IMG/VR virus record: IMGVR_UViG_3300015371_000001 | Location: 64,001-128,000 of that record | Source of the DNA: a virus | Strand: one strand, 5' to 3' | Length of the DNA stretch: 64,000 bases | Shown: positions 1-64,000 of the stretch, piece by piece | How the letters are laid out: each line of letters opens with the position of its first letter | Position numbering within the stretch: the first letter of the stretch is position 1 | Notes under the pieces: generated by a model | The model's database searches: none | Seen by the model: the letters and a program-made list of their open reading frames with translations, nothing else | What the model was told of the DNA's origin: nothing | Made by a program: the position numbers and the translations under genes

Positions 1-2
1 AT

Positions 3-179
3 GAGTCGGCGATGTGCTGCCACACCATCTGTCGGTACTGCGTGGCGAAGGTCCGGAAGGACGGCGGCTATAAGCACTGGAAGATCGCATCGGTCAGTGA
101 TCTCAAGTGGCCGATGGTTGCGGAGGCCGACGGCAAGAAGTTTGAGTACCAGGCGATAGCGATTGAGCCGGTGTCATGA
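3..179 (+). CDS. partial hypothetical protein (5' end outside window)
   Basis: Open frame ESAMCCHTICRYC...IEPVS*; its TGA overlaps the ATG at 176. Confidence 0.6.
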   Translation, partial: ESAMCCHTICRYCVAKVRKDGGYKHWKIASVSDLKWPMVAEADGKKFEYQAIAIEPVS

Positions 180-466
180 CCGGCTGGATCATCGCGCTCA
201 TCATCGGCCTCGGGTTCTACTGGATCACGATTAGGGACGAGGATGAGTGGCCACCGACGGTCAAGGACGCTTGGCGGTTGATGGTTTGGTACTGCTGGCT
301 GCTCTGGATTCCGACGCTCGTCCTGGAGTACGTGGGCCCGTGGCAGGGACCGATGCACCTGATTCACGGTGTGCTCACTATGCCGTACCTCTTGCTCATC
401 GCGGTGTACTTGTACTACTGGATCGACTGGCGGCTCCAGCGTCGTCACCGAAAGGAAATCTCATGA
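176..466 (+). CDS. small membrane protein (3 TM)
   Basis: Three hydrophobic segments; ATGA coupling to both neighbours. Confidence 0.75.
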   Translation: MTGWIIALIIGLGFYWITIRDEDEWPPTVKDAWRLMVWYCWLLWIPTLVLEYVGPWQGPMHLIHGVLTMPYLLLIAVYLYYWIDWRLQRRHRKEIS

Positions 467-945
467 GCGATCTGTATGAGCCGAACCACTACGCGAAGAT
501 CACCGAGGCGGTAGTCGACGCAACTCCACCGGAGCGAGTGCTGAACGCGCTGGGGCTCGATGACGGCAACACGGTGATCCGACGGGTCCGCACCAAGTAC
601 CAGGACAACGGTACGGCGAAGCATTCGCTCATCGAGCAGTCGGTCTCTTGGTTCCCGACCGACTACGGGGAGAAGGCTCCGAAGCTGTTGACGACCGACC
701 GCATCCGGGAGGGGACCTACCGCTACCTTGCCGACGCGCTCGACGTTCGGCTGTCGAAGGTGACTCACATCTTCGAGACGGACCTGGCGACTGAGTCGGA
801 GGCTGACACGCTGGGGCTCTATCACGGAGTCTCCCGAGCGAATCTGCCGGTGACCCCCGAGATCGTCCGTGGCCGACACCTGTTCGAGACCGACCAGGGC
901 CGTGTCATCGAGTTCGGTGAGTCGATCTCCTCGAACGAGCTATGA
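463..945 (+). CDS. stand-alone UTRA (GntR/HutC ligand-binding)-like domain protein
   Basis: RBS AAAGGA before ATG 463; pattern PPERV..ALGL....V.RR.R...IEQSVSWFP...GTYRYL..L...E......AT..EA..LGL resembles UTRA; no HTH. Confidence 0.6.
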   Translation: MSDLYEPNHYAKITEAVVDATPPERVLNALGLDDGNTVIRRVRTKYQDNGTAKHSLIEQSVSWFPTDYGEKAPKLLTTDRIREGTYRYLADALDVRLSKVTHIFETDLATESEADTLGLYHGVSRANLPVTPEIVRGRHLFETDQGRVIEFGESISSNEL

Positions 946-952
946 GGTAGCT

Positions 953-959
953 CCGATAA
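953..959 (+). promoter_or_regulatory. putative late promoter -10 element CCGATAA
   Basis: Recurs at gene boundaries (953, 19182, 21130, 40203, 42512; CCGATGA at 1312); here 7 nt before an RBS-less GTG. Confidence 0.55.
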
Positions 960-966
960 TTTCTGC

Positions 967-1212
967 GTGTCCGTAGATGCGCTTGAGGTGACGCCGGTCA
1001 GGTGTCCTAATGAGGATCTACGGAAGTTGATGTTTCAGGTCCGGTTCAACGGCGAGAAGCCGCGATACGTGGACGGCCTGGAGATCGAGTTGGCCTGTGA
1101 TGACTGCAAGCGGCTCTACCGACGGCAGGGGATGACCGTCAAGCGCGTACTCCATCGGTTCAACGTGCTCGGGGAGTGTACGGAGACCGTGATTGTCCGC
1201 GCCGGTCGTTGA
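967..1212 (+). CDS. small Cys-containing (Zn-ribbon-like) protein, probably leaderless
   Basis: RCP...CDDC motifs; no RBS; follows CCGATAA. Confidence 0.65.
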   Translation: MSVDALEVTPVRCPNEDLRKLMFQVRFNGEKPRYVDGLEIELACDDCKRLYRRQGMTVKRVLHRFNVLGECTETVIVRAGR

Positions 1213-1368
1213 CGACGACCCTGGCGACGAGGGGCTGTGGAGCCTCCTCGTAGAGGACGACATTTACGACGCAGATGTGGCCGCTTCCCTCGGGGAGGCT
1301 GAGACCCCGAACCGATGATCCTTCCAGACGAGATCAAGTCTGACCTCTCGCCTGTGAAGGAGATGTAG

Positions 1369-1944
1369 ATGGCGACCACGACTTTTGAGGGTTTCAGCAT
1401 CAGCCATGCTGCGATCCTCAACGGCACGACCGGCGCTGAGGAGACCTGGGGCGACATCTACGGCGTGCGCCAGGGCAGCCTTGAGATCGACTCGGACTCG
1501 TACGACAACACGGGTGACGACGCGGTCCTTTCGACCTGGTTCTGGTTCAACTTCGCGAACGTCACGATCCAGGGCGGTTACGTCCCGTTCGTGACGATGG
1601 CGAACCTGGCTGGTTCCACGGTCACCTCCTCCGGTACGGCCCCCAACGACTACTACAGCCTCCCGCTGTGGAACGAGGGTTCGCTGAACACCTCGCGGCG
1701 TCCCATGCTGGTCCGGGTGCCGTCGAAGGACAGCGCGGGCGTTGTCCGAACCCTTGACTTCGTGCTCTACAACGTGAGCTTCCAGCCGTTCAGCTTCGAC
1801 GGACCGACCTACAAGGACGGTCTGCTTCTGAACTACACCGGACGAGCCCTGATGTCGAGCACCAACGAGCGCGGCCAGGCTCTCTCTGAGCGCGCTATCG
1901 GTCGACTGATCAACCGTCCTTCGGGCACCACCGGAATCTTCTAA
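1369..1944 (+). CDS. major tail (tube) protein
   Basis: Strong RBS AAGGAG; beta-rich 191 aa; canonical position before chaperone and tape measure. Confidence 0.85.
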   Translation: MATTTFEGFSISHAAILNGTTGAEETWGDIYGVRQGSLEIDSDSYDNTGDDAVLSTWFWFNFANVTIQGGYVPFVTMANLAGSTVTSSGTAPNDYYSLPLWNEGSLNTSRRPMLVRVPSKDSAGVVRTLDFVLYNVSFQPFSFDGPTYKDGLLLNYTGRALMSSTNERGQALSERAIGRLINRPSGTTGIF

Positions 1945-1977
1945 TCCCTAGCCCCCTGAGGGCAGAAGGAGAGTCGC

Positions 1978-2682
1978 ATGACGACCAGAACCGAGGACTA
2001 CACCGGTCCGAGCAAGCCCGACGGCGAGCCGGTCGACCCGAAGGCTCCGGAGCACGATCCCGAGGACACTCCTCAGGACGATCCGGACACGGTTGCCCCC
2101 GTTTCACCGTCGGAGCCAGGGCCGACGCAGCCTGGCAAGGGCGATGAGGACAAGCAGCAGGTCGGCGTAGGCCGGGAGATGGACGCCATCGTCCCCATCT
2201 CGCCGATTGTGACGCTGTCCAACGGCACTGACGTGGAGGTTGTGCGGCTCAAGACGCGGGAGTTCTTCCGGCTCATGCGGATCATCACCCACGGCGCTCT
2301 GCCGTCGCTGATGTCCATGCAGGTCGACTTCGAGATCGAGGACGACCAGTTCATGCAGCGGCTCCTCTCGATCATCGTCATGGCTATCCCGGACTCGGAG
2401 AACGAGTCCATCGAGTTCATTCAGTCGGTCGTAGAGCCGACCGGGCTGATCGAGGGCAAGAAGCTGACCAAGACGCAGATCGAACACAACCTCCAGCGCC
2501 GGATCGATCTTCAGGAGATCCTGGCCAACCCTCCCATCGATGACACCTTGACGATCATCACCAAGGTGGTCGAGCAGGAGGCGGAGGACATTCAGGGCTT
2601 GGGAAAAAAGCTGCGGGCGATGTGGGACATGGCCCGAAAGACGGTCCAGACCCAAGACAAGAACGAGCAGAGCGAGAGCTAG
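1978..2682 (+). CDS. tail assembly chaperone (G)
   Basis: Lies between MTP and TMP; contains slippery GGGAAAAAAG at 2601-2610. Confidence 0.85.
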   Translation: MTTRTEDYTGPSKPDGEPVDPKAPEHDPEDTPQDDPDTVAPVSPSEPGPTQPGKGDEDKQQVGVGREMDAIVPISPIVTLSNGTDVEVVRLKTREFFRLMRIITHGALPSLMSMQVDFEIEDDQFMQRLLSIIVMAIPDSENESIEFIQSVVEPTGLIEGKKLTKTQIEHNLQRRIDLQEILANPPIDDTLTIITKVVEQEAEDIQGLGKKLRAMWDMARKTVQTQDKNEQSES

Positions 2683-3086
2683 CCGCGCTGGACCCTGGAC
2701 GGCTGGCTGGAGGACTCGCCAGAGCCTTCGACCTGATCGAGAAGGAGTACGGATGGTCCGACGATCAGGTGCTCGACCTGACGCTCCGGCGCATCCGGCA
2801 GATCCAGGCCGCGATCTTCCAGCGGCAGTACGTCGAGACGCGGCAACGTCGCTCAGAGATGTCCTGGCAGACGCGAATGTTGGCACAGATCATTGCTGCT
2901 GCTATGTCCGAGGCCGACAAGGAAGGCAACAACCCGCTCGGCGACATTGCAGCCGGACTGGACATGGACTTCCCAAGCACACCCGATGAGGTCAAGCAGA
3001 ACCGGAAGGAGGCTCCGCCGCCCGAGCCCAAGGCGGGGTCCTTCGAGAGGTTGATGGGCATGATGGGCCGGAACCTGGAGCAGTAG
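2601..3086 (+). CDS. tail assembly chaperone -1 frameshift extension (GT)
   Basis: G GGA AAA / A AAA AAG slippery site; the -1 frame is the ORF ending at 3086, directly abutting TMP. Confidence 0.85.
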   Translation, partial: GKKAAGDVGHGPKDGPDPRQERAERELAALDPGRLAGGLARAFDLIEKEYGWSDDQVLDLTLRRIRQIQAAIFQRQYVETRQRRSEMSWQTRMLAQIIAAAMSEADKEGNNPLGDIAAGLDMDFPSTPDEVKQNRKEAPPPEPKAGSFERLMGMMGRNLEQ

Positions 3087-6000
3087 ATGGCTGTCGATGC
3101 ACCTGGTGGAGATCGCCTTTACAAGGTGATCTACCAGGCCATTGCCGACTACTCGAAGTTCTTCCGCGAGACCGACAAGGCCAAGGCTCGGCTCAAGGAG
3201 GTCGGCAAGGCCGAGACGCAGGAGTCGCAGACCGCCACCTCGGCTAACAAAGAGGCGGAGAAGTCCACCACCTCGCGCTCGGACGCAGTCAAAGAGCTTC
3301 TGAAGAACATTCAGGACCAGAACGCTGCGACCAAGAAGCTGAGTGATGCCGATAAGGACCGGTCCCGGTCGGCCCAGCTTGCCGCCCGCATGGAGGACAA
3401 GCTGGCGGGGTCCCGCGAGAAGGTGGCGCGGGCGAACCTCGGGCTGTTGAAGGCGACCCAACAGCTACAGGTGGCGCAGAAGAACTACAACGACTCGCTC
3501 AAGACGGATGACATCGACAAGCACCACGCTGCCATCCTCCGGCTGAAGGACGCCGAGCTTCAACTGACGACGGCGACCAGACAGGTGTCGTCGTCCACGC
3601 TCCAACTGAATGACGACATCAAGCGCGTACGAGGCGGCGGCTGGGGCTCCTTTTTCAAGGAGATGGTCGGTGGCTTCGGTTCGATCTCAGCGGCGGCGGA
3701 GGACTTCCACGTCGTTATGGAGATCTTCAAGGAGCCGGTGCTGATCCTCGGTATCCAGGCGATTTTGGCAGCAGTCAACTCCCTGGCAGCCGGTCTCTTG
3801 AGCCTCGCTGGAGCGGTAGGTCCTGCTGTAGGAGCCCTAGGCACTTTGCCTGGGGCTTTTGTCGGTCTGGCCACCGTGATCGGTACCTTCACAGCCGGTC
3901 TCTCCGGCGTTGGTGAAGCCCTCAAGGCCCTGGGTGCGGCGCACGACTCGGCGGCGGCAGACGCCAAGGCTGATGCTCAGGCCCAGCAGCAGGCGGCGGA
4001 CCAGGTCCGGGCGGCTCAGGAGTCGCTGGCAGCGGCGCGGAGGACGCTGTCGGAGACCTACATCTCGTCGGCTGAATCGATCAAGTCGGCTGAGGAGCAG
4101 GTCGCTGCGGCGCAGCAGTCGGAGAAGGACGCTCAGGAAGCCCTCACGCAGGCCCGGAAGGACGCGGCTCTTGCCCTTCAGGATCTACGTGACCAGGTCG
4201 AAGGGCTGCGGCTCTCAGAGGAGCGCGCAGCACTGAGCCTGCGAGAGGCCCGACGCCGGTACATGGAGGTGCTGAACGACCCCAACTCCACCCGGCTGGA
4301 CATCGCTGACGCGGCTCTTGCTGTACGTGAGGCGGAGTACTCGCTGGAGCAGGCTCGCAAGGATGCGAAGCGGTCGGCTCAGGAGCTTCGCGAGGAGGAG
4401 AAGAAGGGGGTCAATCAGAGCGACGAGGTCGTCTCTGCTAGACAAAACCTGAAGGACGCAACCACCAACCTGGCGGACGCTCAGCAGAATCTTGCCGATA
4501 CACAGAGGCAGAGCGCACAGGCGATCAAGGATGCTCAGCGTGGGGTCAAAGACGCGGCACACGCTCTAACTGAGGCGCTACAGGCCCAGCAGGACGCCAC
4601 GGCTGGGCTGTCGACCAGCCAAGAGGCCCTGAAGCAGGCGATGAAGGACTTGTCGCCTGAGGCCCGGAAGTTCGTACGCGAGCTATACCGGATGAAGCCG
4701 ATTCTGGTGGACATCCGACAGGCGGCTCAGAAGGGGCTGTTGCCTGGGCTGGGGGAGGCCCTTGAGCACCTGAAGCCCTTGATCCCGACTGTCAAGAACG
4801 CCCTTCATGACATGGGCGAGGTGCTGGGGGACCTGGCCGTCAAGGGCGCGAAGATGGTCTCGTCCGGCCCGTGGCGACGAGACTTCAACCTGATCCTCCA
4901 GGACAACCTGGACTTGGTCGAGAAGTCTGGTACGGCGTTCTTCCAGATCGCTGATGCCTTCCGCCGTGTGGCTGTTGAGGCTCGTCCTCTGACCCATTGG
5001 TTCGGCGAGCTTATCGAGCAGTTTGGTGACTACATCGCCAAGTCGGCCAAGGTGAATCAGAAGAACGGCGATATGGCGGCGTTCTTCGAGCGGACCGAGG
5101 AGGTCCTGACCACCCTCGGTCACATCCTCAAGAACCTGGGTGAGATCTTCCTGGACGTTCTCGGTGCCGGGTCCGAAATGGGCCAGGGGCTCCTGGAGTC
5201 CTTCGACAAGCTGACCAGGAAGTGGGCTGACTGGACTGGCTCGATTGAGGGCCAGCACGCCATCGAGCACTGGTACGAGGAGTCGAGGCCGCTCCTCATC
5301 GAGATCCTGAAGCTGGTTCGTGATCTGGCTGCTGGGCTGTTCGAGGTCGGCGCGCACTCGGACATGACCAAGTTTGTTCACTTGATCCGAACCGAGCTAC
5401 TGCCAGCCGTTCTGGAACTGGCTCACCATGTGACCGGCGACCTGGGCGAGGCCCTGGTCCACCTGGCCACCGAGTTCGTCCACTTGTTCGACGTACTGGC
5501 TTACAGCGAGAACCAACTGTTCAAGGCGCTCGATGTCTTTACTGACTTCCTTCGAGTCATCAACTTCCTGATCGACAAGGTCCCGTTGGCGAAGCAGGCC
5601 ATCGGCATCTTCTTCACCGCCGTGGCGACCCTAGCGGCGCTGAAGCTGGTCGGTCTGCTGACCGGCTTCAGCAACTTGATCCGATTCACCGGGCAGCTTG
5701 GTGTCCAGGCCGGGTCGACTGGAGCCCTGACGCGCTACACCGACGGCTTGATCCTGATGAAGGACAAGGCGGTCCAGTCGGGCAAGGAAGTCACCGCTGC
5801 GTACGACACCATTAACAAGAAGGCTGTGGCCCTTCGTGGTGGTGCCGCGCTCCTCGGTGGGGCTATCGCGGCGTTGGGCACGCAGTTCGCCGGAACCCAG
5901 AAGGGGTCTCTGGCCACAAGTGCCAACGTGGCGTCTCAGGCCGTCTCTGGAGCCTTGCTGGGCTTCTCGGCTACCGGAGGCCCGTGGGGTGCTGCGATTG

Positions 6001-9000
6001 GCGCAGGAGCCGGTTTGCTGGCTGGGCTGGCGAGCGCCTTCCTGGATTCCAGCGATGCCGCTGACGAGGCGTCGGCGTCGGTGGGTGACTACACCAGCAC
6101 CTTGAACCAGATGAATGGGGCGGTCACTCAGTCGACCCGAGATCTGGCGGCTCAGAAGTTGCAGGCGCGCGGCACTCTGGACGCCGCTGACGAGCTTGGT
6201 CTGTCAACGCAGAAGTTGACTGACTTGGTGTTGAGCGGAGGCAAGGCGTATGACGAGTACGTCGCCAAGCTGGACAACCAAATCAATGCGCTCGACCAGC
6301 AGCGTGATGCCTTGGAGAACGCTGCCATCTCGTCTGGCGAATATAACGAAAAGAGCCGGGAGCAGCAGGATGCGCTCTCGAAGCGGATCGATCTTCTGAA
6401 CGATGTTCGGGAGGGGCTGACTGGTGAGCGCAATGACCTGAAGGACAGTGCAGATGCGCTGGACCAGAAGCGAGAGGCGACTGAGGATGACACCAACGCG
6501 CTGAAGGAACAGCGCGACATGCTCAATTCCGCCAAGGACGCGATTCTTGATTACAACAGCGCGCTCCTTGACGGACGAGGCAACGAGCGCGCCTACCAGC
6601 AGGCGATTGACGATGCCCGTAAGTCGCTGAAGGAGAACGGCGCGACGCTGGACTCCAACACGCAGGCTGGTCGTGACAATGCCGATGCATTGGACAACCT
6701 GGCGCAGACAGCGAAGGAATACCTCAACACGCTTCGGACCAAGGACCCCGACAAGTTCCTGGCGCAGTTGAAGGAGTCCAAGAGGCAACTTTATGAGACC
6801 GCCGTCAACTTCGGCATGGGCGAGAAGGCAGCGCACAAGTACGTCAACGAACTGCTCCACATCAAGCCCAAGGTCAAGACGGACCTGTTGTTCAACGCCA
6901 AGGACGCGATCTCCAAGGTCAAGAACTTCTCGAAGTGGTACAACAACCTCGATAAGCACAAGAAGTTGTTGGTCGATGTCTACCTTCGGCGTCGTGACAT
7001 CGCTACTCGGGTCAAGATCGCTGCGAACCCTGAGGCGTTCCATGCTGAGGGTGGCTACATCTCGGGACCAGGGACCGGCACTTCGGACTCGATTCCGGCT
7101 CGCCTGTCCGACGGTGAGTACGTCGTCAACGCCAAGGCGACACAGGCCAACCTCGGGCTGTTGGAGCGGATCAACAGTGGCCGGGGTAAGCGGTACGCCA
7201 GAGGTGGCAGGGTTCAGCGTTTCGCCACAGGCGGGATGGCGCAAGGGTGGCTTCAGTTCTTCGGCCTGTCGGCCAACTTCGGTGGGCTGGAGGCTGTCGC
7301 GCGAGCGGCTGCCCGGTCACTGAGCGGCGCGTTCAACTCGGTGAAGATCAAGAGCTTCCTGGCCGAGCCCATGAAGAAGGAGATCGGCAAGGTCAACGAG
7401 ATTCTGAAGCGGTTTAAGCCTCAGAAATCGTTCGAGACTCCGATCAAGGATGCGATCCGTGGGGTTAAGGAAGCCTTCAAGGGCTTCAAGATCAAGGATT
7501 GGGTCAACCGTCCGCTCCTTGAAGTGGCCAAGGATCTTCGGACATTCCTGAAGAATACTCTCAGTTCGTTCAAAGACAACGTTCGAGACATTAAGCAGGC
7601 CCTCGGCGACTTCAAGCCGAACGACTGGATCGCCAAGTCTCTGGACAACATGGTCGATGCGACCGACCGTGCGATGGACAAGATGCTGGACGCCTTCCAG
7701 CGAGGGACCGACAAGAGTGAGGGTGAGTTCGACCGGTTCTCCACCCAACTCGACCGGACCTGGACGCAGATCGAACGCTCCTTCGACCAGAGTCAGACCC
7801 AGATTCTCAATGGCTTCCAGCGCTTCGCCACCGGGTTGGGCAATACCTGGACCAAGATCCAGCACGAGATCGGTACGCCGGTCGCCTTCGTGGTCAACCG
7901 GATCATCAACGCCGGTCTGATCGGCCACCTCAACAAGATCCTCAAGCAACTGAACCAGAAGCAGTTGAACCCGAGCGGAGAGCTTCACTTCGCCCGAGGC
8001 GGTCACGTACCTGGGACCGGTAACAAGGACACCGTCCGGGCACGGCTCATGCCGGGTGAGTTCGTGCTGCGAAAGAAGGTCGCTCAGAAGATTGGGCGGA
8101 AGCCTCTGGAGTCGTTGAACGAACACCCATCGGGCGCTGGCGAGTGGTTTGGTCATGGTGGTCGGCCACGCCGATACGCCAAGGGTGGTCTGGTCAACCC
8201 GCACGGTAGGACCTACATCGACGGCGAGGCGCTGACCCGTCTGAGCGCGGCGATGATCCACTTGGGCGCTCGTATTCGGCATCACCCGTTCCACGTCATG
8301 CAGGGATCGTGGTCGACCTCGGTCGCAGCTTCCGGATCGACTCACGCAGGTGCCGGTGCCGCCGACGTGTCACCGTACGGCCTGTACGACGCGCTGGCGA
8401 TGCGGAAGGTCGGTTGGGCGGCATGGCCACGGAGCCCGAGTCAGGGTCCGTGGGGCTATCACATGCACCAGATCTCCCGGCTCGACACTGGCCTCAGCGG
8501 CGCGGCGCGTAGCCAGTTGTCCGAGTACAACCGGGGCTATGACGGCCTGGGCGCACGCGACCCGATCAAGCACCCGCCGCTGCTCCCCAACCTCCAGGAG
8601 TTGCTGGGTGTCAGCCTCAAGAACCTGAACCTCGGGGCGTTCACCTTCATCGACTACGCGCAGCAGTTGACCGACGCCTTGGAGCCGCTGCGTGACTCGA
8701 TGGCGGAGCACACCGACGGCGCTCCGCTTGGCAACTTGATTGCCGGTGCCGGTGGCTACGTCATGGACAAGGCCATCGACTTCATTCAGAAGCTCCAGGG
8801 CAAGGTCCAGGGCACCGGCTTTGGGCCAGGCGGCGGTCAGATCGGACCAGGTGGCGTCAAGGCGTACGCCAAGAGCCTGTTTGGCCGATACCATTGGGCT
8901 CCCTCGCAGTTCCCGCCACTGAACAAGTTGTGGATCAGAGAGTCCAACTGGAACTACCGGGCGACCAACCCGTCCAGCGGTGCGTACGGTATCCCGCAGT

Positions 9001-10943
9001 CGCTCCCTGCTGAGAAGATGGCGTCGGCTGGAGACGACTGGCGGACCAACCCGGCGACTCAGATCCGGTGGGGTCTCGGGTATATCCACAACCGGTATGG
9101 CACACCGACGAGGGCGTGGGCGCACTCACAGGCGACTGGCTGGTATGCCAAGGGTGGTCGCGTACGCAACCGTGGCGTGGACGCGATGCTCACGCCAGGC
9201 GAGTTCGTGTTCAGCCGGAAGGCCACGAAGAAGATCGGTCGGCACCGGCTGGAGGATCTGAACGACGGTCGTATCCGCTTCCACGAGGGCGGCTACGTCA
9301 AGGGTCTGCACAAGGGCGCGAAGGGTAGCTCGGTCAAGGCGCTGGAGGCCCAGAGCTTCTGGCCCATCGACGGGCGTTGGGACGCTGGGCTTGACCAGTA
9401 TATGAAGCACCACACGCCTGGACCCTGGCCTCGGAAGTTCGGCCTGTCGGACCACATCAGGCATTTCTCCGGCACTAAGACGTTGAGCCGGTTGATCAAG
9501 TACCTCAAGGGCAAGAAGGTCAAGGTCACCGGCCAGCACTTCCACGGCGCTCGGTCGTTCGCTCAGGTGTCGAAGCACTCGAACCTGTCCAAGGAACTAC
9601 TCGCCCGGTTGTACCTGACCAACAAGAGCTACTTCGATCTCTTGGACGAGTCCAAGGCCGCTCGTTTCTTGCAGGGCGTACGCGGCTACGCCCATGCACA
9701 CGCTGGGTTGAAGCAGTTCAAGAACCTCAACAGCACCATCCCTGGCACTCACAAGTCGGTTCGTGAGGCGTCGCACCAGATCCGGGACTACCTCCGGTCG
9801 GCGCACACCACCAACGTGCCTCGCAGTGTCAAGGGCGGCGGCACCATCTGGGCAGCAGCGAAGGCTCTCGGTGTTCCGGCCACGTTCCTACACTTCGTCT
9901 GGGGAGCGGGCCAGAAGAAGCTCCGGCGTGAGTTGCCTGGCGACAAGCGCTCTGGTTTCGCGAAGTCCAACGCCGACTTCCTGAAGCAGGACAAGGCGTG
10001 GATCAAGGTCCTCCAGGGCAAGTTGGGTATCAAGCCAACGTCCGGCGTGTGGACCAAGACGATGGCGAAGCCGGTCAAGCACATGCTCGATCACGCCTTC
10101 AAGCGCAAGCACGGTCGATTTGACCCACGCCCGTGGGACCCGAAGTCGGCGACAGAGAACGCTCTGCAACAGCAGATCAAGGCGAACAAGAAGCAGGAGG
10201 AGTTCAACAACGCCATCAACATCATCGCCAGTTGGGGTCTGACTCACCTGCTGGAGCACCTGTTGGAGCTTGGTGTCGACGGCGGCTACAAGCTGGCCAT
10301 CGACGCCTCGAAGAACAAGAAGCTGGCTACCGAGCTAGACGGCCAGATTGCCCGTGGCGAGTTGCTGACGGCAGAGCAGATCGCCAACACCGCGCGCTTC
10401 ATCGCCGCCATCGTCAACCACCCGAACCCACAGCCGGGGTTGCGGGACATGGCCAACGCGCTTCAGCTTCCCGACTACGCGGTGTACCAGAACTACCTCG
10501 CTGGTCAAAAGACGATTGAGAAGAACGTTCCAGCCGGGAAGCTGGCCAAGCTCAAGAGCGACATCGCGCTGTTCGGTCAGGGTCTCTTTTACGCACGGCG
10601 TGGTGGTGTGGTGCCTCGGTACGCCAGGGGCGGCTCGGTACCGGGCAGCGGTTCAGGCGACACCGTCCCGGCGATGCTGGAGCCAGGCGAGTTCGTTCTG
10701 CGAAAGGACGCTGTCAAGCGCGTCGGCCTGGAGAACCTGTTCCGGATCAACGACCCACAGAAGTACGCGATGGGTGGCCTGGTCGGCAACGAAAAGCTCA
10801 AGACTTCTCGCACTCCCGGCTCCGGCAAGAACATCACCATCACGACCACGATCAACAACCCGGTCGGTGAGAACAGCGTTGCGAGCTTCAACCGGAACCT
10901 GCGCAACAAGGCAGCGATGGGCGTGTTTGGAGCGAAGAACTGA
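3087..10943 (+). CDS. tape measure protein with C-terminal peptidase-like, lytic transglycosylase and PG-binding-like domains
   Basis: 2618 aa, Ala-rich coiled coil with TM-like segments; GG.V.G.G..D.V.A.L..GE(F/Y)V motif x4; RESNWN..A.NPSSGAYGIPQSLP transglycosylase motif. Confidence 0.95.
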   Translation: MAVDAPGGDRLYKVIYQAIADYSKFFRETDKAKARLKEVGKAETQESQTATSANKEAEKSTTSRSDAVKELLKNIQDQNAATKKLSDADKDRSRSAQLAARMEDKLAGSREKVARANLGLLKATQQLQVAQKNYNDSLKTDDIDKHHAAILRLKDAELQLTTATRQVSSSTLQLNDDIKRVRGGGWGSFFKEMVGGFGSISAAAEDFHVVMEIFKEPVLILGIQAILAAVNSLAAGLLSLAGAVGPAVGALGTLPGAFVGLATVIGTFTAGLSGVGEALKALGAAHDSAAADAKADAQAQQQAADQVRAAQESLAAARRTLSETYISSAESIKSAEEQVAAAQQSEKDAQEALTQARKDAALALQDLRDQVEGLRLSEERAALSLREARRRYMEVLNDPNSTRLDIADAALAVREAEYSLEQARKDAKRSAQELREEEKKGVNQSDEVVSARQNLKDATTNLADAQQNLADTQRQSAQAIKDAQRGVKDAAHALTEALQAQQDATAGLSTSQEALKQAMKDLSPEARKFVRELYRMKPILVDIRQAAQKGLLPGLGEALEHLKPLIPTVKNALHDMGEVLGDLAVKGAKMVSSGPWRRDFNLILQDNLDLVEKSGTAFFQIADAFRRVAVEARPLTHWFGELIEQFGDYIAKSAKVNQKNGDMAAFFERTEEVLTTLGHILKNLGEIFLDVLGAGSEMGQGLLESFDKLTRKWADWTGSIEGQHAIEHWYEESRPLLIEILKLVRDLAAGLFEVGAHSDMTKFVHLIRTELLPAVLELAHHVTGDLGEALVHLATEFVHLFDVLAYSENQLFKALDVFTDFLRVINFLIDKVPLAKQAIGIFFTAVATLAALKLVGLLTGFSNLIRFTGQLGVQAGSTGALTRYTDGLILMKDKAVQSGKEVTAAYDTINKKAVALRGGAALLGGAIAALGTQFAGTQKGSLATSANVASQAVSGALLGFSATGGPWGAAIGAGAGLLAGLASAFLDSSDAADEASASVGDYTSTLNQMNGAVTQSTRDLAAQKLQARGTLDAADELGLSTQKLTDLVLSGGKAYDEYVAKLDNQINALDQQRDALENAAISSGEYNEKSREQQDALSKRIDLLNDVREGLTGERNDLKDSADALDQKREATEDDTNALKEQRDMLNSAKDAILDYNSALLDGRGNERAYQQAIDDARKSLKENGATLDSNTQAGRDNADALDNLAQTAKEYLNTLRTKDPDKFLAQLKESKRQLYETAVNFGMGEKAAHKYVNELLHIKPKVKTDLLFNAKDAISKVKNFSKWYNNLDKHKKLLVDVYLRRRDIATRVKIAANPEAFHAEGGYISGPGTGTSDSIPARLSDGEYVVNAKATQANLGLLERINSGRGKRYARGGRVQRFATGGMAQGWLQFFGLSANFGGLEAVARAAARSLSGAFNSVKIKSFLAEPMKKEIGKVNEILKRFKPQKSFETPIKDAIRGVKEAFKGFKIKDWVNRPLLEVAKDLRTFLKNTLSSFKDNVRDIKQALGDFKPNDWIAKSLDNMVDATDRAMDKMLDAFQRGTDKSEGEFDRFSTQLDRTWTQIERSFDQSQTQILNGFQRFATGLGNTWTKIQHEIGTPVAFVVNRIINAGLIGHLNKILKQLNQKQLNPSGELHFARGGHVPGTGNKDTVRARLMPGEFVLRKKVAQKIGRKPLESLNEHPSGAGEWFGHGGRPRRYAKGGLVNPHGRTYIDGEALTRLSAAMIHLGARIRHHPFHVMQGSWSTSVAASGSTHAGAGAADVSPYGLYDALAMRKVGWAAWPRSPSQGPWGYHMHQISRLDTGLSGAARSQLSEYNRGYDGLGARDPIKHPPLLPNLQELLGVSLKNLNLGAFTFIDYAQQLTDALEPLRDSMAEHTDGAPLGNLIAGAGGYVMDKAIDFIQKLQGKVQGTGFGPGGGQIGPGGVKAYAKSLFGRYHWAPSQFPPLNKLWIRESNWNYRATNPSSGAYGIPQSLPAEKMASAGDDWRTNPATQIRWGLGYIHNRYGTPTRAWAHSQATGWYAKGGRVRNRGVDAMLTPGEFVFSRKATKKIGRHRLEDLNDGRIRFHEGGYVKGLHKGAKGSSVKALEAQSFWPIDGRWDAGLDQYMKHHTPGPWPRKFGLSDHIRHFSGTKTLSRLIKYLKGKKVKVTGQHFHGARSFAQVSKHSNLSKELLARLYLTNKSYFDLLDESKAARFLQGVRGYAHAHAGLKQFKNLNSTIPGTHKSVREASHQIRDYLRSAHTTNVPRSVKGGGTIWAAAKALGVPATFLHFVWGAGQKKLRRELPGDKRSGFAKSNADFLKQDKAWIKVLQGKLGIKPTSGVWTKTMAKPVKHMLDHAFKRKHGRFDPRPWDPKSATENALQQQIKANKKQEEFNNAINIIASWGLTHLLEHLLELGVDGGYKLAIDASKNKKLATELDGQIARGELLTAEQIANTARFIAAIVNHPNPQPGLRDMANALQLPDYAVYQNYLAGQKTIEKNVPAGKLAKLKSDIALFGQGLFYARRGGVVPRYARGGSVPGSGSGDTVPAMLEPGEFVLRKDAVKRVGLENLFRINDPQKYAMGGLVGNEKLKTSRTPGSGKNITITTTINNPVGENSVASFNRNLRNKAAMGVFGAKN

Positions 10944-11821
10944 TGGCGACGATCAACAACAGCGGCTACACGGTGGACGGTACAACGTTGGACACCTACG
11001 CCTTCAACGTGGTGAACCGAGCCGCGTCTTGGATCACTGCGGCCCGTCGAGGCGAGGGGCTGGCGATGGCCGGTATCGACGGGGAGCTAGCTCCGTATGA
11101 CCCGCCGTACGAGCCGGGGATGATCAATTTCACGATGTGGGTCGTCGGAGCCAATGAGAACGGCACGTTCCCAGCCGACCGACGGGTACAGATCCGGACC
11201 AACATCTCCAAGCTGATGGCGCTGTTCACCAAGACGTATGGCCTGCTCACCGTGCAGCGCATCGATGCCGGTGTAGCCACCAAGCAGTGTCAGGCACGGT
11301 TGGTCGAGGCCATCGACTTCGAGTCACAGGCAGGCGGACAGCGGGCGGAGTTCGCTGTGTCGCTGTCCATCCCGCGTACGTTCTGGGAGGACATCAACCT
11401 GGTGTCGCAGTCTCAGACGTTCTCTGGTGCGTCCCCCCAGACCCGGTCGTACTCCAGCTTCGCCGGAGGCGAGGCGCACATCACCGATGCGAAGTACTCA
11501 CTGACCTCCAGCACCGGCATCACCAACCCCCGGATCACCGACGCCAGGGGACTCAACTGGATTCAGTACAACGGCACTGTCTCTGCCAGTGAAATCCTCA
11601 TCATCGACTGCGGTCTCAGCACCGTGAAGAAGGGGCCGAGCGCCAACCCCAGCGCGGCCACCAACGTGATGCAGAACGTCACCAGAGCCGGGTCGGCGTA
11701 CCTGTTCGCAATGCACACCGATAACACCGGGGCTGCTTCCCCACAACTCACTGTCAGTGGAACCGGTAGCCCTACGAGCACCGTGCAGATCGACGGTCGC
11801 CGTAAGTACCTGGTCGCATAA
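10943..11821 (+). CDS. distal tail protein (Dit)-like
   Basis: Immediately after TMP (TGATG overlap); 292 aa beta-rich, ends ..RRKYL. Confidence 0.75.
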   Translation: MATINNSGYTVDGTTLDTYAFNVVNRAASWITAARRGEGLAMAGIDGELAPYDPPYEPGMINFTMWVVGANENGTFPADRRVQIRTNISKLMALFTKTYGLLTVQRIDAGVATKQCQARLVEAIDFESQAGGQRAEFAVSLSIPRTFWEDINLVSQSQTFSGASPQTRSYSSFAGGEAHITDAKYSLTSSTGITNPRITDARGLNWIQYNGTVSASEILIIDCGLSTVKKGPSANPSAATNVMQNVTRAGSAYLFAMHTDNTGAASPQLTVSGTGSPTSTVQIDGRRKYLVA

Positions 11822-11833
11822 GGAAGGAAACTC

Positions 11834-12457
11834 ATGGCTCTGTGGTACCGCTCAGCACCGGGGAAGATGCTGAACAAGGAGATCGACTTCGACTCCGACA
11901 CGATCAAGGCGACGCTTCACACGTCGACCTACACTCCGAACCGGGCGACGCACGATTACGTCGATGACCTCACCAACGAGTTGGCCACCTCAGGCGGTTA
12001 CACCGCTGGAGGCGTGACGGCAGGCACCAAGACTGTGGTCACGACCGAGGCCAACTCGTGGGGCACGGTGCATACGACCTCCACCGTGTTCACCGTCGAC
12101 TACGTCGTACGCCCGAGCGTGGGCAACGGCTTCCTGTACCGCTGTGTGGTTGCCGGTACGTCGGCATCGTCGGCTCCGACCTGGCCTACAGTCATCGGCA
12201 CCACGGTGACTGACGGCACGGTGACGTGGGAGTGCGTGGGCCGAGCCATCTGCGTCATTGACTGCGCTGACTTCACCTGGAGTACGGCGACCTTCACCGG
12301 GGCGCGTTACTGCGTGATCTCCGACCGGCAGACCGGTGTCAACAGCACCTCTCCGCTCATCGGACTGATCGATTTCGGTACCGACAAGGCTGGTGGCGGC
12401 GGCAACTTCACAGTTCAGTTGGACGGTCAGGGACTACTTCAAACCTTCATCGCGTAG
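11834..12457 (+). CDS. minor tail/virion protein with inserted carbohydrate-binding-like module
   Basis: DFDSDTIK...GYTAGG...LIGLIDFG scaffold; LYRCVVAGTS...PTWPT..G.TVTDGTVTW insert. Confidence 0.7.
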   Translation: MALWYRSAPGKMLNKEIDFDSDTIKATLHTSTYTPNRATHDYVDDLTNELATSGGYTAGGVTAGTKTVVTTEANSWGTVHTTSTVFTVDYVVRPSVGNGFLYRCVVAGTSASSAPTWPTVIGTTVTDGTVTWECVGRAICVIDCADFTWSTATFTGARYCVISDRQTGVNSTSPLIGLIDFGTDKAGGGGNFTVQLDGQGLLQTFIA

Positions 12458-12467
12458 GAGGTTGGAG

Positions 12468-13718
12468 TTGTTCGAGGAGATCCGGATTCAGAAGCGTCAC
12501 ATCCTCAATCACGTTCCTGGCGCAGGCGACAACGAGGTTGGTCTGCCAAGCGTCGATGTGATTTGGGGCGAGACGCTTCGCCGTCAGTACGGCGTTGCGG
12601 CGCACGTCAACTTCCAGACGAGCGTCTATCAAAACGTGGGTGCTGGCGGTTGGATCGACATGCTCTCGGACATGAACGGCTACTACTTCCGTTCGCTGTA
12701 CTCACAGTCGCTCTCCAACAACCCGACAGCGATCAGCCGCGCTCGTACCAAGAACGTCAAGTGGCTGATGACGGTCGCAACCTCGGACTTCACCATGTCC
12801 GGCTCGGAGATCCGGCAGCGTATTCAGCACATTGCCGCCAACGCTGCCGATGTGTGCGTCGCTGTTGAGGGGATCAATGAGCCGAACAACACCAACGACG
12901 CTAATTGGGCAGACAAGACGGTGAGCGCACAGGCGGCGATCTTCGATGAGGTCACGTCCACTCCGGCGCTGTCACACGTCATCGTGATCGGTCCTTCGCT
13001 CCACGCCACGATCAACAGTGCGCAGCAGGACCACATCACGCTCGGCAACAAGGGCATTCAGAACTACTTCCACCAGGCTGGTCTGCACCGATACAGCGGG
13101 GCTCGCGCTCCTAACTACCTGATCGATGAGCGGCTGGGTTGGATCGCCACCTATTGGGACCACCCACCGGTCTGGGTGACCGAGACCGGGTACACCAATG
13201 CGGTCAATGAGTCGGTCGGTCAGACGCCGATCAACGAGGGAGGTTCGGACAAGTACGCGATCCGAAACGTCACGGAGTACTTGGCACGTCCAGCGGTTTC
13301 ACATGTCACTAGGTATGAGTTCCTGGACGATCCCAACCCGGCGAAGGACGACTCGGAATCCAACTTCGGCTTGGTTCGTACTGACGTTGTCGGCAACACC
13401 TCGGGCTGGACGTTCAAGCCGGAGTACAGCACGATGCAGGACTTCCTGGGGACTCTGAAGGACACTGCTGGGAGCTATGCGCCTCCTCCGATCCCGCTTC
13501 AGGTGACGGCTGGCGCGAATGAGATCGACTACATCGTCACCAAGACGACGACCGGCCACAACTTCTTGTGGGTGTGGCGTCCCGACACCACCGTGTGGAA
13601 CATCAGCACGCTGGCCAACATCTCTGTCCCGAGCATCCCGGTGACGTACACCACGCAGCTTGGCACCTTCCAGGTGAACGTCGCTGGAGCCGCCGTGAAG
13701 GTCGACTTGGGGTTCTGA
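12468..13718 (+). CDS. clan GH-A glycoside hydrolase (tail-associated)
   Basis: EGINEPN acid/base motif, PVWVTETGY nucleophile motif, E.NFGL; RBS AGGAGG before TTG 12468. Confidence 0.8.
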   Translation: MFEEIRIQKRHILNHVPGAGDNEVGLPSVDVIWGETLRRQYGVAAHVNFQTSVYQNVGAGGWIDMLSDMNGYYFRSLYSQSLSNNPTAISRARTKNVKWLMTVATSDFTMSGSEIRQRIQHIAANAADVCVAVEGINEPNNTNDANWADKTVSAQAAIFDEVTSTPALSHVIVIGPSLHATINSAQQDHITLGNKGIQNYFHQAGLHRYSGARAPNYLIDERLGWIATYWDHPPVWVTETGYTNAVNESVGQTPINEGGSDKYAIRNVTEYLARPAVSHVTRYEFLDDPNPAKDDSESNFGLVRTDVVGNTSGWTFKPEYSTMQDFLGTLKDTAGSYAPPPIPLQVTAGANEIDYIVTKTTTGHNFLWVWRPDTTVWNISTLANISVPSIPVTYTTQLGTFQVNVAGAAVKVDLGF

Positions 13719-13719
13719 C

Positions 13720-16700
13720 ATGGCCATCTCACTAGTAGGAGTCACCAACGCGCCAGGCGCGACGGCGGCGGTCACGACGTTCGCCACCAACGTTCCCGCA
13801 GGCGTGGCGAATGGCGATCTCCTGCTGTGGACGCTGGTCACCAACAGCATCAACCCCGCGACAGCGCAGGCTGGGTGGAGCACCTGGTCGACGGGGACGA
13901 CGACAGGTCTGAGCCAGACGACGTTCTGGCGGTACGCCTCCTCTGAGCCAGCGAGCTACACAGCCACGGGGCTGGGTTCTGGTCGTTGGGGTGGCGCGAT
14001 GGTGGCCTACCGAGGCGTCGACCAGACGACGCCTCAGGACATCAGCTTCCCTGCTTCGAACCAGGGCACGACGGCGACGACGTATCCACAGGTTTCACCG
14101 ATCACCTCGGGAGCCTGGATCGTTCCGATTGGCTCGATTGTTGGTCCGTCAGCCGTGGTTGATGTCACCTGGGTGGCAGGGAACGTCGATGTACTCGACA
14201 CCGACGCTGGATCGAACACCGGCTCGACCAACGAGTTCGTCTGCCACGGGCACGAGTTGTGGACCTCCGGCTCCTTTACGCCGACCGGTCCTACGACTGG
14301 CACCACGTCGACCCGGACTTTGGGTACGACGACGGTCATCCGGCCTAGCGTTGGGGCGAGCAACGCCGTCGATCACCCGACTAGTGCAACGTTCGGTGGT
14401 CCGGCTGAGGTTGTGCTGATCGAGACGATTGACATTGTCACCACCGCAGGGGCGACAGTCTCGGTTGGTAACCCGAGCCGTGAGATCGTGCAGGTCGTCT
14501 CCGCTGGCGACACCGTCGTCATTGACCGGCCAACTGCCTTCACTGTTGGAGAGGGAGCGACTGAGACAGTTTCGGCTCCGGTCATCCCGACGGTGTCGGT
14601 GATTGATACGCCAAACGGCGTTCTCATTGGAGGTCGTAGCTCTGGTGAGGCTGTTGATCAGGGCGTCACGATCACCCCAGCGCCAGGTACCGGTACCGGG
14701 CTGAACGTTGAGGTACGCCGATACCTCGATGATACGAATTGGGTCCTGATCGAGTCCTCCACTACTGAGCGCAAGGGCTACATCAGCGTTGAGGCATCGC
14801 TGTTGTACGACGAGCCGGGATTCATGAACCTGGTGGTCGACTCACAGTGCGCGGCAGAGCAGGGCTTGGCAGACCAGGTCGTGATCGGTATTGGCTTGAT
14901 CTACCCGCAGTCGGCCAGTCAAGAGTTCGCTCGGTACACCATCGAGTCCAGCCAGAAGGAGGTTCTGTTCGATGGCCGGGTGGCCTGGACCTTCAGTGGA
15001 CGGAGTTTCTTCGCTCGGCTAGAGGATGCCAAGGTCTACCCGAGCGCCTGGCCGAGCCCGATTCCCGCAGGGCACGGCTTCGTGAACGCCACGGCTGGCA
15101 CCCAGATGCGTACGCTCGGGGCTCGTGCGCAGGAGCGTGGCACGATCATCGATCTGGACTTCGAGACCTTCACAGGCGTCAAGACTTCAGACAACCAGGC
15201 GTGGGACAAGATCACCTCGGTCGAGTTCGGCAGTGGTCAGTCGTACCTCGAAGCGCTCCAGGACATGATCACCAAGGGTCTGTGCGAGGCAGAGATGGTG
15301 GGCAAGTCCCTCCGGCTCTACAACGCCGACTCGACGCTCTCGGTGCATCACAGCGACATCTTCTTCCAGAGCGGAGACAACCTCGCGCAGATGGACCGGG
15401 AGACCGACTCTCGGGATCTCGGCAACGTCATCCTCATCGAGGGCGACCAGGGAGCGGCGCAGGAGTACGTCGATACCGGGGCCGTCAACAACTTGGGTCG
15501 TCGACGTGAGCGCTACGTCAGTCACGGCGGCATCACCGACACCGGCACGCTGAGGGTGCTGGCACAGGCAGAGGCCGACCAGTACAAGCAGGTCCTCGAA
15601 GAAGTCAACATCGAGATCGCTGAGTTCGCGGACTACCCCCAGCCGTTCAAGGACTACAAGCCTGGCCATTGGGTGTGGCTCCAGCGCGACACCGGGTACC
15701 AGGAAGTCCGCGTCCGGCAGTTGTCGGTGTCGGCTTCGGGCGACAAGGTCAGTGCCGCTGTCACGCTGAACGACAAGATCGCCGAGCAGTTGCTTGTGCT
15801 CCAGCGCAAGATCGACGCGATCACGGGAGAGACGCAGTACGGCGCGATCTCCAACCCCGACAAGGCAGACACCTCGACCCCGAGCCCGCCGCTTGGGGTG
15901 ACGCTGACTTCGTCGGCCTACACCTTGCCGTCCGGTACGACCAATGCGCAGATCACCGTGCAGTGGCTCGCGCCGGTCACCAACATCGATACGACGACGT
16001 TGGACGACCTGGGTGGCTTCGACATTCAGTACAAGCTGGGCACTGAAGCCTGGACCCCGATGGGCGAGGTTGACTCAGCTACGTTGTCGGCGTACGCCAG
16101 CGGCCTGCCGACGGGGAAGCAGGTGCAGGCTCGGGTCCGGGCCAAGGACACGAGCATTCACGTCTCGGACTGGACGTTCTCGAACACCACGACGACGGCA
16201 GGGGACGGAGATCCCCCTGACCAGCCATCGACTCCGGTGGTCTCCTCGGCTCCGTTGGCGCTGCGGGTCGATTGGGATGGGCTGTCGGCGACCGGTGGCT
16301 CGATGCCGAACGACGTGTATCAGGTGTGGGTCTGCGCTTCCAAGACATCTGGGTTCATTCCGAGCGCAGCCAACCGTCAGCAGATCATGGGCAAGGGTCA
16401 GCAGACGGTCTACCTGATTGACCTGGAGTACGGCGCGACGTACTACGTCCGGCTGGTCGCGATTGACTTCATGGGCAACACCTCGCCTCCCTCGAACGAG
16501 GGCAGCGCTGTCATGCCACAGATCCACACCGAGGATGTGGCCGACGGGCTGATCACTGAGTTGAAGCTGGCGCAGAATGCCGTCACGACCGACAAGATCT
16601 TCCCGGAGGCTGTGACCACCGAGAAGTTGGTGGTCGGTGCCTTCGCTCCGACGGCGATCCCCAACGCCGGGTTTGAGGATGCGAAGTCAGGCAACCCGAC

Positions 16701-18969
16701 CGAGCCTGCCGCTTGGTTCCGGAACGGTCAGGTAGGAGCCGGTGTCCCGATGGTGCGGGATACCTCCAGCCCGATCTCTGGTGGTGCCAGTGTCCGACTG
16801 GACCCGACGCCTACAGACGGCCAGACGATTGTCTCCTCGCCCATTGACGTGACACCTGACACTGCGTACCAGGTGTCCGTTCGGTTGAAGTCCAGCAACG
16901 ACCCGCCGACGACCACGCCACCATCGCCTCAGACGGTGGGCACGGTTGCTTCCGGTACGGCGGGTGTGACCCCAGGGCTCCCTTCAGGTACGTCGACCAA
17001 CGACATCCTCTTGCTCTACACGCAGTGCGCCGGAGGAGAGACGGTTGCGACACCGTCGGGTTACACGCTGGAGGCGTCCTCCTCGGTGGGCAGTGGTGCT
17101 ACCGGCACCAAGGCGCAGTTGTTCTGGAAGCGCGCAGGTGGCTCGGAGACGGCCCCAACGATTGCTGACCCAGGAGATCACGTCATCGCCATCATGCAGC
17201 GCGTGAGCGGCTGTGTGACGACAGGAAGCCCCTTCTCTGGCACTTCGGTGGCCAGCAATGAGGGCTCTGCCGATACCTCCGGCACCGTGACCGGCATGAC
17301 GACGTTGCACAACAACACGTTGGTCATGTCGTTCACTACTGGTCAGCGCACGGTGGCAGCCGACGGTACGACGGAGTATTCGGCGTACGCCAACTCGGAC
17401 CTCGCTTCCATCACGGAGTACATCGACCAAGTCCGGAACATCGGAATCGATGGCTCGATTGGTGTGGCTGGCGGTGTGGTCTCCGCTGCCGGAATGGTCG
17501 GCGACACGACGTACACGCAGGCTGGTGCGGCGCTCAAGGCGAGCATCATGTTCGCTCTGCAACCTGTTCCGATCATCGGTAGCGTCAACGTCAAGGTCGA
17601 AGTCCAGACGGCCCCGAACGAGACTGGTTTGGACACGGCACCGACGGTCCAGACGATCTACGCCTCGGGTGCAGGCACGACACCGATCACCGCAGAGATC
17701 GACGGTGGAGTATCGATCCCGAGTACGCATAAGTTCGCCAGGATCGCGCTCACTGGAAACCCGTTGGCCAGCCCGTACTCGGTCTGGTTTGACGATGTCG
17801 TCTTGGCCAAGATCGTCGGCACCGCGCAGATCGCTAACCTGGCTGTGATTGACGCCAAGATCCAGAACATGTCGGCCAGCAAGATCACGGTCGGCACGCT
17901 CCTGGCAGACATCACGTTGTCGGCCAGGATCAAGACAGCCGATGTAGGCCAGCGCTTCGAGGCCAACACCACGGGCGCGCAGGTCTACCGTTCCGATGGC
18001 ACCAAGGCGGCGGAGTTGTCGCCGTCGCAGTTGGCTACCTTCGCGATGGACGGCACGACAGCACTGTTCCAGGCGCTCTCGTCTACTGGCGCGATCATCC
18101 TTCGGTCGGGAACCAGCGGTCCTCGCATCGAGATCAACTCAACGGTGGACGCGGCGAGCTTCCGGCTCTACACCGGCTCAGCGGACCAGACGGCGACTCC
18201 GGCCAAGATCACCACGGACTTCAATGACGCTGCGAGTCCTCGTGAGGCCGAGCTAGACATCATCGGCCCGAACATCGGCCAGGACATCCCGCCGAAGATC
18301 GTGTTGCTCGGGAAGAAGGAGCTTGTCGGCGGTAACCCGAACAACAACACGGTTCAGGTCACTGGTGTCCGATCCTTCAAGGTGACGACGGCTAATCACG
18401 CGACTGATGCGATCTTGGTCAACGAGCAGACCGAGCGTGTGAACGTCGAGCCGCCGTGGGTCCTCCACACCCGCGACATTGCGTCGGACTCCTACATCGG
18501 TATGTCCGGTGATAGCTGGAATATGCGAGCTAGGAACCCACCGAGCGCGCCGGGTGCGTGGGGTCAGTGGTGGGGCACCAATGGCAACGTCGCGATGACG
18601 CTCGGCGGTGATGACTCGGTCCGTTCAACCAACGCCGCAGGTGGAACGTTCAAGCCGATGCAGGCCAGTGCGTACCAGACGCCTTCCGACATCAACATCA
18701 AGCGCAAGGTCAAGGACCTGCCTGCGGGGCAACTGGAGAAGCTGAAGAACCTCCGTACCATCAGCTTCGAATACAAGAACGACCCCGAGCAGGGCACCAA
18801 GCGTGGAGTCGTCGCGCAAGAGATCGCGGAGCACATCCCAGAGGCGCACTACGTCAACGACGAGGGCGCGCAAATGGTGGACATGATGGGTCTGACGACC
18901 ACCATCTTGGAAGCCATCAAGGAGTTGGCCGTCCGGATTGAGGTACTGGAGGAGAACAATGGAGCTTGA
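13720..18969 (+). CDS. large tail tip/fibre protein (Tal-like core, Fn3 repeats, CBM-like domain, C-terminal S74 intramolecular chaperone)
   Basis: 1749 aa; Fn3-like DTSTPSPP..ITVQW..YYVRLVAIDFMGN; SD..IK..V...RGVVAQE chaperone motif at the C-terminus. Confidence 0.85.
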   Translation: MAISLVGVTNAPGATAAVTTFATNVPAGVANGDLLLWTLVTNSINPATAQAGWSTWSTGTTTGLSQTTFWRYASSEPASYTATGLGSGRWGGAMVAYRGVDQTTPQDISFPASNQGTTATTYPQVSPITSGAWIVPIGSIVGPSAVVDVTWVAGNVDVLDTDAGSNTGSTNEFVCHGHELWTSGSFTPTGPTTGTTSTRTLGTTTVIRPSVGASNAVDHPTSATFGGPAEVVLIETIDIVTTAGATVSVGNPSREIVQVVSAGDTVVIDRPTAFTVGEGATETVSAPVIPTVSVIDTPNGVLIGGRSSGEAVDQGVTITPAPGTGTGLNVEVRRYLDDTNWVLIESSTTERKGYISVEASLLYDEPGFMNLVVDSQCAAEQGLADQVVIGIGLIYPQSASQEFARYTIESSQKEVLFDGRVAWTFSGRSFFARLEDAKVYPSAWPSPIPAGHGFVNATAGTQMRTLGARAQERGTIIDLDFETFTGVKTSDNQAWDKITSVEFGSGQSYLEALQDMITKGLCEAEMVGKSLRLYNADSTLSVHHSDIFFQSGDNLAQMDRETDSRDLGNVILIEGDQGAAQEYVDTGAVNNLGRRRERYVSHGGITDTGTLRVLAQAEADQYKQVLEEVNIEIAEFADYPQPFKDYKPGHWVWLQRDTGYQEVRVRQLSVSASGDKVSAAVTLNDKIAEQLLVLQRKIDAITGETQYGAISNPDKADTSTPSPPLGVTLTSSAYTLPSGTTNAQITVQWLAPVTNIDTTTLDDLGGFDIQYKLGTEAWTPMGEVDSATLSAYASGLPTGKQVQARVRAKDTSIHVSDWTFSNTTTTAGDGDPPDQPSTPVVSSAPLALRVDWDGLSATGGSMPNDVYQVWVCASKTSGFIPSAANRQQIMGKGQQTVYLIDLEYGATYYVRLVAIDFMGNTSPPSNEGSAVMPQIHTEDVADGLITELKLAQNAVTTDKIFPEAVTTEKLVVGAFAPTAIPNAGFEDAKSGNPTEPAAWFRNGQVGAGVPMVRDTSSPISGGASVRLDPTPTDGQTIVSSPIDVTPDTAYQVSVRLKSSNDPPTTTPPSPQTVGTVASGTAGVTPGLPSGTSTNDILLLYTQCAGGETVATPSGYTLEASSSVGSGATGTKAQLFWKRAGGSETAPTIADPGDHVIAIMQRVSGCVTTGSPFSGTSVASNEGSADTSGTVTGMTTLHNNTLVMSFTTGQRTVAADGTTEYSAYANSDLASITEYIDQVRNIGIDGSIGVAGGVVSAAGMVGDTTYTQAGAALKASIMFALQPVPIIGSVNVKVEVQTAPNETGLDTAPTVQTIYASGAGTTPITAEIDGGVSIPSTHKFARIALTGNPLASPYSVWFDDVVLAKIVGTAQIANLAVIDAKIQNMSASKITVGTLLADITLSARIKTADVGQRFEANTTGAQVYRSDGTKAAELSPSQLATFAMDGTTALFQALSSTGAIILRSGTSGPRIEINSTVDAASFRLYTGSADQTATPAKITTDFNDAASPREAELDIIGPNIGQDIPPKIVLLGKKELVGGNPNNNTVQVTGVRSFKVTTANHATDAILVNEQTERVNVEPPWVLHTRDIASDSYIGMSGDSWNMRARNPPSAPGAWGQWWGTNGNVAMTLGGDDSVRSTNAAGGTFKPMQASAYQTPSDINIKRKVKDLPAGQLEKLKNLRTISFEYKNDPEQGTKRGVVAQEIAEHIPEAHYVNDEGAQMVDMMGLTTTILEAIKELAVRIEVLEENNGA

Positions 18970-19192
18970 GTCGAGTGAGGCGTTCCTGCTTGACCAGACG
19001 CAGGTGTTCATCGCGCAGATCGAGGAGTGTCAGGCGATGGTGCAGCACGCCGTGGCTCGGTCGGCTCACAACGCGGCGCTGGCCAGTCACTACCGGACTG
19101 AGTTGACCAAGACGAAAGAGGCGTTGCAGGAAGCTCAGACCCTCCTCGCCACGCTCCGTGGCACCCCGGATACCAGCGACACCGATAATTAA
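18959..19192 (+). CDS. small coiled-coil protein
   Basis: RBS GGAGGAG; helical sequence. Confidence 0.6.
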   Translation: MELESSEAFLLDQTQVFIAQIEECQAMVQHAVARSAHNAALASHYRTELTKTKEALQEAQTLLATLRGTPDTSDTDN

Positions 19193-19256
19193 GGCGTGTT
19201 CCCCCCGCTCTAGACCTTGGTGGGGGAAGCCGAGGTGTCCCGTCTAGGAGGCTGGG

Positions 19257-19664
19257 GTGAGAAACAAGTGGCTGCGCTGGGCGATGGTTGCGGTGTTGCC
19301 GGTCTCCATGTCCGCCATTGGGCTGGTCTACATCTTCGGGGACCCCGAGAGGACGACAAACTCCGTGGCCTACGACGTGCATAAGGCGGTACTTCCGGTT
19401 CCGGTGTGGGGATTGTTCTTCCTGGCCATTGGGCTCTGGGAGTTGGCGGCTGCCGTCTTGAAGAACCAGTCACAGATGGTCCTAGCTAAGAGTGCCGGTG
19501 CTGGTTTTTGCTTCCTGTGGGCGTTGATGTTGGCCGGTAGCTTGCTGTTGAACCCGGACGAGGCTCCTCTGATTGCTCCTCTGTTGTTCTTGATCGTAGG
19601 TTTGTACCATCTTGTCGTTGCCGGTGTTCTCCTGCGTGACCCTGACGTGATGAGCGGGGAGTAG
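19257..19664 (+). CDS. 4-TM membrane protein (lysis-region; paralog of 40572..41009)
   Basis: Hydrophobic; shares IG...FGDP.R.......DV.K...P...WG..FL..G..EL with 40572. Confidence 0.75.
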   Translation: MRNKWLRWAMVAVLPVSMSAIGLVYIFGDPERTTNSVAYDVHKAVLPVPVWGLFFLAIGLWELAAAVLKNQSQMVLAKSAGAGFCFLWALMLAGSLLLNPDEAPLIAPLLFLIVGLYHLVVAGVLLRDPDVMSGE

Positions 19665-20021
19665 ATGAACCCCCAGATCTTCAGCTATGTCGGCCTGGTC
19701 CTGGGCATCCTCGGGTTTGTTGCTGCTGGCTTGGTTTACTTCCGTGGAGCTTGGGATAAGGCCACGATCTCCAGCTTGAAGGAGTCTCGGGATGCGCTGC
19801 TTGTCTTGGACAAGCAGAAGGGCGACCAGATCGAAAAGTTGTCGAACCGGGTCGATCATCTAGAGACGGAGAACCAGCTACTCACTGCGCTGACCACCAA
19901 GGCACCGGACGTGGAGCGCCTGACCGAGACGCTGGAAGGTTACACCGAGGCCGTTGAGTCACAGACCAAGATGATCCAGGTGGGGCTGGGCAAGGTGCTG
20001 GAGGCGATCAATGGCCAGTGA
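19665..20021 (+). CDS. N-terminal TM + coiled-coil protein (lysis cassette-type)
   Basis: Single TM followed by a coiled coil. Confidence 0.7.
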   Translation: MNPQIFSYVGLVLGILGFVAAGLVYFRGAWDKATISSLKESRDALLVLDKQKGDQIEKLSNRVDHLETENQLLTALTTKAPDVERLTETLEGYTEAVESQTKMIQVGLGKVLEAINGQ

Positions 20022-20466
20022 GCGTGATCTGACCACCAAGGTCCTGGAGAAGGAGCAGGAAGTCCTGCACCTGGAGCGCCGGAAGGAACTGCTCCGACGC
20101 GCGTGGCGCATCATCGTGGTGGTGCTGGCTTGCGGACTGGTCGTTCTTTTGTCGTCCGTACTGCTGAAGATTAAGGACGCGGCTGAGTCGGCGGAGCACG
20201 CAGCCAAGTCAGCCGACGAGACGACCGCGATCATCAAGTCCTGTACGACGCCCAACGGGAAGTGCGCCAAGGAGGGACAGGAGGCGCAGCGTGATGCTAT
20301 CGGCAAGATCGGTGAGATCATCTACTTCTCGGCCATCTGTCAGACGCAGTTGGAGCACGAGTTCGAGCCGAACAATTACCCGGACAGTAAGTTGATCGAT
20401 TGTGTAGCTGCGAAGCTGTTCCCGGCGCAGGCACGGGATGGTTCTGTCTCAAACAGCGAAGGATAG
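20011..20466 (+). CDS. membrane protein with Cys-containing ectodomain
   Basis: One TM; SCTTPNGKC and later Cys residues. Confidence 0.7.
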   Translation: MASERDLTTKVLEKEQEVLHLERRKELLRRAWRIIVVVLACGLVVLLSSVLLKIKDAAESAEHAAKSADETTAIIKSCTTPNGKCAKEGQEAQRDAIGKIGEIIYFSAICQTQLEHEFEPNNYPDSKLIDCVAAKLFPAQARDGSVSNSEG

Positions 20467-20502
20467 TTGGCAGTACTGAGGAGTAGGTTCTACCCTGGCA
20501 GC

Positions 20503-20802
20503 ATGAAGCGTGTGCTCATCGGAGCGGCGCTCGCAGCTACCGCTCCCCTCATCATGACATCTCCGGCCCAAGCGGACACGGAGAACTGCGCCTCTATGGC
20601 GGAGTACGACCAACTCCACTCTCTGATGTCTCCGGGATCGGTTTCGGCGTTGTTTGACATCGACGGCTGGTACATCGGCGAGAACGACAACGTGTTCAAG
20701 CGCGGCTACAAGCCGTGCTGGAACCCCGATGACAAGAAGATCGTTGTGGCCTACGACATCGATACGGCGCTGTCTGTTTGGTGGGACGTTCGCGACCGGT
20801 AG
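20503..20802 (+). CDS. secreted small protein, tandem paralog 1 (possible BLIP/SmpA-like fold)
   Basis: Signal peptide ..PAQA-DT; C....EY..L...MS...V..LFD..G. Confidence 0.75.
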   Translation: MKRVLIGAALAATAPLIMTSPAQADTENCASMAEYDQLHSLMSPGSVSALFDIDGWYIGENDNVFKRGYKPCWNPDDKKIVVAYDIDTALSVWWDVRDR

Positions 20803-20828
20803 TGGTACGGTCCTTCTAGGATTGGCCC

Positions 20829-21128
20829 ATGAAGCGCGTCCTCGTGGGGGCGGCGCTTACGGTGATTGCTCCCGTACTTGTCTGTCCGTCAGCCCAGGCG
20901 GACACGCCGAACTGTGCGTCGCGCCTGGAGTACACCGTCTTGCATCTGCTGATGTCTCCCACCTCCGTGGCGAACCTGTTCGATGTCTCCGGCTGGCGGA
21001 TCGGGGAGACCGACAACGTGTTCAAACGGGGGTATAAGCCATGCTGGGCTCCCAAGCGCAAGAAGATCGTGGTCGTCTACGACATCGACACCGGGCTCTC
21101 CATTCGGTGGCACATTCGCGACCGGTGA
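20829..21128 (+). CDS. secreted small protein, tandem paralog 2
   Basis: Highly similar to 20503 (IGE.DNVFKRGYKPCW...KKIVV.YDIDT.LS..W..RDR). Confidence 0.8.
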   Translation: MKRVLVGAALTVIAPVLVCPSAQADTPNCASRLEYTVLHLLMSPTSVANLFDVSGWRIGETDNVFKRGYKPCWAPKRKKIVVVYDIDTGLSIRWHIRDR

Positions 21129-21181
21129 TCCGATAAGCCTTGTTGAGGCTGGGCAACCTGCTCGGCACCGGGAGGTATCGG

Positions 21182-21559
21182 ATGGATAGTCAACTCGGAG
21201 GAGAGCCGGTCACCCTGACGACGGCGCTCCAGGCGTTGCTCGCCGCCCTGGTGGCGTGGAACACCTTCGACCTGTCCCAGGAGCAGGCCGGTCTCATCAT
21301 GGCCGTCGCTGCGGCTGTGATCGCGGTCTATCGTGCCTGGGTCACTCGGGACACGATCCTGTCGGTCGGCCTTGGAGCAGTGAGCGCCATCATCGCGCTC
21401 GCGGCTGGGTACGGATACGTCCTCACCGACAATCAGATGGCGGCGGTGACCGGACTGGCAGCCGTGATCATCGGACTCGTCCAGCAGAATCGGACTGATC
21501 CGCTGGCATCTCCAACGTTCGCCAACGGTGCTGCGGCAGGCCCCAGATACGGCACGTAA
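21182..21559 (+). CDS. holin-like 4-TM protein (internally duplicated)
   Basis: EPV...LS.EQ.G.I and LT.NQ.A.V repeats, as in actinophage holins; RBS GGAGG. Confidence 0.65.
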   Translation: MDSQLGGEPVTLTTALQALLAALVAWNTFDLSQEQAGLIMAVAAAVIAVYRAWVTRDTILSVGLGAVSAIIALAAGYGYVLTDNQMAAVTGLAAVIIGLVQQNRTDPLASPTFANGAAAGPRYGT

Positions 21560-21577
21560 GCACTGCGTTGTATGGCG

Positions 21578-21614
21578 TCAGCCCCGTGTCCCTCTCGGAA
21601 GGACACGGGGCTGA
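21578..21614 (+). terminator. stem-loop terminator ending the tail/lysis region
   Basis: TCAGCCCCGTGTCC / GGACACGGGGCTGA 14-bp inverted repeat. Confidence 0.75.
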
Positions 21615-21653
21615 TGGTTGCCTATCGGACAACAACGATGTAATTCTTAGGGC

Positions 21654-22046
21654 ATGACGAAGCAGCTAATGGTTGAGGTTGAGCCTTTTGCTGCTGTTCG
21701 AAACCAGGCGCTCATGGCCTTCGGAGAGGACCCGGCCTACGCCGTCTCGATGGCGAAGCAGGCCAACACGATCCTCAACAAGCGGGCGGTGTGGCAGCTT
21801 CGCCTGGAGCTACGGGAAGCAGAAGCCAAGGCTCGGACGCTGTGTAATGCGTCCGGGTCTTTCGTATGTCGGGCTACGACTCCATGCGGGACCGGGGACT
21901 GCAAGTTCGCTGTCGGCGACTTGACGCTCCTGGAGGTGGACGACCCCACGGGGGACACCAGACGGCCACAGCGGAGTCAAGCCGGTCCGTACTCACTGGA
22001 GTCTGCCTTGCCGTCGCTCAAAGCGCTCCGGTCCTCGGCGGCGTAG
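21654..22046 (+). CDS. hypothetical Cys-rich protein
   Basis: ORF fills the gap; C..C..C..C cluster. Confidence 0.6.
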   Translation: MTKQLMVEVEPFAAVRNQALMAFGEDPAYAVSMAKQANTILNKRAVWQLRLELREAEAKARTLCNASGSFVCRATTPCGTGDCKFAVGDLTLLEVDDPTGDTRRPQRSQAGPYSLESALPSLKALRSSAA

Positions 22047-22080
22047 AACAGCAACACTTTTGGAACGGCCCTAGGTATCA

Positions 22081-23736
22081 GTGAGTGTGGCACTCGACGT
22101 AGCCGCCCTCCAGAAGCTCATGGCCGATGACAAGGCCCGTACTGAGGCTGCCCAGAGGGTCAAGCAGGCTCATGACTTCGATCTGCCAGCACTTCAATCC
22201 TGGAACTACGAGCCGTGCCGTCGGCACAGGGGTGAACGGACGCCTGTCCCCCTGTGCCGTCAGTGTGGGATCGTGTTCCGGCGACACCAACGTGTCGGCA
22301 TCCCTTGGCTCTACCTGACCAAGATGGCGCTGCTGGCTGACTTCGTCGGCTCGGGTAAGACGGTTCACGCCGGGGGACTGTTCGCCTTGATGCAGGAGAC
22401 CGGCGAGTTCGAGCACCGACGGGGTGTGGTTGTGGTGGGTCGACCGGCAGCCATTCTTCAGTGGCAGTCGGAGTTGAACCGGATGGTGCCTCGGCTCGAC
22501 GTGGCGGCGGCTGTCGGCTCTCGGCAGCGCCGGATCGAAACGTACCTGCATCCGTGGGACGTAATGTTGATCGGTCCGCAGATGTTGATTAACGACTACG
22601 ACACTCTGACGAGGTTTCCGATCAGCACCTTGGTGCTGGACGACCTGGACCCGCTGCGGAACCGTGAGACCAAGACGGCCTACACGATCCGGCAGTTGAA
22701 CCGGGAGGTCATGCTGGACCGGCTCGTGGTGATGTCGGCGACGCCGCTCCAGAAGAAGCTCCACGAGCTTTACCACATCCTGGAGATCGTCGGCGGTGAC
22801 TCGGTGCTGGGAACGCCGAAGCAGTTCGATCTTCGGTACGTCCGGCGCGAGAAGGTGACGGTCTACAACGAGGAGTCAGGCCGCACCTCGCAGCAAGAGC
22901 AGTTCCAGGGCTACAAGCGGTTGCCGGAGTTCAAGCGCCGGATCGCTCCCTTCACGCTGCGGCGTACGCCGGACGATCTCGATGACGTGTCGATCCCGAG
23001 GATCAATCCGGTTGATCACTGGCTGACGCTTCACGAGGGACAGGCCGAGCGGTACGCCGAGCTTCAGAGCGGCATCGTCTCCTACATTCGATCTGACGAG
23101 TTCGGACGCGCTTCAGAGATCAAGCGACAGGCTGGAGCGATGAAGCGGCTCCATGCTGCGGCTGCCATCTGTGATGGGCTCGGGACGCTGGGTCTGCCCG
23201 ACGGGCCGGGGGCTTCGGTCAAACTCGACTGGTTGATTGATGAGTTGACCGGCGACCTGGCCGACGAGAAGGCAGTCACCTTCGCGCTCTACAAGCCGAC
23301 GATCCAGGTGATTCAAGCTCGACTTGAGGTTGAGGGTATCGGGTACGAGACGATCTGGGGTCAGGACCGCAATCCCGAGCACCGCAAGGCAGCGATTGAG
23401 CGGTTCTGGGATGACCCGAGTTGTCGGATCATGCTCGGGACCACGGCCATCGAGCAGTCTGTCAACCTTCAGTGCGCTCGTCACTTGGTCAATGTCGGCC
23501 AGATCATGAACCCGGCCAGGATGCTTCAGCTTGCTGGTCGGATCGCACGGGACGGCTCGGCGTACCAGCACGTCTGGGTCCACAACCTTCGCTGTGTCGG
23601 CACTCATGAGGAGCGCTGGCTGCGCAAGCTGGAGCGCGAGCAGGCGTTGGCCAACTACATTTGGGATGAGTCGAACGATCTGTTCAAGGCCATCTCTCCG
23701 CTAGAGCTACTACAAATGATTGGTGATGTGGGATGA
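22081..23736 (+). CDS. SNF2/SF2 helicase-like ATPase
   Basis: HQRVG, LADFVGSGKT, MSATPLQ, QSVNLQCA, QLAGRIAR motifs. Confidence 0.9.
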   Translation: MSVALDVAALQKLMADDKARTEAAQRVKQAHDFDLPALQSWNYEPCRRHRGERTPVPLCRQCGIVFRRHQRVGIPWLYLTKMALLADFVGSGKTVHAGGLFALMQETGEFEHRRGVVVVGRPAAILQWQSELNRMVPRLDVAAAVGSRQRRIETYLHPWDVMLIGPQMLINDYDTLTRFPISTLVLDDLDPLRNRETKTAYTIRQLNREVMLDRLVVMSATPLQKKLHELYHILEIVGGDSVLGTPKQFDLRYVRREKVTVYNEESGRTSQQEQFQGYKRLPEFKRRIAPFTLRRTPDDLDDVSIPRINPVDHWLTLHEGQAERYAELQSGIVSYIRSDEFGRASEIKRQAGAMKRLHAAAAICDGLGTLGLPDGPGASVKLDWLIDELTGDLADEKAVTFALYKPTIQVIQARLEVEGIGYETIWGQDRNPEHRKAAIERFWDDPSCRIMLGTTAIEQSVNLQCARHLVNVGQIMNPARMLQLAGRIARDGSAYQHVWVHNLRCVGTHEERWLRKLEREQALANYIWDESNDLFKAISPLELLQMIGDVG

Positions 23737-23978
23737 CAGATCGACTCATGACAGGGACGGCCTACCTCCAGGTCCGGAAGGATTGGGGCTCGACGTGCCG
23801 AGTCGTTCGAGCGACGCAGAACAGTCCCAGCGTGCTCGCCGATGGGTGCATCGTCGTCAAGGTCCGTATTTCTGTTCCGGCTAAAGCGTGGGAGCCACTG
23901 ACCATCGAGTTGCCGGTCGAGGTCCCTGCGGAGAAGGTTGTTCGCCCGACGCTAGAGGTGGAGGACGCCGATGGCTGA
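23733..23978 (+). CDS. hypothetical protein
   Basis: ATGA-coupled ORF. Confidence 0.6.
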   Translation: MTDRLMTGTAYLQVRKDWGSTCRVVRATQNSPSVLADGCIVVKVRISVPAKAWEPLTIELPVEVPAEKVVRPTLEVEDADG

Positions 23979-24333
23979 CTGTGTGTTCTGTGAGTTGGCC
24001 GACGAGGCTCGTGAGCGCGGCGAGACAACCTGGTCGAGCGATCAGCCGTGGTTCATCATCGAGGAGAGTGAGAACTACCCGGAGTTCTCGCCGGTCGTGC
24101 CTGGCCATTTCATGACGGTGCCGACGTATCACTACGACACTGCGATCTCCGAGCCGTACATCGCCGGGTATGCGGTCACTCGTGCTGTGGCGGAGGCCGA
24201 GAGTCGGTCGATTGATGACTTCAACGTGATCATCAACAACGGGGCGGCGGCTGGGCAGACGGTGTTCCACCTGCATGTGCATGTCGTTCCACGCTCGGCG
24301 GACGACGGAGTGGCGATGCCCTGGAGTCCGTAA
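23971..24333 (+). CDS. HIT family nucleotide hydrolase
   Basis: DCVFC, PGH...VP..H, NG..AGQTVFHLHVHVVPR histidine triad. Confidence 0.95.
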   Translation: MADCVFCELADEARERGETTWSSDQPWFIIEESENYPEFSPVVPGHFMTVPTYHYDTAISEPYIAGYAVTRAVAEAESRSIDDFNVIINNGAAAGQTVFHLHVHVVPRSADDGVAMPWSP

Positions 24334-25290
24334 GTGACTGAGATGACGGTCGAGCAGCAGAGGCTCGTTACTGACCACATCTACATCGCCGACACGATGG
24401 CGGTGAAGGTGTGGCGGACCGCTCCATACGCGCTGGAGCTAGACGAGTTGAAGTCTCTGGCCTACATGGGGCTGGTCATGGCGGCGGTGCGGTGGGAGCC
24501 GTACTGCGAGGAGCGAGGCTTCGATCCAACGCACCTCCAGTACTTCGTGGCGTTCGCTCAGCGTCGGTCCAAGGGTGCTGTCATGGACGCCTTGCGGACT
24601 CAGGATTGGGCCAATCGGTCGTTGCGCTCGCGTTACAAGATGCTTCAGGAGGCAGGACTAGAGCGGGGAGCCACCGAGACGGAGATGGCTTCGAAGTCAG
24701 GGCTATCGATGGCGGAGGTGCGCAGCACCAAGCTCGGGATGGCTCGCAGGCCGGTCAGTCTCGACACGAGTGAGGTGGACGTAGGGGGAGCACCGGGGAC
24801 GGTCGAGTCCTCGGTGCTGGCGACCGAGTTGCTGAAGTCGACGGTGGCAGCGGTCGAGCAGTTGGACGAAGTCAGTCAGACGGTGATTGCGCTCCGCTAC
24901 TACTCCGGCATGGAGATCAAAGAGGTGGCGGCTCAGATGGGGCTCACCGAGTCGAGGGCGTCGCACATTCACACCGACGCCGTCCTCAAAGTGCATGAGG
25001 TTCTGAAGCAGACGGCGATGGGAGAGCGGAACGTGGAGATCATCTACAACGTGCAGTCGGTCAAGAACGTGGACCCCGGCAAGTGGAAGTGGTTCCGTAA
25101 GACGACGCCGACCAAGATGTTGCCAGCCAGGGGGCCGTGCAAGATCATCACCGTGGGGAACGTGCCGGTCTCCCTGCCAGCGGGTTGGGAGGGGTTTGTT
25201 GCAGTGGACAGTGAAGGATTCCCTTACCCGGTGGACGGGCTGGTCCATGCGGACACGTACGAGGAGACGGAGGCACCCGATGAGCCGTGA
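24334..25290 (+). CDS. FliA/WhiG (sigma-28)-like sigma factor with an extra C-terminal domain
   Basis: DEL.SLAYMGL, F..FA..R.KGA.MD.LR..DW..RS.R, region-4 LRYY.G..IKEVA..MGLTESR.S.IH. Confidence 0.9.
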   Translation: MTEMTVEQQRLVTDHIYIADTMAVKVWRTAPYALELDELKSLAYMGLVMAAVRWEPYCEERGFDPTHLQYFVAFAQRRSKGAVMDALRTQDWANRSLRSRYKMLQEAGLERGATETEMASKSGLSMAEVRSTKLGMARRPVSLDTSEVDVGGAPGTVESSVLATELLKSTVAAVEQLDEVSQTVIALRYYSGMEIKEVAAQMGLTESRASHIHTDAVLKVHEVLKQTAMGERNVEIIYNVQSVKNVDPGKWKWFRKTTPTKMLPARGPCKIITVGNVPVSLPAGWEGFVAVDSEGFPYPVDGLVHADTYEETEAPDEP

Positions 25291-25426
25291 GGAGCAACTG
25301 GCGCTGGCCGAGCATCTGGCCGATACTTACCCTGACCGACCTGTCTACGCGAGGCGTGTGGAGACGCTGCGCTGGCTGATGGAGCACTTCCCCTACGAGG
25401 GGTCGAAGATCTTGGTATGGGACTAG
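25280..25426 (+). CDS. small hypothetical protein
   Basis: RBS GGAGG; overlapping ORF. Confidence 0.5.
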   Translation: MSREEQLALAEHLADTYPDRPVYARRVETLRWLMEHFPYEGSKILVWD

Positions 25427-25503
25427 ACAGAAAAGCCGATATAGAGGTAGCATGTCTCCTAGCGGCCCAAGTGGGCTGACTACAACTAGGAGAACAAAAC
25501 AGG

Positions 25504-26043
25504 ATGAAGAACCCAATTAGCATCACTAGTAACACCACACGGATTTCGGTCACGTTCCGCTGGGAGCCTGGGACCGGCCCGCACTTCGCTCGGCCTGGCT
25601 ACGAAGCTCCCGAGGTGTCGTTTCACGAGATCACGGCAGTTTCGAACTGCCCTGTGCGCCACCAGGAAATCACCATCGACGGTCGTGGCCACTACATCGA
25701 CTCTGACGGCAACCTTCAGGCGGACCTTGGTCCGCGCAGCATGGGGACGACTGGCATCGAGCACCCCAACATCCCCGAGGTGCTTCGGCACATGCTGTTC
25801 GAGGCGCTGCTTGAGGAGGCCGGGAAGGTCCTGGAAGGTAGCCGTGCGAACCACGGCGACTGCCCTGGCGGCTTGGGTTGTATCTGCAACCAGCCTGATG
25901 AGCCTGTTGCGCCCGACGACCTGGAGCAGGTCGTGGACGAGGCGATCCGCACGCGGAAGCCTGCGATCCCGGTCCACGACTGTGACGACTGGCACGACGG
26001 CGAGTGCTCTCGTTGTGGTCCGACGGGCAGGTGGAGTCGATGA
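25504..26043 (+). CDS. hypothetical protein
   Basis: RBS AGGAG; Cys/His-rich C-terminus. Confidence 0.6.
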   Translation: MKNPISITSNTTRISVTFRWEPGTGPHFARPGYEAPEVSFHEITAVSNCPVRHQEITIDGRGHYIDSDGNLQADLGPRSMGTTGIEHPNIPEVLRHMLFEALLEEAGKVLEGSRANHGDCPGGLGCICNQPDEPVAPDDLEQVVDEAIRTRKPAIPVHDCDDWHDGECSRCGPTGRWSR

Positions 26044-26438
26044 ACCTCAACGACTACTACTGTCACGACTGCCGTGACTGGCAGGCTGCCAGGCGCACCT
26101 CCGGTAAGGGCCGGGAGTGCCTGACCTGTGGCCACCAGATCCAGTGCGATGACTGCGGAGCAGGCTGGCACGACGATCATGTCTGCTACACCCCGCCGAT
26201 CACTCCGGATGGCCTGGAGAACGAGATCAAGGACTTGGTCTACAACGGCTTCACCCGTGAGGAGGCGGCGGCGCAGGTCGCCGACGCCAACGGTGGAGGC
26301 GACGGCTTCAGGGAACGGCTTCTGTCGCTCCTGCCGGAGGGTCCCCTTCCGGGCGAGGGTCCGATGGACAAGGGCCTGGAGATCGACGCCGGGATCTACT
26401 CGGCTGCGGTCGCCGCTGTGAGGAGGCGACGCCGATGA
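26040..26438 (+). CDS. Zn-finger-like protein
   Basis: CHDC, CLTC, CDDC motifs. Confidence 0.65.
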   Translation: MNLNDYYCHDCRDWQAARRTSGKGRECLTCGHQIQCDDCGAGWHDDHVCYTPPITPDGLENEIKDLVYNGFTREEAAAQVADANGGGDGFRERLLSLLPEGPLPGEGPMDKGLEIDAGIYSAAVAAVRRRRR

Positions 26439-26725
26439 ACGCACCTGACGGTCTTTACACCGATACGGTCGTGGACCTGTTCCTTCTCTGGAGTAAGGAA
26501 GGTGACGGCCCGAAGTTCAAGCGGCAGGGCTCGGACGTGGAGTACGAGTACAAGTCGATGAAGCTGACTGGCCGACTTCCCCTTGTCCGCGAGGCCGTGA
26601 TCATTACGGCCAATCCGCGAGGCTACCCGCTCAGCGCAAGCCACCAGTTGCTTTGGTCGGATTTGCCGGAGGACGTGTTCGAAGGACTTTGGGATCTCCT
26701 GACGAAGGAGGTGGCCAAGAAATGA
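26435..26725 (+). CDS. hypothetical protein
   Basis: RBS GAGGAGG; ATGA coupling. Confidence 0.65.
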   Translation: MNAPDGLYTDTVVDLFLLWSKEGDGPKFKRQGSDVEYEYKSMKLTGRLPLVREAVIITANPRGYPLSASHQLLWSDLPEDVFEGLWDLLTKEVAKK

Positions 26726-27003
26726 GACCAATCATGATGTGCCCTGGTGCTCCTGCCGGAGGGCATCTGTCAGGGGGTTACTGGCACCCCGGAGCTATCG
26801 AGACGTGCTCCAAAGGCCGGTGCGAGGACTACAACAAACAGGATGTGAAGCAGCATGATCAACGAGCAGCATGACGCGCTGGCTGAAGCGCTCTACAACG
26901 CCTGGAATCGGCGTACGGCGTTCCAGTGGAAGCTGGAGCACTGGCGCGAGGTCGTCGGCGACGACGAGGTTCAGGCGCTCCTGTCGGAGGGAGGTGAGCG
27001 TGC

Positions 27004-27354
27004 ATGAAGTGGCTGAAAATGCTTCTGGCTAGTGCGCTGGTCGTACTCACCTTCGGGTGTGCCCACGCTGACAGCGAGCCGTCTAAGCCCAGCGTCGACT
27101 ATGACTCCTGGCGGACCCAGATGAGGTCGCAGGCGATGACGCAGGGACAGGACTTGGATCTGACGGTGTACCGCGACGTGTTCCAGAACGATGTCTGCAA
27201 GATGGACGATGGTTCGTTCGATTACTTCGTTGCCGGGTCGGTCGATGACGGCACTGTCGAGTACGCCCGTATCAGCATCAAGTACTTCTGTTCTGACCGG
27301 ACAGCGGACCTGGAAGATGCGCTCGACATAGTCGGCTACACGCCGCCCTCATAG
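27004..27354 (+). CDS. lipoprotein
   Basis: Signal peptide with lipobox LTFGC. Confidence 0.75.
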   Translation: MKWLKMLLASALVVLTFGCAHADSEPSKPSVDYDSWRTQMRSQAMTQGQDLDLTVYRDVFQNDVCKMDDGSFDYFVAGSVDDGTVEYARISIKYFCSDRTADLEDALDIVGYTPPS

Positions 27355-27357
27355 ACC

Positions 27358-27468
27358 GAGTGCCGGGGCGTCAACGGAGTTTCCTATGGGACCTTTCCTT
27401 CGAAGGGCGGTCATGATGGAGGTTTTTCATCCCTGTTCCCTCCTAGCCGTACCTGCGCCCCGGCACTC
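27358..27468. ncRNA. candidate structured non-coding RNA
   Basis: Perfect 13-bp closing stem (GAGTGCCGGGGCG / CGCCCCGGCACTC) enclosing two further hairpins in an intergenic gap. Confidence 0.4.
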
Positions 27469-27536
27469 TCCCGATTCGATGCACATGGTGTTGTAGATCG
27501 TCTACATCGCCTAGTACGCTGGCTGTTGGAGGCAGC

Positions 27537-27872
27537 ATGAATCTTGTTCTTGACATCCTCGATTGGGTCCTTGCCGTCGTCATCCTGGTCATCTTCGTGT
27601 TCTTCACCGCGTCGGCGCTGTACCCGTGGTGGAACAAGACGAAGCAGGTTCGACTGCTCGGCTGGCCGACTCTGGTGGCATGGCTCGCCTCGTGGGCGAT
27701 TCTGTTCTACTTCGTGGACGTGATCGTGGACGGCTTCAAGGAGTTCGTCGGCTTCATGCTCGGGGTCGTTCTGATCCTCGGGATTGAGCGCATGTACCGG
27801 CGTGCCGATACAGCACATTTGAACTATTTGTTGAAGAACGCACCTAAGCGGGAGCCTGACGACGATGAGTGA
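27537..27872 (+). CDS. membrane protein (3 TM)
   Basis: GGAGGCAGC RBS; hydrophobic segments. Confidence 0.75.
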   Translation: MNLVLDILDWVLAVVILVIFVFFTASALYPWWNKTKQVRLLGWPTLVAWLASWAILFYFVDVIVDGFKEFVGFMLGVVLILGIERMYRRADTAHLNYLLKNAPKREPDDDE

Positions 27873-28182
27873 GTCCTACGTCGAGATCGACCGGATGCGT
27901 CTGGTCGCCGAGCGCCTGCGTACCAAGTGGCGCATGGTGTCTCAGAAGGGGTTGCCGAAGTACCAAGTCAGGAATCGAGCCGCCGACTTCGCGCTGGCTG
28001 ACTGGCTGGACTTCGTGGCCAACACGCACGAGGAGGACCCGACCGACTACTGCCGAGGCGGTGGTCATGCCGATTTTGTGTTGGGCGACCCCGGTCCGGT
28101 TCACCCTTGCACCTCGTGGTGGTGCCAGAACATGGACCAAGCGTTGAAGTTCACCAACGCCTTTTTGATGGAGACGACATGA
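27865..28182 (+). CDS. hypothetical protein
   Basis: Overlapping ORF chain. Confidence 0.6.
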   Translation: MSESYVEIDRMRLVAERLRTKWRMVSQKGLPKYQVRNRAADFALADWLDFVANTHEEDPTDYCRGGGHADFVLGDPGPVHPCTSWWCQNMDQALKFTNAFLMETT

Positions 28183-28311
28183 TTGAGATTGGAATGCACC
28201 TGGCCTGGACCATCTGCATCTCCGTTATCGCGATGGCCTTCGCGATCAGCGAGTTGGGCCACAAGAACTGCGTGCCCAAGGACCATAAGTGTCTCGCTGA
28301 GGACGACAACG

Positions 28312-28749
28312 ATGGCTAGGTTGTCCACCGGGATCTGCTTGGTCGCTGGCACTTGTACTGGCACTGTGTTCGGTCAGTCGTGGTGGCTCTTGACGATCCC
28401 GTACGTCTTGTACTCCGTGTTCGTGATCGTGTGGGCGGAGAGCTTCGTGGAGTTCTATCGGTGGGACGGCGAGGCGTTGCTGCTTTCGTCTGGCTTCGTG
28501 GCGCTCGGCACCTTGTTCCTGGCGTTCGCCATGACGACCGGTCCTGGCTGGCTGTTCGCGATGGTCGTGCTGATGTATGGGTTGACGATGATCAATCAGA
28601 TGTATACTCCACACATCATGCGAGTAGGTTGGCAGAGGCAGCGGCGAGGGCTCGACACCGAGCTTGCTGACAAGCTGCCCTACACTACCGACCTGGGCGC
28701 GATGCGCGACCGGTTCCGGCTCGGTCTGAAGGAGCACGCAGGCCGATGA
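28312..28749 (+). CDS. membrane protein (4 TM)
   Basis: Hydrophobic; start chosen at ATG 28312. Confidence 0.65.
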   Translation: MARLSTGICLVAGTCTGTVFGQSWWLLTIPYVLYSVFVIVWAESFVEFYRWDGEALLLSSGFVALGTLFLAFAMTTGPGWLFAMVVLMYGLTMINQMYTPHIMRVGWQRQRRGLDTELADKLPYTTDLGAMRDRFRLGLKEHAGR

Positions 28750-28994
28750 AGGCATACGTACTGGTTCAGATCGAGGCCGACGACGCCGAGCACACCCGTA
28801 TCCGAGTGGGCTCGATTCGGAAGGCGATCCACGGGATGGCGGAGTCCTTCGGGTACGAGAAGCAGGTCGCCGACATGCCGTTCTACGAGGACGAGGAGCG
28901 TACCTACGTCGGCACGCTCTCGTCGTATCCCGCGCTCGACAAGGAGTTCGAGCGGCACCGGAAGGTATGGCGAGGCGTGAAGGGGCAGCGATGA
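28746..28994 (+). CDS. hypothetical protein
   Basis: ATGA coupling. Confidence 0.65.
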   Translation: MKAYVLVQIEADDAEHTRIRVGSIRKAIHGMAESFGYEKQVADMPFYEDEERTYVGTLSSYPALDKEFERHRKVWRGVKGQR

Positions 28995-29461
28995 AGGATC
29001 GGCTTCAGTCGGCGGTTGACTCCGCCCGCGACCTCGGTGGTTTCTTTCTCTACAACTGGCCCATGTGGATCTTCACGGCAGTGTGGTGCGGCGGTCAGTT
29101 GGTGTTCTTGATGACGACCGTGGTCAACAACATCTTCTTCGACTCGGAGACGTACGCCAAGTACGAGTCCATCGTCTCCTTGACGTGGTTCGTGGTTGGT
29201 GGTGTCTGGCTCTTGATGCGCTCGCTCCTCTGGCCAGATCGGACCAGGCTGCGACAGGAACAGTGGAGGCGTCGGTGGCCGCTCTACATTTGTGGACGGA
29301 CGCAGACCGAGGGCGATGTCACCCACACCTGCGATCTGAAGAAGCACCACCCAGGCTTTCGGCACTCATGCCAGTGCCTCAGGGCTGGACATGCTTCAGG
29401 CCATGCTGGGATCTTCATGTGGGTCTACACCCAGCATGGCGTTCCCGTCGACCTGCTGTGA
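28991..29461 (+). CDS. membrane protein with Cys/His-rich C-terminus
   Basis: 2 TM, then C...HTC.L..HH..RH.C. Confidence 0.65.
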   Translation: MKDRLQSAVDSARDLGGFFLYNWPMWIFTAVWCGGQLVFLMTTVVNNIFFDSETYAKYESIVSLTWFVVGGVWLLMRSLLWPDRTRLRQEQWRRRWPLYICGRTQTEGDVTHTCDLKKHHPGFRHSCQCLRAGHASGHAGIFMWVYTQHGVPVDLL

Positions 29462-29579
29462 AAAACGGCTCGAAGTGAGTATCTAGACGATAGTCGTCCG
29501 GCTCCGGTGCGATAGGGACAGCTAAGGGTTTTGAAGTACCAGAGCATTGTGGAAGTACCTGCTACAAGGAGGCAGAGTA

Positions 29580-29870
29580 GTGAGTGAGGCAGTCGGCGCG
29601 GGAGCGCTGAGCGAGGACGAGGCGCAGCGCGCCCTCCAGAACGCCATCAACACCGAGATCTCGTCGGGGTGGCGTGTGGAATCCCAGATCCCCGGTCAGG
29701 CGACCCTGGCGAAGGGCCGTCACATCAATCACATCGGGCACGGTGTGGCCACCGTGTTGACCTGCGGGTTGTGGGCCCCGGTGTGGGCCATCTCCTGGGC
29801 GGTCAACAGGCGTCAGGTGCAAAGCCTGTCGGTCGACCAGTACGGCAACGTCCAGCGGCAGAAGCTCTGA
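29580..29870 (+). CDS. small membrane-associated protein
   Basis: GGAGGCAG RBS; GW.VES...NH..H...T.LT.GLW..VW motif seen in actinobacterial proteins. Confidence 0.75.
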   Translation: MSEAVGAGALSEDEAQRALQNAINTEISSGWRVESQIPGQATLAKGRHINHIGHGVATVLTCGLWAPVWAISWAVNRRQVQSLSVDQYGNVQRQKL

Positions 29871-29877
29871 GGTCATC

Positions 29878-30114
29878 GTGGAGACCGTGTTCTGGAGCGC
29901 CGTGTTCGCCGTAGCGGTGTGCGCGCCGAGCGCGTTGCTGTGTTGGGCGATGAGCCGGAGGATCAAGGCGGACTACCGCGAGGCACGGGCCAAGGCGAAG
30001 GCCGAGCACCAGGCGCGGATGGCCGCGATCCTGGCAGAGTTCGACCGAGAGCTTGAGCGACAAGGACTTCTGAGCGAGGTCAAGAACACCGAACAAGAGA
30101 GGCAGCAACCGTGA
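29878..30114 (+). CDS. TM + coiled-coil protein
   Basis: N-terminal TM segment. Confidence 0.6.
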   Translation: METVFWSAVFAVAVCAPSALLCWAMSRRIKADYREARAKAKAEHQARMAAILAEFDRELERQGLLSEVKNTEQERQQP

Positions 30115-30653
30115 GCGTAGAGAAGCGAGCAGCGCGCGTCCTGGCCGAGGCCGAGGAGCTATTGGACCAGGGCTGGATTCAGGGCACCGAGTGGGACGCC
30201 AATGGGAACCACTGCATGAGGGGCGCGATCAACGAGGTGATCGACAACCAGGTCACCCTCCGGGTCCGTCCGGGACTGCGGAAGAAGGTGCTTCACGCAG
30301 CGGTGGGAGCCACCAACACCGTGGTCACCAAGCAGTCGAGTTATCTCGGCGACGACACCCTGGTCTCCAAGCTGTGCTACGGGATGGAGTCGTACAACGA
30401 CACTTCCGGACGCACCAAGGAGCAGTGCCAGGGCGCGTTCAGGGCGGCGCGGCGCGGGTTGCTGGACGGACGGTTCGTGTTCGACCGGCACGCGCTACGC
30501 GCGATCACCGTGCAGGAGCCGAAGAAGGCCAAGGCACCTGCGCTGCCACCGGCTCCTCCGGAGCCCAGCTACAAGGGTGTGCCCAGCTTCGCGCCGTCGG
30601 CCAAGAAGCCGGTGAGCGAGAAGAAGGCACGCCGGGAGAAGGTCCACGCATGA
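30111..30653 (+). CDS. DUF6197-like protein, paralog 1
   Basis: A..L...GW.QG...HC..GA...YND..GRT..Q. Confidence 0.75.
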   Translation: MSVEKRAARVLAEAEELLDQGWIQGTEWDANGNHCMRGAINEVIDNQVTLRVRPGLRKKVLHAAVGATNTVVTKQSSYLGDDTLVSKLCYGMESYNDTSGRTKEQCQGAFRAARRGLLDGRFVFDRHALRAITVQEPKKAKAPALPPAPPEPSYKGVPSFAPSAKKPVSEKKARREKVHA

Positions 30654-31105
30654 GCCCCGAGCCGGAGCAGGTCGCCGAGGTCCTGGAGGACGCCGCCGAC
30701 CTGATCGAGTCCGGGTGGTGCCAGGGGACCTGGACGCGCAAGGCGGTGACCTGGAACGGGCAGGATGCCGGGGAGGAGGTCTGCGCGTCGGAGGCGATCT
30801 CGCGGATGGTCTGGAACAACACCAGCACCAAAGCCGAGCAGGTCGAGTTGTCGACTGCTGCGCACCGAGCGGTGCTCGAACACCTGGGCCCTGAGGAGTT
30901 GAAGCACCTGACCGAGCGGCTGGAGGTCGACCGGCAGCATGGTGATGGCTTCTTGACACCACACATCGTGCTTTCGCGGACTCGCGACCCTGTCATCGCC
31001 TGGAACGACCGTCCGTCCATCGACGGCGGGCCGAATAAGCAGGAGGTCCTGGACACCTTCCGAGGTGCGGCCAAGGACGTACTGAAGCCTGAGGAGGCAG
31101 CATGA
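30650..31105 (+). CDS. DUF6197-like protein, paralog 2
   Basis: AADLIE.GWCQG...VC..EA...WND...EVL..FR.AA. Confidence 0.75.
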   Translation: MSPEPEQVAEVLEDAADLIESGWCQGTWTRKAVTWNGQDAGEEVCASEAISRMVWNNTSTKAEQVELSTAAHRAVLEHLGPEELKHLTERLEVDRQHGDGFLTPHIVLSRTRDPVIAWNDRPSIDGGPNKQEVLDTFRGAAKDVLKPEEAA

Positions 31106-31647
31106 GTGAGGCGCGACTGAGCGCAATCGACCAGGTCATCGTGGACGCGATCCGGGGCGGGGCCGAGATCATCGAGCGGGACGGCTGGACCAAGGGCGAC
31201 CTGCACGCACCGACCGGTGAGCACTGCGCGTTGGGCGCGCTCGACGCCTGGCTGACCGAGCACACCCGTCACGGGACGGCGCTTGAGTACCTGAGGCTTC
31301 GTGAGCAGGTGCAGCAGGTGGTGAACCTGCATGTGCAGGACACGACGCGGTACTCCAACGTGGCGAGGTTCAACGACGCCACCCGGACCACCTACGCCGG
31401 TCAGGTGACTCGCAAGCTGCGGGAGGCGGCTGCCTGGTACGAGCGGACCCGGCTCGCTCAGGTCATGGGTTCGCTGACTGAGGTCGAGGCTGCGCTGAAG
31501 GCGGAGGCCAAGGCTGAGAAGAAGGCAGCAAAGGCCGAGCGCCGTGAGCAGCGCAAGATCAAGCGCAAGGCGCGGCGTTGGGGCCGGTCGCCGGTCACCT
31601 GGCCAGCCGAGGAGCAGGTCACCGACAAGGCCGAGGAGCGGGTGTGA
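31102..31647 (+). CDS. DUF6197-like protein, paralog 3
   Basis: GWTKG...HCALGAL...FND...V...LR.AA. Confidence 0.75.
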   Translation: MSEARLSAIDQVIVDAIRGGAEIIERDGWTKGDLHAPTGEHCALGALDAWLTEHTRHGTALEYLRLREQVQQVVNLHVQDTTRYSNVARFNDATRTTYAGQVTRKLREAAAWYERTRLAQVMGSLTEVEAALKAEAKAEKKAAKAERREQRKIKRKARRWGRSPVTWPAEEQVTDKAEERV

Positions 31648-32108
31648 GCACGACGATGGCGATTTCGGCGCTGGACATCCTGCCGGTCTATGACTCGGAG
31701 ACTTCGGAGGTCATCGGCGGGTTCGACCGGACGGTTCAGCGGGACGACTCCGAGCGGACCGCCGAGATCTGTGAGAACGCGGCCAAGCTCATCGAGGAGC
31801 GAGGTTGGACCCAGGACACCGCCGTCGGCGCGAACGGCGGTGTCTGTCTGGTCGAGGCGCTGACCCGCGCCGCGCTGGACAAGGTGATCTTCACCAGTGG
31901 CGGGGCCGACGAGTCGGTTCGGGCGGCGTTCCAGAGGGCGCTGGACCACATGGAGTGGACGCTGTTCGGCTCCAAGACGCTGGACGAGGGCTACAACATG
32001 GCGCGCTGGAACGACCGGATAGGGCGTCGGGAGCAAGAGGTCCTGGACGCGCTCCACACCGGAGCCAAGCTCGCACTCAACCCGGAGGCAGACCGTGGCG
32101 ATGCATGA
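31644..32108 (+). CDS. DUF6197-like protein, paralog 4
   Basis: GWTQ...VCLVEAL...WND..GR...EVLDAL. Confidence 0.75.
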   Translation: MSTTMAISALDILPVYDSETSEVIGGFDRTVQRDDSERTAEICENAAKLIEERGWTQDTAVGANGGVCLVEALTRAALDKVIFTSGGADESVRAAFQRALDHMEWTLFGSKTLDEGYNMARWNDRIGRREQEVLDALHTGAKLALNPEADRGDA

Positions 32109-32580
32109 TCATTCGGTCCTTTGTCCTCTGTGCAGTCCGACGATTGATCTGACCGAGCAGGAGGAGGCCAACCACATCGCGTCCGGGGTGAACCCGTCCA
32201 CCGGTACTCCGGCTGACCCTGGCATCAACACGCCGGAGCGTCGTCACGAGGACGAGCAGTTGGCTGACATCCTGGACCGGGCTGCCGATCTATTGGAGAC
32301 GCACGGTCGTTGCACCGAGCAGTTGGTCGACAAGGCGACCGGCGAGTTGTGTCTGGTCGGTGCGCTGATGAAGGCGAGCGACGAGCACGAGGTGGTCGGC
32401 AAGCGTCGTCGCCGGGTCTACCGGCACATGCTCGACACCACCTGGCTGGAGATGGATTTGCCTCGACTGTGGTTGTCGTCGTGGAACGACTCTAAATGGA
32501 CCACCGACCAACAAATCCTCGACGCCCTGCGTCTGGGAGCCAAGAACGCAAGAATGCCAAAACCGATGGAGGCAGAATGA
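32095..32580 (+). CDS. DUF6197-like protein, paralog 5
   Basis: AADLLETHG...LCLVGAL...WND..TT..QILDALR. Confidence 0.75.
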   Translation: MAMHDHSVLCPLCSPTIDLTEQEEANHIASGVNPSTGTPADPGINTPERRHEDEQLADILDRAADLLETHGRCTEQLVDKATGELCLVGALMKASDEHEVVGKRRRRVYRHMLDTTWLEMDLPRLWLSSWNDSKWTTDQQILDALRLGAKNARMPKPMEAE

Positions 32581-33128
32581 ATACCACAATCGGGACGTTG
32601 ACCGAGTCCCCCACCGTGCAGTTGTCGATCACCAAGAAGCTGATCGATGAGGCCGTCGTGGGAGACTCCTCCCACTGCATGGTCGCCAACGCGGTCAAGC
32701 AGGCCATCCCCCACGCGCGGCACGTCAGCGCCGACATTCAGTCGATTCGCTTCAGCGATCCGAGCAAGGGTGTCCGCTACATCTACCTGACGCCGCGCAA
32801 GGCGCAGGAGGCGATCCTGTCCTTCGACCGGGGCAACAAGCCCAAGCCGTTCCGGACTACGATTCGGAATGCCCATGTGACCGAGATGGGCAAGAAGAAG
32901 TCGCCGAAGAAGATGGTCAGGCGGACGAAGGACGGCCCGCGCAGCACGCCGATGGTCGTCGGTGGCAAGCCTGCGCCGATGGGAGCGCTGTCCGGTACGG
33001 CACGGACCAAGGCCACCAAGAAGGCGGCGGCGCGCAAGGTCGGCAAGCTCAACCAGCGTCGGGCAGGCGAGGCCACGGGCCGGATCGGTCGTCGCCGTGA
33101 GTTCGGCCTTCGGGCGATGGTCAAGTAG
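32577..33128 (+). CDS. basic hypothetical protein
   Basis: GGAGGCAG RBS; DSSHCMVA.A motif; Lys/Arg-rich tail. Confidence 0.7.
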   Translation: MNTTIGTLTESPTVQLSITKKLIDEAVVGDSSHCMVANAVKQAIPHARHVSADIQSIRFSDPSKGVRYIYLTPRKAQEAILSFDRGNKPKPFRTTIRNAHVTEMGKKKSPKKMVRRTKDGPRSTPMVVGGKPAPMGALSGTARTKATKKAAARKVGKLNQRRAGEATGRIGRRREFGLRAMVK

Positions 33129-33202
33129 CGCTTGGAGGTGAACCGAGTGCTGAGATTGGACGAGTGGGTCTACCCTGCGTGGTGGGACCCCAAGGAGGCA
33201 GC

Positions 33203-33724
33203 ATGAATCCCTTCGGCCAAGAGCCGGAAGATGCCGAGCTAGGCAAGAACACTACGGTCATGGATCGGTCCGGTGGGCATTCGGGTGTGGTGGCCAAATA
33301 CTACGTGGCTCCGCCGCAAGTCGGCTCGGACGAGTACGACGTGCTGGACGCTGCGTGGCTAGACCACTTTCCCGGTCGGTCGAAGAAGCCGATCATCTCC
33401 GACTTGGTTGCCGACGTGATGGAGGCGTGCGCGGACTACATGACCGAGGTCGGTCACACCAAGTACACGCTCATCGACAACGACGGCTCGGTGTGTTTGA
33501 CCGGCGCGGTTGACGGTGTCACGAACGGTTGGCCGTCGTGGCAGCGGACGCTGTTCATGGATCACATGGAGGCCGTGGTTCGGCCTCCACAGAGGCCGAT
33601 GGCGCTGATCATGTGGAACGACTATCCCGAGACGACGCAGGAGCAGGTGGTCGAGGGCTTCCGGAAGGCTGCCAAGGTCGCTCGTGGAGCACCATTGGAG
33701 GATGCCTCCGATGGATCTCAATGA
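33203..33724 (+). CDS. DUF6197-like protein, paralog 6
   Basis: GSVCLTGA...WND.PETT.EQV...FRKAAK; GGAGGCAGC RBS. Confidence 0.75.
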   Translation: MNPFGQEPEDAELGKNTTVMDRSGGHSGVVAKYYVAPPQVGSDEYDVLDAAWLDHFPGRSKKPIISDLVADVMEACADYMTEVGHTKYTLIDNDGSVCLTGAVDGVTNGWPSWQRTLFMDHMEAVVRPPQRPMALIMWNDYPETTQEQVVEGFRKAAKVARGAPLEDASDGSQ

Positions 33725-34082
33725 CCCGAAGCGAAAGCGGTACTACCCTCCCCGGCGTCCGACCGAAGTCTTTATGGCCAAGCTCGCGGCTGCGATCCAG
33801 GACTACCGGGAGTGGACCGGGCTGTCCCAGCGCGAGCTAGGCGAGCGGATCGGTCTAGAGCACTCCTCGGTGTCCAAGCTGGAGAAGGGCCAACGGATGC
33901 CGTCGATGTGGATTCTGGAGAACCTGGCCAGGGCCGGGGTCATCACCATCTTCATCTCGAAAAGCGGCACACAGATCAAGGCAGTCAAGAGTGAGCAGAA
34001 CAAGAGCCCGGATCATCAACCCGCGCCAGGCGGACCTGGCGCAAGCTCGGGAGTTCGTCCGCTCCCTGGTGGCTCTGCGTAA
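33711..34082 (+). CDS. XRE-family HTH protein
   Basis: GLSQRELGERIGL..SSVSKLEKG.R.PS. Confidence 0.8.
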   Translation: MDLNDPKRKRYYPPRRPTEVFMAKLAAAIQDYREWTGLSQRELGERIGLEHSSVSKLEKGQRMPSMWILENLARAGVITIFISKSGTQIKAVKSEQNKSPDHQPAPGGPGASSGVRPLPGGSA

Positions 34083-34260
34083 GATCCAGGGACTTACGCA
34101 GGCGCAGGTCGCCAAGCGGATGGGCGTGCCGCAGTCACAGATCTCGGTCCTGGAGAACGAGCACCACGTACTTCGGCTCGACACCCTTCAGCGTTACGCC
34201 AGAGCCATCGGGGCCACGCTTCACTTCACCTACACCGTGGACGAGGCCAAGGTCGAGTAG
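33991..34260 (+). CDS. XRE-family HTH protein
   Basis: LRK..GLTQAQVAKRMGV.QS.IS.LEN...L.TLQRYA.AIG. Confidence 0.85.
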   Translation: MSRTRARIINPRQADLAQAREFVRSLVALRKIQGLTQAQVAKRMGVPQSQISVLENEHHVLRLDTLQRYARAIGATLHFTYTVDEAKVE

Positions 34261-34289
34261 GCTGGAGCCCTATCTATTTGGAGGCAGCA

Positions 34290-34781
34290 ATGTGTGAATA
34301 CTGTGGTGACCCGACGGTGGCGGCTGATCTTCCGACGCCAGACATCCCCAAGCTCCGCAAGCTCTATGAGTGGGCGTGCGAGCAGGATGCGTTGCGGAAG
34401 AAGTCGTTTCGTGCAGGCGACTACGACTTGACCGAATGGGCTCAGGGGCAGTGGGCGCAGAAGATCGTGGGTGTAGAAGGCGTCTGCGGTACGGCGTACT
34501 GCATAGCCGGGAAGGCGGCGGCGGAGGCTGGCGCGACCTGGACCGAGCAGCAGTTGAGCGGTGAGCACGGTGGGTCGACCTGCACGCTGCCGAATGGCAG
34601 GGTCATGACCGTACGCATTTTTGCGCAGCAGGACTTGGGTCTGTCGCATAGCGAGGCCAGCCGGTTGTTCCACGGCACGAACGACATCGGCACGATCCAC
34701 CATGTCCTGAGGGACATCTGGGAGCGGGCTGGGGAGAAGTTCGACCTGACGCTTCCAGAGCATTTGACTGATTCGGACTGA
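34290..34781 (+). CDS. hypothetical phage protein (W.QG.W...CGTAYCIAG)
   Basis: GGAGGCAGC RBS; motif seen in actinophage accessory proteins. Confidence 0.7.
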   Translation: MCEYCGDPTVAADLPTPDIPKLRKLYEWACEQDALRKKSFRAGDYDLTEWAQGQWAQKIVGVEGVCGTAYCIAGKAAAEAGATWTEQQLSGEHGGSTCTLPNGRVMTVRIFAQQDLGLSHSEASRLFHGTNDIGTIHHVLRDIWERAGEKFDLTLPEHLTDSD

Positions 34782-34784
34782 ACG

Positions 34785-35189
34785 ATGGGACGCTTTGCCG
34801 ATACGTTGCGCAAGGAGATGGAGCCTGAAAATCCTCTGCGCAGCGGCGATACCCAGGTGGCGTTGATCCACTTCCTGGCGCGTCTGGAGGCGTTGGAGGC
34901 CGAGGAGCAGCAGGCCATCGAGCAGGCCACCGACAAGGCGCTGGAGCGGATGGGTCACCCACCGTACCGAGGGCCGTTGATCAGAGACGTACGTGCCGTT
35001 CTGAAGCGTCGTAGGGATCGCCGGGGGGAGATGGTCACCGAGCCTGAGATCGAGGCTCCAGCGCCCGTAGACGACGATCCTGAGGGTGGCTGGTTCTTCT
35101 CCGTGCAGGGGATGATCAGGTTCGAGGACGGAGAGGGGATCTTCGATGAACAGGAAGCCCCCGAATTGGAAAAAGATGCCACCGGATGA
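34785..35189 (+). CDS. hypothetical protein
   Basis: ORF in gene chain. Confidence 0.55.
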   Translation: MGRFADTLRKEMEPENPLRSGDTQVALIHFLARLEALEAEEQQAIEQATDKALERMGHPPYRGPLIRDVRAVLKRRRDRRGEMVTEPEIEAPAPVDDDPEGGWFFSVQGMIRFEDGEGIFDEQEAPELEKDATG

Positions 35190-35523
35190 GCAGTCGCAGT
35201 ACCTAGCCGATCTGTACTACGTCTCGGCTCAGATGAGGAGCGACCAACCTCACCCGTGGGCAGGACCGTTCTCAGCGACTCGGTTCGTGCAGGTGGAGTC
35301 CATCTTCGGGATCGCCGCCGCGTTGTTCGGCTTCTGGATCTGGAGTCAGCCCAGCGGTCAACTCCTTGCTGGCGTCTCGTGGGTGGTCGCTGTCGTTTGT
35401 CTGTGGGAGCCCGCGTGGCTGATCGCGTCGTACTTTGCGGCGATTGGCTACGCCAGGAAACACCCAGAGCGATATGAGGTTCGGGGGTCGAAGTTCCGAC
35501 TACGACTGGAGGCGATGAAGTGA
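35146..35523 (+). CDS. membrane protein
   Basis: 2 TM segments. Confidence 0.6.
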   Translation: MNRKPPNWKKMPPDEQSQYLADLYYVSAQMRSDQPHPWAGPFSATRFVQVESIFGIAAALFGFWIWSQPSGQLLAGVSWVVAVVCLWEPAWLIASYFAAIGYARKHPERYEVRGSKFRLRLEAMK

Positions 35524-35723
35524 CAGACGAGAACGATCTGCTAGATGCTGACGCTGCGTGGGAGCGTGCCAGTGCTCTGCTCCGGCAAGCCGACCGGAGC
35601 TTGCGGGGCGGAACCCCCGGCATCGCCGACACGCAGGCCAACCTGGCGATGGCCTACACCTTGTACGCCACCGGCAGGCAGGAAGGCAGCATCATCTTCG
35701 AACCTGCTGAAGAAAACAGGTAG
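35520..35723 (+). CDS. hypothetical protein
   Basis: GTGA coupling. Confidence 0.55.
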   Translation: MTDENDLLDADAAWERASALLRQADRSLRGGTPGIADTQANLAMAYTLYATGRQEGSIIFEPAEENR

Positions 35724-35772
35724 AACCGAGTACCAGGGTTCGAGAGGGTATCTATTCACAGGAGGCGCACCA

Positions 35773-36033
35773 GTGAGCGTTGACACCCAGACGGCCCCGG
35801 AAGGCAAGGCAACCTTGTCGATTCCGGACCCCACCGGGGACACCCGCATTCTGTGGGACCCCACCAACCGTGACGAGGTCGACCTGGCCCGAGCCGCTTT
35901 CGAGCAGGCGAAGGCAAAGGGAATGGCAGCGTTCGCAGTCAACCCGGCTGACGGCTCTCAGGGCGGTCAGATCCGTGAGTTCGACCCGGAGGCGAAGGCC
36001 ATCGTCATGGTGCGGCAGTTGCAGGGAGGCTAG
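35773..36033 (+). CDS. putative ubiquitin-like (beta-grasp) protein ending in Gly-Gly
   Basis: 86 aa; RBS AGGAGG; beta-beta-alpha-beta-beta-beta pattern; C-terminus IVMVRQLQGG*. Confidence 0.6.
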   Translation: MSVDTQTAPEGKATLSIPDPTGDTRILWDPTNRDEVDLARAAFEQAKAKGMAAFAVNPADGSQGGQIREFDPEAKAIVMVRQLQGG

Positions 36034-36038
36034 TCCCC

Positions 36039-37016
36039 TTGCCGGACCGCGATGAGGACCGAGGCCCGGATGTGTCCCTGAAAGCTGGGACCATCCGGGC
36101 TTCGGATTTATCAGACTTTGCAATCAGCCTGAAGCACGTACAACGAGGGATCGAGAACATGGCCATCACCATCCGGGACTTGGACGGCGCGTTCCGTACG
36201 GCGGCGGGGCAGATCACGACCAACACCACGACGGGGACCTACACGGGTCGGATCGTCAACAACACCAACGCGACGGTCACCTTCAACGATATGTATACCA
36301 ACACTTGGACCACTGGCTACAACGGCTACGACCGGATCACGTACGACGACTTCGGGTGGGACCAACGGTTGGAGGACTATCGACGTTGGTATACGACGCC
36401 CCCACGGGATACGCGGACGCCGGAGGAGATTCAGGAGGCTGCGGCGCGACTTCAGCGTGAGCTAGACGAGCGGCAGTACCGGCGTGAGGAGCAGAGCCGT
36501 CGTCGGCTGGAGCGAGCCCAGCGTGAGGAGGAGAACCGGCAGGCGGCGCACAACCGTGGCCTGGAGGTCCTGGAGTGGATCTTGACGCCCGAGGAGCGCG
36601 AGCAGTGGGCCAAGGACAGTCAGGTCGTGGTCAAGGGCTCTGAGGGCAACCTGTACCGGGTGAACACCTCTGGGGTCCACGGCAATCTCACCGAGGTCGA
36701 TGAGCACGGCTGCGAGTTGGCCCACATCTGCGTCGCGCCTCAGATGTACGTGGGTCGGAACGACCACGAGGACGACTATGGACGAGTAATGCCGTCGTCA
36801 GATGGCTGGGTGGGTCAGATCCTCATGATCAAGAACAGCGAGCGGGAGATTCAGGCCAGGGGTAACTACTCGCGTCGTAATCCGTGCCGTCGAGACCGGA
36901 ACCGGACCGCGCGGATCAACCGTGAGCCGATGCCTGGAGACCGGATGGAGCTTGCTCACGTCATCCGTGAACAGCGTGAGCGGATGGAGCACAACTGGAA
37001 CGTGAACGCCGCGTGA
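36039..37016 (+). CDS. coiled coil + conserved-Cys domain protein (possible E2-like partner A); start uncertain (alternative 36159)
   Basis: GS.G..YRV...N..E.D.HGCE....C.AP.MY...P...G..GQ.L shared with the next gene. Confidence 0.65.
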   Translation: MPDRDEDRGPDVSLKAGTIRASDLSDFAISLKHVQRGIENMAITIRDLDGAFRTAAGQITTNTTTGTYTGRIVNNTNATVTFNDMYTNTWTTGYNGYDRITYDDFGWDQRLEDYRRWYTTPPRDTRTPEEIQEAAARLQRELDERQYRREEQSRRRLERAQREEENRQAAHNRGLEVLEWILTPEEREQWAKDSQVVVKGSEGNLYRVNTSGVHGNLTEVDEHGCELAHICVAPQMYVGRNDHEDDYGRVMPSSDGWVGQILMIKNSEREIQARGNYSRRNPCRRDRNRTARINREPMPGDRMELAHVIREQRERMEHNWNVNAA

Positions 37017-37591
37017 GTGAGGATCTGTGGCGCAAGCTGCTCGTACAGGAGGGCATCGTGCAGGCTCCGATGGAAGCCGATGTGTTGTGGAAGATGTGGG
37101 TCGACCGGTACTTGAAGCCGTGGCAGCCGTCGGCTCGCGAACGTGAACGGCACGCCGCTCAGGCTGAGCGAACCCGGCAACGACTCCGGCAGGACTTGGC
37201 TGAGCAGCGTGGTCACGAGCGCAATGAGCGTGCGGCGTGGGAGGAGTTGGACTCGCATCTCACCAAGGATGAGGTCGCTCAGCGAAAGAAGGACGGTTAC
37301 GTCGACTTCATGGGCTCGAACGGTCGGCGGTACCGGGTCTATATGAGTGACGAGTTCGGGATCACCGACAACGTCTGGGAGATCGACCAGCATGGGTGCG
37401 AGATCCGGAACTACTGTGGAGCGCCGGAGATGTACGCCAACGACATGAGGTTCGCGCGTACGAAAGCCATTCCTGAGCCGTTGGGATACTTGGGACAGGT
37501 TTTGACGTTGAGGTTCAATGCCGAGGCATTTTTGGCAGCGGCGTACGCAGGCGAAGTATGGCAATGTGAGAGGCAGCAAGGCAGTGGCTAA
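37013..37591 (+). CDS. conserved-Cys domain protein (possible E2-like partner B), paralog of the previous gene
   Basis: Same motif: GSNGRRYRV...NVWEIDQHGCEIRNYCGAPEMY...GYLGQVL. Confidence 0.7.
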   Translation: MSEDLWRKLLVQEGIVQAPMEADVLWKMWVDRYLKPWQPSARERERHAAQAERTRQRLRQDLAEQRGHERNERAAWEELDSHLTKDEVAQRKKDGYVDFMGSNGRRYRVYMSDEFGITDNVWEIDQHGCEIRNYCGAPEMYANDMRFARTKAIPEPLGYLGQVLTLRFNAEAFLAAAYAGEVWQCERQQGSG

Positions 37592-37727
37592 CAGGTACCG
37601 GACCAGGCAGCGTCCGGCAAGACAGCGGGGTCATCTGGCGGACAAGCTCCACCACCCTGTTTCGATCCTCGTGATGGGCGTGGCGGTGTTCACCATCTTG
37701 GTGTGGCTTCCACGCTGCGCGGGATGA
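37584..37727 (+). CDS. small membrane protein
   Basis: GAGGCAGC RBS; one TM. Confidence 0.5.
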   Translation: MANRYRTRQRPARQRGHLADKLHHPVSILVMGVAVFTILVWLPRCAG

Positions 37728-38230
37728 CGAAGAAGGCTCCGCCGAATCCCGAGACGGTTCGTCTCATCGAGGCGACTCGTGAGGCTCACGAGGTTCTGGC
37801 TGATCTGAAGGCGGAGCGGAAGGCTATCGAGGACCTGGTTGAGAACGCTTCGGCGAAGCTCGCCGAGGAGCTTCAGGCGATGCATGACGGTTTCGTCGCG
37901 GCGCTGGTCGAGCAGGGCTTGGAGAACTACAGGTCCACGATTGAGCAGGCTCAAGAGGATGGCGTAAGGACGATCCTCGAAGGGTTTGATGAGATGGTCA
38001 GCAAGTTGTTGATCGCGACCAAGAAGGATCAGCGCCGAGGACTGCCGTCGATTCCTGATCTGGTAGAGCAGATGGCGTCCGGCAACCTGGATTTCGACTC
38101 TGAGGCGATGAAGCGCAAGGTCCAGGAGATTGAGGCGGAGATGGCCGCTGAACAGCGGTTGCGTGACCGGGAGGAGCGACGTGCCCGAGCTAAGGCAGAA
38201 GCTAAGTCCCGAAGAAAAGGTCGCCGGTAG
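37724..38230 (+). CDS. coiled-coil protein
   Basis: ATGA coupling; helical. Confidence 0.7.
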   Translation: MTKKAPPNPETVRLIEATREAHEVLADLKAERKAIEDLVENASAKLAEELQAMHDGFVAALVEQGLENYRSTIEQAQEDGVRTILEGFDEMVSKLLIATKKDQRRGLPSIPDLVEQMASGNLDFDSEAMKRKVQEIEAEMAAEQRLRDREERRARAKAEAKSRRKGRR

Positions 38231-38525
38231 GAAGTTCCGGGACGAGCAGCAGGCGTACCTCGACAGGCTGAATGAGACAGACCCGCCGACGTACGACGAA
38301 GGTGTGGACACGCTCCAGCGATACATCCGCCACGAGTGTGCCAAGCAGGGAGGCCGGAAGGCGTTGTCGATGCAGGAGGTCTACATCTTCAGCGATGACA
38401 AGAAGTTCGGCTTCATATTCAAGGAAGGCAAGTGCCGGTGCGGAGAGACAGCACGAACGGCAACAGGTCGGTTCGTGATCGCATCGGAGAGACCACCACT
38501 GGAAGGAAGGGTGGCACGTAGATGA
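38181..38525 (+). CDS. hypothetical protein (HEC...CRCG)
   Basis: RBS GGAGGAG before GTG 38181. Confidence 0.6.
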   Translation: MPELRQKLSPEEKVAGRKFRDEQQAYLDRLNETDPPTYDEGVDTLQRYIRHECAKQGGRKALSMQEVYIFSDDKKFGFIFKEGKCRCGETARTATGRFVIASERPPLEGRVARR

Positions 38526-38851
38526 CTGATCCGTGGGACATGCCAGAGATGAAGGAGTGGGCCGACCACATCCGGAAGGAGTTGGTCCCTAAGCTTGTCG
38601 GCTCGGCAGCGACGGTGTCGATTGTGCCGAAGGGTGAGACCGACGTGAAGTACGCGGTCGAGCTAGGCATGTCGATCATGTTGGAGAAGCCGCTAGTGCT
38701 GATGGTCTCTCCTGGCGCGCATGTGCCGGACAAGCTGGCGCAGATCGCCGACGCCATCATCGAGATCGACTTCGATGACGCTGACAGTCAGCACCAGGCA
38801 GGCGAACGGCTCCAAGAGTTCCTGATCTCGGTGGCGAACGATGGATCTTGA
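38522..38851 (+). CDS. nucleoside 2-deoxyribosyltransferase-like (Rossmannoid) small protein
   Basis: D.K.AVELG.SI.LEKPL.L resembles the E.G.A....KP signature. Confidence 0.45.
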   Translation: MTDPWDMPEMKEWADHIRKELVPKLVGSAATVSIVPKGETDVKYAVELGMSIMLEKPLVLMVSPGAHVPDKLAQIADAIIEIDFDDADSQHQAGERLQEFLISVANDGS

Positions 38852-39002
38852 CGATCCGTACATCGACCTCGGGTGGTGGGCGATGTCGGGTCGAAACCTC
38901 ATGGAGGCGCTTCAGCGGGCTCATAATGGCGAGGACCCTGACCTGATCTACGCCGAGCTATACGCCAACTCGCGGACGGAGATCCCTCCAGTCGCGGAGT
39001 AG
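38841..39002 (+). CDS. small hypothetical protein
   Basis: 53-aa ORF filling the gap (MDLDDPYIDLGWW...GEDPDLIYAELYANS). Confidence 0.55.
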   Translation: MDLDDPYIDLGWWAMSGRNLMEALQRAHNGEDPDLIYAELYANSRTEIPPVAE

Positions 39003-39026
39003 GCTCGCAGTAGGAGGCAGTCCCCG

Positions 39027-39251
39027 ATGAGCATGTTCCCTGGCAGGTTCACCCTGCGGTGTTGGCACTGTGGTCTGTGGCGCACCTTCCGGAACGGTAA
39101 GACCAACGAGGAGATCGATCAGGCGCTCCGTGACAAGGAGTGGGTCGTACGCCGGAACGAATCTGGTGACCTGACCGGATTGGCTTGTCCGGAGTGTTCC
39201 AGCCGCTACTTCCTGACAGGGGAGGTGGCTCATGAAACCGACCAAGCGTGA
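39027..39251 (+). CDS. Zn-ribbon protein
   Basis: CWHC...CPEC; GGAGGCAG RBS. Confidence 0.7.
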   Translation: MSMFPGRFTLRCWHCGLWRTFRNGKTNEEIDQALRDKEWVVRRNESGDLTGLACPECSSRYFLTGEVAHETDQA

Positions 39252-39897
39252 GGTCATCGGCTTGAGTGCGGTGGTGCTCGGCTTCATCGGCTTGATCATG
39301 GCTTGGATCTTCACCGATCACGGCAGTGCTGACGAGCAGACCAAAGATCCTCCCATCGTGGAGATCGCCGTGGGGCAACCGGCGTACCCAGGGGTCTCTG
39401 GGTTTGGTACCCGTACAGGTGGTGGTCGAGGAGGACCGGTCTGTCAGGTGACGGACGCCGATTCCTTCACGGAGTGCGTCGCGCAGGACGGTCCGCGCAT
39501 CGTCGTTTTTGAGAAGGGCGGCACCTACGTCTTGGATCAGCCGGTGGAGATCACCGAGCCGTACTTGACCATCGCCGGTCAGACGGCACCTGGAGGGATC
39601 AAGCTGACTCAGCCGCTCAAGGTCATGACGCATGACGTGGTGATCCGGTGGGTTGACTGCAACGTGTACCTGAGCCGATATGCAATGCTCCCCCGAGCCA
39701 ATGTGGTCCTGGACCGGATCGGACCGAGCGCCGTGCCGGTGATCCCAAAGCCGCTCATCGACAGCGATGATGACGGGATGCCTGACGACTTCGAGATCTG
39801 GCATCACAACGATCTCAACGCCGACGATGCGGCGTATGACGTGGACAAGAACGGCTATGCCGATATTGAGGACTGGTTCAACCAGTTGTTGTCGTGA
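39232..39897 (+). CDS. membrane-anchored, internally deleted PL1 pectate-lyase-like protein
   Basis: AYPG..GFG....GGRGG.V..VT...GPRIVVF..GG...TIAGQTAPGG, plus C-terminal DSD.DGMPD..E...D...NGY..IE.W.N. Confidence 0.7.
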   Translation: MKPTKREVIGLSAVVLGFIGLIMAWIFTDHGSADEQTKDPPIVEIAVGQPAYPGVSGFGTRTGGGRGGPVCQVTDADSFTECVAQDGPRIVVFEKGGTYVLDQPVEITEPYLTIAGQTAPGGIKLTQPLKVMTHDVVIRWVDCNVYLSRYAMLPRANVVLDRIGPSAVPVIPKPLIDSDDDGMPDDFEIWHHNDLNADDAAYDVDKNGYADIEDWFNQLLS

Positions 39898-40202
39898 ACC
39901 AACCGCGAGGCGTAGGCGACATCTTCGGGGAGGACATCCCTCCGCTGAGGGGTACGCCCGCGTGTGACGGTGTGGACCCCAAGCTGTTCGACTCGGTCCA
40001 TGAGGAGGACCACATCACGGTCGCCGTGGAGTACTGCGCTGGGTGTCCGGCGAAGCGGTCGTGTCTGGAGCGCCGGGAGTGGTTGGCGAATCTCCACCCG
40101 TATGCCAAGCCGGAGGGGACCTGGGGCGGCAGGCTCTACAACACCAAGGGCCGTCAGAAGCGAGTCAAGCCGAACAAGTACATCCGATACCGAGCGGCGT
40201 GA
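39894..40202 (+). CDS. whiB: WhiB-family Fe-S transcription factor
   Basis: AC..DP.LF...C..CP....C and GTWGG motif. Confidence 0.9.
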   Translation: MNQPRGVGDIFGEDIPPLRGTPACDGVDPKLFDSVHEEDHITVAVEYCAGCPAKRSCLERREWLANLHPYAKPEGTWGGRLYNTKGRQKRVKPNKYIRYRAA

Positions 40203-40216
40203 CCGATAATCTTGTC

Positions 40217-40423
40217 GTGGAGATCGACCCGGCTCACGAGAGTACGTGGGGAGCAACCCCGGAGTACAAAGCGGCGTGGGAAGCCAAGCATGGTGAGAGC
40301 GCCCTACGTCCGGCTGAGAGCGCTCCCAAGGCCGAGTGGGTCGATTGGGCTGTCGCGCATACTGACCTTGACCGGAAGCAGGCCGAGGGTCTGACGACGA
40401 AGGCACTGAAGGAACTGGAATGA
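40217..40423 (+). CDS. small protein with P..SA.KAEWV.WA helical module, probably leaderless late gene
   Basis: GTG lies 7 nt after CCGATAA (40203-40209). Confidence 0.6.
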   Translation: MEIDPAHESTWGATPEYKAAWEAKHGESALRPAESAPKAEWVDWAVAHTDLDRKQAEGLTTKALKELE

Positions 40424-40571
40424 GAGGTAGCCCGCTCGTCTGGACGATTGTCGGCATTCTGCTGATCATCCTGTTGGTGATCATTCTGATCAGGGCGTTT
40501 GACGACAACGGCGATGGCGGCAAGGGAGATGACGGCGTTCTCACACCTCGCCTCGTCCTTGTGAGGTAGCC

Positions 40572-41009
40572 GTGGCTGATCTCGGGCAGCCGATTTCGAA
40601 CCAGAGTCTCTTGGTGGCAGCAAAGATTGTGCTGCCAGGTTTCCCTGCCGTGTCCATCTGGATCGGCCTGGCGTTCCTGTTCGGTGATCCGTCTCGTTAC
40701 ACCTCGCCTTCGCTCGATGTGGCCAAGGACATCATGCCGATTCGGACCTGGGGCGTGTTGTTCTTGTTGGTCGGCGCGATTGAGTTGTCTGCGCTGATCT
40801 TCGGAGGCAATCGGTTTTGGTTCTCTGCTGCGCTCGCCATCGGAGCGGCCATGTTCGCCGTCTGGACCGTGGTGTTGACGGTGGCCATCTTCACGGTGCC
40901 GGACGCCTCGCTGACCGGTCCGGTCTACCCTGCATTCATCGCGCTCGTCCACCTGTCATTCATCCGCTACTTGAGCTACGACTGGTACCAGATCGAGCGC
41001 AGCCGTTAG
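40572..41009 (+). CDS. 4-TM membrane protein (paralog of 19257..19664)
   Basis: Shared FGDP.R / WG..FL..G..EL motifs. Confidence 0.75.
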   Translation: MADLGQPISNQSLLVAAKIVLPGFPAVSIWIGLAFLFGDPSRYTSPSLDVAKDIMPIRTWGVLFLLVGAIELSALIFGGNRFWFSAALAIGAAMFAVWTVVLTVAIFTVPDASLTGPVYPAFIALVHLSFIRYLSYDWYQIERSR

Positions 41010-41037
41010 ATCCTCGAACAGCTAGGTATTAGAGAGT

Positions 41038-42510
41038 GTGGCTACGGCAATCGAGCATGGGCAGAAGGTCCTGGCCTCGATTGTCCCGAATGGTCGCGAT
41101 GAGCTTGACCTAGCGCTGCGGTACCTGCTGCCCGAGCACTTCCAGGACCCGACCCAGCGCAATCTGTTCCTGATGCTGGAGCGGTACGCCGACATCACGG
41201 GCGCGGTCATGACCCGTGACGCCTTCGATGATTTGATCTCGAAGGCTACGGCGGACGCAGGCAAGGCCGCGCTCTATCTGGAGACCTACGACCTGCTGGT
41301 TGCGATGCCGTCCTCTCCGGCTGAGTTCCGCTGGAGCATGAACGAGCTACGGGACCTGGCTGCTCAGCGAGAGACTGGCCGGGTCATCACCGAGGCTATG
41401 GGCATCCTCCAGACCGGGCTCGATGGGGAGCACGGGAAGCGTCTCAAAGGCCATGAGGATGCCCGTACGCATGTGCTGGCGGAGTTCGCCGAGATCGACC
41501 GCTCCCTGGCCATGCAAGAGGCCCCAGAGGGCGCTATCCGGCATCAGCAGGAGGAGATCCTTCAGGACTATGCCGACCGGAAGCGAGCCACCTCAGAGGG
41601 CCGGAACGTCGGCGTCGACTTCGGCTTGCGTGCGCTTGACTACAAGATCGGTGGGCTCCAGCCTGGCGACTTCGCCCTGATCGCCGGGTACTCCAGCGAC
41701 GGCAAGACATCTCTGGTGGTCCAGCTTGCTTGGGCAGCGGCGGTCCAGCAGGGCAAGAACGTGGTCATCGCCACCACGGAGACCACGCAGCCTCAGGTCC
41801 GGCGCAAGCTGGTCGCTCGGCACTCCACCCTGGAGCAATTCGGTCTGACCGACGGCCTCAACTCCAGGGCGCTGCGGGACGGCACGTTGGACGCCGATGA
41901 GGAGCGGGTCCTTCCGGAGGTGGTCACCGACCTCACCCGGAATCCGGCGTACGGGGAGGTCTACATCAAGCAGATCCCGAGGGGGCAGACCCTCGCGCAG
42001 TTGGAGTCGGCGCTGTATCGGATTCACCGGAGCTTCCCCATCGACGTGTGCGTGATGGACTACTTGGCTCTGCTGAAGGCCGAGCGCCGGAGGGAATCCA
42101 TCCGGGACGAGCTTGGCACGCTGATGAAGGAGTCCAAGCAGATCGCTACTACGTTCGATGATGGCCGTGGTCTCATCTTCGTGAGCCCCTGGCAGGTCAA
42201 CCGGACGGCGTACGACAACGCGCTGCGGCTGGGCTACTACACCACGCTGGCGCTGTCAGAGACGGCAGAGGCGACCAACTCCCCCGACATCATCGTCAGC
42301 GTACTCAACCAGATTGCCGATAGCGATGCACGGTTCGCCGAATTGAAGCTCCAGCTACTCAAGAACCGGGACGGCGAGACGGCGTCGAGTTTGATGATGG
42401 CCGTCGACTACGCCACCTGTAACTTTTCCGAGAAGGTGTCGAACACCGGCATTGAGGGCGTCCTGGACGGCACGGAGGACCAAGAGTTCGGCGGTCTCCT
42501 CGGCATGTGA
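41038..42510 (+). CDS. dnaB: DnaB-like replicative helicase
   Basis: LD..IGGLQPG, AGYSSDGKT, MDYL.LL, QVNR, KNRDG. Confidence 0.9.
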   Translation: MATAIEHGQKVLASIVPNGRDELDLALRYLLPEHFQDPTQRNLFLMLERYADITGAVMTRDAFDDLISKATADAGKAALYLETYDLLVAMPSSPAEFRWSMNELRDLAAQRETGRVITEAMGILQTGLDGEHGKRLKGHEDARTHVLAEFAEIDRSLAMQEAPEGAIRHQQEEILQDYADRKRATSEGRNVGVDFGLRALDYKIGGLQPGDFALIAGYSSDGKTSLVVQLAWAAAVQQGKNVVIATTETTQPQVRRKLVARHSTLEQFGLTDGLNSRALRDGTLDADEERVLPEVVTDLTRNPAYGEVYIKQIPRGQTLAQLESALYRIHRSFPIDVCVMDYLALLKAERRRESIRDELGTLMKESKQIATTFDDGRGLIFVSPWQVNRTAYDNALRLGYYTTLALSETAEATNSPDIIVSVLNQIADSDARFAELKLQLLKNRDGETASSLMMAVDYATCNFSEKVSNTGIEGVLDGTEDQEFGGLLGM

Positions 42511-42550
42511 TCCGATAACTCCCACGAGTGACCAGACTCCGGGAGTTTGC

Positions 42551-42865
42551 ATGGCTGACGAGCGGTTGAAGCGCCCTTGTGACGTGTGTCTTGAGGTGGA
42601 CGACCACCCTCGCCATGTCCACGGGTTGGCTCCGGATGATCCCAACGCTGTAGCGCCGAACGACACCGACTTTGAGTTGGTCGTGGGTCAGCCAGGCGTG
42701 TCTGCGGCGTCCCTCCAGCAGTTCTTGGACCCACTGACCCAGATTCGTCACCTTGACTGCTGCGCGGACAAGGGATGCCCGACCGGTACCTGTGGTCCTC
42801 AGCTTGAGGCAGCAGATCACGCTCACGGCGACGAGCTTCTTGCTGCGATTCAGAAGGAGGGCTAG
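42551..42865 (+). CDS. Cys/His-rich protein heading the second structural module
   Basis: CDVC..VDDHPRH...HLDCC...C. Confidence 0.7.
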   Translation: MADERLKRPCDVCLEVDDHPRHVHGLAPDDPNAVAPNDTDFELVVGQPGVSAASLQQFLDPLTQIRHLDCCADKGCPTGTCGPQLEAADHAHGDELLAAIQKEG

Positions 42866-42868
42866 GGA

Positions 42869-43267
42869 ATGGCTGGTTTGGTTCAGGCGCACGCGAACGC
42901 GATTCTTGATGCGTCGCTGGACGGAGGCTCGGTCACGCTGTCGACCTCCGCGATCAAGTGCCGTCTGATGACGGCCAATGGCTCTGCTACGTCGGCAGGA
43001 ACGGAGCTTTCGACCAGCGGTGGTTACACCTCGGGTACTGGCGCTCCGACGGTCACGTTCGCAGCAGCGTCGTCGGGCTCGAAGGCGTCGAACGCCGCAG
43101 TTACGGTGACCAACATGCCAGCGGCCACCATCGTCGGCGTTGAGCTTTGGGACTCGGCTGGTACTCCGCTGCGGAAGTGGTGGGGAGCACTGAGCGCCAA
43201 CAAGACGACCAACTCCGGCGACACCTTCTCCATCGCCTCGGGCAGCCTGACCGCGTCCCTGACCTAG
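42869..43267 (+). CDS. small virion structural (fibre-associated) protein
   Basis: L.TA...GTE.S..GGY...F.AAS.G...N...T...G..L...KT..SGDTF.IASG.L. Confidence 0.75.
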   Translation: MAGLVQAHANAILDASLDGGSVTLSTSAIKCRLMTANGSATSAGTELSTSGGYTSGTGAPTVTFAAASSGSKASNAAVTVTNMPAATIVGVELWDSAGTPLRKWWGALSANKTTNSGDTFSIASGSLTASLT

Positions 43268-43276
43268 GGAGGGACC

Positions 43277-43729
43277 TTGGCTGAGTACTGGTTGAGCGTC
43301 GATGCCATCGCGCTCTCCGCGTCTACGGCGAAGTCAGTGTTGGAGATTGCGGCTGGCTCGAACGACCCTGTCTCCATCGTGGAGTGGTGGGTCGAGTTCG
43401 ATGGCACGTCCAGCACGGCGGTGCCGGTCAAGGTCGAGGTCGGTCGATTCAGCGCTGGAGTGACGACGGCGACCACCGGCACGGCGGAGAAGCGAGACAC
43501 TGGAACATCCGGTGGCGGCACGGCGGCGACGGTGAAGCACACCACAACGACCGAGGGTGCCGGTACGGCGGACGACATTCAGTTCCACCGGGTTCCGCCC
43601 ACTTCAGGTCTGTGGTACATCGCTCCGATGGGTCGCGAGGTCATCATCGCGGGTTCGGGATTCTGGCGGATGCGGTTGAATGCTGCGGCCACCGTGAACG
43701 CCACGGTGGGAGTGGTTTGGCAGGAGTGA
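43277..43729 (+). CDS. virion structural beta-sandwich protein
   Basis: Beta-rich and Thr-rich; ends V.W.E. Confidence 0.65.
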   Translation: MAEYWLSVDAIALSASTAKSVLEIAAGSNDPVSIVEWWVEFDGTSSTAVPVKVEVGRFSAGVTTATTGTAEKRDTGTSGGGTAATVKHTTTTEGAGTADDIQFHRVPPTSGLWYIAPMGREVIIAGSGFWRMRLNAAATVNATVGVVWQE

Positions 43730-43735
43730 TCCTGC

Positions 43736-44479
43736 GTGGCGAACCCGACCTTCAGCAACCTCACCTCTGGTACCGACAACGTTGACCGCGCGACGTACAC
43801 CACGGCATCGGTTTCGCCGACGGCCAACCGGCTGATCTTCGTCTCGATCAGCGCCTTTGACACGTCTACGACGACGCCAGGCACACCGGCTGTCACCGGC
43901 AACGGCATCACTTACGACTTGGTCGAAGATTGTCTCGTGGACGTGGCTGGATCAGACCGAGCCGGTGCATGGATTTTCCGGGGGATGAGTGCGAGCCCTT
44001 CGAGCGGGACCATCTCCATTGCGTTCTCCGGTATCCCATCCGACGGCGTGCTCAACTGTTGTGTGTGGTCAGTGGATCAGTCGAGCAGTGACGTGGATAC
44101 TTCCGGCTCGAACGGCTCTGGCGCGATTGGCAACACAGCGTTTCAGGATGACGACGGCACCGGAACGTCGGCCACCGCGAGCATCACGATTGGAGCAAGT
44201 AACAGCGGGTTCGCGGCATGTGGTATCCAGGTTTCGACGCCTGGTACGACGGCACGGTCGTCTCCAGCTTGGACTGAGCTAGCTGACGTGGCGCTGAGTT
44301 CTACTGGATTGCAGACGCAGTACTACGCAGGTGGAGCGGACACGGCTGTCTCTGCTACACATGCGAGCGCTCGGTCTGGGATCATCGGAGTTGAGGTTAA
44401 GCAGGCAGTTGCGGCAGGCAACCCTCGGTCGATTTACCGACCGAATCGTGCTGCGGTAGAGCGAGCGAGTAGGTGGTGA
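43736..44479 (+). CDS. virion structural protein
   Basis: Ser/Thr/Gly-rich beta domain resembling those in 13720..18969. Confidence 0.65.
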   Translation: MANPTFSNLTSGTDNVDRATYTTASVSPTANRLIFVSISAFDTSTTTPGTPAVTGNGITYDLVEDCLVDVAGSDRAGAWIFRGMSASPSSGTISIAFSGIPSDGVLNCCVWSVDQSSSDVDTSGSNGSGAIGNTAFQDDDGTGTSATASITIGASNSGFAACGIQVSTPGTTARSSPAWTELADVALSSTGLQTQYYAGGADTAVSATHASARSGIIGVEVKQAVAAGNPRSIYRPNRAAVERASRW

Positions 44480-44482
44480 CAC

Positions 44483-47400
44483 ATGGCTCGTCTAGGACGT
44501 AGTCGACCGATCACCCCTCGTCTGATCGTTCCGAACAAGGCGCGACCGAACGGTTTTTGGTTCAGGGAGCGCTTCGAGGGTGGAGCGCCGTACGCCAACG
44601 AGACGATGATCTGGGGCGGCACTGCCAGCCACCCGTACACCACCACGGGCGGCACCGGAAGCACGTTCGATCTCAACCACACGGCTGATTTCGCGCTTGG
44701 TGACCGGTCCATCAAGATCACCACCAACGGCACCAATGCCAACACCTTCGTGCGGAAGCTCAACGGCACGGCGATGGACTTCACCAACCGGGTGCCGCGT
44801 ATCTGGATCAAGGTGGACACCAACGCCAACTTCCTGGACGGACAGTTGTGGTTGGGCTCCGGTGGTGCGTTGGCCAATGCCTACAAGTTCAAGTTCAGTC
44901 CGGATGACGCGGTTGTCCCGCAGTACTTCGGCGGTGAGTGGCAATCCATCACGTTTCCGTGGTCGTACGCGACAACGACAGGTACGCCGACGCGGAGCGC
45001 TTTGACAGACCTTAACTTCCAGATTTTCGACGGTAGCGCCGGAGTGTTGAACGTCTGGTGGGGTGGCATCTCCTCGATCCCCGATACCACGGTGCCGTAC
45101 CCCAACGGCGTGGTGAGTTTCACCTTCGATGACGGCTTCGCATCTACCACCAATGAGGCCGCGAGCTACATGGACCCCAAGCACATGCGGGGCACCTGTT
45201 TCATCATCGATGACGTGCTGGGGACCGGCGTCTACATGACGACTAGCCAGGTGCAGGCGCTTGAGAGTACCTACGGGTGGGAGATCGGTCTGCACTCACA
45301 TACGGCGGCGGATCACAATGCCGGTGGCGGTCTCACATCATTGACCGAAGCTCAGCTACGCGCCAACATGGCGGCGAACCGAGCGAACCTGCTCTCGCTG
45401 GGGATCAAAGATCCGGTGTCGATGGCGTGGCCACAGGGGCTCACGAATGTGGCGACCGGCAACGTCATGAAGGACATCGTCTCCGGCGTCGCACGGACGA
45501 CGAAAGGTGCGCACACCAACACCTTCCCGCCGTACGACCGTGTCAGAGCGTATTCGCGTGCTGTCGATGCCTCTGATTCGTCGTCCACGATCAACACGAT
45601 TATCGACAACGCAGTGACCAACAAGGATTGGTTGATTCTGCTGTTCCATGACATCGTGTCGTCGGGAGCGACAGGGAACCAATGCAACCGGTCGACTTTC
45701 CGCGCCATTGTGGACCACGCGGAGACGGCTGGGATCGCGGTATTGCCGGTCAAAGAGGTCTACGACGGTCGGCCTCCTGGCCGGGACACCATCACGATCA
45801 GTAACACTGATTTCAACACGGTCACACAGAGCGATACGGCGCATGGCTCGTTGACGATGGACCCGGAGAACCGGGTGCATGGTCGGTTCGGAGCCAACGT
45901 CAAGGCAGATGCCACCGGCTCTCAGATCACGATGGAGCGGACCTTCCCGACCGGGAGCATTTACGTTCGCTTCTATCTCACGATTGGTGATGACACCACG
46001 ACGGCCACCATCGTGAGATGTCGAGCTTCGCCGACGACCAACGTGTGTGGACTTCGCCGCCGTAGTGACGGGGTGGGTAACACCTCTATCGAGCTACGTA
46101 ACGGTACGACGAACACCGGTACGAAAACGACCGCTCTTGGGGTTGATACTCCAGCCCGGATTGAGTGGTTCGTTGATGCAGTGAACAACACGCAGACGCT
46201 CAGGCTCTACAAGGGTGCGAACGTCGAAGGTACGACGTTCGATGAGGAGATCACTGACGCGACGGCGACGAATGATCCGAACATCCTCCAGTTCGGTACG
46301 CCGAACACCGTTGAGACCACTGCTGACGATTCGTGGGATGACATCGCGCTCGACACAGCAGGGTGGATTGGTCCTCTTGCGTACGAGCTAACACCTCCGG
46401 TTGAGGGCGTTGCTCCTCTGACGGCGACTTCGAACCTGGTGACAGCAGCTTCGGTCACTGAGGTGGCGACGGCTACGTTGGCTGCGACCTCCAACTTGGT
46501 GACAGCCGGAACGGTGACGACTCCGTACCCGGCTGTGCTGGGAGCTAACGGTCAGTTTGATGAGGCTGAGACTCAAGCCTTCATGGGTGTCCTTCAGGAC
46601 TCCAATGGCAACCTCTACCGAGTCCTTGAATCCACGTTGGCGGATAACAACCAGCCCAGGATGATGAAGTCCACCGATGAGGGCTTGACCTGGACCGAGC
46701 AGGATGCTGCGAACCGGCCAGGTACGAGTGCTGGCGTGATCTGTGACCTGGAGTCCGGCCATGTGACGTGGGACCACGTCGACAAGACGATCACCTTTAC
46801 CTGGCAGCGGTCCGGCAATGTGGCGTACTCGAAGTTCAAGACTTCGGATGCCGCGAGCAACCCGGACACCTGGACCTCCAACGTCCGAGAGCTTCACACC
46901 ACGGTGACGGCAGCGGCTCCGCAGTACACGTCGCATACTTCACCGCAGGACCAGGCGTACGAGTGGTTGTTCTGGGGATCGAACACTCCCAAGCCGCAGT
47001 TCCGGAGCCGGACCAACTCCTCTACGTTGGGCTCGGTCACCGATGTCGATTCGACCGGGGTCAACCCGTCGGCGGTGCTTTTGCCGAACGAGCACGACAC
47101 CATGATCATCTACGAGAAGTCGAACCAGGTTCACTACAAGAAGCTGACCTCGTCCGGCACGCTCGACTCAAGTTCCACCCGTGTCGATGCCTCCGGGTTG
47201 CAGACTGGTAGCTCAGGTGCGGTTGTGGCGTACGCCGCTCCGGTGGCGTACCTCGGACCGAACGGCACCGATGTGGTGGTCTCGGTGCTGTTCATCGACG
47301 TGAACGGCGACTTGCGGTCGGTGGACATCGTCAATGGGACCCCCGGCTCTGAGTCGGTGGTGACGACGAACAACCCGGCAGCCGATGTGGGCACGACCAC

Positions 47401-49234
47401 GTCTCTGCAAGGTGTGATCGCACTCGCCGTTCACGGCACCACGCTCCATGCGGTGTGGGCAGACGGCACGAGTTACGACGTACTCCACGCCAGCAAGCCG
47501 TACGGCCAGTCGTGGAGCGGCACTGACACGCTCTACAACACAGCGGGCGGCGAGGACGTTGATTGGGTGTCGGCTGCGGTCGTGACGCACAGCGGTCAGA
47601 CGTACTTGGGCTACACCTACTACGTCGGGCCGTTCACCGAGGATGCTGGTACCACGTACTACAACCGGCTTTCGCTGGTCTCGAACATTGCCGGTTCCGC
47701 CACGCTGGCGGCGACTTCGAACCTGACGACGACTGCGTTGGTCACCGAGGTGGCCGCTGCCACGTTGGCCGCGACCAGCAACTTGGTGCCGACAGCGTTG
47801 GTCACCGAGCTTGCAGCGGCGACGCTGGCGTCCACATCGAACCTGGTCTCTGTCCCAAGCATCACGACAGTTGCGGTTGCTTCACTTCCGGCGACTTCGA
47901 ACCTGGTGACCGTACCGAGTGTGACGGTGTTCGTCATCGCCAACTTGGACTCGACGGCGGACCTGGTGACGACAGCGTTGGTCACCGAAATCGCGTCGGC
48001 GACGCTGGCGGCTACGTCGAACCTTTCGACAACGGCGGTCCTGACGGTCCCGGCCACGGCCACGTTGGCGGCGACCTCCAACTTGGTGACAACGGCGTTG
48101 GTCACCGAGGTGGCCACCGCCACGTTGGCAGCCACCTCGGACCTGGTCACGAGTGCCGCTGGAGCAGTATCCGGCACGGCGGATCTGGCAGCTACGTCGG
48201 ATTTGACTACGACTGGAACGGTGTCGCGCGAAGGCGCAGCGACGCTGGCAGCTACGTCTGATCTCACGACAGCGGCGGTCCTAACGGTCCCGGCCACGGC
48301 CACGCTGGCTGCGACTTCGGACCTTGTGACTGCTAGCATTGTCACAGCGGTGGCCTCGGTAACCATTCCAGCTACTTCGAACCTCTCGGTGACAGCGGTT
48401 CCTACGGTTCTGGCGTCGGCGACGTTGGCGGCGACCTCTGATTTGGTGACGGCAGCGACGCTCACCAGACTCGGTACGGCCACGCTGGCAGCCGTCTCAG
48501 ACCTGTTTGCAGAGGTGCAGGGTGAGGTCGGTGGCACAGCCACCTTGGCGGCTACCTCAGATCTCTCAGTGGTTGCAGAGCCGTTGGACATTCAGGCGAC
48601 GGTTGATCTCGATTCGGCTTCGGATCTGTCCACGGGCGGCGAGGTCATCAAGCTTGCCGATCTATTCATCTCGGCGCTATCGGACCTCACCATCACATCT
48701 GAGGTCGAAGTTTTTGCCGACATGGATCTGGCAGCTTCATCGGATCTGGTGACCGAAGCTGAGGTTGGAGGTCTGGCTGACGCTACAGCCGCACTGACGG
48801 CGACTTCGAACCTGGTGATTGGTGGAGTCGTCACCAAGCTCGGTGTCGTGTTCATGCAGGGCCAGCACCATCTGTCGGCGGTGCCACAGGTCGCCACGGT
48901 CCAAGCGGTGGCGTTTATCCCGGCAGTGTCCGACATGACCACGGTGGCATTCCGTGGTCAGTTCGCCACGGCGGCGATGCAGCAGACCTCGGACCTGACG
49001 ACGCACGCCTTCGAGCCGAAGTTTGGCATCGCCTCGATGGTGGCCATCTCGTACTTGCTCATCGGCGAACCCACTCTCGCTGTGGTGCGGATGCATCAGT
49101 ACTCCTGGCTCCACGCCACGGCGGAGGAGCCATTCGGCAACGTTCATCCGAGCGCTGTTCTAACCGCTAGAAGATGGAGGGCGGGTCTTGCTGTGTCGCA
49201 TGGACGAACCCGCTGGCGGGCCACACTCGACTAG
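44483..49234 (+). CDS. large fibre-like protein: CE4 polysaccharide deacetylase, Asp-box/propeller-like region, 20-aa repeat stalk
   Basis: SFTFDDG, EIGLHSHT..H, AWPQG, LLFHDI (NodB motifs); KSTDEGLTW Asp-box; ATLAATS(N/D)L repeats. Confidence 0.85.
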   Translation: MARLGRSRPITPRLIVPNKARPNGFWFRERFEGGAPYANETMIWGGTASHPYTTTGGTGSTFDLNHTADFALGDRSIKITTNGTNANTFVRKLNGTAMDFTNRVPRIWIKVDTNANFLDGQLWLGSGGALANAYKFKFSPDDAVVPQYFGGEWQSITFPWSYATTTGTPTRSALTDLNFQIFDGSAGVLNVWWGGISSIPDTTVPYPNGVVSFTFDDGFASTTNEAASYMDPKHMRGTCFIIDDVLGTGVYMTTSQVQALESTYGWEIGLHSHTAADHNAGGGLTSLTEAQLRANMAANRANLLSLGIKDPVSMAWPQGLTNVATGNVMKDIVSGVARTTKGAHTNTFPPYDRVRAYSRAVDASDSSSTINTIIDNAVTNKDWLILLFHDIVSSGATGNQCNRSTFRAIVDHAETAGIAVLPVKEVYDGRPPGRDTITISNTDFNTVTQSDTAHGSLTMDPENRVHGRFGANVKADATGSQITMERTFPTGSIYVRFYLTIGDDTTTATIVRCRASPTTNVCGLRRRSDGVGNTSIELRNGTTNTGTKTTALGVDTPARIEWFVDAVNNTQTLRLYKGANVEGTTFDEEITDATATNDPNILQFGTPNTVETTADDSWDDIALDTAGWIGPLAYELTPPVEGVAPLTATSNLVTAASVTEVATATLAATSNLVTAGTVTTPYPAVLGANGQFDEAETQAFMGVLQDSNGNLYRVLESTLADNNQPRMMKSTDEGLTWTEQDAANRPGTSAGVICDLESGHVTWDHVDKTITFTWQRSGNVAYSKFKTSDAASNPDTWTSNVRELHTTVTAAAPQYTSHTSPQDQAYEWLFWGSNTPKPQFRSRTNSSTLGSVTDVDSTGVNPSAVLLPNEHDTMIIYEKSNQVHYKKLTSSGTLDSSSTRVDASGLQTGSSGAVVAYAAPVAYLGPNGTDVVVSVLFIDVNGDLRSVDIVNGTPGSESVVTTNNPAADVGTTTSLQGVIALAVHGTTLHAVWADGTSYDVLHASKPYGQSWSGTDTLYNTAGGEDVDWVSAAVVTHSGQTYLGYTYYVGPFTEDAGTTYYNRLSLVSNIAGSATLAATSNLTTTALVTEVAAATLAATSNLVPTALVTELAAATLASTSNLVSVPSITTVAVASLPATSNLVTVPSVTVFVIANLDSTADLVTTALVTEIASATLAATSNLSTTAVLTVPATATLAATSNLVTTALVTEVATATLAATSDLVTSAAGAVSGTADLAATSDLTTTGTVSREGAATLAATSDLTTAAVLTVPATATLAATSDLVTASIVTAVASVTIPATSNLSVTAVPTVLASATLAATSDLVTAATLTRLGTATLAAVSDLFAEVQGEVGGTATLAATSDLSVVAEPLDIQATVDLDSASDLSTGGEVIKLADLFISALSDLTITSEVEVFADMDLAASSDLVTEAEVGGLADATAALTATSNLVIGGVVTKLGVVFMQGQHHLSAVPQVATVQAVAFIPAVSDMTTVAFRGQFATAAMQQTSDLTTHAFEPKFGIASMVAISYLLIGEPTLAVVRMHQYSWLHATAEEPFGNVHPSAVLTARRWRAGLAVSHGRTRWRATLD
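47698..49060 (+). repeat. 60-bp (20-aa) tandem coding repeat, >20 degenerate copies
   Basis: cacg(c/t)tggc.gc.ac.tc..ac(c/t)tg recurs at an exact 60-nt period from 47701 to 48541 and decays after; two more copies near 46410-46520. Confidence 0.9.
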
Positions 49235-49243
49235 GAGGACGAC

Positions 49244-49558
49244 GTGCCGATCTCAGACACGTACCCAAGAGAGACACGGGAGTTTGTCGGGGTGCTTGTG
49301 TTCATGGACGAAACAGCCTTCGTCCCCACGAAGTTGCAAGTGGTCCGGAGGTTCGATAGGCCCGCCGACGCGGACTGGCTAGACCCTCAGCAGATCGCTG
49401 GTCCCGACGAGTCGACGGACTATGGCTTCTACCTGGACGACCCGTGGCTGCCTGACTCAGATCCGGACCGGGTCGGTACCTGGTCGGTTTGGGCCAAGGC
49501 TGATGTGCCTGCTGAGGGCTCCGTCGTGATGCTCGCTGGCAGGTTCACGTTGACCTAG
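49244..49558 (+). CDS. small virion protein
   Basis: YPRETREFV...GTW.VWAK..P.E...AG pattern typical of genes following fibres. Confidence 0.6.
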   Translation: MPISDTYPRETREFVGVLVFMDETAFVPTKLQVVRRFDRPADADWLDPQQIAGPDESTDYGFYLDDPWLPDSDPDRVGTWSVWAKADVPAEGSVVMLAGRFTLT

Positions 49559-49705
49559 GGCAACTATGTGGTAAACCTGATGATGTGCCTCAGGAAGCCA
49601 AGATGGAAGTCCTTCAACCACCGAGCAAGTGGGGGAGCGGTTGTCCTCGTGTGATGGTCGTGCCGGTCGTACTCGCCGTGGCTCTGCTACTGATTCGGAG
49701 GCGTC

Positions 49706-49951
49706 GTGGCACTGCACGGTGAGGTCAAGATCAACGGCACCGACATCTACGAGTGGTCGGCGGTCCGACAGAGCCGCCGTGCGTATGGGCTCAACGAGTA
49801 CGAGTGGACCGTCTGGCGAGCAGGCACCGATGAACGCTGGACGGGGCGACTCAAGCATGAGTACGACGACGGGGCGTTGGTGCTGACGGCCAAGGTCATG
49901 CGAGCCGCGCAAAGAAAAATGACCAAGGTGTTGACCACCGACACCGGATAG
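49706..49951 (+). CDS. hypothetical protein
   Basis: RBS GGAGG; H.YDDGAL.L motif. Confidence 0.65.
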   Translation: MALHGEVKINGTDIYEWSAVRQSRRAYGLNEYEWTVWRAGTDERWTGRLKHEYDDGALVLTAKVMRAAQRKMTKVLTTDTG

Positions 49952-49959
49952 GTTACCTT
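49931..49959 (+). promoter_or_regulatory. sigma-70/HrdB-type promoter candidate
   Basis: TTGACC-N17-TACCTT upstream of the 50001 gene cluster. Confidence 0.5.
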
Positions 49960-50000
49960 CATCTCATAGACCTATTTGGCGAGCTTGGAGGCAGCCACCT

Positions 50001-50210
50001 ATGAGCATCATGGACACATTCCCTCAGTCGGCAGACGGACCGGATGAGGACGCCGTCCACAAGGCACGAGAACTGATCGCGAAGCACCTGTCAGCGGCGG
50101 TGATGGAGGCCATGCGTCTCCCGTACCCCGACAAGCCGGAGCAGGTGGCTGAGGAGATCACGACGGTCGTGCAGACGTTGGTCGTTTCGTGGAAGGGAGT
50201 GATCGTCTGA
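50001..50210 (+). CDS. hypothetical protein; best predicted target of the candidate sRNA
   Basis: RBS region 49978-49998 is complementary to 62048-62067. Confidence 0.7.
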   Translation: MSIMDTFPQSADGPDEDAVHKARELIAKHLSAAVMEAMRLPYPDKPEQVAEEITTVVQTLVVSWKGVIV

Positions 50211-50629
50211 TGAAGCTCAGCGAGCGCATTGAGCGCGACAAGATCACTGTCGATCTGGAGTACGGCGATCCGCCATCAACGCCCCTGCCGTGGCAGGACC
50301 ACAACGGTCGGCTGATCCCGACCATCGACTACGAGGTCACTTTGTTCCACGGTGACGAGTCGATGACCTTCGACTTCCACACCGGCATCGGCTGGGACCG
50401 CGAGCCGTCGGTCAGGGACATCCTGGACGCTCTGCTCTCCGACGCAGCGGGCATCGAGAACGCCGGGTGCTTCAGTGATTGGGCGTCGGAGTACGGCTAC
50501 GGGATCGATGACGACCCCGCTTCGGTCCGCGTGATCTACGACAAGTGCGAGGAGAGTGCCGAGAACCTACGGCGCGTCCTCGGTGACAAGTACGACGACT
50601 ACCTCTGGGAGACCGAGCACGACCGGTGA
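50210..50629 (+). CDS. hypothetical phage protein
   Basis: TGATG coupling; P...D.L..LLSDA...F.DWA.EYGY..D. Confidence 0.75.
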   Translation: MKLSERIERDKITVDLEYGDPPSTPLPWQDHNGRLIPTIDYEVTLFHGDESMTFDFHTGIGWDREPSVRDILDALLSDAAGIENAGCFSDWASEYGYGIDDDPASVRVIYDKCEESAENLRRVLGDKYDDYLWETEHDR

Positions 50630-50666
50630 GCAGTACGGAACTGCAAGAACTGAGTAGAAGGTAACC

Positions 50667-51041
50667 ATGCGTATGCGTCAAGAGACATTGCAGACCACGA
50701 TGGACAAGAGCGAACTACTCGCCATCATCGAGGCCAATCGGGACAACCACAACGAGGAGTTCGACCGCGCTGTCGAGGTGTACCGAGGTCGTGCCGTCGA
50801 TGAGTTGCAGCGGACGATCAAGCGGTTGGGCGACGGCGAGACGCTGGATCTCCACTTCACTTTGCCGAAGCCGGTCAACTACTCCAACGAGTACAACACC
50901 GTCATCGGGATGCTAAAGCATCACCAGGGCTCCAGCATCACGTTGGACTACGACGAGTACCAGCGGTTCGTGGAGAACAAGTGGGAGTGGTCAGCGCACT
51001 TCGCCGCCAACTCTCAGGTGTACCTCGCCGAATACGAGTGA
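50667..51041 (+). CDS. hypothetical phage protein
   Basis: K.ELL....NR..H...P..Y...Y...I.ML...F...V...W.W. Confidence 0.75.
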   Translation: MRMRQETLQTTMDKSELLAIIEANRDNHNEEFDRAVEVYRGRAVDELQRTIKRLGDGETLDLHFTLPKPVNYSNEYNTVIGMLKHHQGSSITLDYDEYQRFVENKWEWSAHFAANSQVYLAEYE

Positions 51042-51046
51042 GGCTG

Positions 51047-51304
51047 ATGGACTATCGAGCAGTCACCGTTTCCCCGTTCACCTTGGAGTGGAGCGGGGAA
51101 CGTGAGGTGTTCGAGGTCCGGTGCGCGCACTGTCCCGACTGGAAGCCGTCACTGATCTTTCATGACTACGCGGCGGAGCGCTTACGGGTTCAGCACATCG
51201 TGGACTGCCCGAACGCGGAGCCGGACGAGAAGGCTCAGGTCCGTGACTTCCTGCATCAAGAGCGCGTACTGCGCGAGGAGATCCTGGCCGAGAGGATGGA
51301 ATGA
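51047..51304 (+). CDS. hypothetical protein (CAHC...H...C)
   Basis: ORF chain. Confidence 0.6.
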   Translation: MDYRAVTVSPFTLEWSGEREVFEVRCAHCPDWKPSLIFHDYAAERLRVQHIVDCPNAEPDEKAQVRDFLHQERVLREEILAERME

Positions 51305-51549
51305 GCGAGGGCTACAAGTGCCCGGTCTGCGGCATGGTCTCCCATCACCCGATGGATCGAAAGTACGGGTGGTGCGCGTCCTGTAACGATTTCACTGGCG
51401 ACACCGATGGACAGTGGGAGGACTGTGTTCTCCCTTGCCGGTGTACCCACATCCGGCACCGGTCTCCGAATGGTGAGCTAGAGCATCGCGTCGACCGTTG
51501 GCAGGGCTTCCAGCCGCTCCGCGATGTTGACGATCAACAACGTCCTTGA
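51301..51549 (+). CDS. Zn-finger protein
   Basis: CPVCG..SHHP.D..YG.C..C. Confidence 0.7.
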   Translation: MSEGYKCPVCGMVSHHPMDRKYGWCASCNDFTGDTDGQWEDCVLPCRCTHIRHRSPNGELEHRVDRWQGFQPLRDVDDQQRP

Positions 51550-51830
51550 TACGATTGACTCACATGGTCAATTTGGAAAGGAACCACAGAGCCGTGGTTT
51601 ACCAGGAGGCAGTCACCACGTTGGAGCGGCTTGCTCGCTCCGGAGATCACGTCATGGTGCGCATCGAGGCGGAGGGCGTCGGGTCACTCGACCTGTTCGA
51701 TTCTCCGGTCGATGCCCATGACGGGCTGATCGGACTCAAGTCCGCTCACGATGCGCTCGACGCGCATGGCGGACACCTCACGCACGTCAGTGTCCGGAGG
51801 GACGAGACGGGCTTGGGGATCACTCACTAG
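51546..51830 (+). CDS. hypothetical protein (alternative start TTG 51621 behind a GGAGGCAG site)
   Basis: ORF chain. Confidence 0.5.
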   Translation: MIRLTHMVNLERNHRAVVYQEAVTTLERLARSGDHVMVRIEAEGVGSLDLFDSPVDAHDGLIGLKSAHDALDAHGGHLTHVSVRRDETGLGITH

Positions 51831-51847
51831 AACAGGATGCGAGCTAC

Positions 51848-52123
51848 ATGAAGAACTACGAGGGCGTCGCCGATGACTGGAACTCGATCCGGCTCGGCAC
51901 GCTCAGAGCATGGGCGCAGACAGAGGAGACCGTCCGCGTCCGTTACGCCAGCCCCAAGATTTTTGAGGAGGAGCGCACCGGTCCGATGACCGCACAGGAC
52001 GCTCTGACCTTTGCGTGGGGCGTCGTCAATGACGGTGGCGTACTGACCGGCATCGAGCGGGTCCGTACTGCGGACCTGGAAGCGCTGGAGGCAGTGTTGC
52101 GGGAGCAGGTGGCTGATGGCTGA
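51848..52123 (+). CDS. hypothetical protein
   Basis: ORF chain. Confidence 0.6.
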   Translation: MKNYEGVADDWNSIRLGTLRAWAQTEETVRVRYASPKIFEEERTGPMTAQDALTFAWGVVNDGGVLTGIERVRTADLEALEAVLREQVADG

Positions 52124-52727
52124 CACTACTCTGCAAGTTCCTACGCACTCAGAGATTGAGAAGGTCCTGGGTGACTTCGACCGGTGGTCTCATAATTGTC
52201 ACTCGGCGTCGCTCCACCTCGTGCAGTCCGGCATCTTCGGACCCGAGGCAAGAGTCGCCCGAGGTTCCGCAATCGGCGTCATCGGCCAGCATTCTTGGCT
52301 GGTCGTTGGAGATCCGTACGACGAGGACGCGCCCATCGTGGACGTGACTCTCTGGAGCTACGACGACAACCAGCCGAAGATCTGGCGCGGCACCCTGCGG
52401 GATGGTGTTCACCGTCCCCAAGGCTCCGGGTCGATCTGGTTGATCGGTGGCCCACCACCGGACCCGGAGGGCGAGATCATCGAGCTACAGCCACCTGAGG
52501 ACGGTTGGTCCTTCGGTGCGATTTCCTGGCTCGACATGATTGGTCCTCTGGACCTGCGTGGCTGGCATCACTTGTTCAACGGTCCCGTGGAGGGTTGGCC
52601 CGCACGGGAGATCATCACTCAGGCCGCGTCTGACAAGCGGCTCAAGGCGCTCATCCCCATTGACATCTTGGGGATGGTCACCGATCTTGACCCTTCGGGG
52701 TTGTACCTAGGAGGCAGCACAGAATGA
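52116..52727 (+). CDS. hypothetical protein with C..H..D residues (possible transglutaminase-like fold)
   Basis: NCH.AS...QHSW....IVD.T order of putative catalytic residues. Confidence 0.5.
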   Translation: MADTTLQVPTHSEIEKVLGDFDRWSHNCHSASLHLVQSGIFGPEARVARGSAIGVIGQHSWLVVGDPYDEDAPIVDVTLWSYDDNQPKIWRGTLRDGVHRPQGSGSIWLIGGPPPDPEGEIIELQPPEDGWSFGAISWLDMIGPLDLRGWHHLFNGPVEGWPAREIITQAASDKRLKALIPIDILGMVTDLDPSGLYLGGSTE

Positions 52728-53305
52728 GCTACAGCAACAGCAAGCTGCTGAACGACCTTCGGTCGCAGCTATACCGCCATGAAGGTGGCACCATTCCGGC
52801 GACGTTGATCAACGACTTCGAGCGCGAAGCTCGGCTTGAGGGTCGTCGGCAGATGACTCGCGAGAACGGCTTCACTCACGGACAACGGTTCTCTCTGCCA
52901 GAGATCGCCGAGGTGATTCGGGACGCGGCGAAGCGGAGGTACCACGGCTCCGACAACCGACGCGAGGGCATGTTCGCTGCGATCAACACCTTGCACGACG
53001 AGTTGGAGCTACCGCGCGCATCCTCTCGCATCCGTGGGCACGATGACCGCTGGAACACCACGTCGCTCGCGCTCGACCTGCGGGATGTCCCTCGGGTCGG
53101 CGACCTTCGGGACCGGGCATACGCGGAGATCGAGCGTCAGTTCGTCGGTCAGGACTACACGATCCTGAGCTTGGAGCAGGACGGCAGCGCTTATCAGGGC
53201 TACAGCGGGAACAAGTACTGGAGCGCTCGCTTCACGGCCAAGGTCCGGCACTCTCGCTACGACAGTTCCGGTCGCGCTACCAACCTTGTTGATCAGGCGA
53301 CATGA
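52724..53305 (+). CDS. hypothetical protein
   Basis: GGAGGCAGC RBS. Confidence 0.7.
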   Translation: MSYSNSKLLNDLRSQLYRHEGGTIPATLINDFEREARLEGRRQMTRENGFTHGQRFSLPEIAEVIRDAAKRRYHGSDNRREGMFAAINTLHDELELPRASSRIRGHDDRWNTTSLALDLRDVPRVGDLRDRAYAEIERQFVGQDYTILSLEQDGSAYQGYSGNKYWSARFTAKVRHSRYDSSGRATNLVDQAT

Positions 53306-53709
53306 GTGTTCAGATCAGCGTTCAGTTCGATCCGTCGACTGACGACATCAGCGATGTGATGGGTCAGGTCCGGGCTGCGTATGAGGCATATGGCTCCGCG
53401 CACGTCTCTGGTGACCTGGCTCGTCGCCAAGAGGCGATCTACGCCAGGCGCGATCAGGACAACACCAAGGAGGACATCGAGGACCGTATCCGAACGTGGA
53501 CTGCCTCGTTGATCCATGAGACCAGTCTGGCTGCGGTCGCTCAGCAAGCCGGTCTGACTCGTCTCACGGTGGAGAAGTTCATTAACCGAGAGACGGTGCC
53601 GCACATCAACACCCTGGGCAAGCTCGACAACCTCATCTATGCCTGGGAGAACGGTGCTCTGACCCTCAAGGGGAAGGACATCTTCAGGAAGGGCTCGGTC
53701 CGACCGTGA
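53302..53709 (+). CDS. protein with C-terminal XRE-like HTH
   Basis: SLAAVAQQAGLTRLTVEKFINRET.PH..TL.KL. Confidence 0.6.
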   Translation: MSVQISVQFDPSTDDISDVMGQVRAAYEAYGSAHVSGDLARRQEAIYARRDQDNTKEDIEDRIRTWTASLIHETSLAAVAQQAGLTRLTVEKFINRETVPHINTLGKLDNLIYAWENGALTLKGKDIFRKGSVRP

Positions 53710-53906
53710 CCCTGCACAACAACGATCTGGTCATCAACAACGAGGAGTGCCCCAAGTGTCACTCCGAGGAGGAGAAGCCGTGCGTCAAGTTGACGCGACG
53801 TGGAGTCCGCACCGTGATTCCACTGCGGCGATCCCACCCAGAGCGGGTGCTGAAGGCGATTGACGACGGCTACCTGCCGATGGGTGCAACAGTCGAGGAG
53901 GACTAG
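53706..53906 (+). CDS. small Zn-finger protein
   Basis: CPKC......C...SHPER. Confidence 0.65.
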   Translation: MTLHNNDLVINNEECPKCHSEEEKPCVKLTRRGVRTVIPLRRSHPERVLKAIDDGYLPMGATVEED

Positions 53907-53909
53907 GAG

Positions 53910-54383
53910 ATGAGCGCTCCGATTGAGGAGCCCGTGCTTCCCGTGTGGGAGGCCACCAAGCGAATCGAGGGCTGGAACCCGCACGAGATCTGGACGGCTT
54001 CGGTTGGTCCAGCACCAACGGCGGAGGATGTCCAGCGCGAGGACGAGAACCGCACGCACGAGATCCTGCTGTCGTCATCGCCGAATGTGCCGACGGCTCC
54101 GATGCCGACGATCATCTACGAGGGGCCGGTGATCAAGGACGAGGAGGTCGACACCAAGGTCATTGAGGGCCAGGTGATTGATGTCATCGAGACGCACGAC
54201 ACGGTCGTTCCGCCCAATCCACCGATGACTGACGAGGAGCTAGACCAGGCGGTGATCGACGCGGTCGAGCTAGGCAGCTTCAAGAGCGCCAACGCGCTTC
54301 ACAGTCATCTGCGGAAGTCCAACGCCATCTCCTACGACCGAGTCAACAAGGCGTGGAAGGCAGCGCATGACGGATCGGCGTAG
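53910..54383 (+). CDS. hypothetical protein
   Basis: RBS GGAG; possible C-terminal HTH. Confidence 0.6.
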   Translation: MSAPIEEPVLPVWEATKRIEGWNPHEIWTASVGPAPTAEDVQREDENRTHEILLSSSPNVPTAPMPTIIYEGPVIKDEEVDTKVIEGQVIDVIETHDTVVPPNPPMTDEELDQAVIDAVELGSFKSANALHSHLRKSNAISYDRVNKAWKAAHDGSA

Positions 54384-54852
54384 GCGGCGAGCACTGACGG
54401 GGCCTGGAGGCCGGACCATCTGGTACGGCTTCCACCTCAACCGTGTTCGGCCTGAGCCGTTGTTGGTCAGCCTGATGAAGTACGACCCGCGAGAAGATCG
54501 CATCCCGGTCGTACGCAGTGATCAGCAGGCCAACCTTTTGTCGTCGGAGACCCGACGAGGGACACACAAGCCGGTGATCGATCTCGATGTGCCGGTCAAG
54601 ATGATGTCGTCCACTGACAGGGACAAGCACCATCTCTACATCGACGTGGAGATGTCGTGGCTGAGATACGCCACGCTTCTCACGGCGCTCCGGTTCGCCG
54701 GGGTGATTGAGACCGGCTTCTGGGTTTGGTCTCTGCGCCGAGGGGCGAGCTTCGTTCGTCCTGTCGGCGTGATCAAGACACCTGAGGAGTACGCCCGTGC
54801 TCGGAACATCACGCACGGCTGGATTCGCAGGAGGAAGGAGGGGTCAGGTTGA
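54367..54852 (+). CDS. hypothetical phage protein
   Basis: HKPVIDLD.P...SST...HHLYID motif. Confidence 0.7.
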   Translation: MTDRRRRRALTGPGGRTIWYGFHLNRVRPEPLLVSLMKYDPREDRIPVVRSDQQANLLSSETRRGTHKPVIDLDVPVKMMSSTDRDKHHLYIDVEMSWLRYATLLTALRFAGVIETGFWVWSLRRGASFVRPVGVIKTPEEYARARNITHGWIRRRKEGSG

Positions 54853-55106
54853 GAGCTATCCCGCTCGTCCTGCTGGCCATGTTGTTCATCGCTGCGGCAA
54901 TCTTCGTGGTCGCTCGGGTCATCCCGAGCAAGCGTCGCGAGGAGACCCGACAGTTGCGGGCGCAAGCTCACGCTCATGTCGCCACGTTGATGGCGATTGA
55001 GACGCACGCCAAGCAGGCTATCGACGCTGACCCGAGCGATGTGCTGGCTCAGCAGATCCAGTACGAACTACAAGGGCTCAAGAGAGAGCTTGGAGGCAGT
55101 GAATGA
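54849..55106 (+). CDS. TM + helical protein
   Basis: N-terminal TM; precedes the SPFH gene. Confidence 0.65.
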   Translation: MRAIPLVLLAMLFIAAAIFVVARVIPSKRREETRQLRAQAHAHVATLMAIETHAKQAIDADPSDVLAQQIQYELQGLKRELGGSE

Positions 55107-56104
55107 GTTACGGCTACAACGAGCCTTGGTCCAAGAGGGCCAAGATCGGAGTCTGGGCAGTGGTGGGCTTTTGCCTGCTACTAGTGTTCGGACTCGTGAG
55201 TTGCGGCGCGATGTCGCACTACGAGACAGGTCCGGGAGAGACCGCTGTCCACGAGAGTGGCGGCATCATGTTTCCGGTCGACGCAAAGATCGTGGGGTGT
55301 ATCCCTCCGTCGAGCAACGGTTATGAAGGGCTCGGCGAGAAGTACATCAACTATCCGATCACACAGCGTACGTTCGAGTTCAGTGCGGACCAGGACGCGG
55401 ACTCCGGTCCGATTCAGGTGGTCGCGCCGAACAGCATCGACCCCAAGACGCATCAGAGCACCGGCACGGTGACGATGTCGGTCAGCGGAGTCGCGACGTT
55501 CACGCTCAACTCCATCTGTGACATCTTGAAGGAGTTCCAGCAGGACATCGGTCAGAAGCTCAACGCCGACACCGACGACGGCTGGACACGGTTGCTGAAC
55601 ACCTACTTCAAGCCCAGCATGGAGAAGGCACTGGACACCGCGACCAAGCAGTTCGAGTTCAACGGGCTGTACGCGAATCCGGACGTGAAGGAGCAGTGGG
55701 AGAACAAGGTCGGCGAGTTGTTCGCGCAGTACCTTCAGGCGTCAGCCGGAGGACCGTATTTCTGCGGACCTGACTTCCCTGGTCCCGGCGCGACCGAGGA
55801 CCAGTGCGGTGACGTGGCGCTGTTGATTCAGTCGCCGGACATCAGTGATGACCTGGAAGCGTCTATCGAGCAGCAGCAGATCGCGACCCAGGAGAACCTG
55901 GCAGCCAAGCGTCAGAAGGCGACGACGTTGACCCAGGCGCAAGCGCTCGCTCAGGCCGTCAAGCAGTGTCACTGCACCCCGCAGGAGTACGCGGCTCTGC
56001 TGGACGCTCAGGCGCGCGCTCAGGCCGTCCAGAACGGTGATGTGACGATGATCCTGCCTGGCGGGACCCCGTTGGCCATGTCGCCACCTGCGGCGCAGCG
56101 GTAA
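55103..56104 (+). CDS. SPFH/band-7 domain membrane protein
   Basis: N-terminal TM, beta-rich head, C-terminal Ala/Gln coiled coil. Confidence 0.7.
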   Translation: MSYGYNEPWSKRAKIGVWAVVGFCLLLVFGLVSCGAMSHYETGPGETAVHESGGIMFPVDAKIVGCIPPSSNGYEGLGEKYINYPITQRTFEFSADQDADSGPIQVVAPNSIDPKTHQSTGTVTMSVSGVATFTLNSICDILKEFQQDIGQKLNADTDDGWTRLLNTYFKPSMEKALDTATKQFEFNGLYANPDVKEQWENKVGELFAQYLQASAGGPYFCGPDFPGPGATEDQCGDVALLIQSPDISDDLEASIEQQQIATQENLAAKRQKATTLTQAQALAQAVKQCHCTPQEYAALLDAQARAQAVQNGDVTMILPGGTPLAMSPPAAQR

Positions 56105-56183
56105 GAGAATCGAGTTGTCGGTCATCTACACCTTGGCCTGATAGGCTTCAAGGTGTAGATTGATCGGCAAGGAGGCAGTACAC

Positions 56184-57245
56184 ATGGCAACTACCAAGAG
56201 CAAGACCGGCACTGACTACCTGCGGAAGCAGAGCGGTGCCACATCACAACCCAAGCAAGTTCTTCCCGACGACCCGTACAACTCCATTCAGACGGAGAAG
56301 TGGCTTCAGACCTTCGAGGGTCTGGAGTACGAGCCGCTGACGAAGATCAAGCGCACCGACATCGACATCCGTGCGAGCCGGGACAACCAGGCTCGTCCGG
56401 AGGCCGTCATTCAGGAAGTCGCCGAGCGATACGCGCTGGCGATGAAGAACGGTGCAGTGTTCCCGCCCGTTGTCGCGAAGCGCGAGAAGGGCAAGCTGGT
56501 CCTGATCGACGGCAACCACCGTGAGGCGGCGTCGAAGATCGCGCAAGGCACCGATGCCACGCTGATGGCGTTCATCGTCGCCGACGACACCGACTCCAGC
56601 ATCCTCTACGCGATGATGGTGGAGGCGAACGCGCTCCACGGCGAGGCAGCCGACGACGACTGGCGGCTCCAGCAGGCGGTTCGCTTGCAGTCGATGGGGT
56701 ACGACCCTATCCAGGCGTGCGCGCTGGCCGGAGTCAAGGAAGGTTCACTTCGGCGCTACAAGAGCCAGGTTACGGCGGAGCGGCGCGCTGAGCGTTTGCA
56801 CGTCCCTGGGTTCAAGGGCATCAAGTCGTCCATGACCAAGGTCGAGCTTGGCCGAATCAAGCTCGACACCGTGTTCGCGGCAGCGACGCAGTGCGTCCGG
56901 GAAACCGCGATGACGCACATGGAGGCGCAGCGGTTCGTCCGCGACATCAACCGGCTCAGCAATGAGGACGCGATGATCGCGCTCATCGCTGAGACGGCCA
57001 AGACGCGCAAGGCTCGTTTGCGCGAGGAGAAGGCCAAGGGCAGCGGCAAGTCGCCTCTGTCTAGTCCTCGTACGCAGTTCGCCACCAAGATCGGTGGGCT
57101 CCTCGCCATTGATGCGACTGAGCTTCGTGCGGCGGCGCTGACTGACATCGACCGTGTCACCATTTACCGTCGGGCGGAAGCAGGTCTCGAAAAGCTCATG
57201 GCCATCATGGCGCTGTTCGAGGAGGACGGAGTCGAAGGTGGCTGA
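56184..57245 (+). CDS. ParB/Srx-like N-terminal domain protein
   Basis: NQAR...YA.AM..G..FPP.V....LIDGNHR..A...AN..HG. Confidence 0.75.
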   Translation: MATTKSKTGTDYLRKQSGATSQPKQVLPDDPYNSIQTEKWLQTFEGLEYEPLTKIKRTDIDIRASRDNQARPEAVIQEVAERYALAMKNGAVFPPVVAKREKGKLVLIDGNHREAASKIAQGTDATLMAFIVADDTDSSILYAMMVEANALHGEAADDDWRLQQAVRLQSMGYDPIQACALAGVKEGSLRRYKSQVTAERRAERLHVPGFKGIKSSMTKVELGRIKLDTVFAAATQCVRETAMTHMEAQRFVRDINRLSNEDAMIALIAETAKTRKARLREEKAKGSGKSPLSSPRTQFATKIGGLLAIDATELRAAALTDIDRVTIYRRAEAGLEKLMAIMALFEEDGVEGG

Positions 57246-57747
57246 TCCTGGAGGACGTGAAGCTCGTCTGAGCAAGATGAGCGAAACGACCCGGTGGCTT
57301 TGGAGCCAGATGAGCTTCGAGTGGCAGCCGTTGGCTCCGCTCAAGGACCGGGCTCTGGATCTGTGCAACCCAGGAACAGCGTTCAAGCGCTACGAGCGGA
57401 ACGACGAGTCGTACCGGCGTAAGGCCGGAGCGAACGTGGCTGCTCCTCGACAACTCACCCGAGATCAGAAGGTGGAGTCGGGGAAGAAGATCATCGTCAA
57501 CGGCTCGTTGGCGACGCTGGTCGGACGCAACTCGCAGTATGGCGAGAAGCGCGAGATCGACGGGGTCACGATGATCCGGAAGAAGGCGGCGCGGATCGCG
57601 CCCGGAGACAACTGCCCGCACTGTGGCACTCCGGGTGAGCGAGCCGGTGTCGATGACGACGCCGTCATGGTGGCGGAGGTTGCTGAGGAGGCAGCCTTCG
57701 TCCCAAAAGATCTGCTCCCGAGAGGGAGCCTGAGCCAAGCAGCGTAG
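57238..57747 (+). CDS. hypothetical protein (CPHC)
   Basis: Overlaps the ParB-like gene stop. Confidence 0.6.
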   Translation: MADPGGREARLSKMSETTRWLWSQMSFEWQPLAPLKDRALDLCNPGTAFKRYERNDESYRRKAGANVAAPRQLTRDQKVESGKKIIVNGSLATLVGRNSQYGEKREIDGVTMIRKKAARIAPGDNCPHCGTPGERAGVDDDAVMVAEVAEEAAFVPKDLLPRGSLSQAA

Positions 57748-57970
57748 CTCCTCCCCTGAACGACTCGACGCGGCACGGCGTACGCGCCAAGATGTTGCGC
57801 GAGGTGGTCCGGGAGATCGAGCGGCAGCACCGAGACATTCGGATTCAGCAGCGTGGTCCGGTGGCGACATTCGCCGATCAACCACTTCGAGACCTGGAGG
57901 ACACCTTCCGGGACTGGATTCGAGAGGAGGGTGGCTGATGCGCGGCTCTCATTGGGACTGAACCAAGACA

Positions 57971-58003
57971 GGAATCCCCGGCCTCACGCAGGCCGGGGAT
58001 TCC
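57971..58003 (+). terminator. stem-loop terminator
   Basis: GGAATCCCCGGCCT / AGGCCGGGGATTCC perfect 14-bp inverted repeat. Confidence 0.75.
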
Positions 58004-58086
58004 GCGTTGTTGAAGGTCGGCAACTGCTAATCTATGCTGTCTAGTAACACATGGTCTCTTTGGAGACTGAACTGGAGGCAGCACCC

Positions 58087-58566
58087 ATGCCAGCAACCAC
58101 CAAGGCAATCAACACCAACCGGTACCGGATTCGTCGTGGCGACAGCGAGACGCTGAAGGCGATCCTCGCTGAGGCCGAGCACCGGCACCGTGATCTCAAG
58201 CGGCACGCTCCTGACGCCTACGCCCACCGTGTGTGGGAGGACGTGATCAAGGAGGCCGACGAGAAGAAGATCGCGGACCAGATCCCCGGCACCGTCGGCT
58301 ACACGTTCAAGGTCAAGTACGGGCGTCAGGGCAAGCCTGGTCGTCCCCCGGCTCACCGTGAGGTCCGGCTGGGCTCGAAGCAGGTCGAGTTGGTCGACAA
58401 CATGGATCTCCCTGAGCACGCCACCCTGGACAGGGTCGGCAAGAAGCTCGTGTTCCGTGCTCGTACTCCGGTCGTTCGCGCCGTCCGTTCGGCGGCTCGT
58501 TCTGCGCCGGACAGCAAGTCCCGAGAGTCGCTGGACCGGCTCCTGAAGTCCGTGCTCGAAACCTGA
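58087..58566 (+). CDS. basic hypothetical protein
   Basis: GGAGGCAGC RBS; flanked by terminators. Confidence 0.7.
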   Translation: MPATTKAINTNRYRIRRGDSETLKAILAEAEHRHRDLKRHAPDAYAHRVWEDVIKEADEKKIADQIPGTVGYTFKVKYGRQGKPGRPPAHREVRLGSKQVELVDNMDLPEHATLDRVGKKLVFRARTPVVRAVRSAARSAPDSKSRESLDRLLKSVLET

Positions 58567-58587
58567 GTCCGGCCTTCGTCCCCCTGG

Positions 58588-58619
58588 TCGGCCCGTCATC
58601 TACTGTGATGGCGGGCCGA
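58588..58619 (+). terminator. stem-loop terminator
   Basis: TCGGCCCGTCATC / GATGGCGGGCCGA. Confidence 0.65.
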
Positions 58620-58660
58620 TCTTCATGTTCGGCGGTATTAAACCAAGCAGGAGGTCGTGC

Positions 58661-59485
58661 ATGAGGTACCTAGAGGTTGATCCGGAGTCATTCATTCATC
58701 CGGAGCAGGAGGAGCCAGCCCACGGGCGTGGAGCCTGGAACCGGAACGGGATGGAGTGGACCTGGCGCTACGAGTACAACCGGGGCGAGACGGTGTTGGG
58801 GTCCGAGTGCGAGAAGTCCCTGGACCATTGGGCCGTCGGTGCCGGAGTACGAGCTATCCAGTACCGGCTGTCGTCGCTGGGGATCGATCACTTCCCGGTG
58901 GAGGCTCGGGGCGTGTTCAACCGGCGTACGCAAGAGGCCGTCAGAACGTTCCAGGGGCTCCACAAGGACCCGAAGGACGGTAAGCCCCTGGAGGCGGACG
59001 GAACGGTCGGCACAAGCGACGCCAGGGCGTTGTGGACGCCGGTCATCGACAACGCCGAGGACTCCAACCGCATCCCCAACCACTACTGCCGAGGTCAGAT
59101 CGCCCATGAGTCACAGCTAGACCCAGGCGCTCTGGGATCGCTGGCGTACGACGAGGACGACCCAGACAATCCACGTCCTCCGGAGGACCGGTACAACGGC
59201 TTCGACCGAGGGCTCGCGCAGATCAACAGCGAGGCGCTTCACACCATCGAGTGGGTCTGGTGCTTTAGGCCGTGGTTCGCGATCAACTTCGCGGCGGAGA
59301 AGCTGCGCGACTCGCGTAACGCGCTGGGCGTCAAGTATCCGGACCAGGACCCGGCTGTGTTGTGGGATGCCGCGATCTGCTCCCACAACTCTCCGGTGCG
59401 TGGTGATCTCTGGGCGAAGCACGGTGAGGCTCCGACGGCGCAGGCAGCGGCGTACGTCCAGGGCGTGAAGGATGCCATCTACTAG
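58661..59485 (+). CDS. endolysin-like protein: PG-binding domain + lysozyme/SLT-like domain
   Basis: VRAIQ.RL..LG...G.F...T..AVR.FQ...L.ADG.VG; HES..DP.A...DRGLAQIN...HN. Confidence 0.8.
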   Translation: MRYLEVDPESFIHPEQEEPAHGRGAWNRNGMEWTWRYEYNRGETVLGSECEKSLDHWAVGAGVRAIQYRLSSLGIDHFPVEARGVFNRRTQEAVRTFQGLHKDPKDGKPLEADGTVGTSDARALWTPVIDNAEDSNRIPNHYCRGQIAHESQLDPGALGSLAYDEDDPDNPRPPEDRYNGFDRGLAQINSEALHTIEWVWCFRPWFAINFAAEKLRDSRNALGVKYPDQDPAVLWDAAICSHNSPVRGDLWAKHGEAPTAQAAAYVQGVKDAIY

Positions 59486-60098
59486 GCTCCGGAAGCCGAG
59501 TCCGGTCACCCTCGCCAACGAGAAGGTGCCCATCGTCGCGCTCTGCCGGTACCTGGGGATGGACCTGCCGGACTACACCTCCGGCAACATCAAGACGTAC
59601 TGCCCGTTCGGCGACGTGGAGCACTCCGATCAGGGGATGGAGGCTGCGTTCCGCGTCTACCCCGAGCCGAACAACGCCTACTGCTTCGCCTGTGGTCTGT
59701 TCTTCTCGCCGGTCAGCCTTGCGGCCAAGGCGTGGGACATGACGCGGCGAGAAGCTGCGGTCAATCTCTTGGATTGGATCGGGTTTAAACCGCTATCTCT
59801 GGCAGAGGAGTGGGAGAATGTCGTCAACCCGGTGCCGGTCATCGACAAGGAGTCGTTGGGGCTCGCACTCAGGGTGTATGTCGAGAGGATCAGCCCAGGG
59901 TGGGCTGCGCAAGAGGTGGAGGACGGCTATCCCCAGCGTCAACTGACCAGGTGTTTGGCGCTGCTCGATAGAGTCACGACAGAGGCGGAGGCGCAAGTAT
60001 GGCTGGCTCGCTGTCGTGAGGTCATGTCTGACGCGATAGGAGTAGCGACGGATGCCACGCAAGATCAAGCCGGTGCCAGGGTGGATCACCCTAGCTGA
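59472..60098 (+). CDS. CHC2 zinc-finger primase N-terminal domain protein (no TOPRIM)
   Basis: CPF...H.D...AF.VY....AYCFAC. Confidence 0.75.
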   Translation: MPSTRLRKPSPVTLANEKVPIVALCRYLGMDLPDYTSGNIKTYCPFGDVEHSDQGMEAAFRVYPEPNNAYCFACGLFFSPVSLAAKAWDMTRREAAVNLLDWIGFKPLSLAEEWENVVNPVPVIDKESLGLALRVYVERISPGWAAQEVEDGYPQRQLTRCLALLDRVTTEAEAQVWLARCREVMSDAIGVATDATQDQAGARVDHPS

Positions 60099-60291
60099 GG
60101 CGGCAGAGGAGCTAGGACTATCCAAACAAGCCGTCCACAAGTGGGTCAAAGACGACAAGTTCAAGACTCTGGCCACCCTAGGGAAGAAGCGAATCTACTG
60201 CGTACGACCAAAAGAGGTCGCGGAAATAAAGGCGGCGCGCGAGGCCGTTGCTCAGCTAAGACAGACTTCCCAGCCTGCGGGGAGCGACTGA
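60052..60291 (+). CDS. excisionase-like HTH DNA-binding protein
   Basis: WITLAEAAEELGLSKQAVHKWV. Confidence 0.8.
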   Translation: MPRKIKPVPGWITLAEAAEELGLSKQAVHKWVKDDKFKTLATLGKKRIYCVRPKEVAEIKAAREAVAQLRQTSQPAGSD

Positions 60292-60402
60292 TCCGGTCAC
60301 GGGTTACAGCCGAAAGAGCAGGAAGCGCTACACCGCTGTCAGGTGGGAGGGTGGGCGGTCCACCCGTACGCAACCACGTCAGCACAGGTCAAGGCCCGAG
60401 TT

Positions 60403-60430
60403 GCCCCAGGCGAGTAGGAGCCTGGGGCTT
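60403..60430 (+). terminator. stem-loop
   Basis: GCCCCAGGC / GCCTGGGGC followed by TT. Confidence 0.55.
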
Positions 60431-60493
60431 CACGATGTAGACGGTCGGCAACTAGGCGACAGGTACACTAGAGCGGTATGAAGGAGGCAGCAT

Positions 60494-60766
60494 ATGGCTG
60501 AGACAGTCCAGGGGTTTAAGTTCCCTAGTCGGTATCCGTGGGACCAGTGGGCCAACGGTGAGCAGTGGAAGTTGAAGCAGGGCGAGGACTTCCATGTGGG
60601 TACCAAGTCGTTCCGAGGAGCGGCCTGGCAGCACGCTCGGAGTAACAACCTTGGTCTCAGCACGTCCGTTGTTCGCGAGGACGGGGCGACCTACATGGTG
60701 GTTCAGTTCTCCAAGTCTGAGTCGGACCGGATTAGTCCGGGGTGGTCATCGACCCCCGAAGGTTGA
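60494..60766 (+). CDS. hypothetical protein (YPWD.W.NG..W.L..G.DF; possibly DNA-binding)
   Basis: AAGGAGGCAGC RBS. Confidence 0.75.
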   Translation: MAETVQGFKFPSRYPWDQWANGEQWKLKQGEDFHVGTKSFRGAAWQHARSNNLGLSTSVVREDGATYMVVQFSKSESDRISPGWSSTPEG

Positions 60767-60789
60767 CATCTGTCTACCTGAGCTATTAT
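60763..60789 (+). promoter_or_regulatory. sigma-70-type promoter candidate
   Basis: TTGACA at 60763 and TATTAT at 60784 (15-nt spacer, shorter than ideal). Confidence 0.4.
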
Positions 60790-60809
60790 GGGCTCAGGAG
60801 GCAGTAATC

Positions 60810-61382
60810 ATGACTAATCACACACAAAACCGAGGGCGCGTTGCGCTCCTCAAGCTCCTCAGGATTCCGCTGTGGGTGGCGGTCGCCGCTTTGATGACTC
60901 CGACCTTGTCGAGCGCCGATGAGTCGTTGTCGGCACGGCAGGTGACTTCGGTCCCGCAGGCGACGCCTGATTTCAAGTCCAGCAATACGGTCGTGTTCGA
61001 TTTGGCTCCGTCGGTCGACGGTGCCTGGAAGGTCGGCGCGGCGGTTCACTCGATGGAGAACAAGGCACCGGCTCTGCCGAACCTGATCATCGGGAACTGT
61101 GGGGCTCACCCGAGCGCCGGATGCGTCAAGGTGAATCAGATCAATAAGGCCAAGCCGTGGTGGTACCGCTGGGACACCCAGGAGGCCATCGACTACGGCA
61201 AGATCACCCTCAACGCGCGACACGGGAAGTCCAAGCGCGCCTCGTGTGACGCCACGGCTCAGGTCATCGCTATCGTGGCCCACCACAGGCGAGGCAAGGG
61301 CTGTACTCGGGTCAACGCTCCGGCGTCAGCCAAGGAGTTGGGTGGGGCGGCAGCCTTGGCGATTCAGAACGCCTACAACTAG
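60810..61382 (+). CDS. secreted protein
   Basis: Signal peptide; GGAGGCAG RBS; paired Cys residues. Confidence 0.7.
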   Translation: MTNHTQNRGRVALLKLLRIPLWVAVAALMTPTLSSADESLSARQVTSVPQATPDFKSSNTVVFDLAPSVDGAWKVGAAVHSMENKAPALPNLIIGNCGAHPSAGCVKVNQINKAKPWWYRWDTQEAIDYGKITLNARHGKSKRASCDATAQVIAIVAHHRRGKGCTRVNAPASAKELGGAAALAIQNAYN

Positions 61383-61403
61383 GGGAAGTCTCCGCAAAAG
61401 CCG

Positions 61404-61625
61404 ATGATCTACCTAGGGGTAGCTGTGGCTATTCCGGCTCTCCTCGCCCTTTGGTATCACCTACTACTCGTTTTGGAGAGAAGGGACCGGACGTGGTTCA
61501 GAAAACAGCCACGGCACCGACAACGACGGCGCTCGCGCCGACGGCTGATCAGACCGGCGTTCTCTGGCCTGGTGGTCGGCCTGATGCTGGCGTGGGTGGC
61601 GGCTGGAATCTGGGCTTCAGGATGA
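61404..61625 (+). CDS. small 2-TM protein
   Basis: Two hydrophobic segments around an Arg-rich loop. Confidence 0.55.
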   Translation: MIYLGVAVAIPALLALWYHLLLVLERRDRTWFRKQPRHRQRRRSRRRLIRPAFSGLVVGLMLAWVAAGIWASG

Positions 61626-61765
61626 CGGACCAGGCTCACTCGGAGGGTAGTCACCAGCCGAGGGAGTCGTCGGTCCGTTGTCTGCGTTGTCTGGTGCGGA
61701 ACACCTACAACGTGCATGGGATCTGTGACCGTTGTGGACCGGAGACTTGCGACTTCTGCCGGTAG
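61622..61765 (+). CDS. small Zn-finger protein
   Basis: CLRC, CDRC, CDFC. Confidence 0.5.
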   Translation: MTDQAHSEGSHQPRESSVRCLRCLVRNTYNVHGICDRCGPETCDFCR

Positions 61766-61808
61766 ATATTCTTGGCCTCATCGTCTAAGATTGCGGTGGA
61801 GGCAGCAG

Positions 61809-62015
61809 ATGATCACACACGCACCGCGCAACCCGGATGTCACTCAGTGCGGTCAGGAATTGACCAAGGTGGCGACCGCGTACAACCCAACGTGCTTCAG
61901 GTGTAAGCACAAGGAGCAGCGGCGTCTGAGGGAGTGGCGAGAGGCCAACGACCCCACGGAGGGCCGTGACGAACGACCCACACCTTCGACGCACTGGCCC
62001 AGGCAGGATGCATGA
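61809..62015 (+). CDS. small Zn-finger protein
   Basis: H...CG...TC..C; GGAGGCAGC RBS. Confidence 0.6.
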   Translation: MITHAPRNPDVTQCGQELTKVATAYNPTCFRCKHKEQRRLREWREANDPTEGRDERPTPSTHWPRQDA

Positions 62016-62029
62016 CGTACGCTGGGTAC

Positions 62030-62155
62030 GTAGCTCAGTCGTGCAGTGTGGCTGCCTCCAACTCGCCTAGCGGCGAGCCAGTTATCACACGGCGTTCTGA
62101 GCGCCAGTGGCCCCGCGCCCGGTTTCTCCGGAGAGCGCGGGGCCGCTCTTTTTTT
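62030..62155 (+). ncRNA. candidate small RNA antisense to the GGAGGCAG(C/T) RBS motif
   Basis: Intergenic; carries GTGGCTGCCTCCAACTCGCC, a nested stem structure and a GC stem + T7 terminator. Confidence 0.6.
62106..62155 (+). terminator. intrinsic terminator
   Basis: AGTGGCCCCGCGC / GCGCGGGGCCGCT stem followed by TTTTTTT. Confidence 0.85.
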
Positions 62156-62196
62156 GAACTGCTAGAGAAATATGTCTCCGGTGAGTAGAAGGTGGT

Positions 62197-62481
62197 GTGC
62201 CTGGTCGCTGCGCTGGTTGTGGGGAGACGGACTCCTCGTGCAAGCGAGTGAAGCAGCACGTCATGAACTGCGCGTCGTACCTGGATCTGTTCCGGTCTCA
62301 TCCGGAGCGAGCGCTGGAGCCGAAGGCGGAGTATGACCGGTGGCGTCGAGAGGACATGTCGCCGGAGGCGAAGGATCAGCGGAAGGCCAAGCGGCTGGCT
62401 GGCACCTTCGCCCGTCTCGACCGAGAGCGGGACAAGCAGGCTAGGCGGTGGGAGACCCCGCCCGATCCTCTGGAGGACTGA
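62197..62481 (+). CDS. Zn-finger-like protein
   Basis: CAGC...H...C. Confidence 0.65.
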   Translation: MPGRCAGCGETDSSCKRVKQHVMNCASYLDLFRSHPERALEPKAEYDRWRREDMSPEAKDQRKAKRLAGTFARLDRERDKQARRWETPPDPLED

Positions 62482-62738
62482 TGTCGCGTAGTGCGTCGAT
62501 GAAGCAGAGTCGACAAGACAAGCTGGACCGGATCTTCAAGGGCCGTCGGTGGCGGCTGGAGCGTGAGGTCCATCTGCCGGAGGGTCAGGTCTTTCAGACT
62601 CCCCTCGGAACGAAGGGCCGACACGGGTATCTGATCTTCGATCCGGACGACCCTGGCACGAAGTACGTGGTTGGCGCTAGGCTCATGCGCCTGGTCCACG
62701 ATGAGTACGACCAGGACCTTCCAATCCCGAACAGCTAG
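62481..62738 (+). CDS. hypothetical protein
   Basis: TGATG coupling; RBS GGAGG. Confidence 0.65.
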   Translation: MSRSASMKQSRQDKLDRIFKGRRWRLEREVHLPEGQVFQTPLGTKGRHGYLIFDPDDPGTKYVVGARLMRLVHDEYDQDLPIPNS

Positions 62739-62831
62739 GGTTATCGTACGGACATCCGTCCGGGGGCGACGGTGTTGATCTTCGGCAACCTGATTCAGTA
62801 GGGTCTGGTCCTGTTCAGGAGGCAGCCAGTT

Positions 62832-63536
62832 GTGAACGCTTATCTCGATGACGAGACGCTGACCGAGGTCGACCCGTACGCGGCCCCAGCCAACGACGAG
62901 GAGGTGTTCAGGAAGTACTACCGGTACGTCCAACACCTTGTCGGCAAGCTCGGTGTTCCGGAGGGGATGAAGGAGGACGTAGCCGCTGACATCTTGTGTC
63001 GCTTCTACGAGCGTCACATGTTGGAGGAGTACGACCCAGAGCTTGAGTTCGAGATCGACGGACGGAAGCGACCGGCGCGGTTCCTGACGTTCCTGTCCGG
63101 CTTCGTGACCACCTACACCCTGGGGAAGAAGGAACGTCATCTGAAGCGTGAGGGCCGGGAGCCCAAGATCGCTGACGCACCGTATCGAGACACCGGGTCT
63201 CCCTGGATTGAGATGTTCGGCCCGGTCCAGCCGTCGGACCACTCCGAGGTAGAAGCAGCGGATCTGATCTCGTGCATCCGCGCCTTCCTTGTTGAGGTGC
63301 CGCGCAAGTCGGATCGTGACCGTTGTGACCTCCCCCGGCTGTTCGATCTCGTCACTGAGATGACTTGGAACGACGGCAAGATCGACGCCAAGGAGTTGAT
63401 GCGCGAGTTCGGGATCTCGTACTCCGCGATCCACTCGTGGCTGCGCTACCTCCAGACGCAGGTTCAGGAGGCGATGGAGTCGTTGGGCTTCGAGCGCACT
63501 GAGCGGCGTGGCTGGGTTCTAGCTCGGCCTTGCTGA
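62832..63536 (+). CDS. divergent sigma-factor-like protein
   Basis: FRKYY..V...V.K.GV....EDV..DI...F.TFL (region-2-like) and C-terminal HTH KEL..EFGIS.S.I..W. Confidence 0.6.
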   Translation: MNAYLDDETLTEVDPYAAPANDEEVFRKYYRYVQHLVGKLGVPEGMKEDVAADILCRFYERHMLEEYDPELEFEIDGRKRPARFLTFLSGFVTTYTLGKKERHLKREGREPKIADAPYRDTGSPWIEMFGPVQPSDHSEVEAADLISCIRAFLVEVPRKSDRDRCDLPRLFDLVTEMTWNDGKIDAKELMREFGISYSAIHSWLRYLQTQVQEAMESLGFERTERRGWVLARPC

Positions 63537-64000
63537 TGCGCTTCTACGGCCACGAGAAGCAGCGGCAAGCCCTGGAGTCGCACCTACCGCCAGTCGTGCT
63601 CCTACGAGGCCCACAGAGCGTTGGGAAGTACACCTTGGGTCTCTGGCTCCACGAGTACCACCGGTTCTCCTCGTCTGACCTGAGATTGGTCGAGAAGCTG
63701 TACGTGGAGGAGGCCCGTGATCTACAGCGATTCGCTGTAACGTCCCCGGTAGGCCGACACAAGCTGGCACTGGCCCGGCTGGACGGCGCGAGCGAACCGG
63801 CGCTCAACGCCATGCTCAAGACGTTGGAGGAGCCGCCGCCGACGATCAGCTTCGTGCTGACCGCGTCGGACTCCACGTTGGACACCGTGATGTCGAGGGC
63901 TCACCTCGTCAACATGGGATTGCTCGCCGATGAGGATGTCCGAGGAGTCTTGGTCCAGCGGATGGGACTTGACCCGGCTCTCGCCGCCAGGGCCGCACGG
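63536..64000 (+). CDS. DNA polymerase III clamp-loader delta'/tau-like AAA+ subunit (partial, runs off window)
   Basis: FYGHE, LLRGPQSVGK, ALNAMLKTLEEPP...FVL...L.TV.SR. Confidence 0.85.
   Translation, partial: MRFYGHEKQRQALESHLPPVVLLRGPQSVGKYTLGLWLHEYHRFSSSDLRLVEKLYVEEARDLQRFAVTSPVGRHKLALARLDGASEPALNAMLKTLEEPPPTISFVLTASDSTLDTVMSRAHLVNMGLLADEDVRGVLVQRMGLDPALAARAAR

Follow-up and report, generated by a model that had tools for sequence, protein, structure and literature searches.

A start-associated sequence on non-structural genes of an uncultured soil phage

The locus and its tagged genes

The window analysed here is a 64,000-nt stretch, positions 64,001 to 128,000 of IMG/VR record IMGVR_UViG_3300015371_000001. 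Its source is an uncultured soil phage from a rhizosphere sample, with a genome of 141,276 bp and all genes on one strand. No close relative of the phage was found, and no RNA run contained it; the nearest named kin is Microbacterium phage Magritte (48% DnaB identity), which together with 26 related IMG/VR records makes up a distant comparison set. The starts of a group of genes are preceded by a nine-letter word, GGAGGCAG followed by C or T, in which a GGAGG core is joined to an extension. The consensus of this tag can be written GGAGGCAGY(A), A being favoured at position 10.

All sites described below lie on the + strand. The first, GGAGGCAG(C) at 27528..27535, precedes ATG 27537 of a 111-aa gene with no family and follows a -10-like TACGCT (27514-27519). 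The weak variant GGGGCAGC (28982..28989) stands before ATG 28991 (156 aa), and GGAGGCAG(A) at 29568..29575 before GTG 29580 (96 aa, phrog_34413, unknown function). Two DUF6197/phrog_762 paralogs come next, one of 180 aa (GTG 30111) behind the variant AGAGGCAGC/AGAGGCAG(C) at 30098..30105 and one of 181 aa (ATG 31102) behind a tag at 31093..31100. Two further phrog_762 paralogs start at GTG 32095 (161 aa; GGAGGCAG(A) at 32084..32091, overlapping the upstream gene end) and ATG 33203 (173 aa; tag at 33194..33201). Between them, GGAGGCAG(A) at 32568..32575 lies within the upstream gene end (4-nt overlap) and serves ATG 32577 (183 aa).

A 163-aa phrog_889 gene (ATG 34290) has its tag at 34280..34287 and a -10-like TAGGCT at 34258-34263. 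The variant GGAGGCGC is found at 35761, and AGAGGCAGC/AGAGGCAG(C) recurs at 37569..37576 before GTG 37584 of a 47-aa ORF that is uncertain as a gene. At 39013..39020, GGAGGCAG(T) precedes ATG 39027 (74 aa), with a -10-like TAGGCT (39000-39005) 7 nt upstream of the tag. The tag at 49987-49994 lies in the leader 49978..49998 of gene 50001-50210 (69 aa), and GGAGGCAG(T) at 51605..51612 before TTG 51621 of a doubtful 69-aa gene. Two tags lie within the end of the upstream gene: that at 52710..52717, before ATG 52724 (193 aa), and GGAGGCAG(T) at 55092..55099, before ATG 55103 of a Band_7/SPFH gene (333 aa). The variant GAAGGCAGC/GAAGGCAG(C) at 54356..54363, before ATG 54367 (161 aa), is an addition to the sites listed in an earlier, sequence-only reading. 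A gene with a weak ParB-like match (ATG 56184, 353 aa) follows GGAGGCAG(T) at 56171..56178 and a -10-like TAGATT at 56156-56161.

Towards the end of the window, three tags stand behind promoters with a conserved CGGCAAC spacer word. At 58010..58081, TTGAAG (58010-15), CGGCAAC (58018-24) and TATGCT (58033-38) precede the tag (58074-81) and ATG 58087 (159 aa). The second, at 60438..60490, comprises TAGACG (60438-43), CGGCAAC (60446-52), TACACT (60464-69) and the tag (60483-90), with ATG 60494 (90 aa) downstream. The third, at 62774..62825, comprises TTGATC (62774-79), CGGCAAC (62783-89), TAGGGT (62799-804) and the tag (62818-25), and leads to GTG 62832 (234 aa). Of the remaining two tags, GGAGGCAG(T) at 60797-804 follows a -10-like TATTAT (60784-89) and serves ATG 60810 (190 aa), while the tag at 61798-805 (GGAGGCAGCAG) follows TAAGAT (61786-91) and serves ATG 61809 (68 aa), a gene whose 3' UTR holds an antisense copy.

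The coordinates of the sequence-only reading, 17 listed sites and a 'possible' one at 51605, are all exact copies of GGAGGCAG on the + strand. Start codons follow 1-6 nt on, opening ORFs of 68-353 aa, except at 51605, where TTG serves as the start after a gap of 8 nt. The variants it named, AGAGGCAGC at 30098 and 37569, GGGGCAGC at 28982 and GGAGGCGC at 35761, are likewise present.

Association with start codons

The window contains 21 copies of GGAGGCAG on its + strand and a single one on the - strand (62052), giving 22 matches against a shuffle mean of 3.9 +/- 2.0 and a maximum of 9 (100 shuffles). Three of the + strand copies in the window, at 24648, 52087 and 57687, have no associated start; neither these nor the - strand copy figured in the sequence-only reading. 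The whole 141,276-bp genome holds 35 copies on the + strand and 2 on the - strand. In 27 of these 35 a start codon lies 4-11 nt after the GGAGG core and 1-8 nt past the end of the tag. Counted independently of gene calls, a start codon with an ORF of at least 50 aa follows 27/35 copies of GGAGGCAG and 83/392 other copies of GGAGGNNN (odds ratio 12.6, p = 3e-11), which bears out the start association noted in the sequence-only reading. When hexamers were counted without bias in the 20-nt stretches upstream of 179 called starts, GAGGCA ranked first (30 observed, 1.5 expected, p = 7e-30) and AGGAGG below it; the gene calls, start choices and module borders behind these 179 starts (130 non-structural, 49 structural) are our own and crude. 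In all, about 27 genes in the genome carry a start-associated tag, 18 of them in the window. About five degenerate copies keep GGCAGC while the Shine-Dalgarno (SD) core is lost.

The bias towards one strand (35 against 2) and the ParB-like gene among the tagged genes might indicate a signal in the DNA, such as a polar protein site, a recombination sequence or restriction avoidance. However, since all genes lie on one strand, start association alone explains the bias, and the tag follows start codons within a few nucleotides even in overlapping gene ends. A DNA-level signal is therefore barely credible.

Descent could also have scattered the word: duplication of genes, or copying of cassettes made up of promoter and leader, would have carried it along, and it would serve no purpose beyond that of the SD. 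Five tagged genes do belong to the DUF6197/phrog_762 family, four of its members being arrayed at 30111-33724, and several tagged genes have the CGGCAAC-spacer promoter in common. The other 20 or so are unrelated, however, and only those five fall in one paralog family while the tagged genes as a whole represent more than 20 unrelated families, so the word must have been fixed repeatedly and independently. Moreover, the flanks of the word cannot be aligned, five copies lie within the coding end of the upstream gene, and nine nucleotides are too few for homologous exchange. We consider such a relic very unlikely.

Gene class, promoters and leaders

The claim that only non-structural genes are tagged held when genes were assigned to modules by our own, crude borders: 26/130 non-structural and 0/49 structural genes carry the tag (p = 2e-4). 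Among sites of the GGAGG type alone the corresponding figures are 26/57 and 0/12 (p = 0.002). Tagged genes start with ATG in 23 of 26 cases, against about 65% of other genes, and the gap upstream of them is wider, with a median of 76 nt compared with 10-37 nt.

Tagged genes often lie directly downstream of sigma-70-type promoters. Where genes have upstream gaps, -10 boxes were found at 8/20 tagged and 3/80 other genes (p = 7e-5). Promoters with the CGGCAAC spacer precede five leaders, four of which have the exact tag and one the near-variant GGAGGCAT. Several late and replication genes are leaderless, standing behind CCGATAA-N7-GTG or TAGGTAT boxes. Because the tag is found mainly on promoter-proximal genes with short leaders, what it marks is as much a kind of transcription-unit leader as a functional class of genes.

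Absence from related phages

The related loci comprised 26 IMG/VR records and one contig from a metagenome-assembled genome (n = 27), with Magritte counted separately. CAG follows a start-associated GGAGG in 27/110 cases in this phage (about a quarter to a third), compared with 4/160 (2.5%) in the 27 related loci and 2/56 in Magritte. Whole-record counts of the tag are 0-9 in the relatives and 35 here. The preference is thus absent from Magritte and the 26 related IMG/VR records, and the tag is private to this phage among the relatives compared.

The extension and the ribosome

As a partner for the free 16S 3' tail, CAGC comes 234th among the 256 possible extensions; the statement that 16S pairing does not explain the CAG(C/T) extension thus stands. 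The spacer between GGAGG and the start codon is broad (4-11 nt) and bimodal, with modes at 4 and 8-9 nt, while the position of CAG relative to GGAGG is constant. The word is therefore an extension of the SD sequence, not a start context.

The simplest reading is that the tag works only in cis. GGAGGCAGY(A), for example GGAGGCAGC, would be the best combination of SD and spacer for the host ribosome on early mRNAs with short leaders, perhaps because it keeps SD pairing from becoming too strong or restrains local structure, and nothing would read it in trans. In favour of this, the core is a perfect SD at a usable spacing from the start codon, and few extensions contribute less pairing with the 16S tail than CAGC. 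The promoter-proximal genes that the tag accompanies have their SD very close to the mRNA 5' end, a position in which initiation might depend on a special context. Yet capsid and tail genes, expected to be the most highly expressed, are never tagged, and the 27 related loci and Magritte, which probably have similar hosts, show no such preference. The broad, bimodal spacing is also unlike an optimised geometry, predicted accessibility is not different from that at other GGAGG sites (0.43 against 0.38, p = 0.09), and GGCAGC is retained in the degenerate copies despite loss of the SD core. We think a purely cis-acting role rather unlikely.

An antisense copy of the tag

The single antisense copy of the tag, which reads GCUGCCUCC, lies in a structured non-coding stretch at 62016..62152 on the + strand. 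This stretch is the 3' UTR of a tagged gene (61809-62015) and runs from its stop codon to a strong terminator, a stem-loop at 62110-62142 followed by a T run. Within it, at 62051-62059, lies the genome's sole + strand copy of GCTGCCTCC. Positions 62045-62066 are complementary over 20 bp, with one bulge, to the leader 49978..49998 of gene 50001, the tag included. Beyond the shared 8-mer this leader offers 12 complementary nucleotides (P = about 4e-4), and it is the only one to pair further; the remaining tagged leaders share just the 8-9-nt word.

In the predicted fold, CCUCCAA is unpaired in an internal loop (probability 0.7-1.0) and the GCUG part lies in a stem. As a putative seed, GCUGCCUCC is complementary to 27 tagged leaders and predicted to be accessible in its CCUCCAA part. 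In both the MFE and centroid folds the element closes on the tagged 5' end of its own mRNA. GCTGCCTCC would be expected 0.17 times in the approximately 24 kb of non-coding sequence, so one copy is not unusual by itself, and the preferred A at position 10 of the tag would mismatch the element. Rfam gave no match for the RNA, no convincing promoter was seen that would serve the element alone, and a search for homologues of 61790-62160 found none in the 26 related records and one unrelated chance match in IMG/VR. The putative 62016-62152 RNA is, on its predicted structure and pairing, a candidate antisense partner, and the only concrete candidate for a reader of the tag.

The tag also resembles ribosomal RNA. 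GGAGGCAGCA(G) recurs letter for letter in 16S rRNA at positions 347-356/357, the site of primer 341F (CCTACGGGAGGCAGCAG), and so the tag might bind, or compete for, whatever binds that segment. The match takes in the otherwise unexplained A at position 10, and the rough chance of 10 matching nucleotides in a 1.5-kb RNA is 0.002-0.003, uncorrected for the many partners tried. The antisense copy, for its part, corresponds to the first 9 nt of probe EUB338 and could pair with the rRNA itself. This idea is post hoc, however. GGAG 347-350 is paired within helix 14 in the ribosome, and we know of no factor that links the 347-357 segment to initiation. The base 5' of the tag is A or T where the rRNA has G, and the antisense element fits the phage leader (20 bp) far better than the rRNA (9 nt). 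A role for this resemblance is highly improbable.

Proposed role of the tag

What is observed in this phage is a motif anchored to the SD core, restricted to one class of genes, linked to promoters and specific to this lineage. We give an even chance to the proposal that this phage-private start-associated sequence is, as its most likely role, a recognition tag in mRNA with a single trans-acting reader; action at the RNA level and reading in trans are what we infer. An ordinary GGAGG core, fused to a 4-5-nt extension unable to pair with the 16S 3' tail, marks the leaders of mRNAs from about 27 early or non-structural genes, most of them first after a sigma-70-type promoter and with a very short leader. 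One factor reading the tag would then cause the class to be translated or silenced together, and late genes would escape because they are leaderless or have plain SD sites. If the reader were the antisense element, its GCUGCCUCC would pair with the tag and occlude the ribosome site. An RNA and a protein reader seem to us roughly equally probable. The description of the tag in the sequence-only reading as a 'regulon-wide translational control tag' is a plausible hypothesis.

Neither RegA (PF01818) nor RegB (PF10715) had a match in the genome, but these models also matched 0/14 control genomes and the blanks therefore say little. No bS21 homologue was found in the phage genome.

Comparison with known systems

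Phage T4 offers two examples of a single phage factor that targets ribosome-binding regions across many early mRNAs: the translational repressor RegA and the endoribonuclease RegB, which cleaves inside the GGAG of early SD sites and thereby turns early genes off as a class. The recognition words differ from the tag described here. Regulon small RNAs pair with ribosome-binding regions through a short seed; they include RNAs derived from 3' UTRs and, in Gram-positive bacteria and actinobacteria, RNAs with C-rich loops such as 6C. The putative 62016-62152 RNA is similar in its predicted structure, intrinsic terminator, unpaired C-rich anti-SD stretch and 8-9-nt seed matching many leaders, but differs in that extended pairing is found with one leader only.

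The closest parallel is with the start-associated sequences (SAS) of cluster K mycobacteriophages, described by Pope in 2011, with a host or phage factor suggested as their reader (PMC3203893), and still without explanation in 2024 (PMC11373665) and 2025 (PMC12699233). The SAS consensus is the 13-nt GGGATAGGAGCCC, located 3-9 nt upstream of start codons in one orientation, and a subset is extended by 17-bp imperfect inverted repeats around a promoter (PMC3203893). The likeness drawn in the sequence-only reading is apt: placement, gene class, ATG preference, upstream gap and association with promoters are shared. Like the SAS, the tag is a short asymmetric word in which an SD core is joined by conserved bases that cannot base-pair with 16S rRNA. 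It stands a few nucleotides before starts in one orientation (11-19 genes for SAS, about 27 here), is confined to the non-structural part of the genome, and is associated with ATG starts, larger upstream gaps and promoters while being absent from other phages. As in K1 phages, there is one reverse copy away from gene starts; in Anaya this copy falls between gp96 and gp97, in a non-coding gap. Pixie (cluster K3) carries 18 SAS but lacks a reverse copy, so systems of the SAS type need no antisense copy.

The two systems differ in sequence and setting. GGAGGCAGYA is a word of 9-10 nt, extended on the 3' side only, as opposed to the 13-nt GGGATAGGAGCCC. The latter, at up to two mismatches, occurs three times on each strand of the 141 kb with no enrichment at starts. 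Upstream, the tag is partnered by an ordinary -35/-10 promoter, in some cases with the CGGCAAC spacer word, and no pair of 17-bp inverted repeats was noticed on informal inspection. Finally, the carrier is a 141-kb uncultured phage unrelated to the cluster K mycobacteriophages. The tag is thus a start-associated sequence of the cluster K SAS kind, though its sequence differs and its carrier is unrelated. A speculative extension, which we consider unlikely, is that the tag and its single antisense copy form an RNA-guided switch: the 62016-62152 RNA would pair with GGAGGCAGY leaders, most tightly at gene 50001, and shut the tagged early genes off as a class, and start-associated sequences, including those of cluster K1, would be target sites for antisense RNA. 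If true, such a switch would provide a mechanism for the SAS puzzle, open since 2011.

The tag marks the starts of non-structural genes

On the + strand of the window there are 21 copies of the word GGAGGCAG, and on the - strand one (shuffles 3.9 ± 2.0); the whole genome, meaning here the complete 141,276-bp record, has 35 and two, respectively. All coordinates given for it by the sequence-only reading were correct, a start codon and a real-looking ORF following each after 1-6 nt; at 51605, listed there as possible, a TTG start follows after 8 nt. Three + strand window copies, at 24648, 52087, and 57687, have no start association. In a comparison that uses no gene calls, 27 of the 35 tag copies stand ahead of a start codon that opens an ORF of 50 aa or more, compared with 83 of 392 other occurrences of GGAGGNNN (odds ratio 12.6, p = 3e-11).

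Enrichment at starts was confirmed by an unbiased hexamer count. Among 179 genes called by a codon model, with starts picked using the Shine-Dalgarno (SD) core alone, GAGGCA is the top hexamer in the 20 nt 5' of the start, above AGGAGG, with 30 occurrences observed against 1.5 expected. CAG follows 22 of 66 start-associated GGAGG cores, as counted before four missed tagged starts were added, while the runner-up triplet is found four times. The base after CAG is C in 15 and T in eight of 27 start-associated copies, and A is often next, giving the consensus W-GGAGG-CAG-Y-A. Because the distance from GGAGG to the start varies (4-11 nt) while CAG stays fixed relative to GGAGG, the tag is an extension of the SD rather than a start-codon context. 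Degenerate copies keep GGCAGC with a weaker SD core (AGAGGCAGC twice, GAAGGCAGC twice, and GGGGCAGC once).

The claim that the tag is confined to non-structural genes also held: with module borders of our own drawing, it precedes 26 of 130 non-structural genes and none of 49 structural genes (p = 2e-4), and at GGAGG-type sites the figures are 26 of 57 and none of 12 (p = 0.002). It is found on no head, tail, or lysis gene and nowhere in the module of the '1583-aa protein'. The nearest approach to it on any structural gene is CTGGAGCAGTAGATG ahead of the tape measure gene (3087-10943), which reads GGAG-CAGT, like the tag minus one G.

Most tagged genes are orphans when compared with PHROGs and Pfam; those with families are DUF6197/phrog_762 paralogs, a Band_7/SPFH protein, a weak ParB-like protein, and a DUF7873 protein. 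One paralog family holds only five tagged genes, and the remaining tagged genes are unrelated to each other. Six DUF6197/phrog_762 members were detected by HMM or BLAST (window 30111, 31102, 32095, and 33203; genome 47912 and 57718), with a possible seventh at window 31644; four window members form one array (30111-33724), and most members are tagged. ATG is the start codon of 23 of the 26 tagged genes, whose median upstream gap is 76 nt.

Promoters and modes of initiation

Among genes with an upstream gap of at least 25 nt, a TAGNNT -10 box precedes eight of 20 tagged genes compared with three of 80 others (p = 7e-5), and a full -35/-10 pair precedes five of 20 compared with one of 80. The -10 box ends 6-18 nt before GGAGG, so in many tagged genes the SD is predicted to lie almost at the 5' end of the mRNA. 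A promoter family of the form TTGAC-N3-CGGCAAC-N9-11-TAnnnT stands ahead of five leaders, four bearing the exact tag and one the near-variant GGAGGCAT. Sigma-70-type promoters with (T)CGGCAAC right after the -35 box lie at 58010-58038, 60438-60469, and 62774-62804, and further ones at genome positions 572, 5816, 46602, 47892, and 48413. Several of these copies drive tagged genes or non-coding RNAs, and the (T)CGGCAAC word may serve as an operator or extend the promoter. Five tags fall within the end of the upstream gene, which ties the tag to starts and not to promoters as such. Reading the tag itself as a promoter (a -10 box with a leaderless start) was ruled out by the 4-11 nt spread in its distance to the start and by the separate upstream -10 box at many sites.

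Several late genes are leaderless and lack an SD, starting behind CCGATAA-N7-GTG. Boxes of this type (CCGATAA, CCGATGA, or CCGCTAA) lie at 953-969 and 40203-40219 and at genome positions 34363, 43328, and 52842; they precede the terminase, protease/scaffold, and endolysin-region genes and two small genes, which points to a compact promoter of leaderless late genes. The helicase and DnaB genes begin 9 nt after a conserved TAGGTAT box. DnaB and the helicase both have a near-identical element of about 23 nt, ACAGCTAGGTATTAGAGAGTGTG, immediately at their GTG start codons (22072-22094 and 41023-41045), the helicase copy being a variant, and a third copy lies at genome position 135677, where no ORF was called. 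The element resembles a middle-class promoter whose leaderless start follows TAGGTAT by 9 nt. Together with tagged SD and plain SD sites, leaderless starts bring the modes of initiation in this phage to at least three.

The phage and its relatives

The source contig, of which the window covers bases 64,001-128,000, is a single 141,276-bp sequence of 61.5% GC from an uncultured, siphovirus-like phage, with practically all genes on the + strand. It encodes a 2,618-aa tape measure protein, a helicase, a sigma factor, DnaB, 36 tRNA genes, and many small genes of unknown function; the tail genes occupy 1-19,000 of the window. Public DNA sequencing runs containing the phage are rhizosphere metagenomes, which carry an identical sequence but at low depth, and a wastewater run has diverged phage fragments that leave the region of the putative antisense sRNA uncovered; no RNA run containing the phage is listed. 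No close relative was found with the 353-aa protein in IMG/VR, with the 234-aa protein in JGI metagenomes, or by megablast against phage records, and the one IMG/VR match to an exact word of the putative sRNA is unrelated and due to chance.

The closest DnaB homologues reach 69% identity, and the nearest named relative is Microbacterium phage Magritte (DnaB identity 48%). In genome contigs, a DnaB profile recovered one phage contig, CAZIWB010000017.1 (126 kb; DnaB 54% identical), binned into a metagenome-assembled genome labelled 'uncultured Cellvibrionaceae'. It is most likely a misbinned phage contig of the same group, and the label gives no clue to the host.

Origin of the CAG extension

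As the sequence-only reading had held, the extension does not derive from pairing with the 16S 3' tail. Continued pairing after GGAGG would require UGAUC, and CAGC ranks 234th of 256 possible extensions on the free tail; with the 3' strand of helix 45 (GCUG) opened, it still reached just rank 28. These ranks presume that the tail sequence used is correct. Predicted site accessibility is the same for the tag as for other GGAGG sites. The main rival to a tag read in trans is a favoured ribosome site acting in cis only, which we regard as less likely.

Related phages served as a proxy for host gene starts. CAG follows start-associated GGAGG at four of 160 sites in 27 related loci, made up of 26 IMG/VR records and one contig from a metagenome-assembled genome, and at two of 56 in Magritte, compared with 27 of 110 here by the same count. 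Whole records of the relatives, nine of them genomes at least 90% complete, contain 0-9 copies of the tag, against 35 here. As a positive control, the same method recovered the start-associated sequences (SAS) of cluster K mycobacteriophages in phage Anaya. Judged from these sequences, the CAG preference is a property neither of the phage group nor, by proxy, of their hosts. When the 26 DnaB loci were screened crudely for private tags of the relatives, as 7-mers and 8-mers, only codon-driven words emerged.

GGAGGCAGCA(G) matches 16S rRNA exactly at positions 347-357, where primer 341F has its site (CCTACGGGAGGCAGCAG), and the antisense copy of the tag, GCTGCCTCC, is the same as the EUB338 probe over that probe's first nine bases. 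This identity is probably a coincidence; it is also the sole account for the A at tag position 10.

An antisense copy of the tag

GCTGCCTCC occurs on the + strand once in the genome, at 62051-62059, within a 95-nt structured stretch that runs from the stop codon of a tagged 68-aa gene (61809-62015) to a strong intrinsic terminator. For about 24 kb of non-coding sequence, a single copy of such a 9-mer is unremarkable per se (0.17 expected). The surrounding stretch has a predicted fold of -75.2 kcal/mol (z = -5.3), in which CCUCCAA is unpaired with a probability of 0.7-1.0 and GCUG is part of a stem.

What stands out is a complementarity of 20 bp, with one bulge, between the element and the gene 50001 leader (49978-49998), extending 12 bases beyond the common 8-mer (P = 4e-4 by simulation over all 35 sites); the remaining leaders match it through the common word alone, at chance level. 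In both the MFE and centroid structures of the whole predicted transcript (61795-62150), its tagged 5' end pairs with the element. Y at tag position 9 is compatible with pairing to G (G-C or G-U), whereas A at position 10 is not. The 3' arm of the element resembles the gene 50001 leader minus TTGGAGG. The element could therefore be an antisense partner acting in cis or trans, a regulator of gene 50001 alone, or an inverted copy of that gene's leader that has since decayed.

No homologue of the element was found in related records. A tRNA origin for 62016-62110 was not supported, the best alignment (phage tRNA-Gly(UCC), score 34) falling inside the shuffle null (mean 28.5, maximum 42). Outside the window, genome positions 7552-8035 form an ORF-free stretch of about 480 nt, within the tRNA cluster, that has its own TTGACC-N17-TAGAGT promoter and a very stable predicted fold and that shares the 10-mer TGCCTCCAAC with the element, although in this stretch the 10-mer is predicted to be paired. 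The second anti-SD-like word UGCCUCCAAC in this RNA was discarded as a candidate since it is predicted to be paired. Rfam has no match in the window or in this non-coding RNA.

Interpretation and comparison with cluster K phages

Both the tag motif and its restriction to one gene class are real, and they are private to this phage. The proposal of a regulon-wide translational control tag is supported in part, for motif and class; regulation is a putative role. On the sequence evidence, the likeliest reading, to which we give about an even chance, is an mRNA tag that would be read in trans to co-regulate one class of early genes. An RNA and a protein reader are about equally likely. No homologue of bS21, RegA, or RegB was matched in the genome, those for RegA and RegB being weak negatives, and the antisense element at 62051-62059 is the sole concrete candidate. 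The tag word is short and clean, and if a reader exists, the tag would give expression systems in actinobacteria a ready-made means of orthogonal control.

Cluster K SAS have been known since 2011 (PMC3203893) and their function was still unexplained in 2024-25 (PMC11373665, PMC12699233). They have promoter-bearing extensions and are not found in the host or in other phages (PMC3203893). The likeness to them noted by the sequence-only reading extends to almost every property: position, a single orientation, an SD core with non-pairing conserved bases, restriction to non-structural genes, preference for ATG, and larger upstream gaps. The sequence differs, as that reading also noted, and the K consensus is not enriched in this phage, so the tag is a variant of the same kind of feature and stands outside the K family.

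Pope et al. described a single reverse-orientation SAS in K1 phages (PMC3203893). In Anaya (K1), this copy (GGCCTCCTATCCC) lies at record positions 59870-59882, on the transcribed strand of a 385-bp non-coding gap between gp96 and gp97, and is predicted to be an unpaired part of a well-folding region (z = -4.1). Pixie (K3) has 18 SAS and no reverse copy, so an antisense copy is not a general requirement. The tag provides a second, independent SAS-like case, in which another word with the same properties is found in a large soil phage unrelated to cluster K. SAS therefore look less like a peculiarity of a single cluster than like a general phage strategy for setting one gene class apart by a translation signal.

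Follow-up and report, generated by a model that had tools for sequence, protein, structure and literature searches.

A candidate phage small RNA carrying the antisense of a ribosome-binding motif shared by about 30 genes

The locus, its fold and its coding potential

The window analyzed here, a stretch of 64,000 nucleotides, comprises bases 64001-128000 of a 141,276-bp IMG/VR phage record, and positions refer to the window unless they are marked as genome positions. The uncultured soil phage has a G+C content of 61.5%, 37 tRNA genes, and nearly all of its genes on the + strand. Its nearest cultured relative found is Microbacterium phage Magritte, a distant one that infects Microbacterium foliorum, with 33% identity for one protein; gene 118 of Magritte (L019 26553-28184) is annotated as a Ro-like RNA-binding protein. 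DNA nearly identical to that of the phage is present in rhizosphere metagenomes, and one wastewater run from 2025 (X9) also yielded short identical contigs; its 150-nt contigs cover 61712-61855 and 61949-62098. As these contigs are identical to the window or 1 base different, the rhizosphere samples are not the only place where the same phage or a very close strain is found. Although X9 carries an RNA-Seq label, it was rated probably DNA and was used as contigs only; none of the runs recorded as RNA contains the element region. All contigs containing the element described below (L006-L008; runs X1, X2, and X9) are identical to the window across it, a DNA search of the phages collection gave no match, and the collections searched held no close relatives for a covariation analysis. 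The element and its surroundings are made up of the following features:

62016-62196, + strand: intergenic gap with the element, flanked by genes 61809-62015 and 62197-62481 as called on identical JGI contigs
62030-62155, + strand: candidate non-coding RNA of ~125 nt, with an uncertain 5' end and a 3' end within the U-tract
62033-62102, + strand: hairpin 1, an irregular long stem whose internal loop displays the seed; minimum-energy and centroid folds agree
62055-62061, + strand: predicted unpaired seed CCUCCAA, with an unpaired probability of 0.7-0.9 and an opening energy of 0.34 kcal/mol
62106-62155, + strand: rho-independent terminator, a G+C-rich hairpin (62106-62147, ~-36 kcal/mol) followed by C and T7 (62149-62155)
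62018-62023, + strand: weak -10-like hexamer TACGCT, which fits TAnnnT only, with no -35 element and without the TTGACnnnCGGCAAC signature
62012-62188, + strand: 58-codon open reading frame (ORF) spanning the element, Arg/Ser-rich, whose start overlaps the stop codon of the upstream gene as ATGA

An N-terminus conserved in relatives, MPxRCAGCGETD, establishes the GTG at 62197 as the start of the downstream gene. These relatives of the downstream 94-aa gene (L002, L004, and L005) are only 42-49% identical, and at the syntenic place they have no gap upstream of the homologous gene. Searches with the upstream gene and the DnaB-like gene returned no relatives from the viral contigs, and Pfam and PHROG gave no function for the genes flanking the element or for gene 50001, which is discussed below.

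The region 62030-62155 is predicted to fold into two hairpins at -66.5 kcal/mol, and for the longer stretch 62016-62160 the value is -75.2 kcal/mol (z = -5.1). Hairpin 1 alone is marginal against shuffled sequences (z = -1.75; 10 of 200 shuffles fold equally well). The stems that a first-pass annotation of this DNA had picked out, GCUCAG/CUGAGC, GUGUG/CACAC, and CUCGCC/GGCGAG, are all present in the minimum-energy fold, and CCUCCAA is left unpaired there, as had been claimed. The hairpin at the 3' side is directly followed by the U-tract, with no U-run on the opposite strand. The first-pass annotation had described it as the clearest U-tract terminator in the window, and in the whole 141-kb genome its T7 is the only coding-strand stretch of at least six T. 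This terminator is one of two canonical terminators in the genome. The other, at genome 47820-47870 (L010), consists of a -29.9 kcal/mol hairpin followed by T5 and likewise stands at the end of a long non-coding region. The phage seems to employ U-tract terminators only for non-coding RNAs.

Searches of 60000-64000 and of the counterpart element described below against Rfam (E<=10) returned no family match, which covers the c4 and 6C RNAs if these are in Rfam. ARAGORN found no tRNA in the window, and no Rfam tRNA match was obtained either; any likeness to tRNA is limited to a D-arm-like word of 10-11 nt, GTAGCTCAGT, that is shared with the tRNAs of the phage. At 62029-62039, CGTAGCTCAGT matches exactly the D-arm word found in several tRNAs of the phage, and since no cloverleaf follows, it is either a chance match or the remnant of a tRNA 5' end. 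Elsewhere in the phage, a structured, ORF-free stretch of ~470 nt (genome 7555-8035; L009 2556-3036) follows TTGACC-N17-TAGAGT within the tRNA array; no Rfam family matches it, and its 10-mer TGCCTCCAAC also occurs in the element, at 62053-62062.

Could the gap encode a small protein instead? The frame of 62012-62188 would be translated by coupling to the upstream gene, whose stop codon it overlaps by ATGA; it stays open throughout, fills the gap, ends 8 nt before the next start codon, and is annotated as a gene on one JGI contig out of three identical ones. Its coding score is 0.05 per codon, however, versus 0.43 ± 0.20 for small genes; its GC3 is 0.64 versus ~0.78; and its only homologue among 5.8 billion proteins is itself. 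The frame shows neither genome-like codon usage nor homologues elsewhere, and the terminator hairpin and the T7 lie inside the frame. We consider a protein product very unlikely. Minus-strand ORFs across the element showed no coding signal. Overall, the element appears to be a genuine non-coding RNA feature, defined above all by its antisense copy of a ribosome-binding motif.

The ribosome-binding motif, its antisense copy, and the transcription unit

The word GGAGGCAGC occurs 11 times on the + strand of the window and once on the - strand, at 62051-62059 (shuffle mean 1.17; none of 100 shuffles reached 12), and over the whole genome, the counts are 17 and 1. Ten of the 11 window copies end 0-5 nt upstream of an ATG or GTG. 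The word keeps its place beside GGAGG at varying distances from the start codon and hence extends the Shine-Dalgarno (SD) sequence; it is not a start-codon context. The shorter form GGAGGCAG is by far the commonest GGAGGNNN word, with 35 copies on the coding strand versus 2 on the opposite one, and the motif GGAGGCAG(C/U) constitutes a private SD extension before ~30 genes of the phage. This extension presumably adds no pairing to the canonical 16S rRNA tail. It may exist for a reason that has nothing to do with the RNA discussed here, for example, a preference of the host ribosome or a protein regulator. The motif copies and the antisense sites that matter here are the following:

62051-62059, + strand: antisense of the ribosome-binding motif GGAGGCAGC, reading GCTGCCTCC; sole - strand match in the genome
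62048-62067, + strand: 20-nt stretch complementary to the leader of gene 50001 (14 perfect pairs, a 1-nt bulge, 6 more)
49978-49998, + strand: best predicted target, the leader and ribosome-binding site (RBS) of gene 50001-50210, whose 69-aa product has no family match
27528-27536, + strand: motif copy directly before the ATG at 27537; 12 bp pairing with the element (27525-27536)
60483-60491, + strand: motif of gene 60494, which opens the unit ending at the terminator
60797-60805, + strand: variant motif GGAGGCAGT of gene 60810, within the unit ending at the terminator
61798-61806, + strand: motif of gene 61809-62015, immediately upstream of the element
62818-62826, + strand: motif of gene 62832; 11 bp pairing with the element

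The motif also precedes genes at genome 46640, 49901, 57709, and 61499. As this genome stretch of 46-62 kb, which is found immediately upstream of the tape-measure-sized ORF in the window and is provisionally structural, has motif-bearing genes as well, the earlier label of an "early/middle regulon" is a loose one. A smaller second leader family was also seen: GAACTGCTAGA and TGAGTAGAAGG are common to the leader of gene 62197 (62156-62193) and a leader at genome 48985-49008, and TGAGTAGAAGGT recurs before gene 50667 (50651-50662).

Within the gap, the element bears GTGGCTGCCTCCAACTCGCC at 62048-62067. The first-pass annotation had described a lone antisense copy of the motif there, and the single - strand match to GGAGGCAGC, in the window as in the genome, bears this out; that the copy does not serve as an RBS on the - strand is likewise upheld, as no ATG, GTG, or TTG follows the motif on that strand. 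Taken alone, a single antisense copy is not surprising: The 8-mer CTGCCTCC is expected in ~3 copies per strand and was observed in 2. The copy in the element is the sole one in the genome that lies outside a long open frame with high GC3.

The pairing with the leader of gene 50001 goes far beyond this background. The claimed 20-bp duplex with one bulge was recovered as 14 + 6 bp, where all 14 nt of 62048-62061 are complementary to 49985-49998 (blastn-short E = 0.075), and the duplex reaches -43.7 kcal/mol versus -18.5 ± 4.3 kcal/mol for random 45-nt windows. The other pairings proposed earlier were also found, with 12 bp at 27525-27536 and 11 bp at 34278 and 62818, as were the 11 bp at 55090, of which one pair is a G-U. 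Pairing extends past the motif core only at the 50001 leader; the other sites pair over 9-12 bp, within the tail of random duplex energies. The predicted accessible seed is complementary to the translation-initiation regions (TIRs) of the targets, and binding at or below -8 kcal/mol is predicted for 91% of the motif-bearing TIRs versus 23% of other TIRs and 20% of random windows, a duplex/cofold difference that follows from the shared word alone and hence is no independent support.

Two readings that dispense with an RNA-level regulator have to be weighed against these data. The gap might hold a plain operon terminator, with the 90 nt before it being a spacer that contains an inverted leader fragment without function at the RNA level. 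Such a relic would agree with one antisense 9-mer being about the chance expectation, with the 20-mer reading like an ordinary leader of the family GCGAG(C)TTGGAGGCAGCC on the - strand, and with the z of only -1.75 for hairpin 1; conservation in close relatives is not displayed, because all contigs found are 100% identical. It does not explain, however, why the seed is displayed in a loop, nor the findings in the distant relative described below, and we regard it as rather improbable. Alternatively, the inverted 20-bp repeat (49978-49998 and 62048-62067) could act as DNA, as a binding site for a protein or as a recombination site, given its two inverted copies 12 kb apart. Since there are only these two copies, without palindromic half-sites, and the contigs contain no joints or inversions, we deem this extremely improbable.

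How would the element be transcribed? The phage has a promoter-like class TTGACnnnCGGCAAC-N9-10-TAnnnT with about nine + strand sites (58018, 60446, and 62783 among them), which in full reads TTGAC(n3)CGGCAAC-N9-10-TAnnnT with an invariant spacer block CGGCAAC. Several of its sites lie upstream of motif-type leaders or of non-coding regions, and + strand members were located as follows:

58005-58040, 60436-60469, and 62773-62804, + strand: promoter-like class sites in the window
Genome 572, 5816, 46602, 47892, and 48413, + strand: further sites of the same class

Upstream of the element itself, a scan with the promoter tool returned nothing, and no CGGCAAC-class site is found there. The -10 element that had been suggested at 62018 is present as TACGCT but amounts to a bare TAnnnT, with no -35 and outside the phage's clear promoter class. 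Because no credible promoter of its own lies upstream, a 3' untranslated region (3'UTR) and a free-standing gene are equally likely sources of the RNA. Going upstream, the first clear promoter-like site is at 60446-60469, with no terminator from there to 62106, and the RNA may accordingly form the 3' end of a unit beginning near 60446, in which all three RBSs (60483, 60797, and 61798) carry the motif.

These last observations also open a cis-acting reading, in which the element is the 3'UTR of the 60494-62015 operon mRNA and its anti-SD loop folds onto the operon's own RBSs (60483, 60797, and 61798), limiting translation of the operon or creating an RNase III site. The promoter-like site without an intervening terminator, the motif in all three RBSs, and the predicted binding to the TIRs of 61809 (-13.5 kcal/mol) and 60494 (-12.1 kcal/mol) argue for it, and the icaR mRNA provides a precedent (PMC3868564). 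Against it, the longest complementarity is to the 50001 leader, 12 kb away, and not to the element's own operon. We hold the cis-acting reading to be unlikely.

An antisense element in a distant relative

A relative of 133,696 bp, here called G001 and recognized through a distant homologue of the downstream gene, was read over its whole sequence; the proteins that it shares with the present phage are 30-48% identical. In G001, GGAGGCAG is found 27 times on the coding strand versus 5 times on the opposite one, mostly just before start codons, and among 14 related genomes or records, GGAGGCAG is the dominant SD extension only in the present phage (35:2) and in G001 (27:5). Magritte and eleven other IMG/VR relatives, found by a search with the RecA-like protein and, for ten of them, covered over the whole record, showed no clear enrichment of GGAGGCAG.

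The coding strand of G001 contains exactly one run of six or more T, just as in the present phage. When the 130 nt upstream of the two T-runs were compared, exactly one 8-mer was common to both, and this was CTGCCTCC, located 89 nt before the run in the present phage and 93 nt before it in G001. With 2.96 and 2.49 copies expected per strand, the chance of finding this pre-named 8-mer in both windows is ~6e-6, a figure that gives the order of magnitude only, because the window definition was chosen after the data had been seen. The copy at the T-run is the sole CTGCCTCC in G001 that lies outside a long coding frame. CCTCC is absent from nine T-run windows of six motif-less relatives, which served as a negative control. 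The first-pass annotation had named as a counter-case related phages that keep the RBS motif and lack the antisense copy; G001, the only motif-keeping relative found, does have an exposed antisense ~90 nt before its sole long T-run.

The G001 element (G001 57,750-57,582, coding strand) contains no ORF, a further point against a small protein at the locus, and its fold has z = -4.2, with AACUGCCUCC predicted as a fully unpaired apical loop; in the element of the present phage, the seed lies in an internal loop. G001 furthermore has a second leader motif, (GA)CTCTCAC, 3-12 nt upstream of the SD at ~25 starts, with a strand bias of 39:5 for CTCTCAC:

L013 17505, coding strand: (GA)CTCTCAC leader example
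G001 65212 and 28099, coding strand: (GA)CTCTCAC leader examples

This word might mark where transcription starts or where the RNA is processed, or it might be an RNA target. A second loop of the G001 element, GUGAGA, is the antisense of CTCTCAC and lies 46 nt downstream of the first loop, such that the two loops stand in the right order for antiparallel pairing with the leaders. Because the loops are 46 nt apart versus 3-12 nt between the leader motifs, the G001 element is not a plain inverted copy of a leader. A relic at the locus of the present phage would leave unexplained this second anti-leader loop with its non-leader spacing, as well as the same 8-mer at the same distance from the sole long T-run in G001 and the absence of CCTCC from the control windows. 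A DNA-level site is also hard to reconcile with the G001 counterpart, which uses separate loops to pair with RNA motifs.

The G001 element itself matches best, over 11 + 9 nt, the leader of the gene next to it. That the best match is a neighboring gene's leader in G001 likewise favors the cis-acting reading, whereas the T7 run and a TTGACA-N18-TAAGGT (seen by eye and below the tool's criteria) that separate the G001 element from this leader argue against it. Upstream of the G001 element, a promoter-like TTGACG-N18-TAACGT was also seen by eye, again below the criteria of the tool. No homology links the best target in one phage to that in the other, and the orthology of motif-bearing genes was uninformative, with one detectable pair only.

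Since the two elements are neither syntenic nor alignable, their homology is unproven, and they represent two cases only. In these two cases, the seed is conserved while the rest of the RNA diverges, with CTGCCTCC as the only shared 8-mer. An 8-nt seed that is identical in elements that otherwise do not align is what may be expected of a seed with many targets, which would stay frozen. Covariation between seed and targets, which the first-pass annotation had proposed to look for in related phages, was not what G001 displayed: Position 9 of the motif is A/G there and faces an A of the RNA, unpaired. The earlier statement that position 9 preserves pairing accordingly applies to the present phage, where C/T faces G, and does not extend to G001.

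Some candidates from wider searches were set aside. In L004, which is without the motif, a CTGCCTCC in a gap was not counted, as it is located directly 5' of what is probably a small Zn-ribbon-like ORF. A scan of viral contigs with the pattern GGCTGCCTCCAACTCGCC gave one match, in an unrelated coding region, and a scan with CTGCCTCC-N80-100-T7-SAAC gave 21 low-GC chance matches without the motif; the latter pattern does not fit G001.

A proposed riboregulator and its relation to known systems

We propose that the + strand of 62016-62155 gives rise to a small non-coding RNA of ~125-140 nt that would end at the genome's only long U-tract terminator, either as a free-standing transcript from a weak promoter or, equally likely, as the 3' end of the 60.4-62.0 kb operon transcript, left by processing or termination. 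Hairpin 1 would expose CCUCCAA within GCUGCCUCC, the antisense of GGAGGCAG(C/U), and the RNA would pair with motif-type translation-initiation regions and block the binding of 30S subunits there. Its pairing should be strongest at the 50001 leader (20 bp), with 9-12 bp elsewhere, and each phage may have a high-affinity primary target, namely the 50001 leader here and the adjacent gene in G001. The seed-bearing hairpin, the strong terminator, and the predicted open seed fit the anatomy of a small RNA. From the complementarity to the 50001 leader and the two-phage comparison, we infer that a base-pairing RNA that occludes motif-type RBSs is the most likely reading and probably a real riboregulator, albeit with considerable room for doubt. 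That the RNA accumulates, acts in trans, and represses its targets, and when it would do so, are inferred steps of this model, and a timing at an early-to-late switch is pure conjecture.

A wider idea is more tentative. One small RNA might address ~30 phage genes through the private 3-4-nt SD extension GGAGGCAG, which would then serve as the address label of a translational regulon; we see this as possible but less likely than not. On this reading, a regulon-wide riboregulator with a "frozen seed" would have been retained in two phages whose shared proteins are only 30-48% identical. If true, this would explain why dozens of phage genes share an SD extension that adds no pairing to the canonical 16S tail, and it would offer a simple pairing of seed and address label by which large actinophage-like genomes could time the expression of their genes. 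A seed and label of this kind could also be repurposed as an orthogonal translational switch.

Antisense RNAs that cover ribosome-binding sites are well known. To our knowledge, however, the phage antisense RNAs among them have one or two targets each, and we know of no global translational shut-off of phage genes except by a protein, RegA of phage T4. RegA binds the initiation regions of many early mRNAs at AU-rich sites and shuts off their translation. The candidate RNA shares with it the principle of one phage-encoded factor for many phage initiation regions, but RegA is a protein, whereas the effector proposed here is an RNA that recognizes its targets by base pairing; if the proposal is true, the RNA would be a counterpart of T4 RegA. 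A non-exhaustive search of the literature gave no description of a phage RNA that is aimed at a genome-wide private RBS motif.

The closest parallels each cover a part of the proposal. The c4 antisense RNA of phages P1 and P7, which covers an RBS, is likewise a phage-encoded small RNA whose loops pair around the RBS of a phage mRNA such that translation is blocked (PMC12197685), and it resembles the G001 element in having two separate complementary segments. Unlike the candidate RNA, for which ~30 genes are proposed, c4 is processed from the transcript of its own target and acts on one operon (icd-ant) in immunity. The 6C sRNA (B11) of high-GC Gram-positives is a chaperone-independent sRNA of Actinobacteria that binds several mRNAs by pairing its C-rich loops with G-rich mRNA regions (PMC6486639), which is akin to the seed pairing suggested here. 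It is a host gene with two conserved C-rich apical loops, however, whereas the present element carries a specific 8-9-mer that matches a phage-private motif. Finally, in the icaR mRNA of Staphylococcus aureus, an anti-SD word in the 3'UTR pairs with the SD, blocks initiation, and creates an RNase III substrate (PMC3868564), a scheme that would fit if the element remains joined to its operon mRNA. The icaR 3'UTR acts on its own mRNA only, whereas the best match of the phage element lies 12 kb away and its target word is common to many genes.
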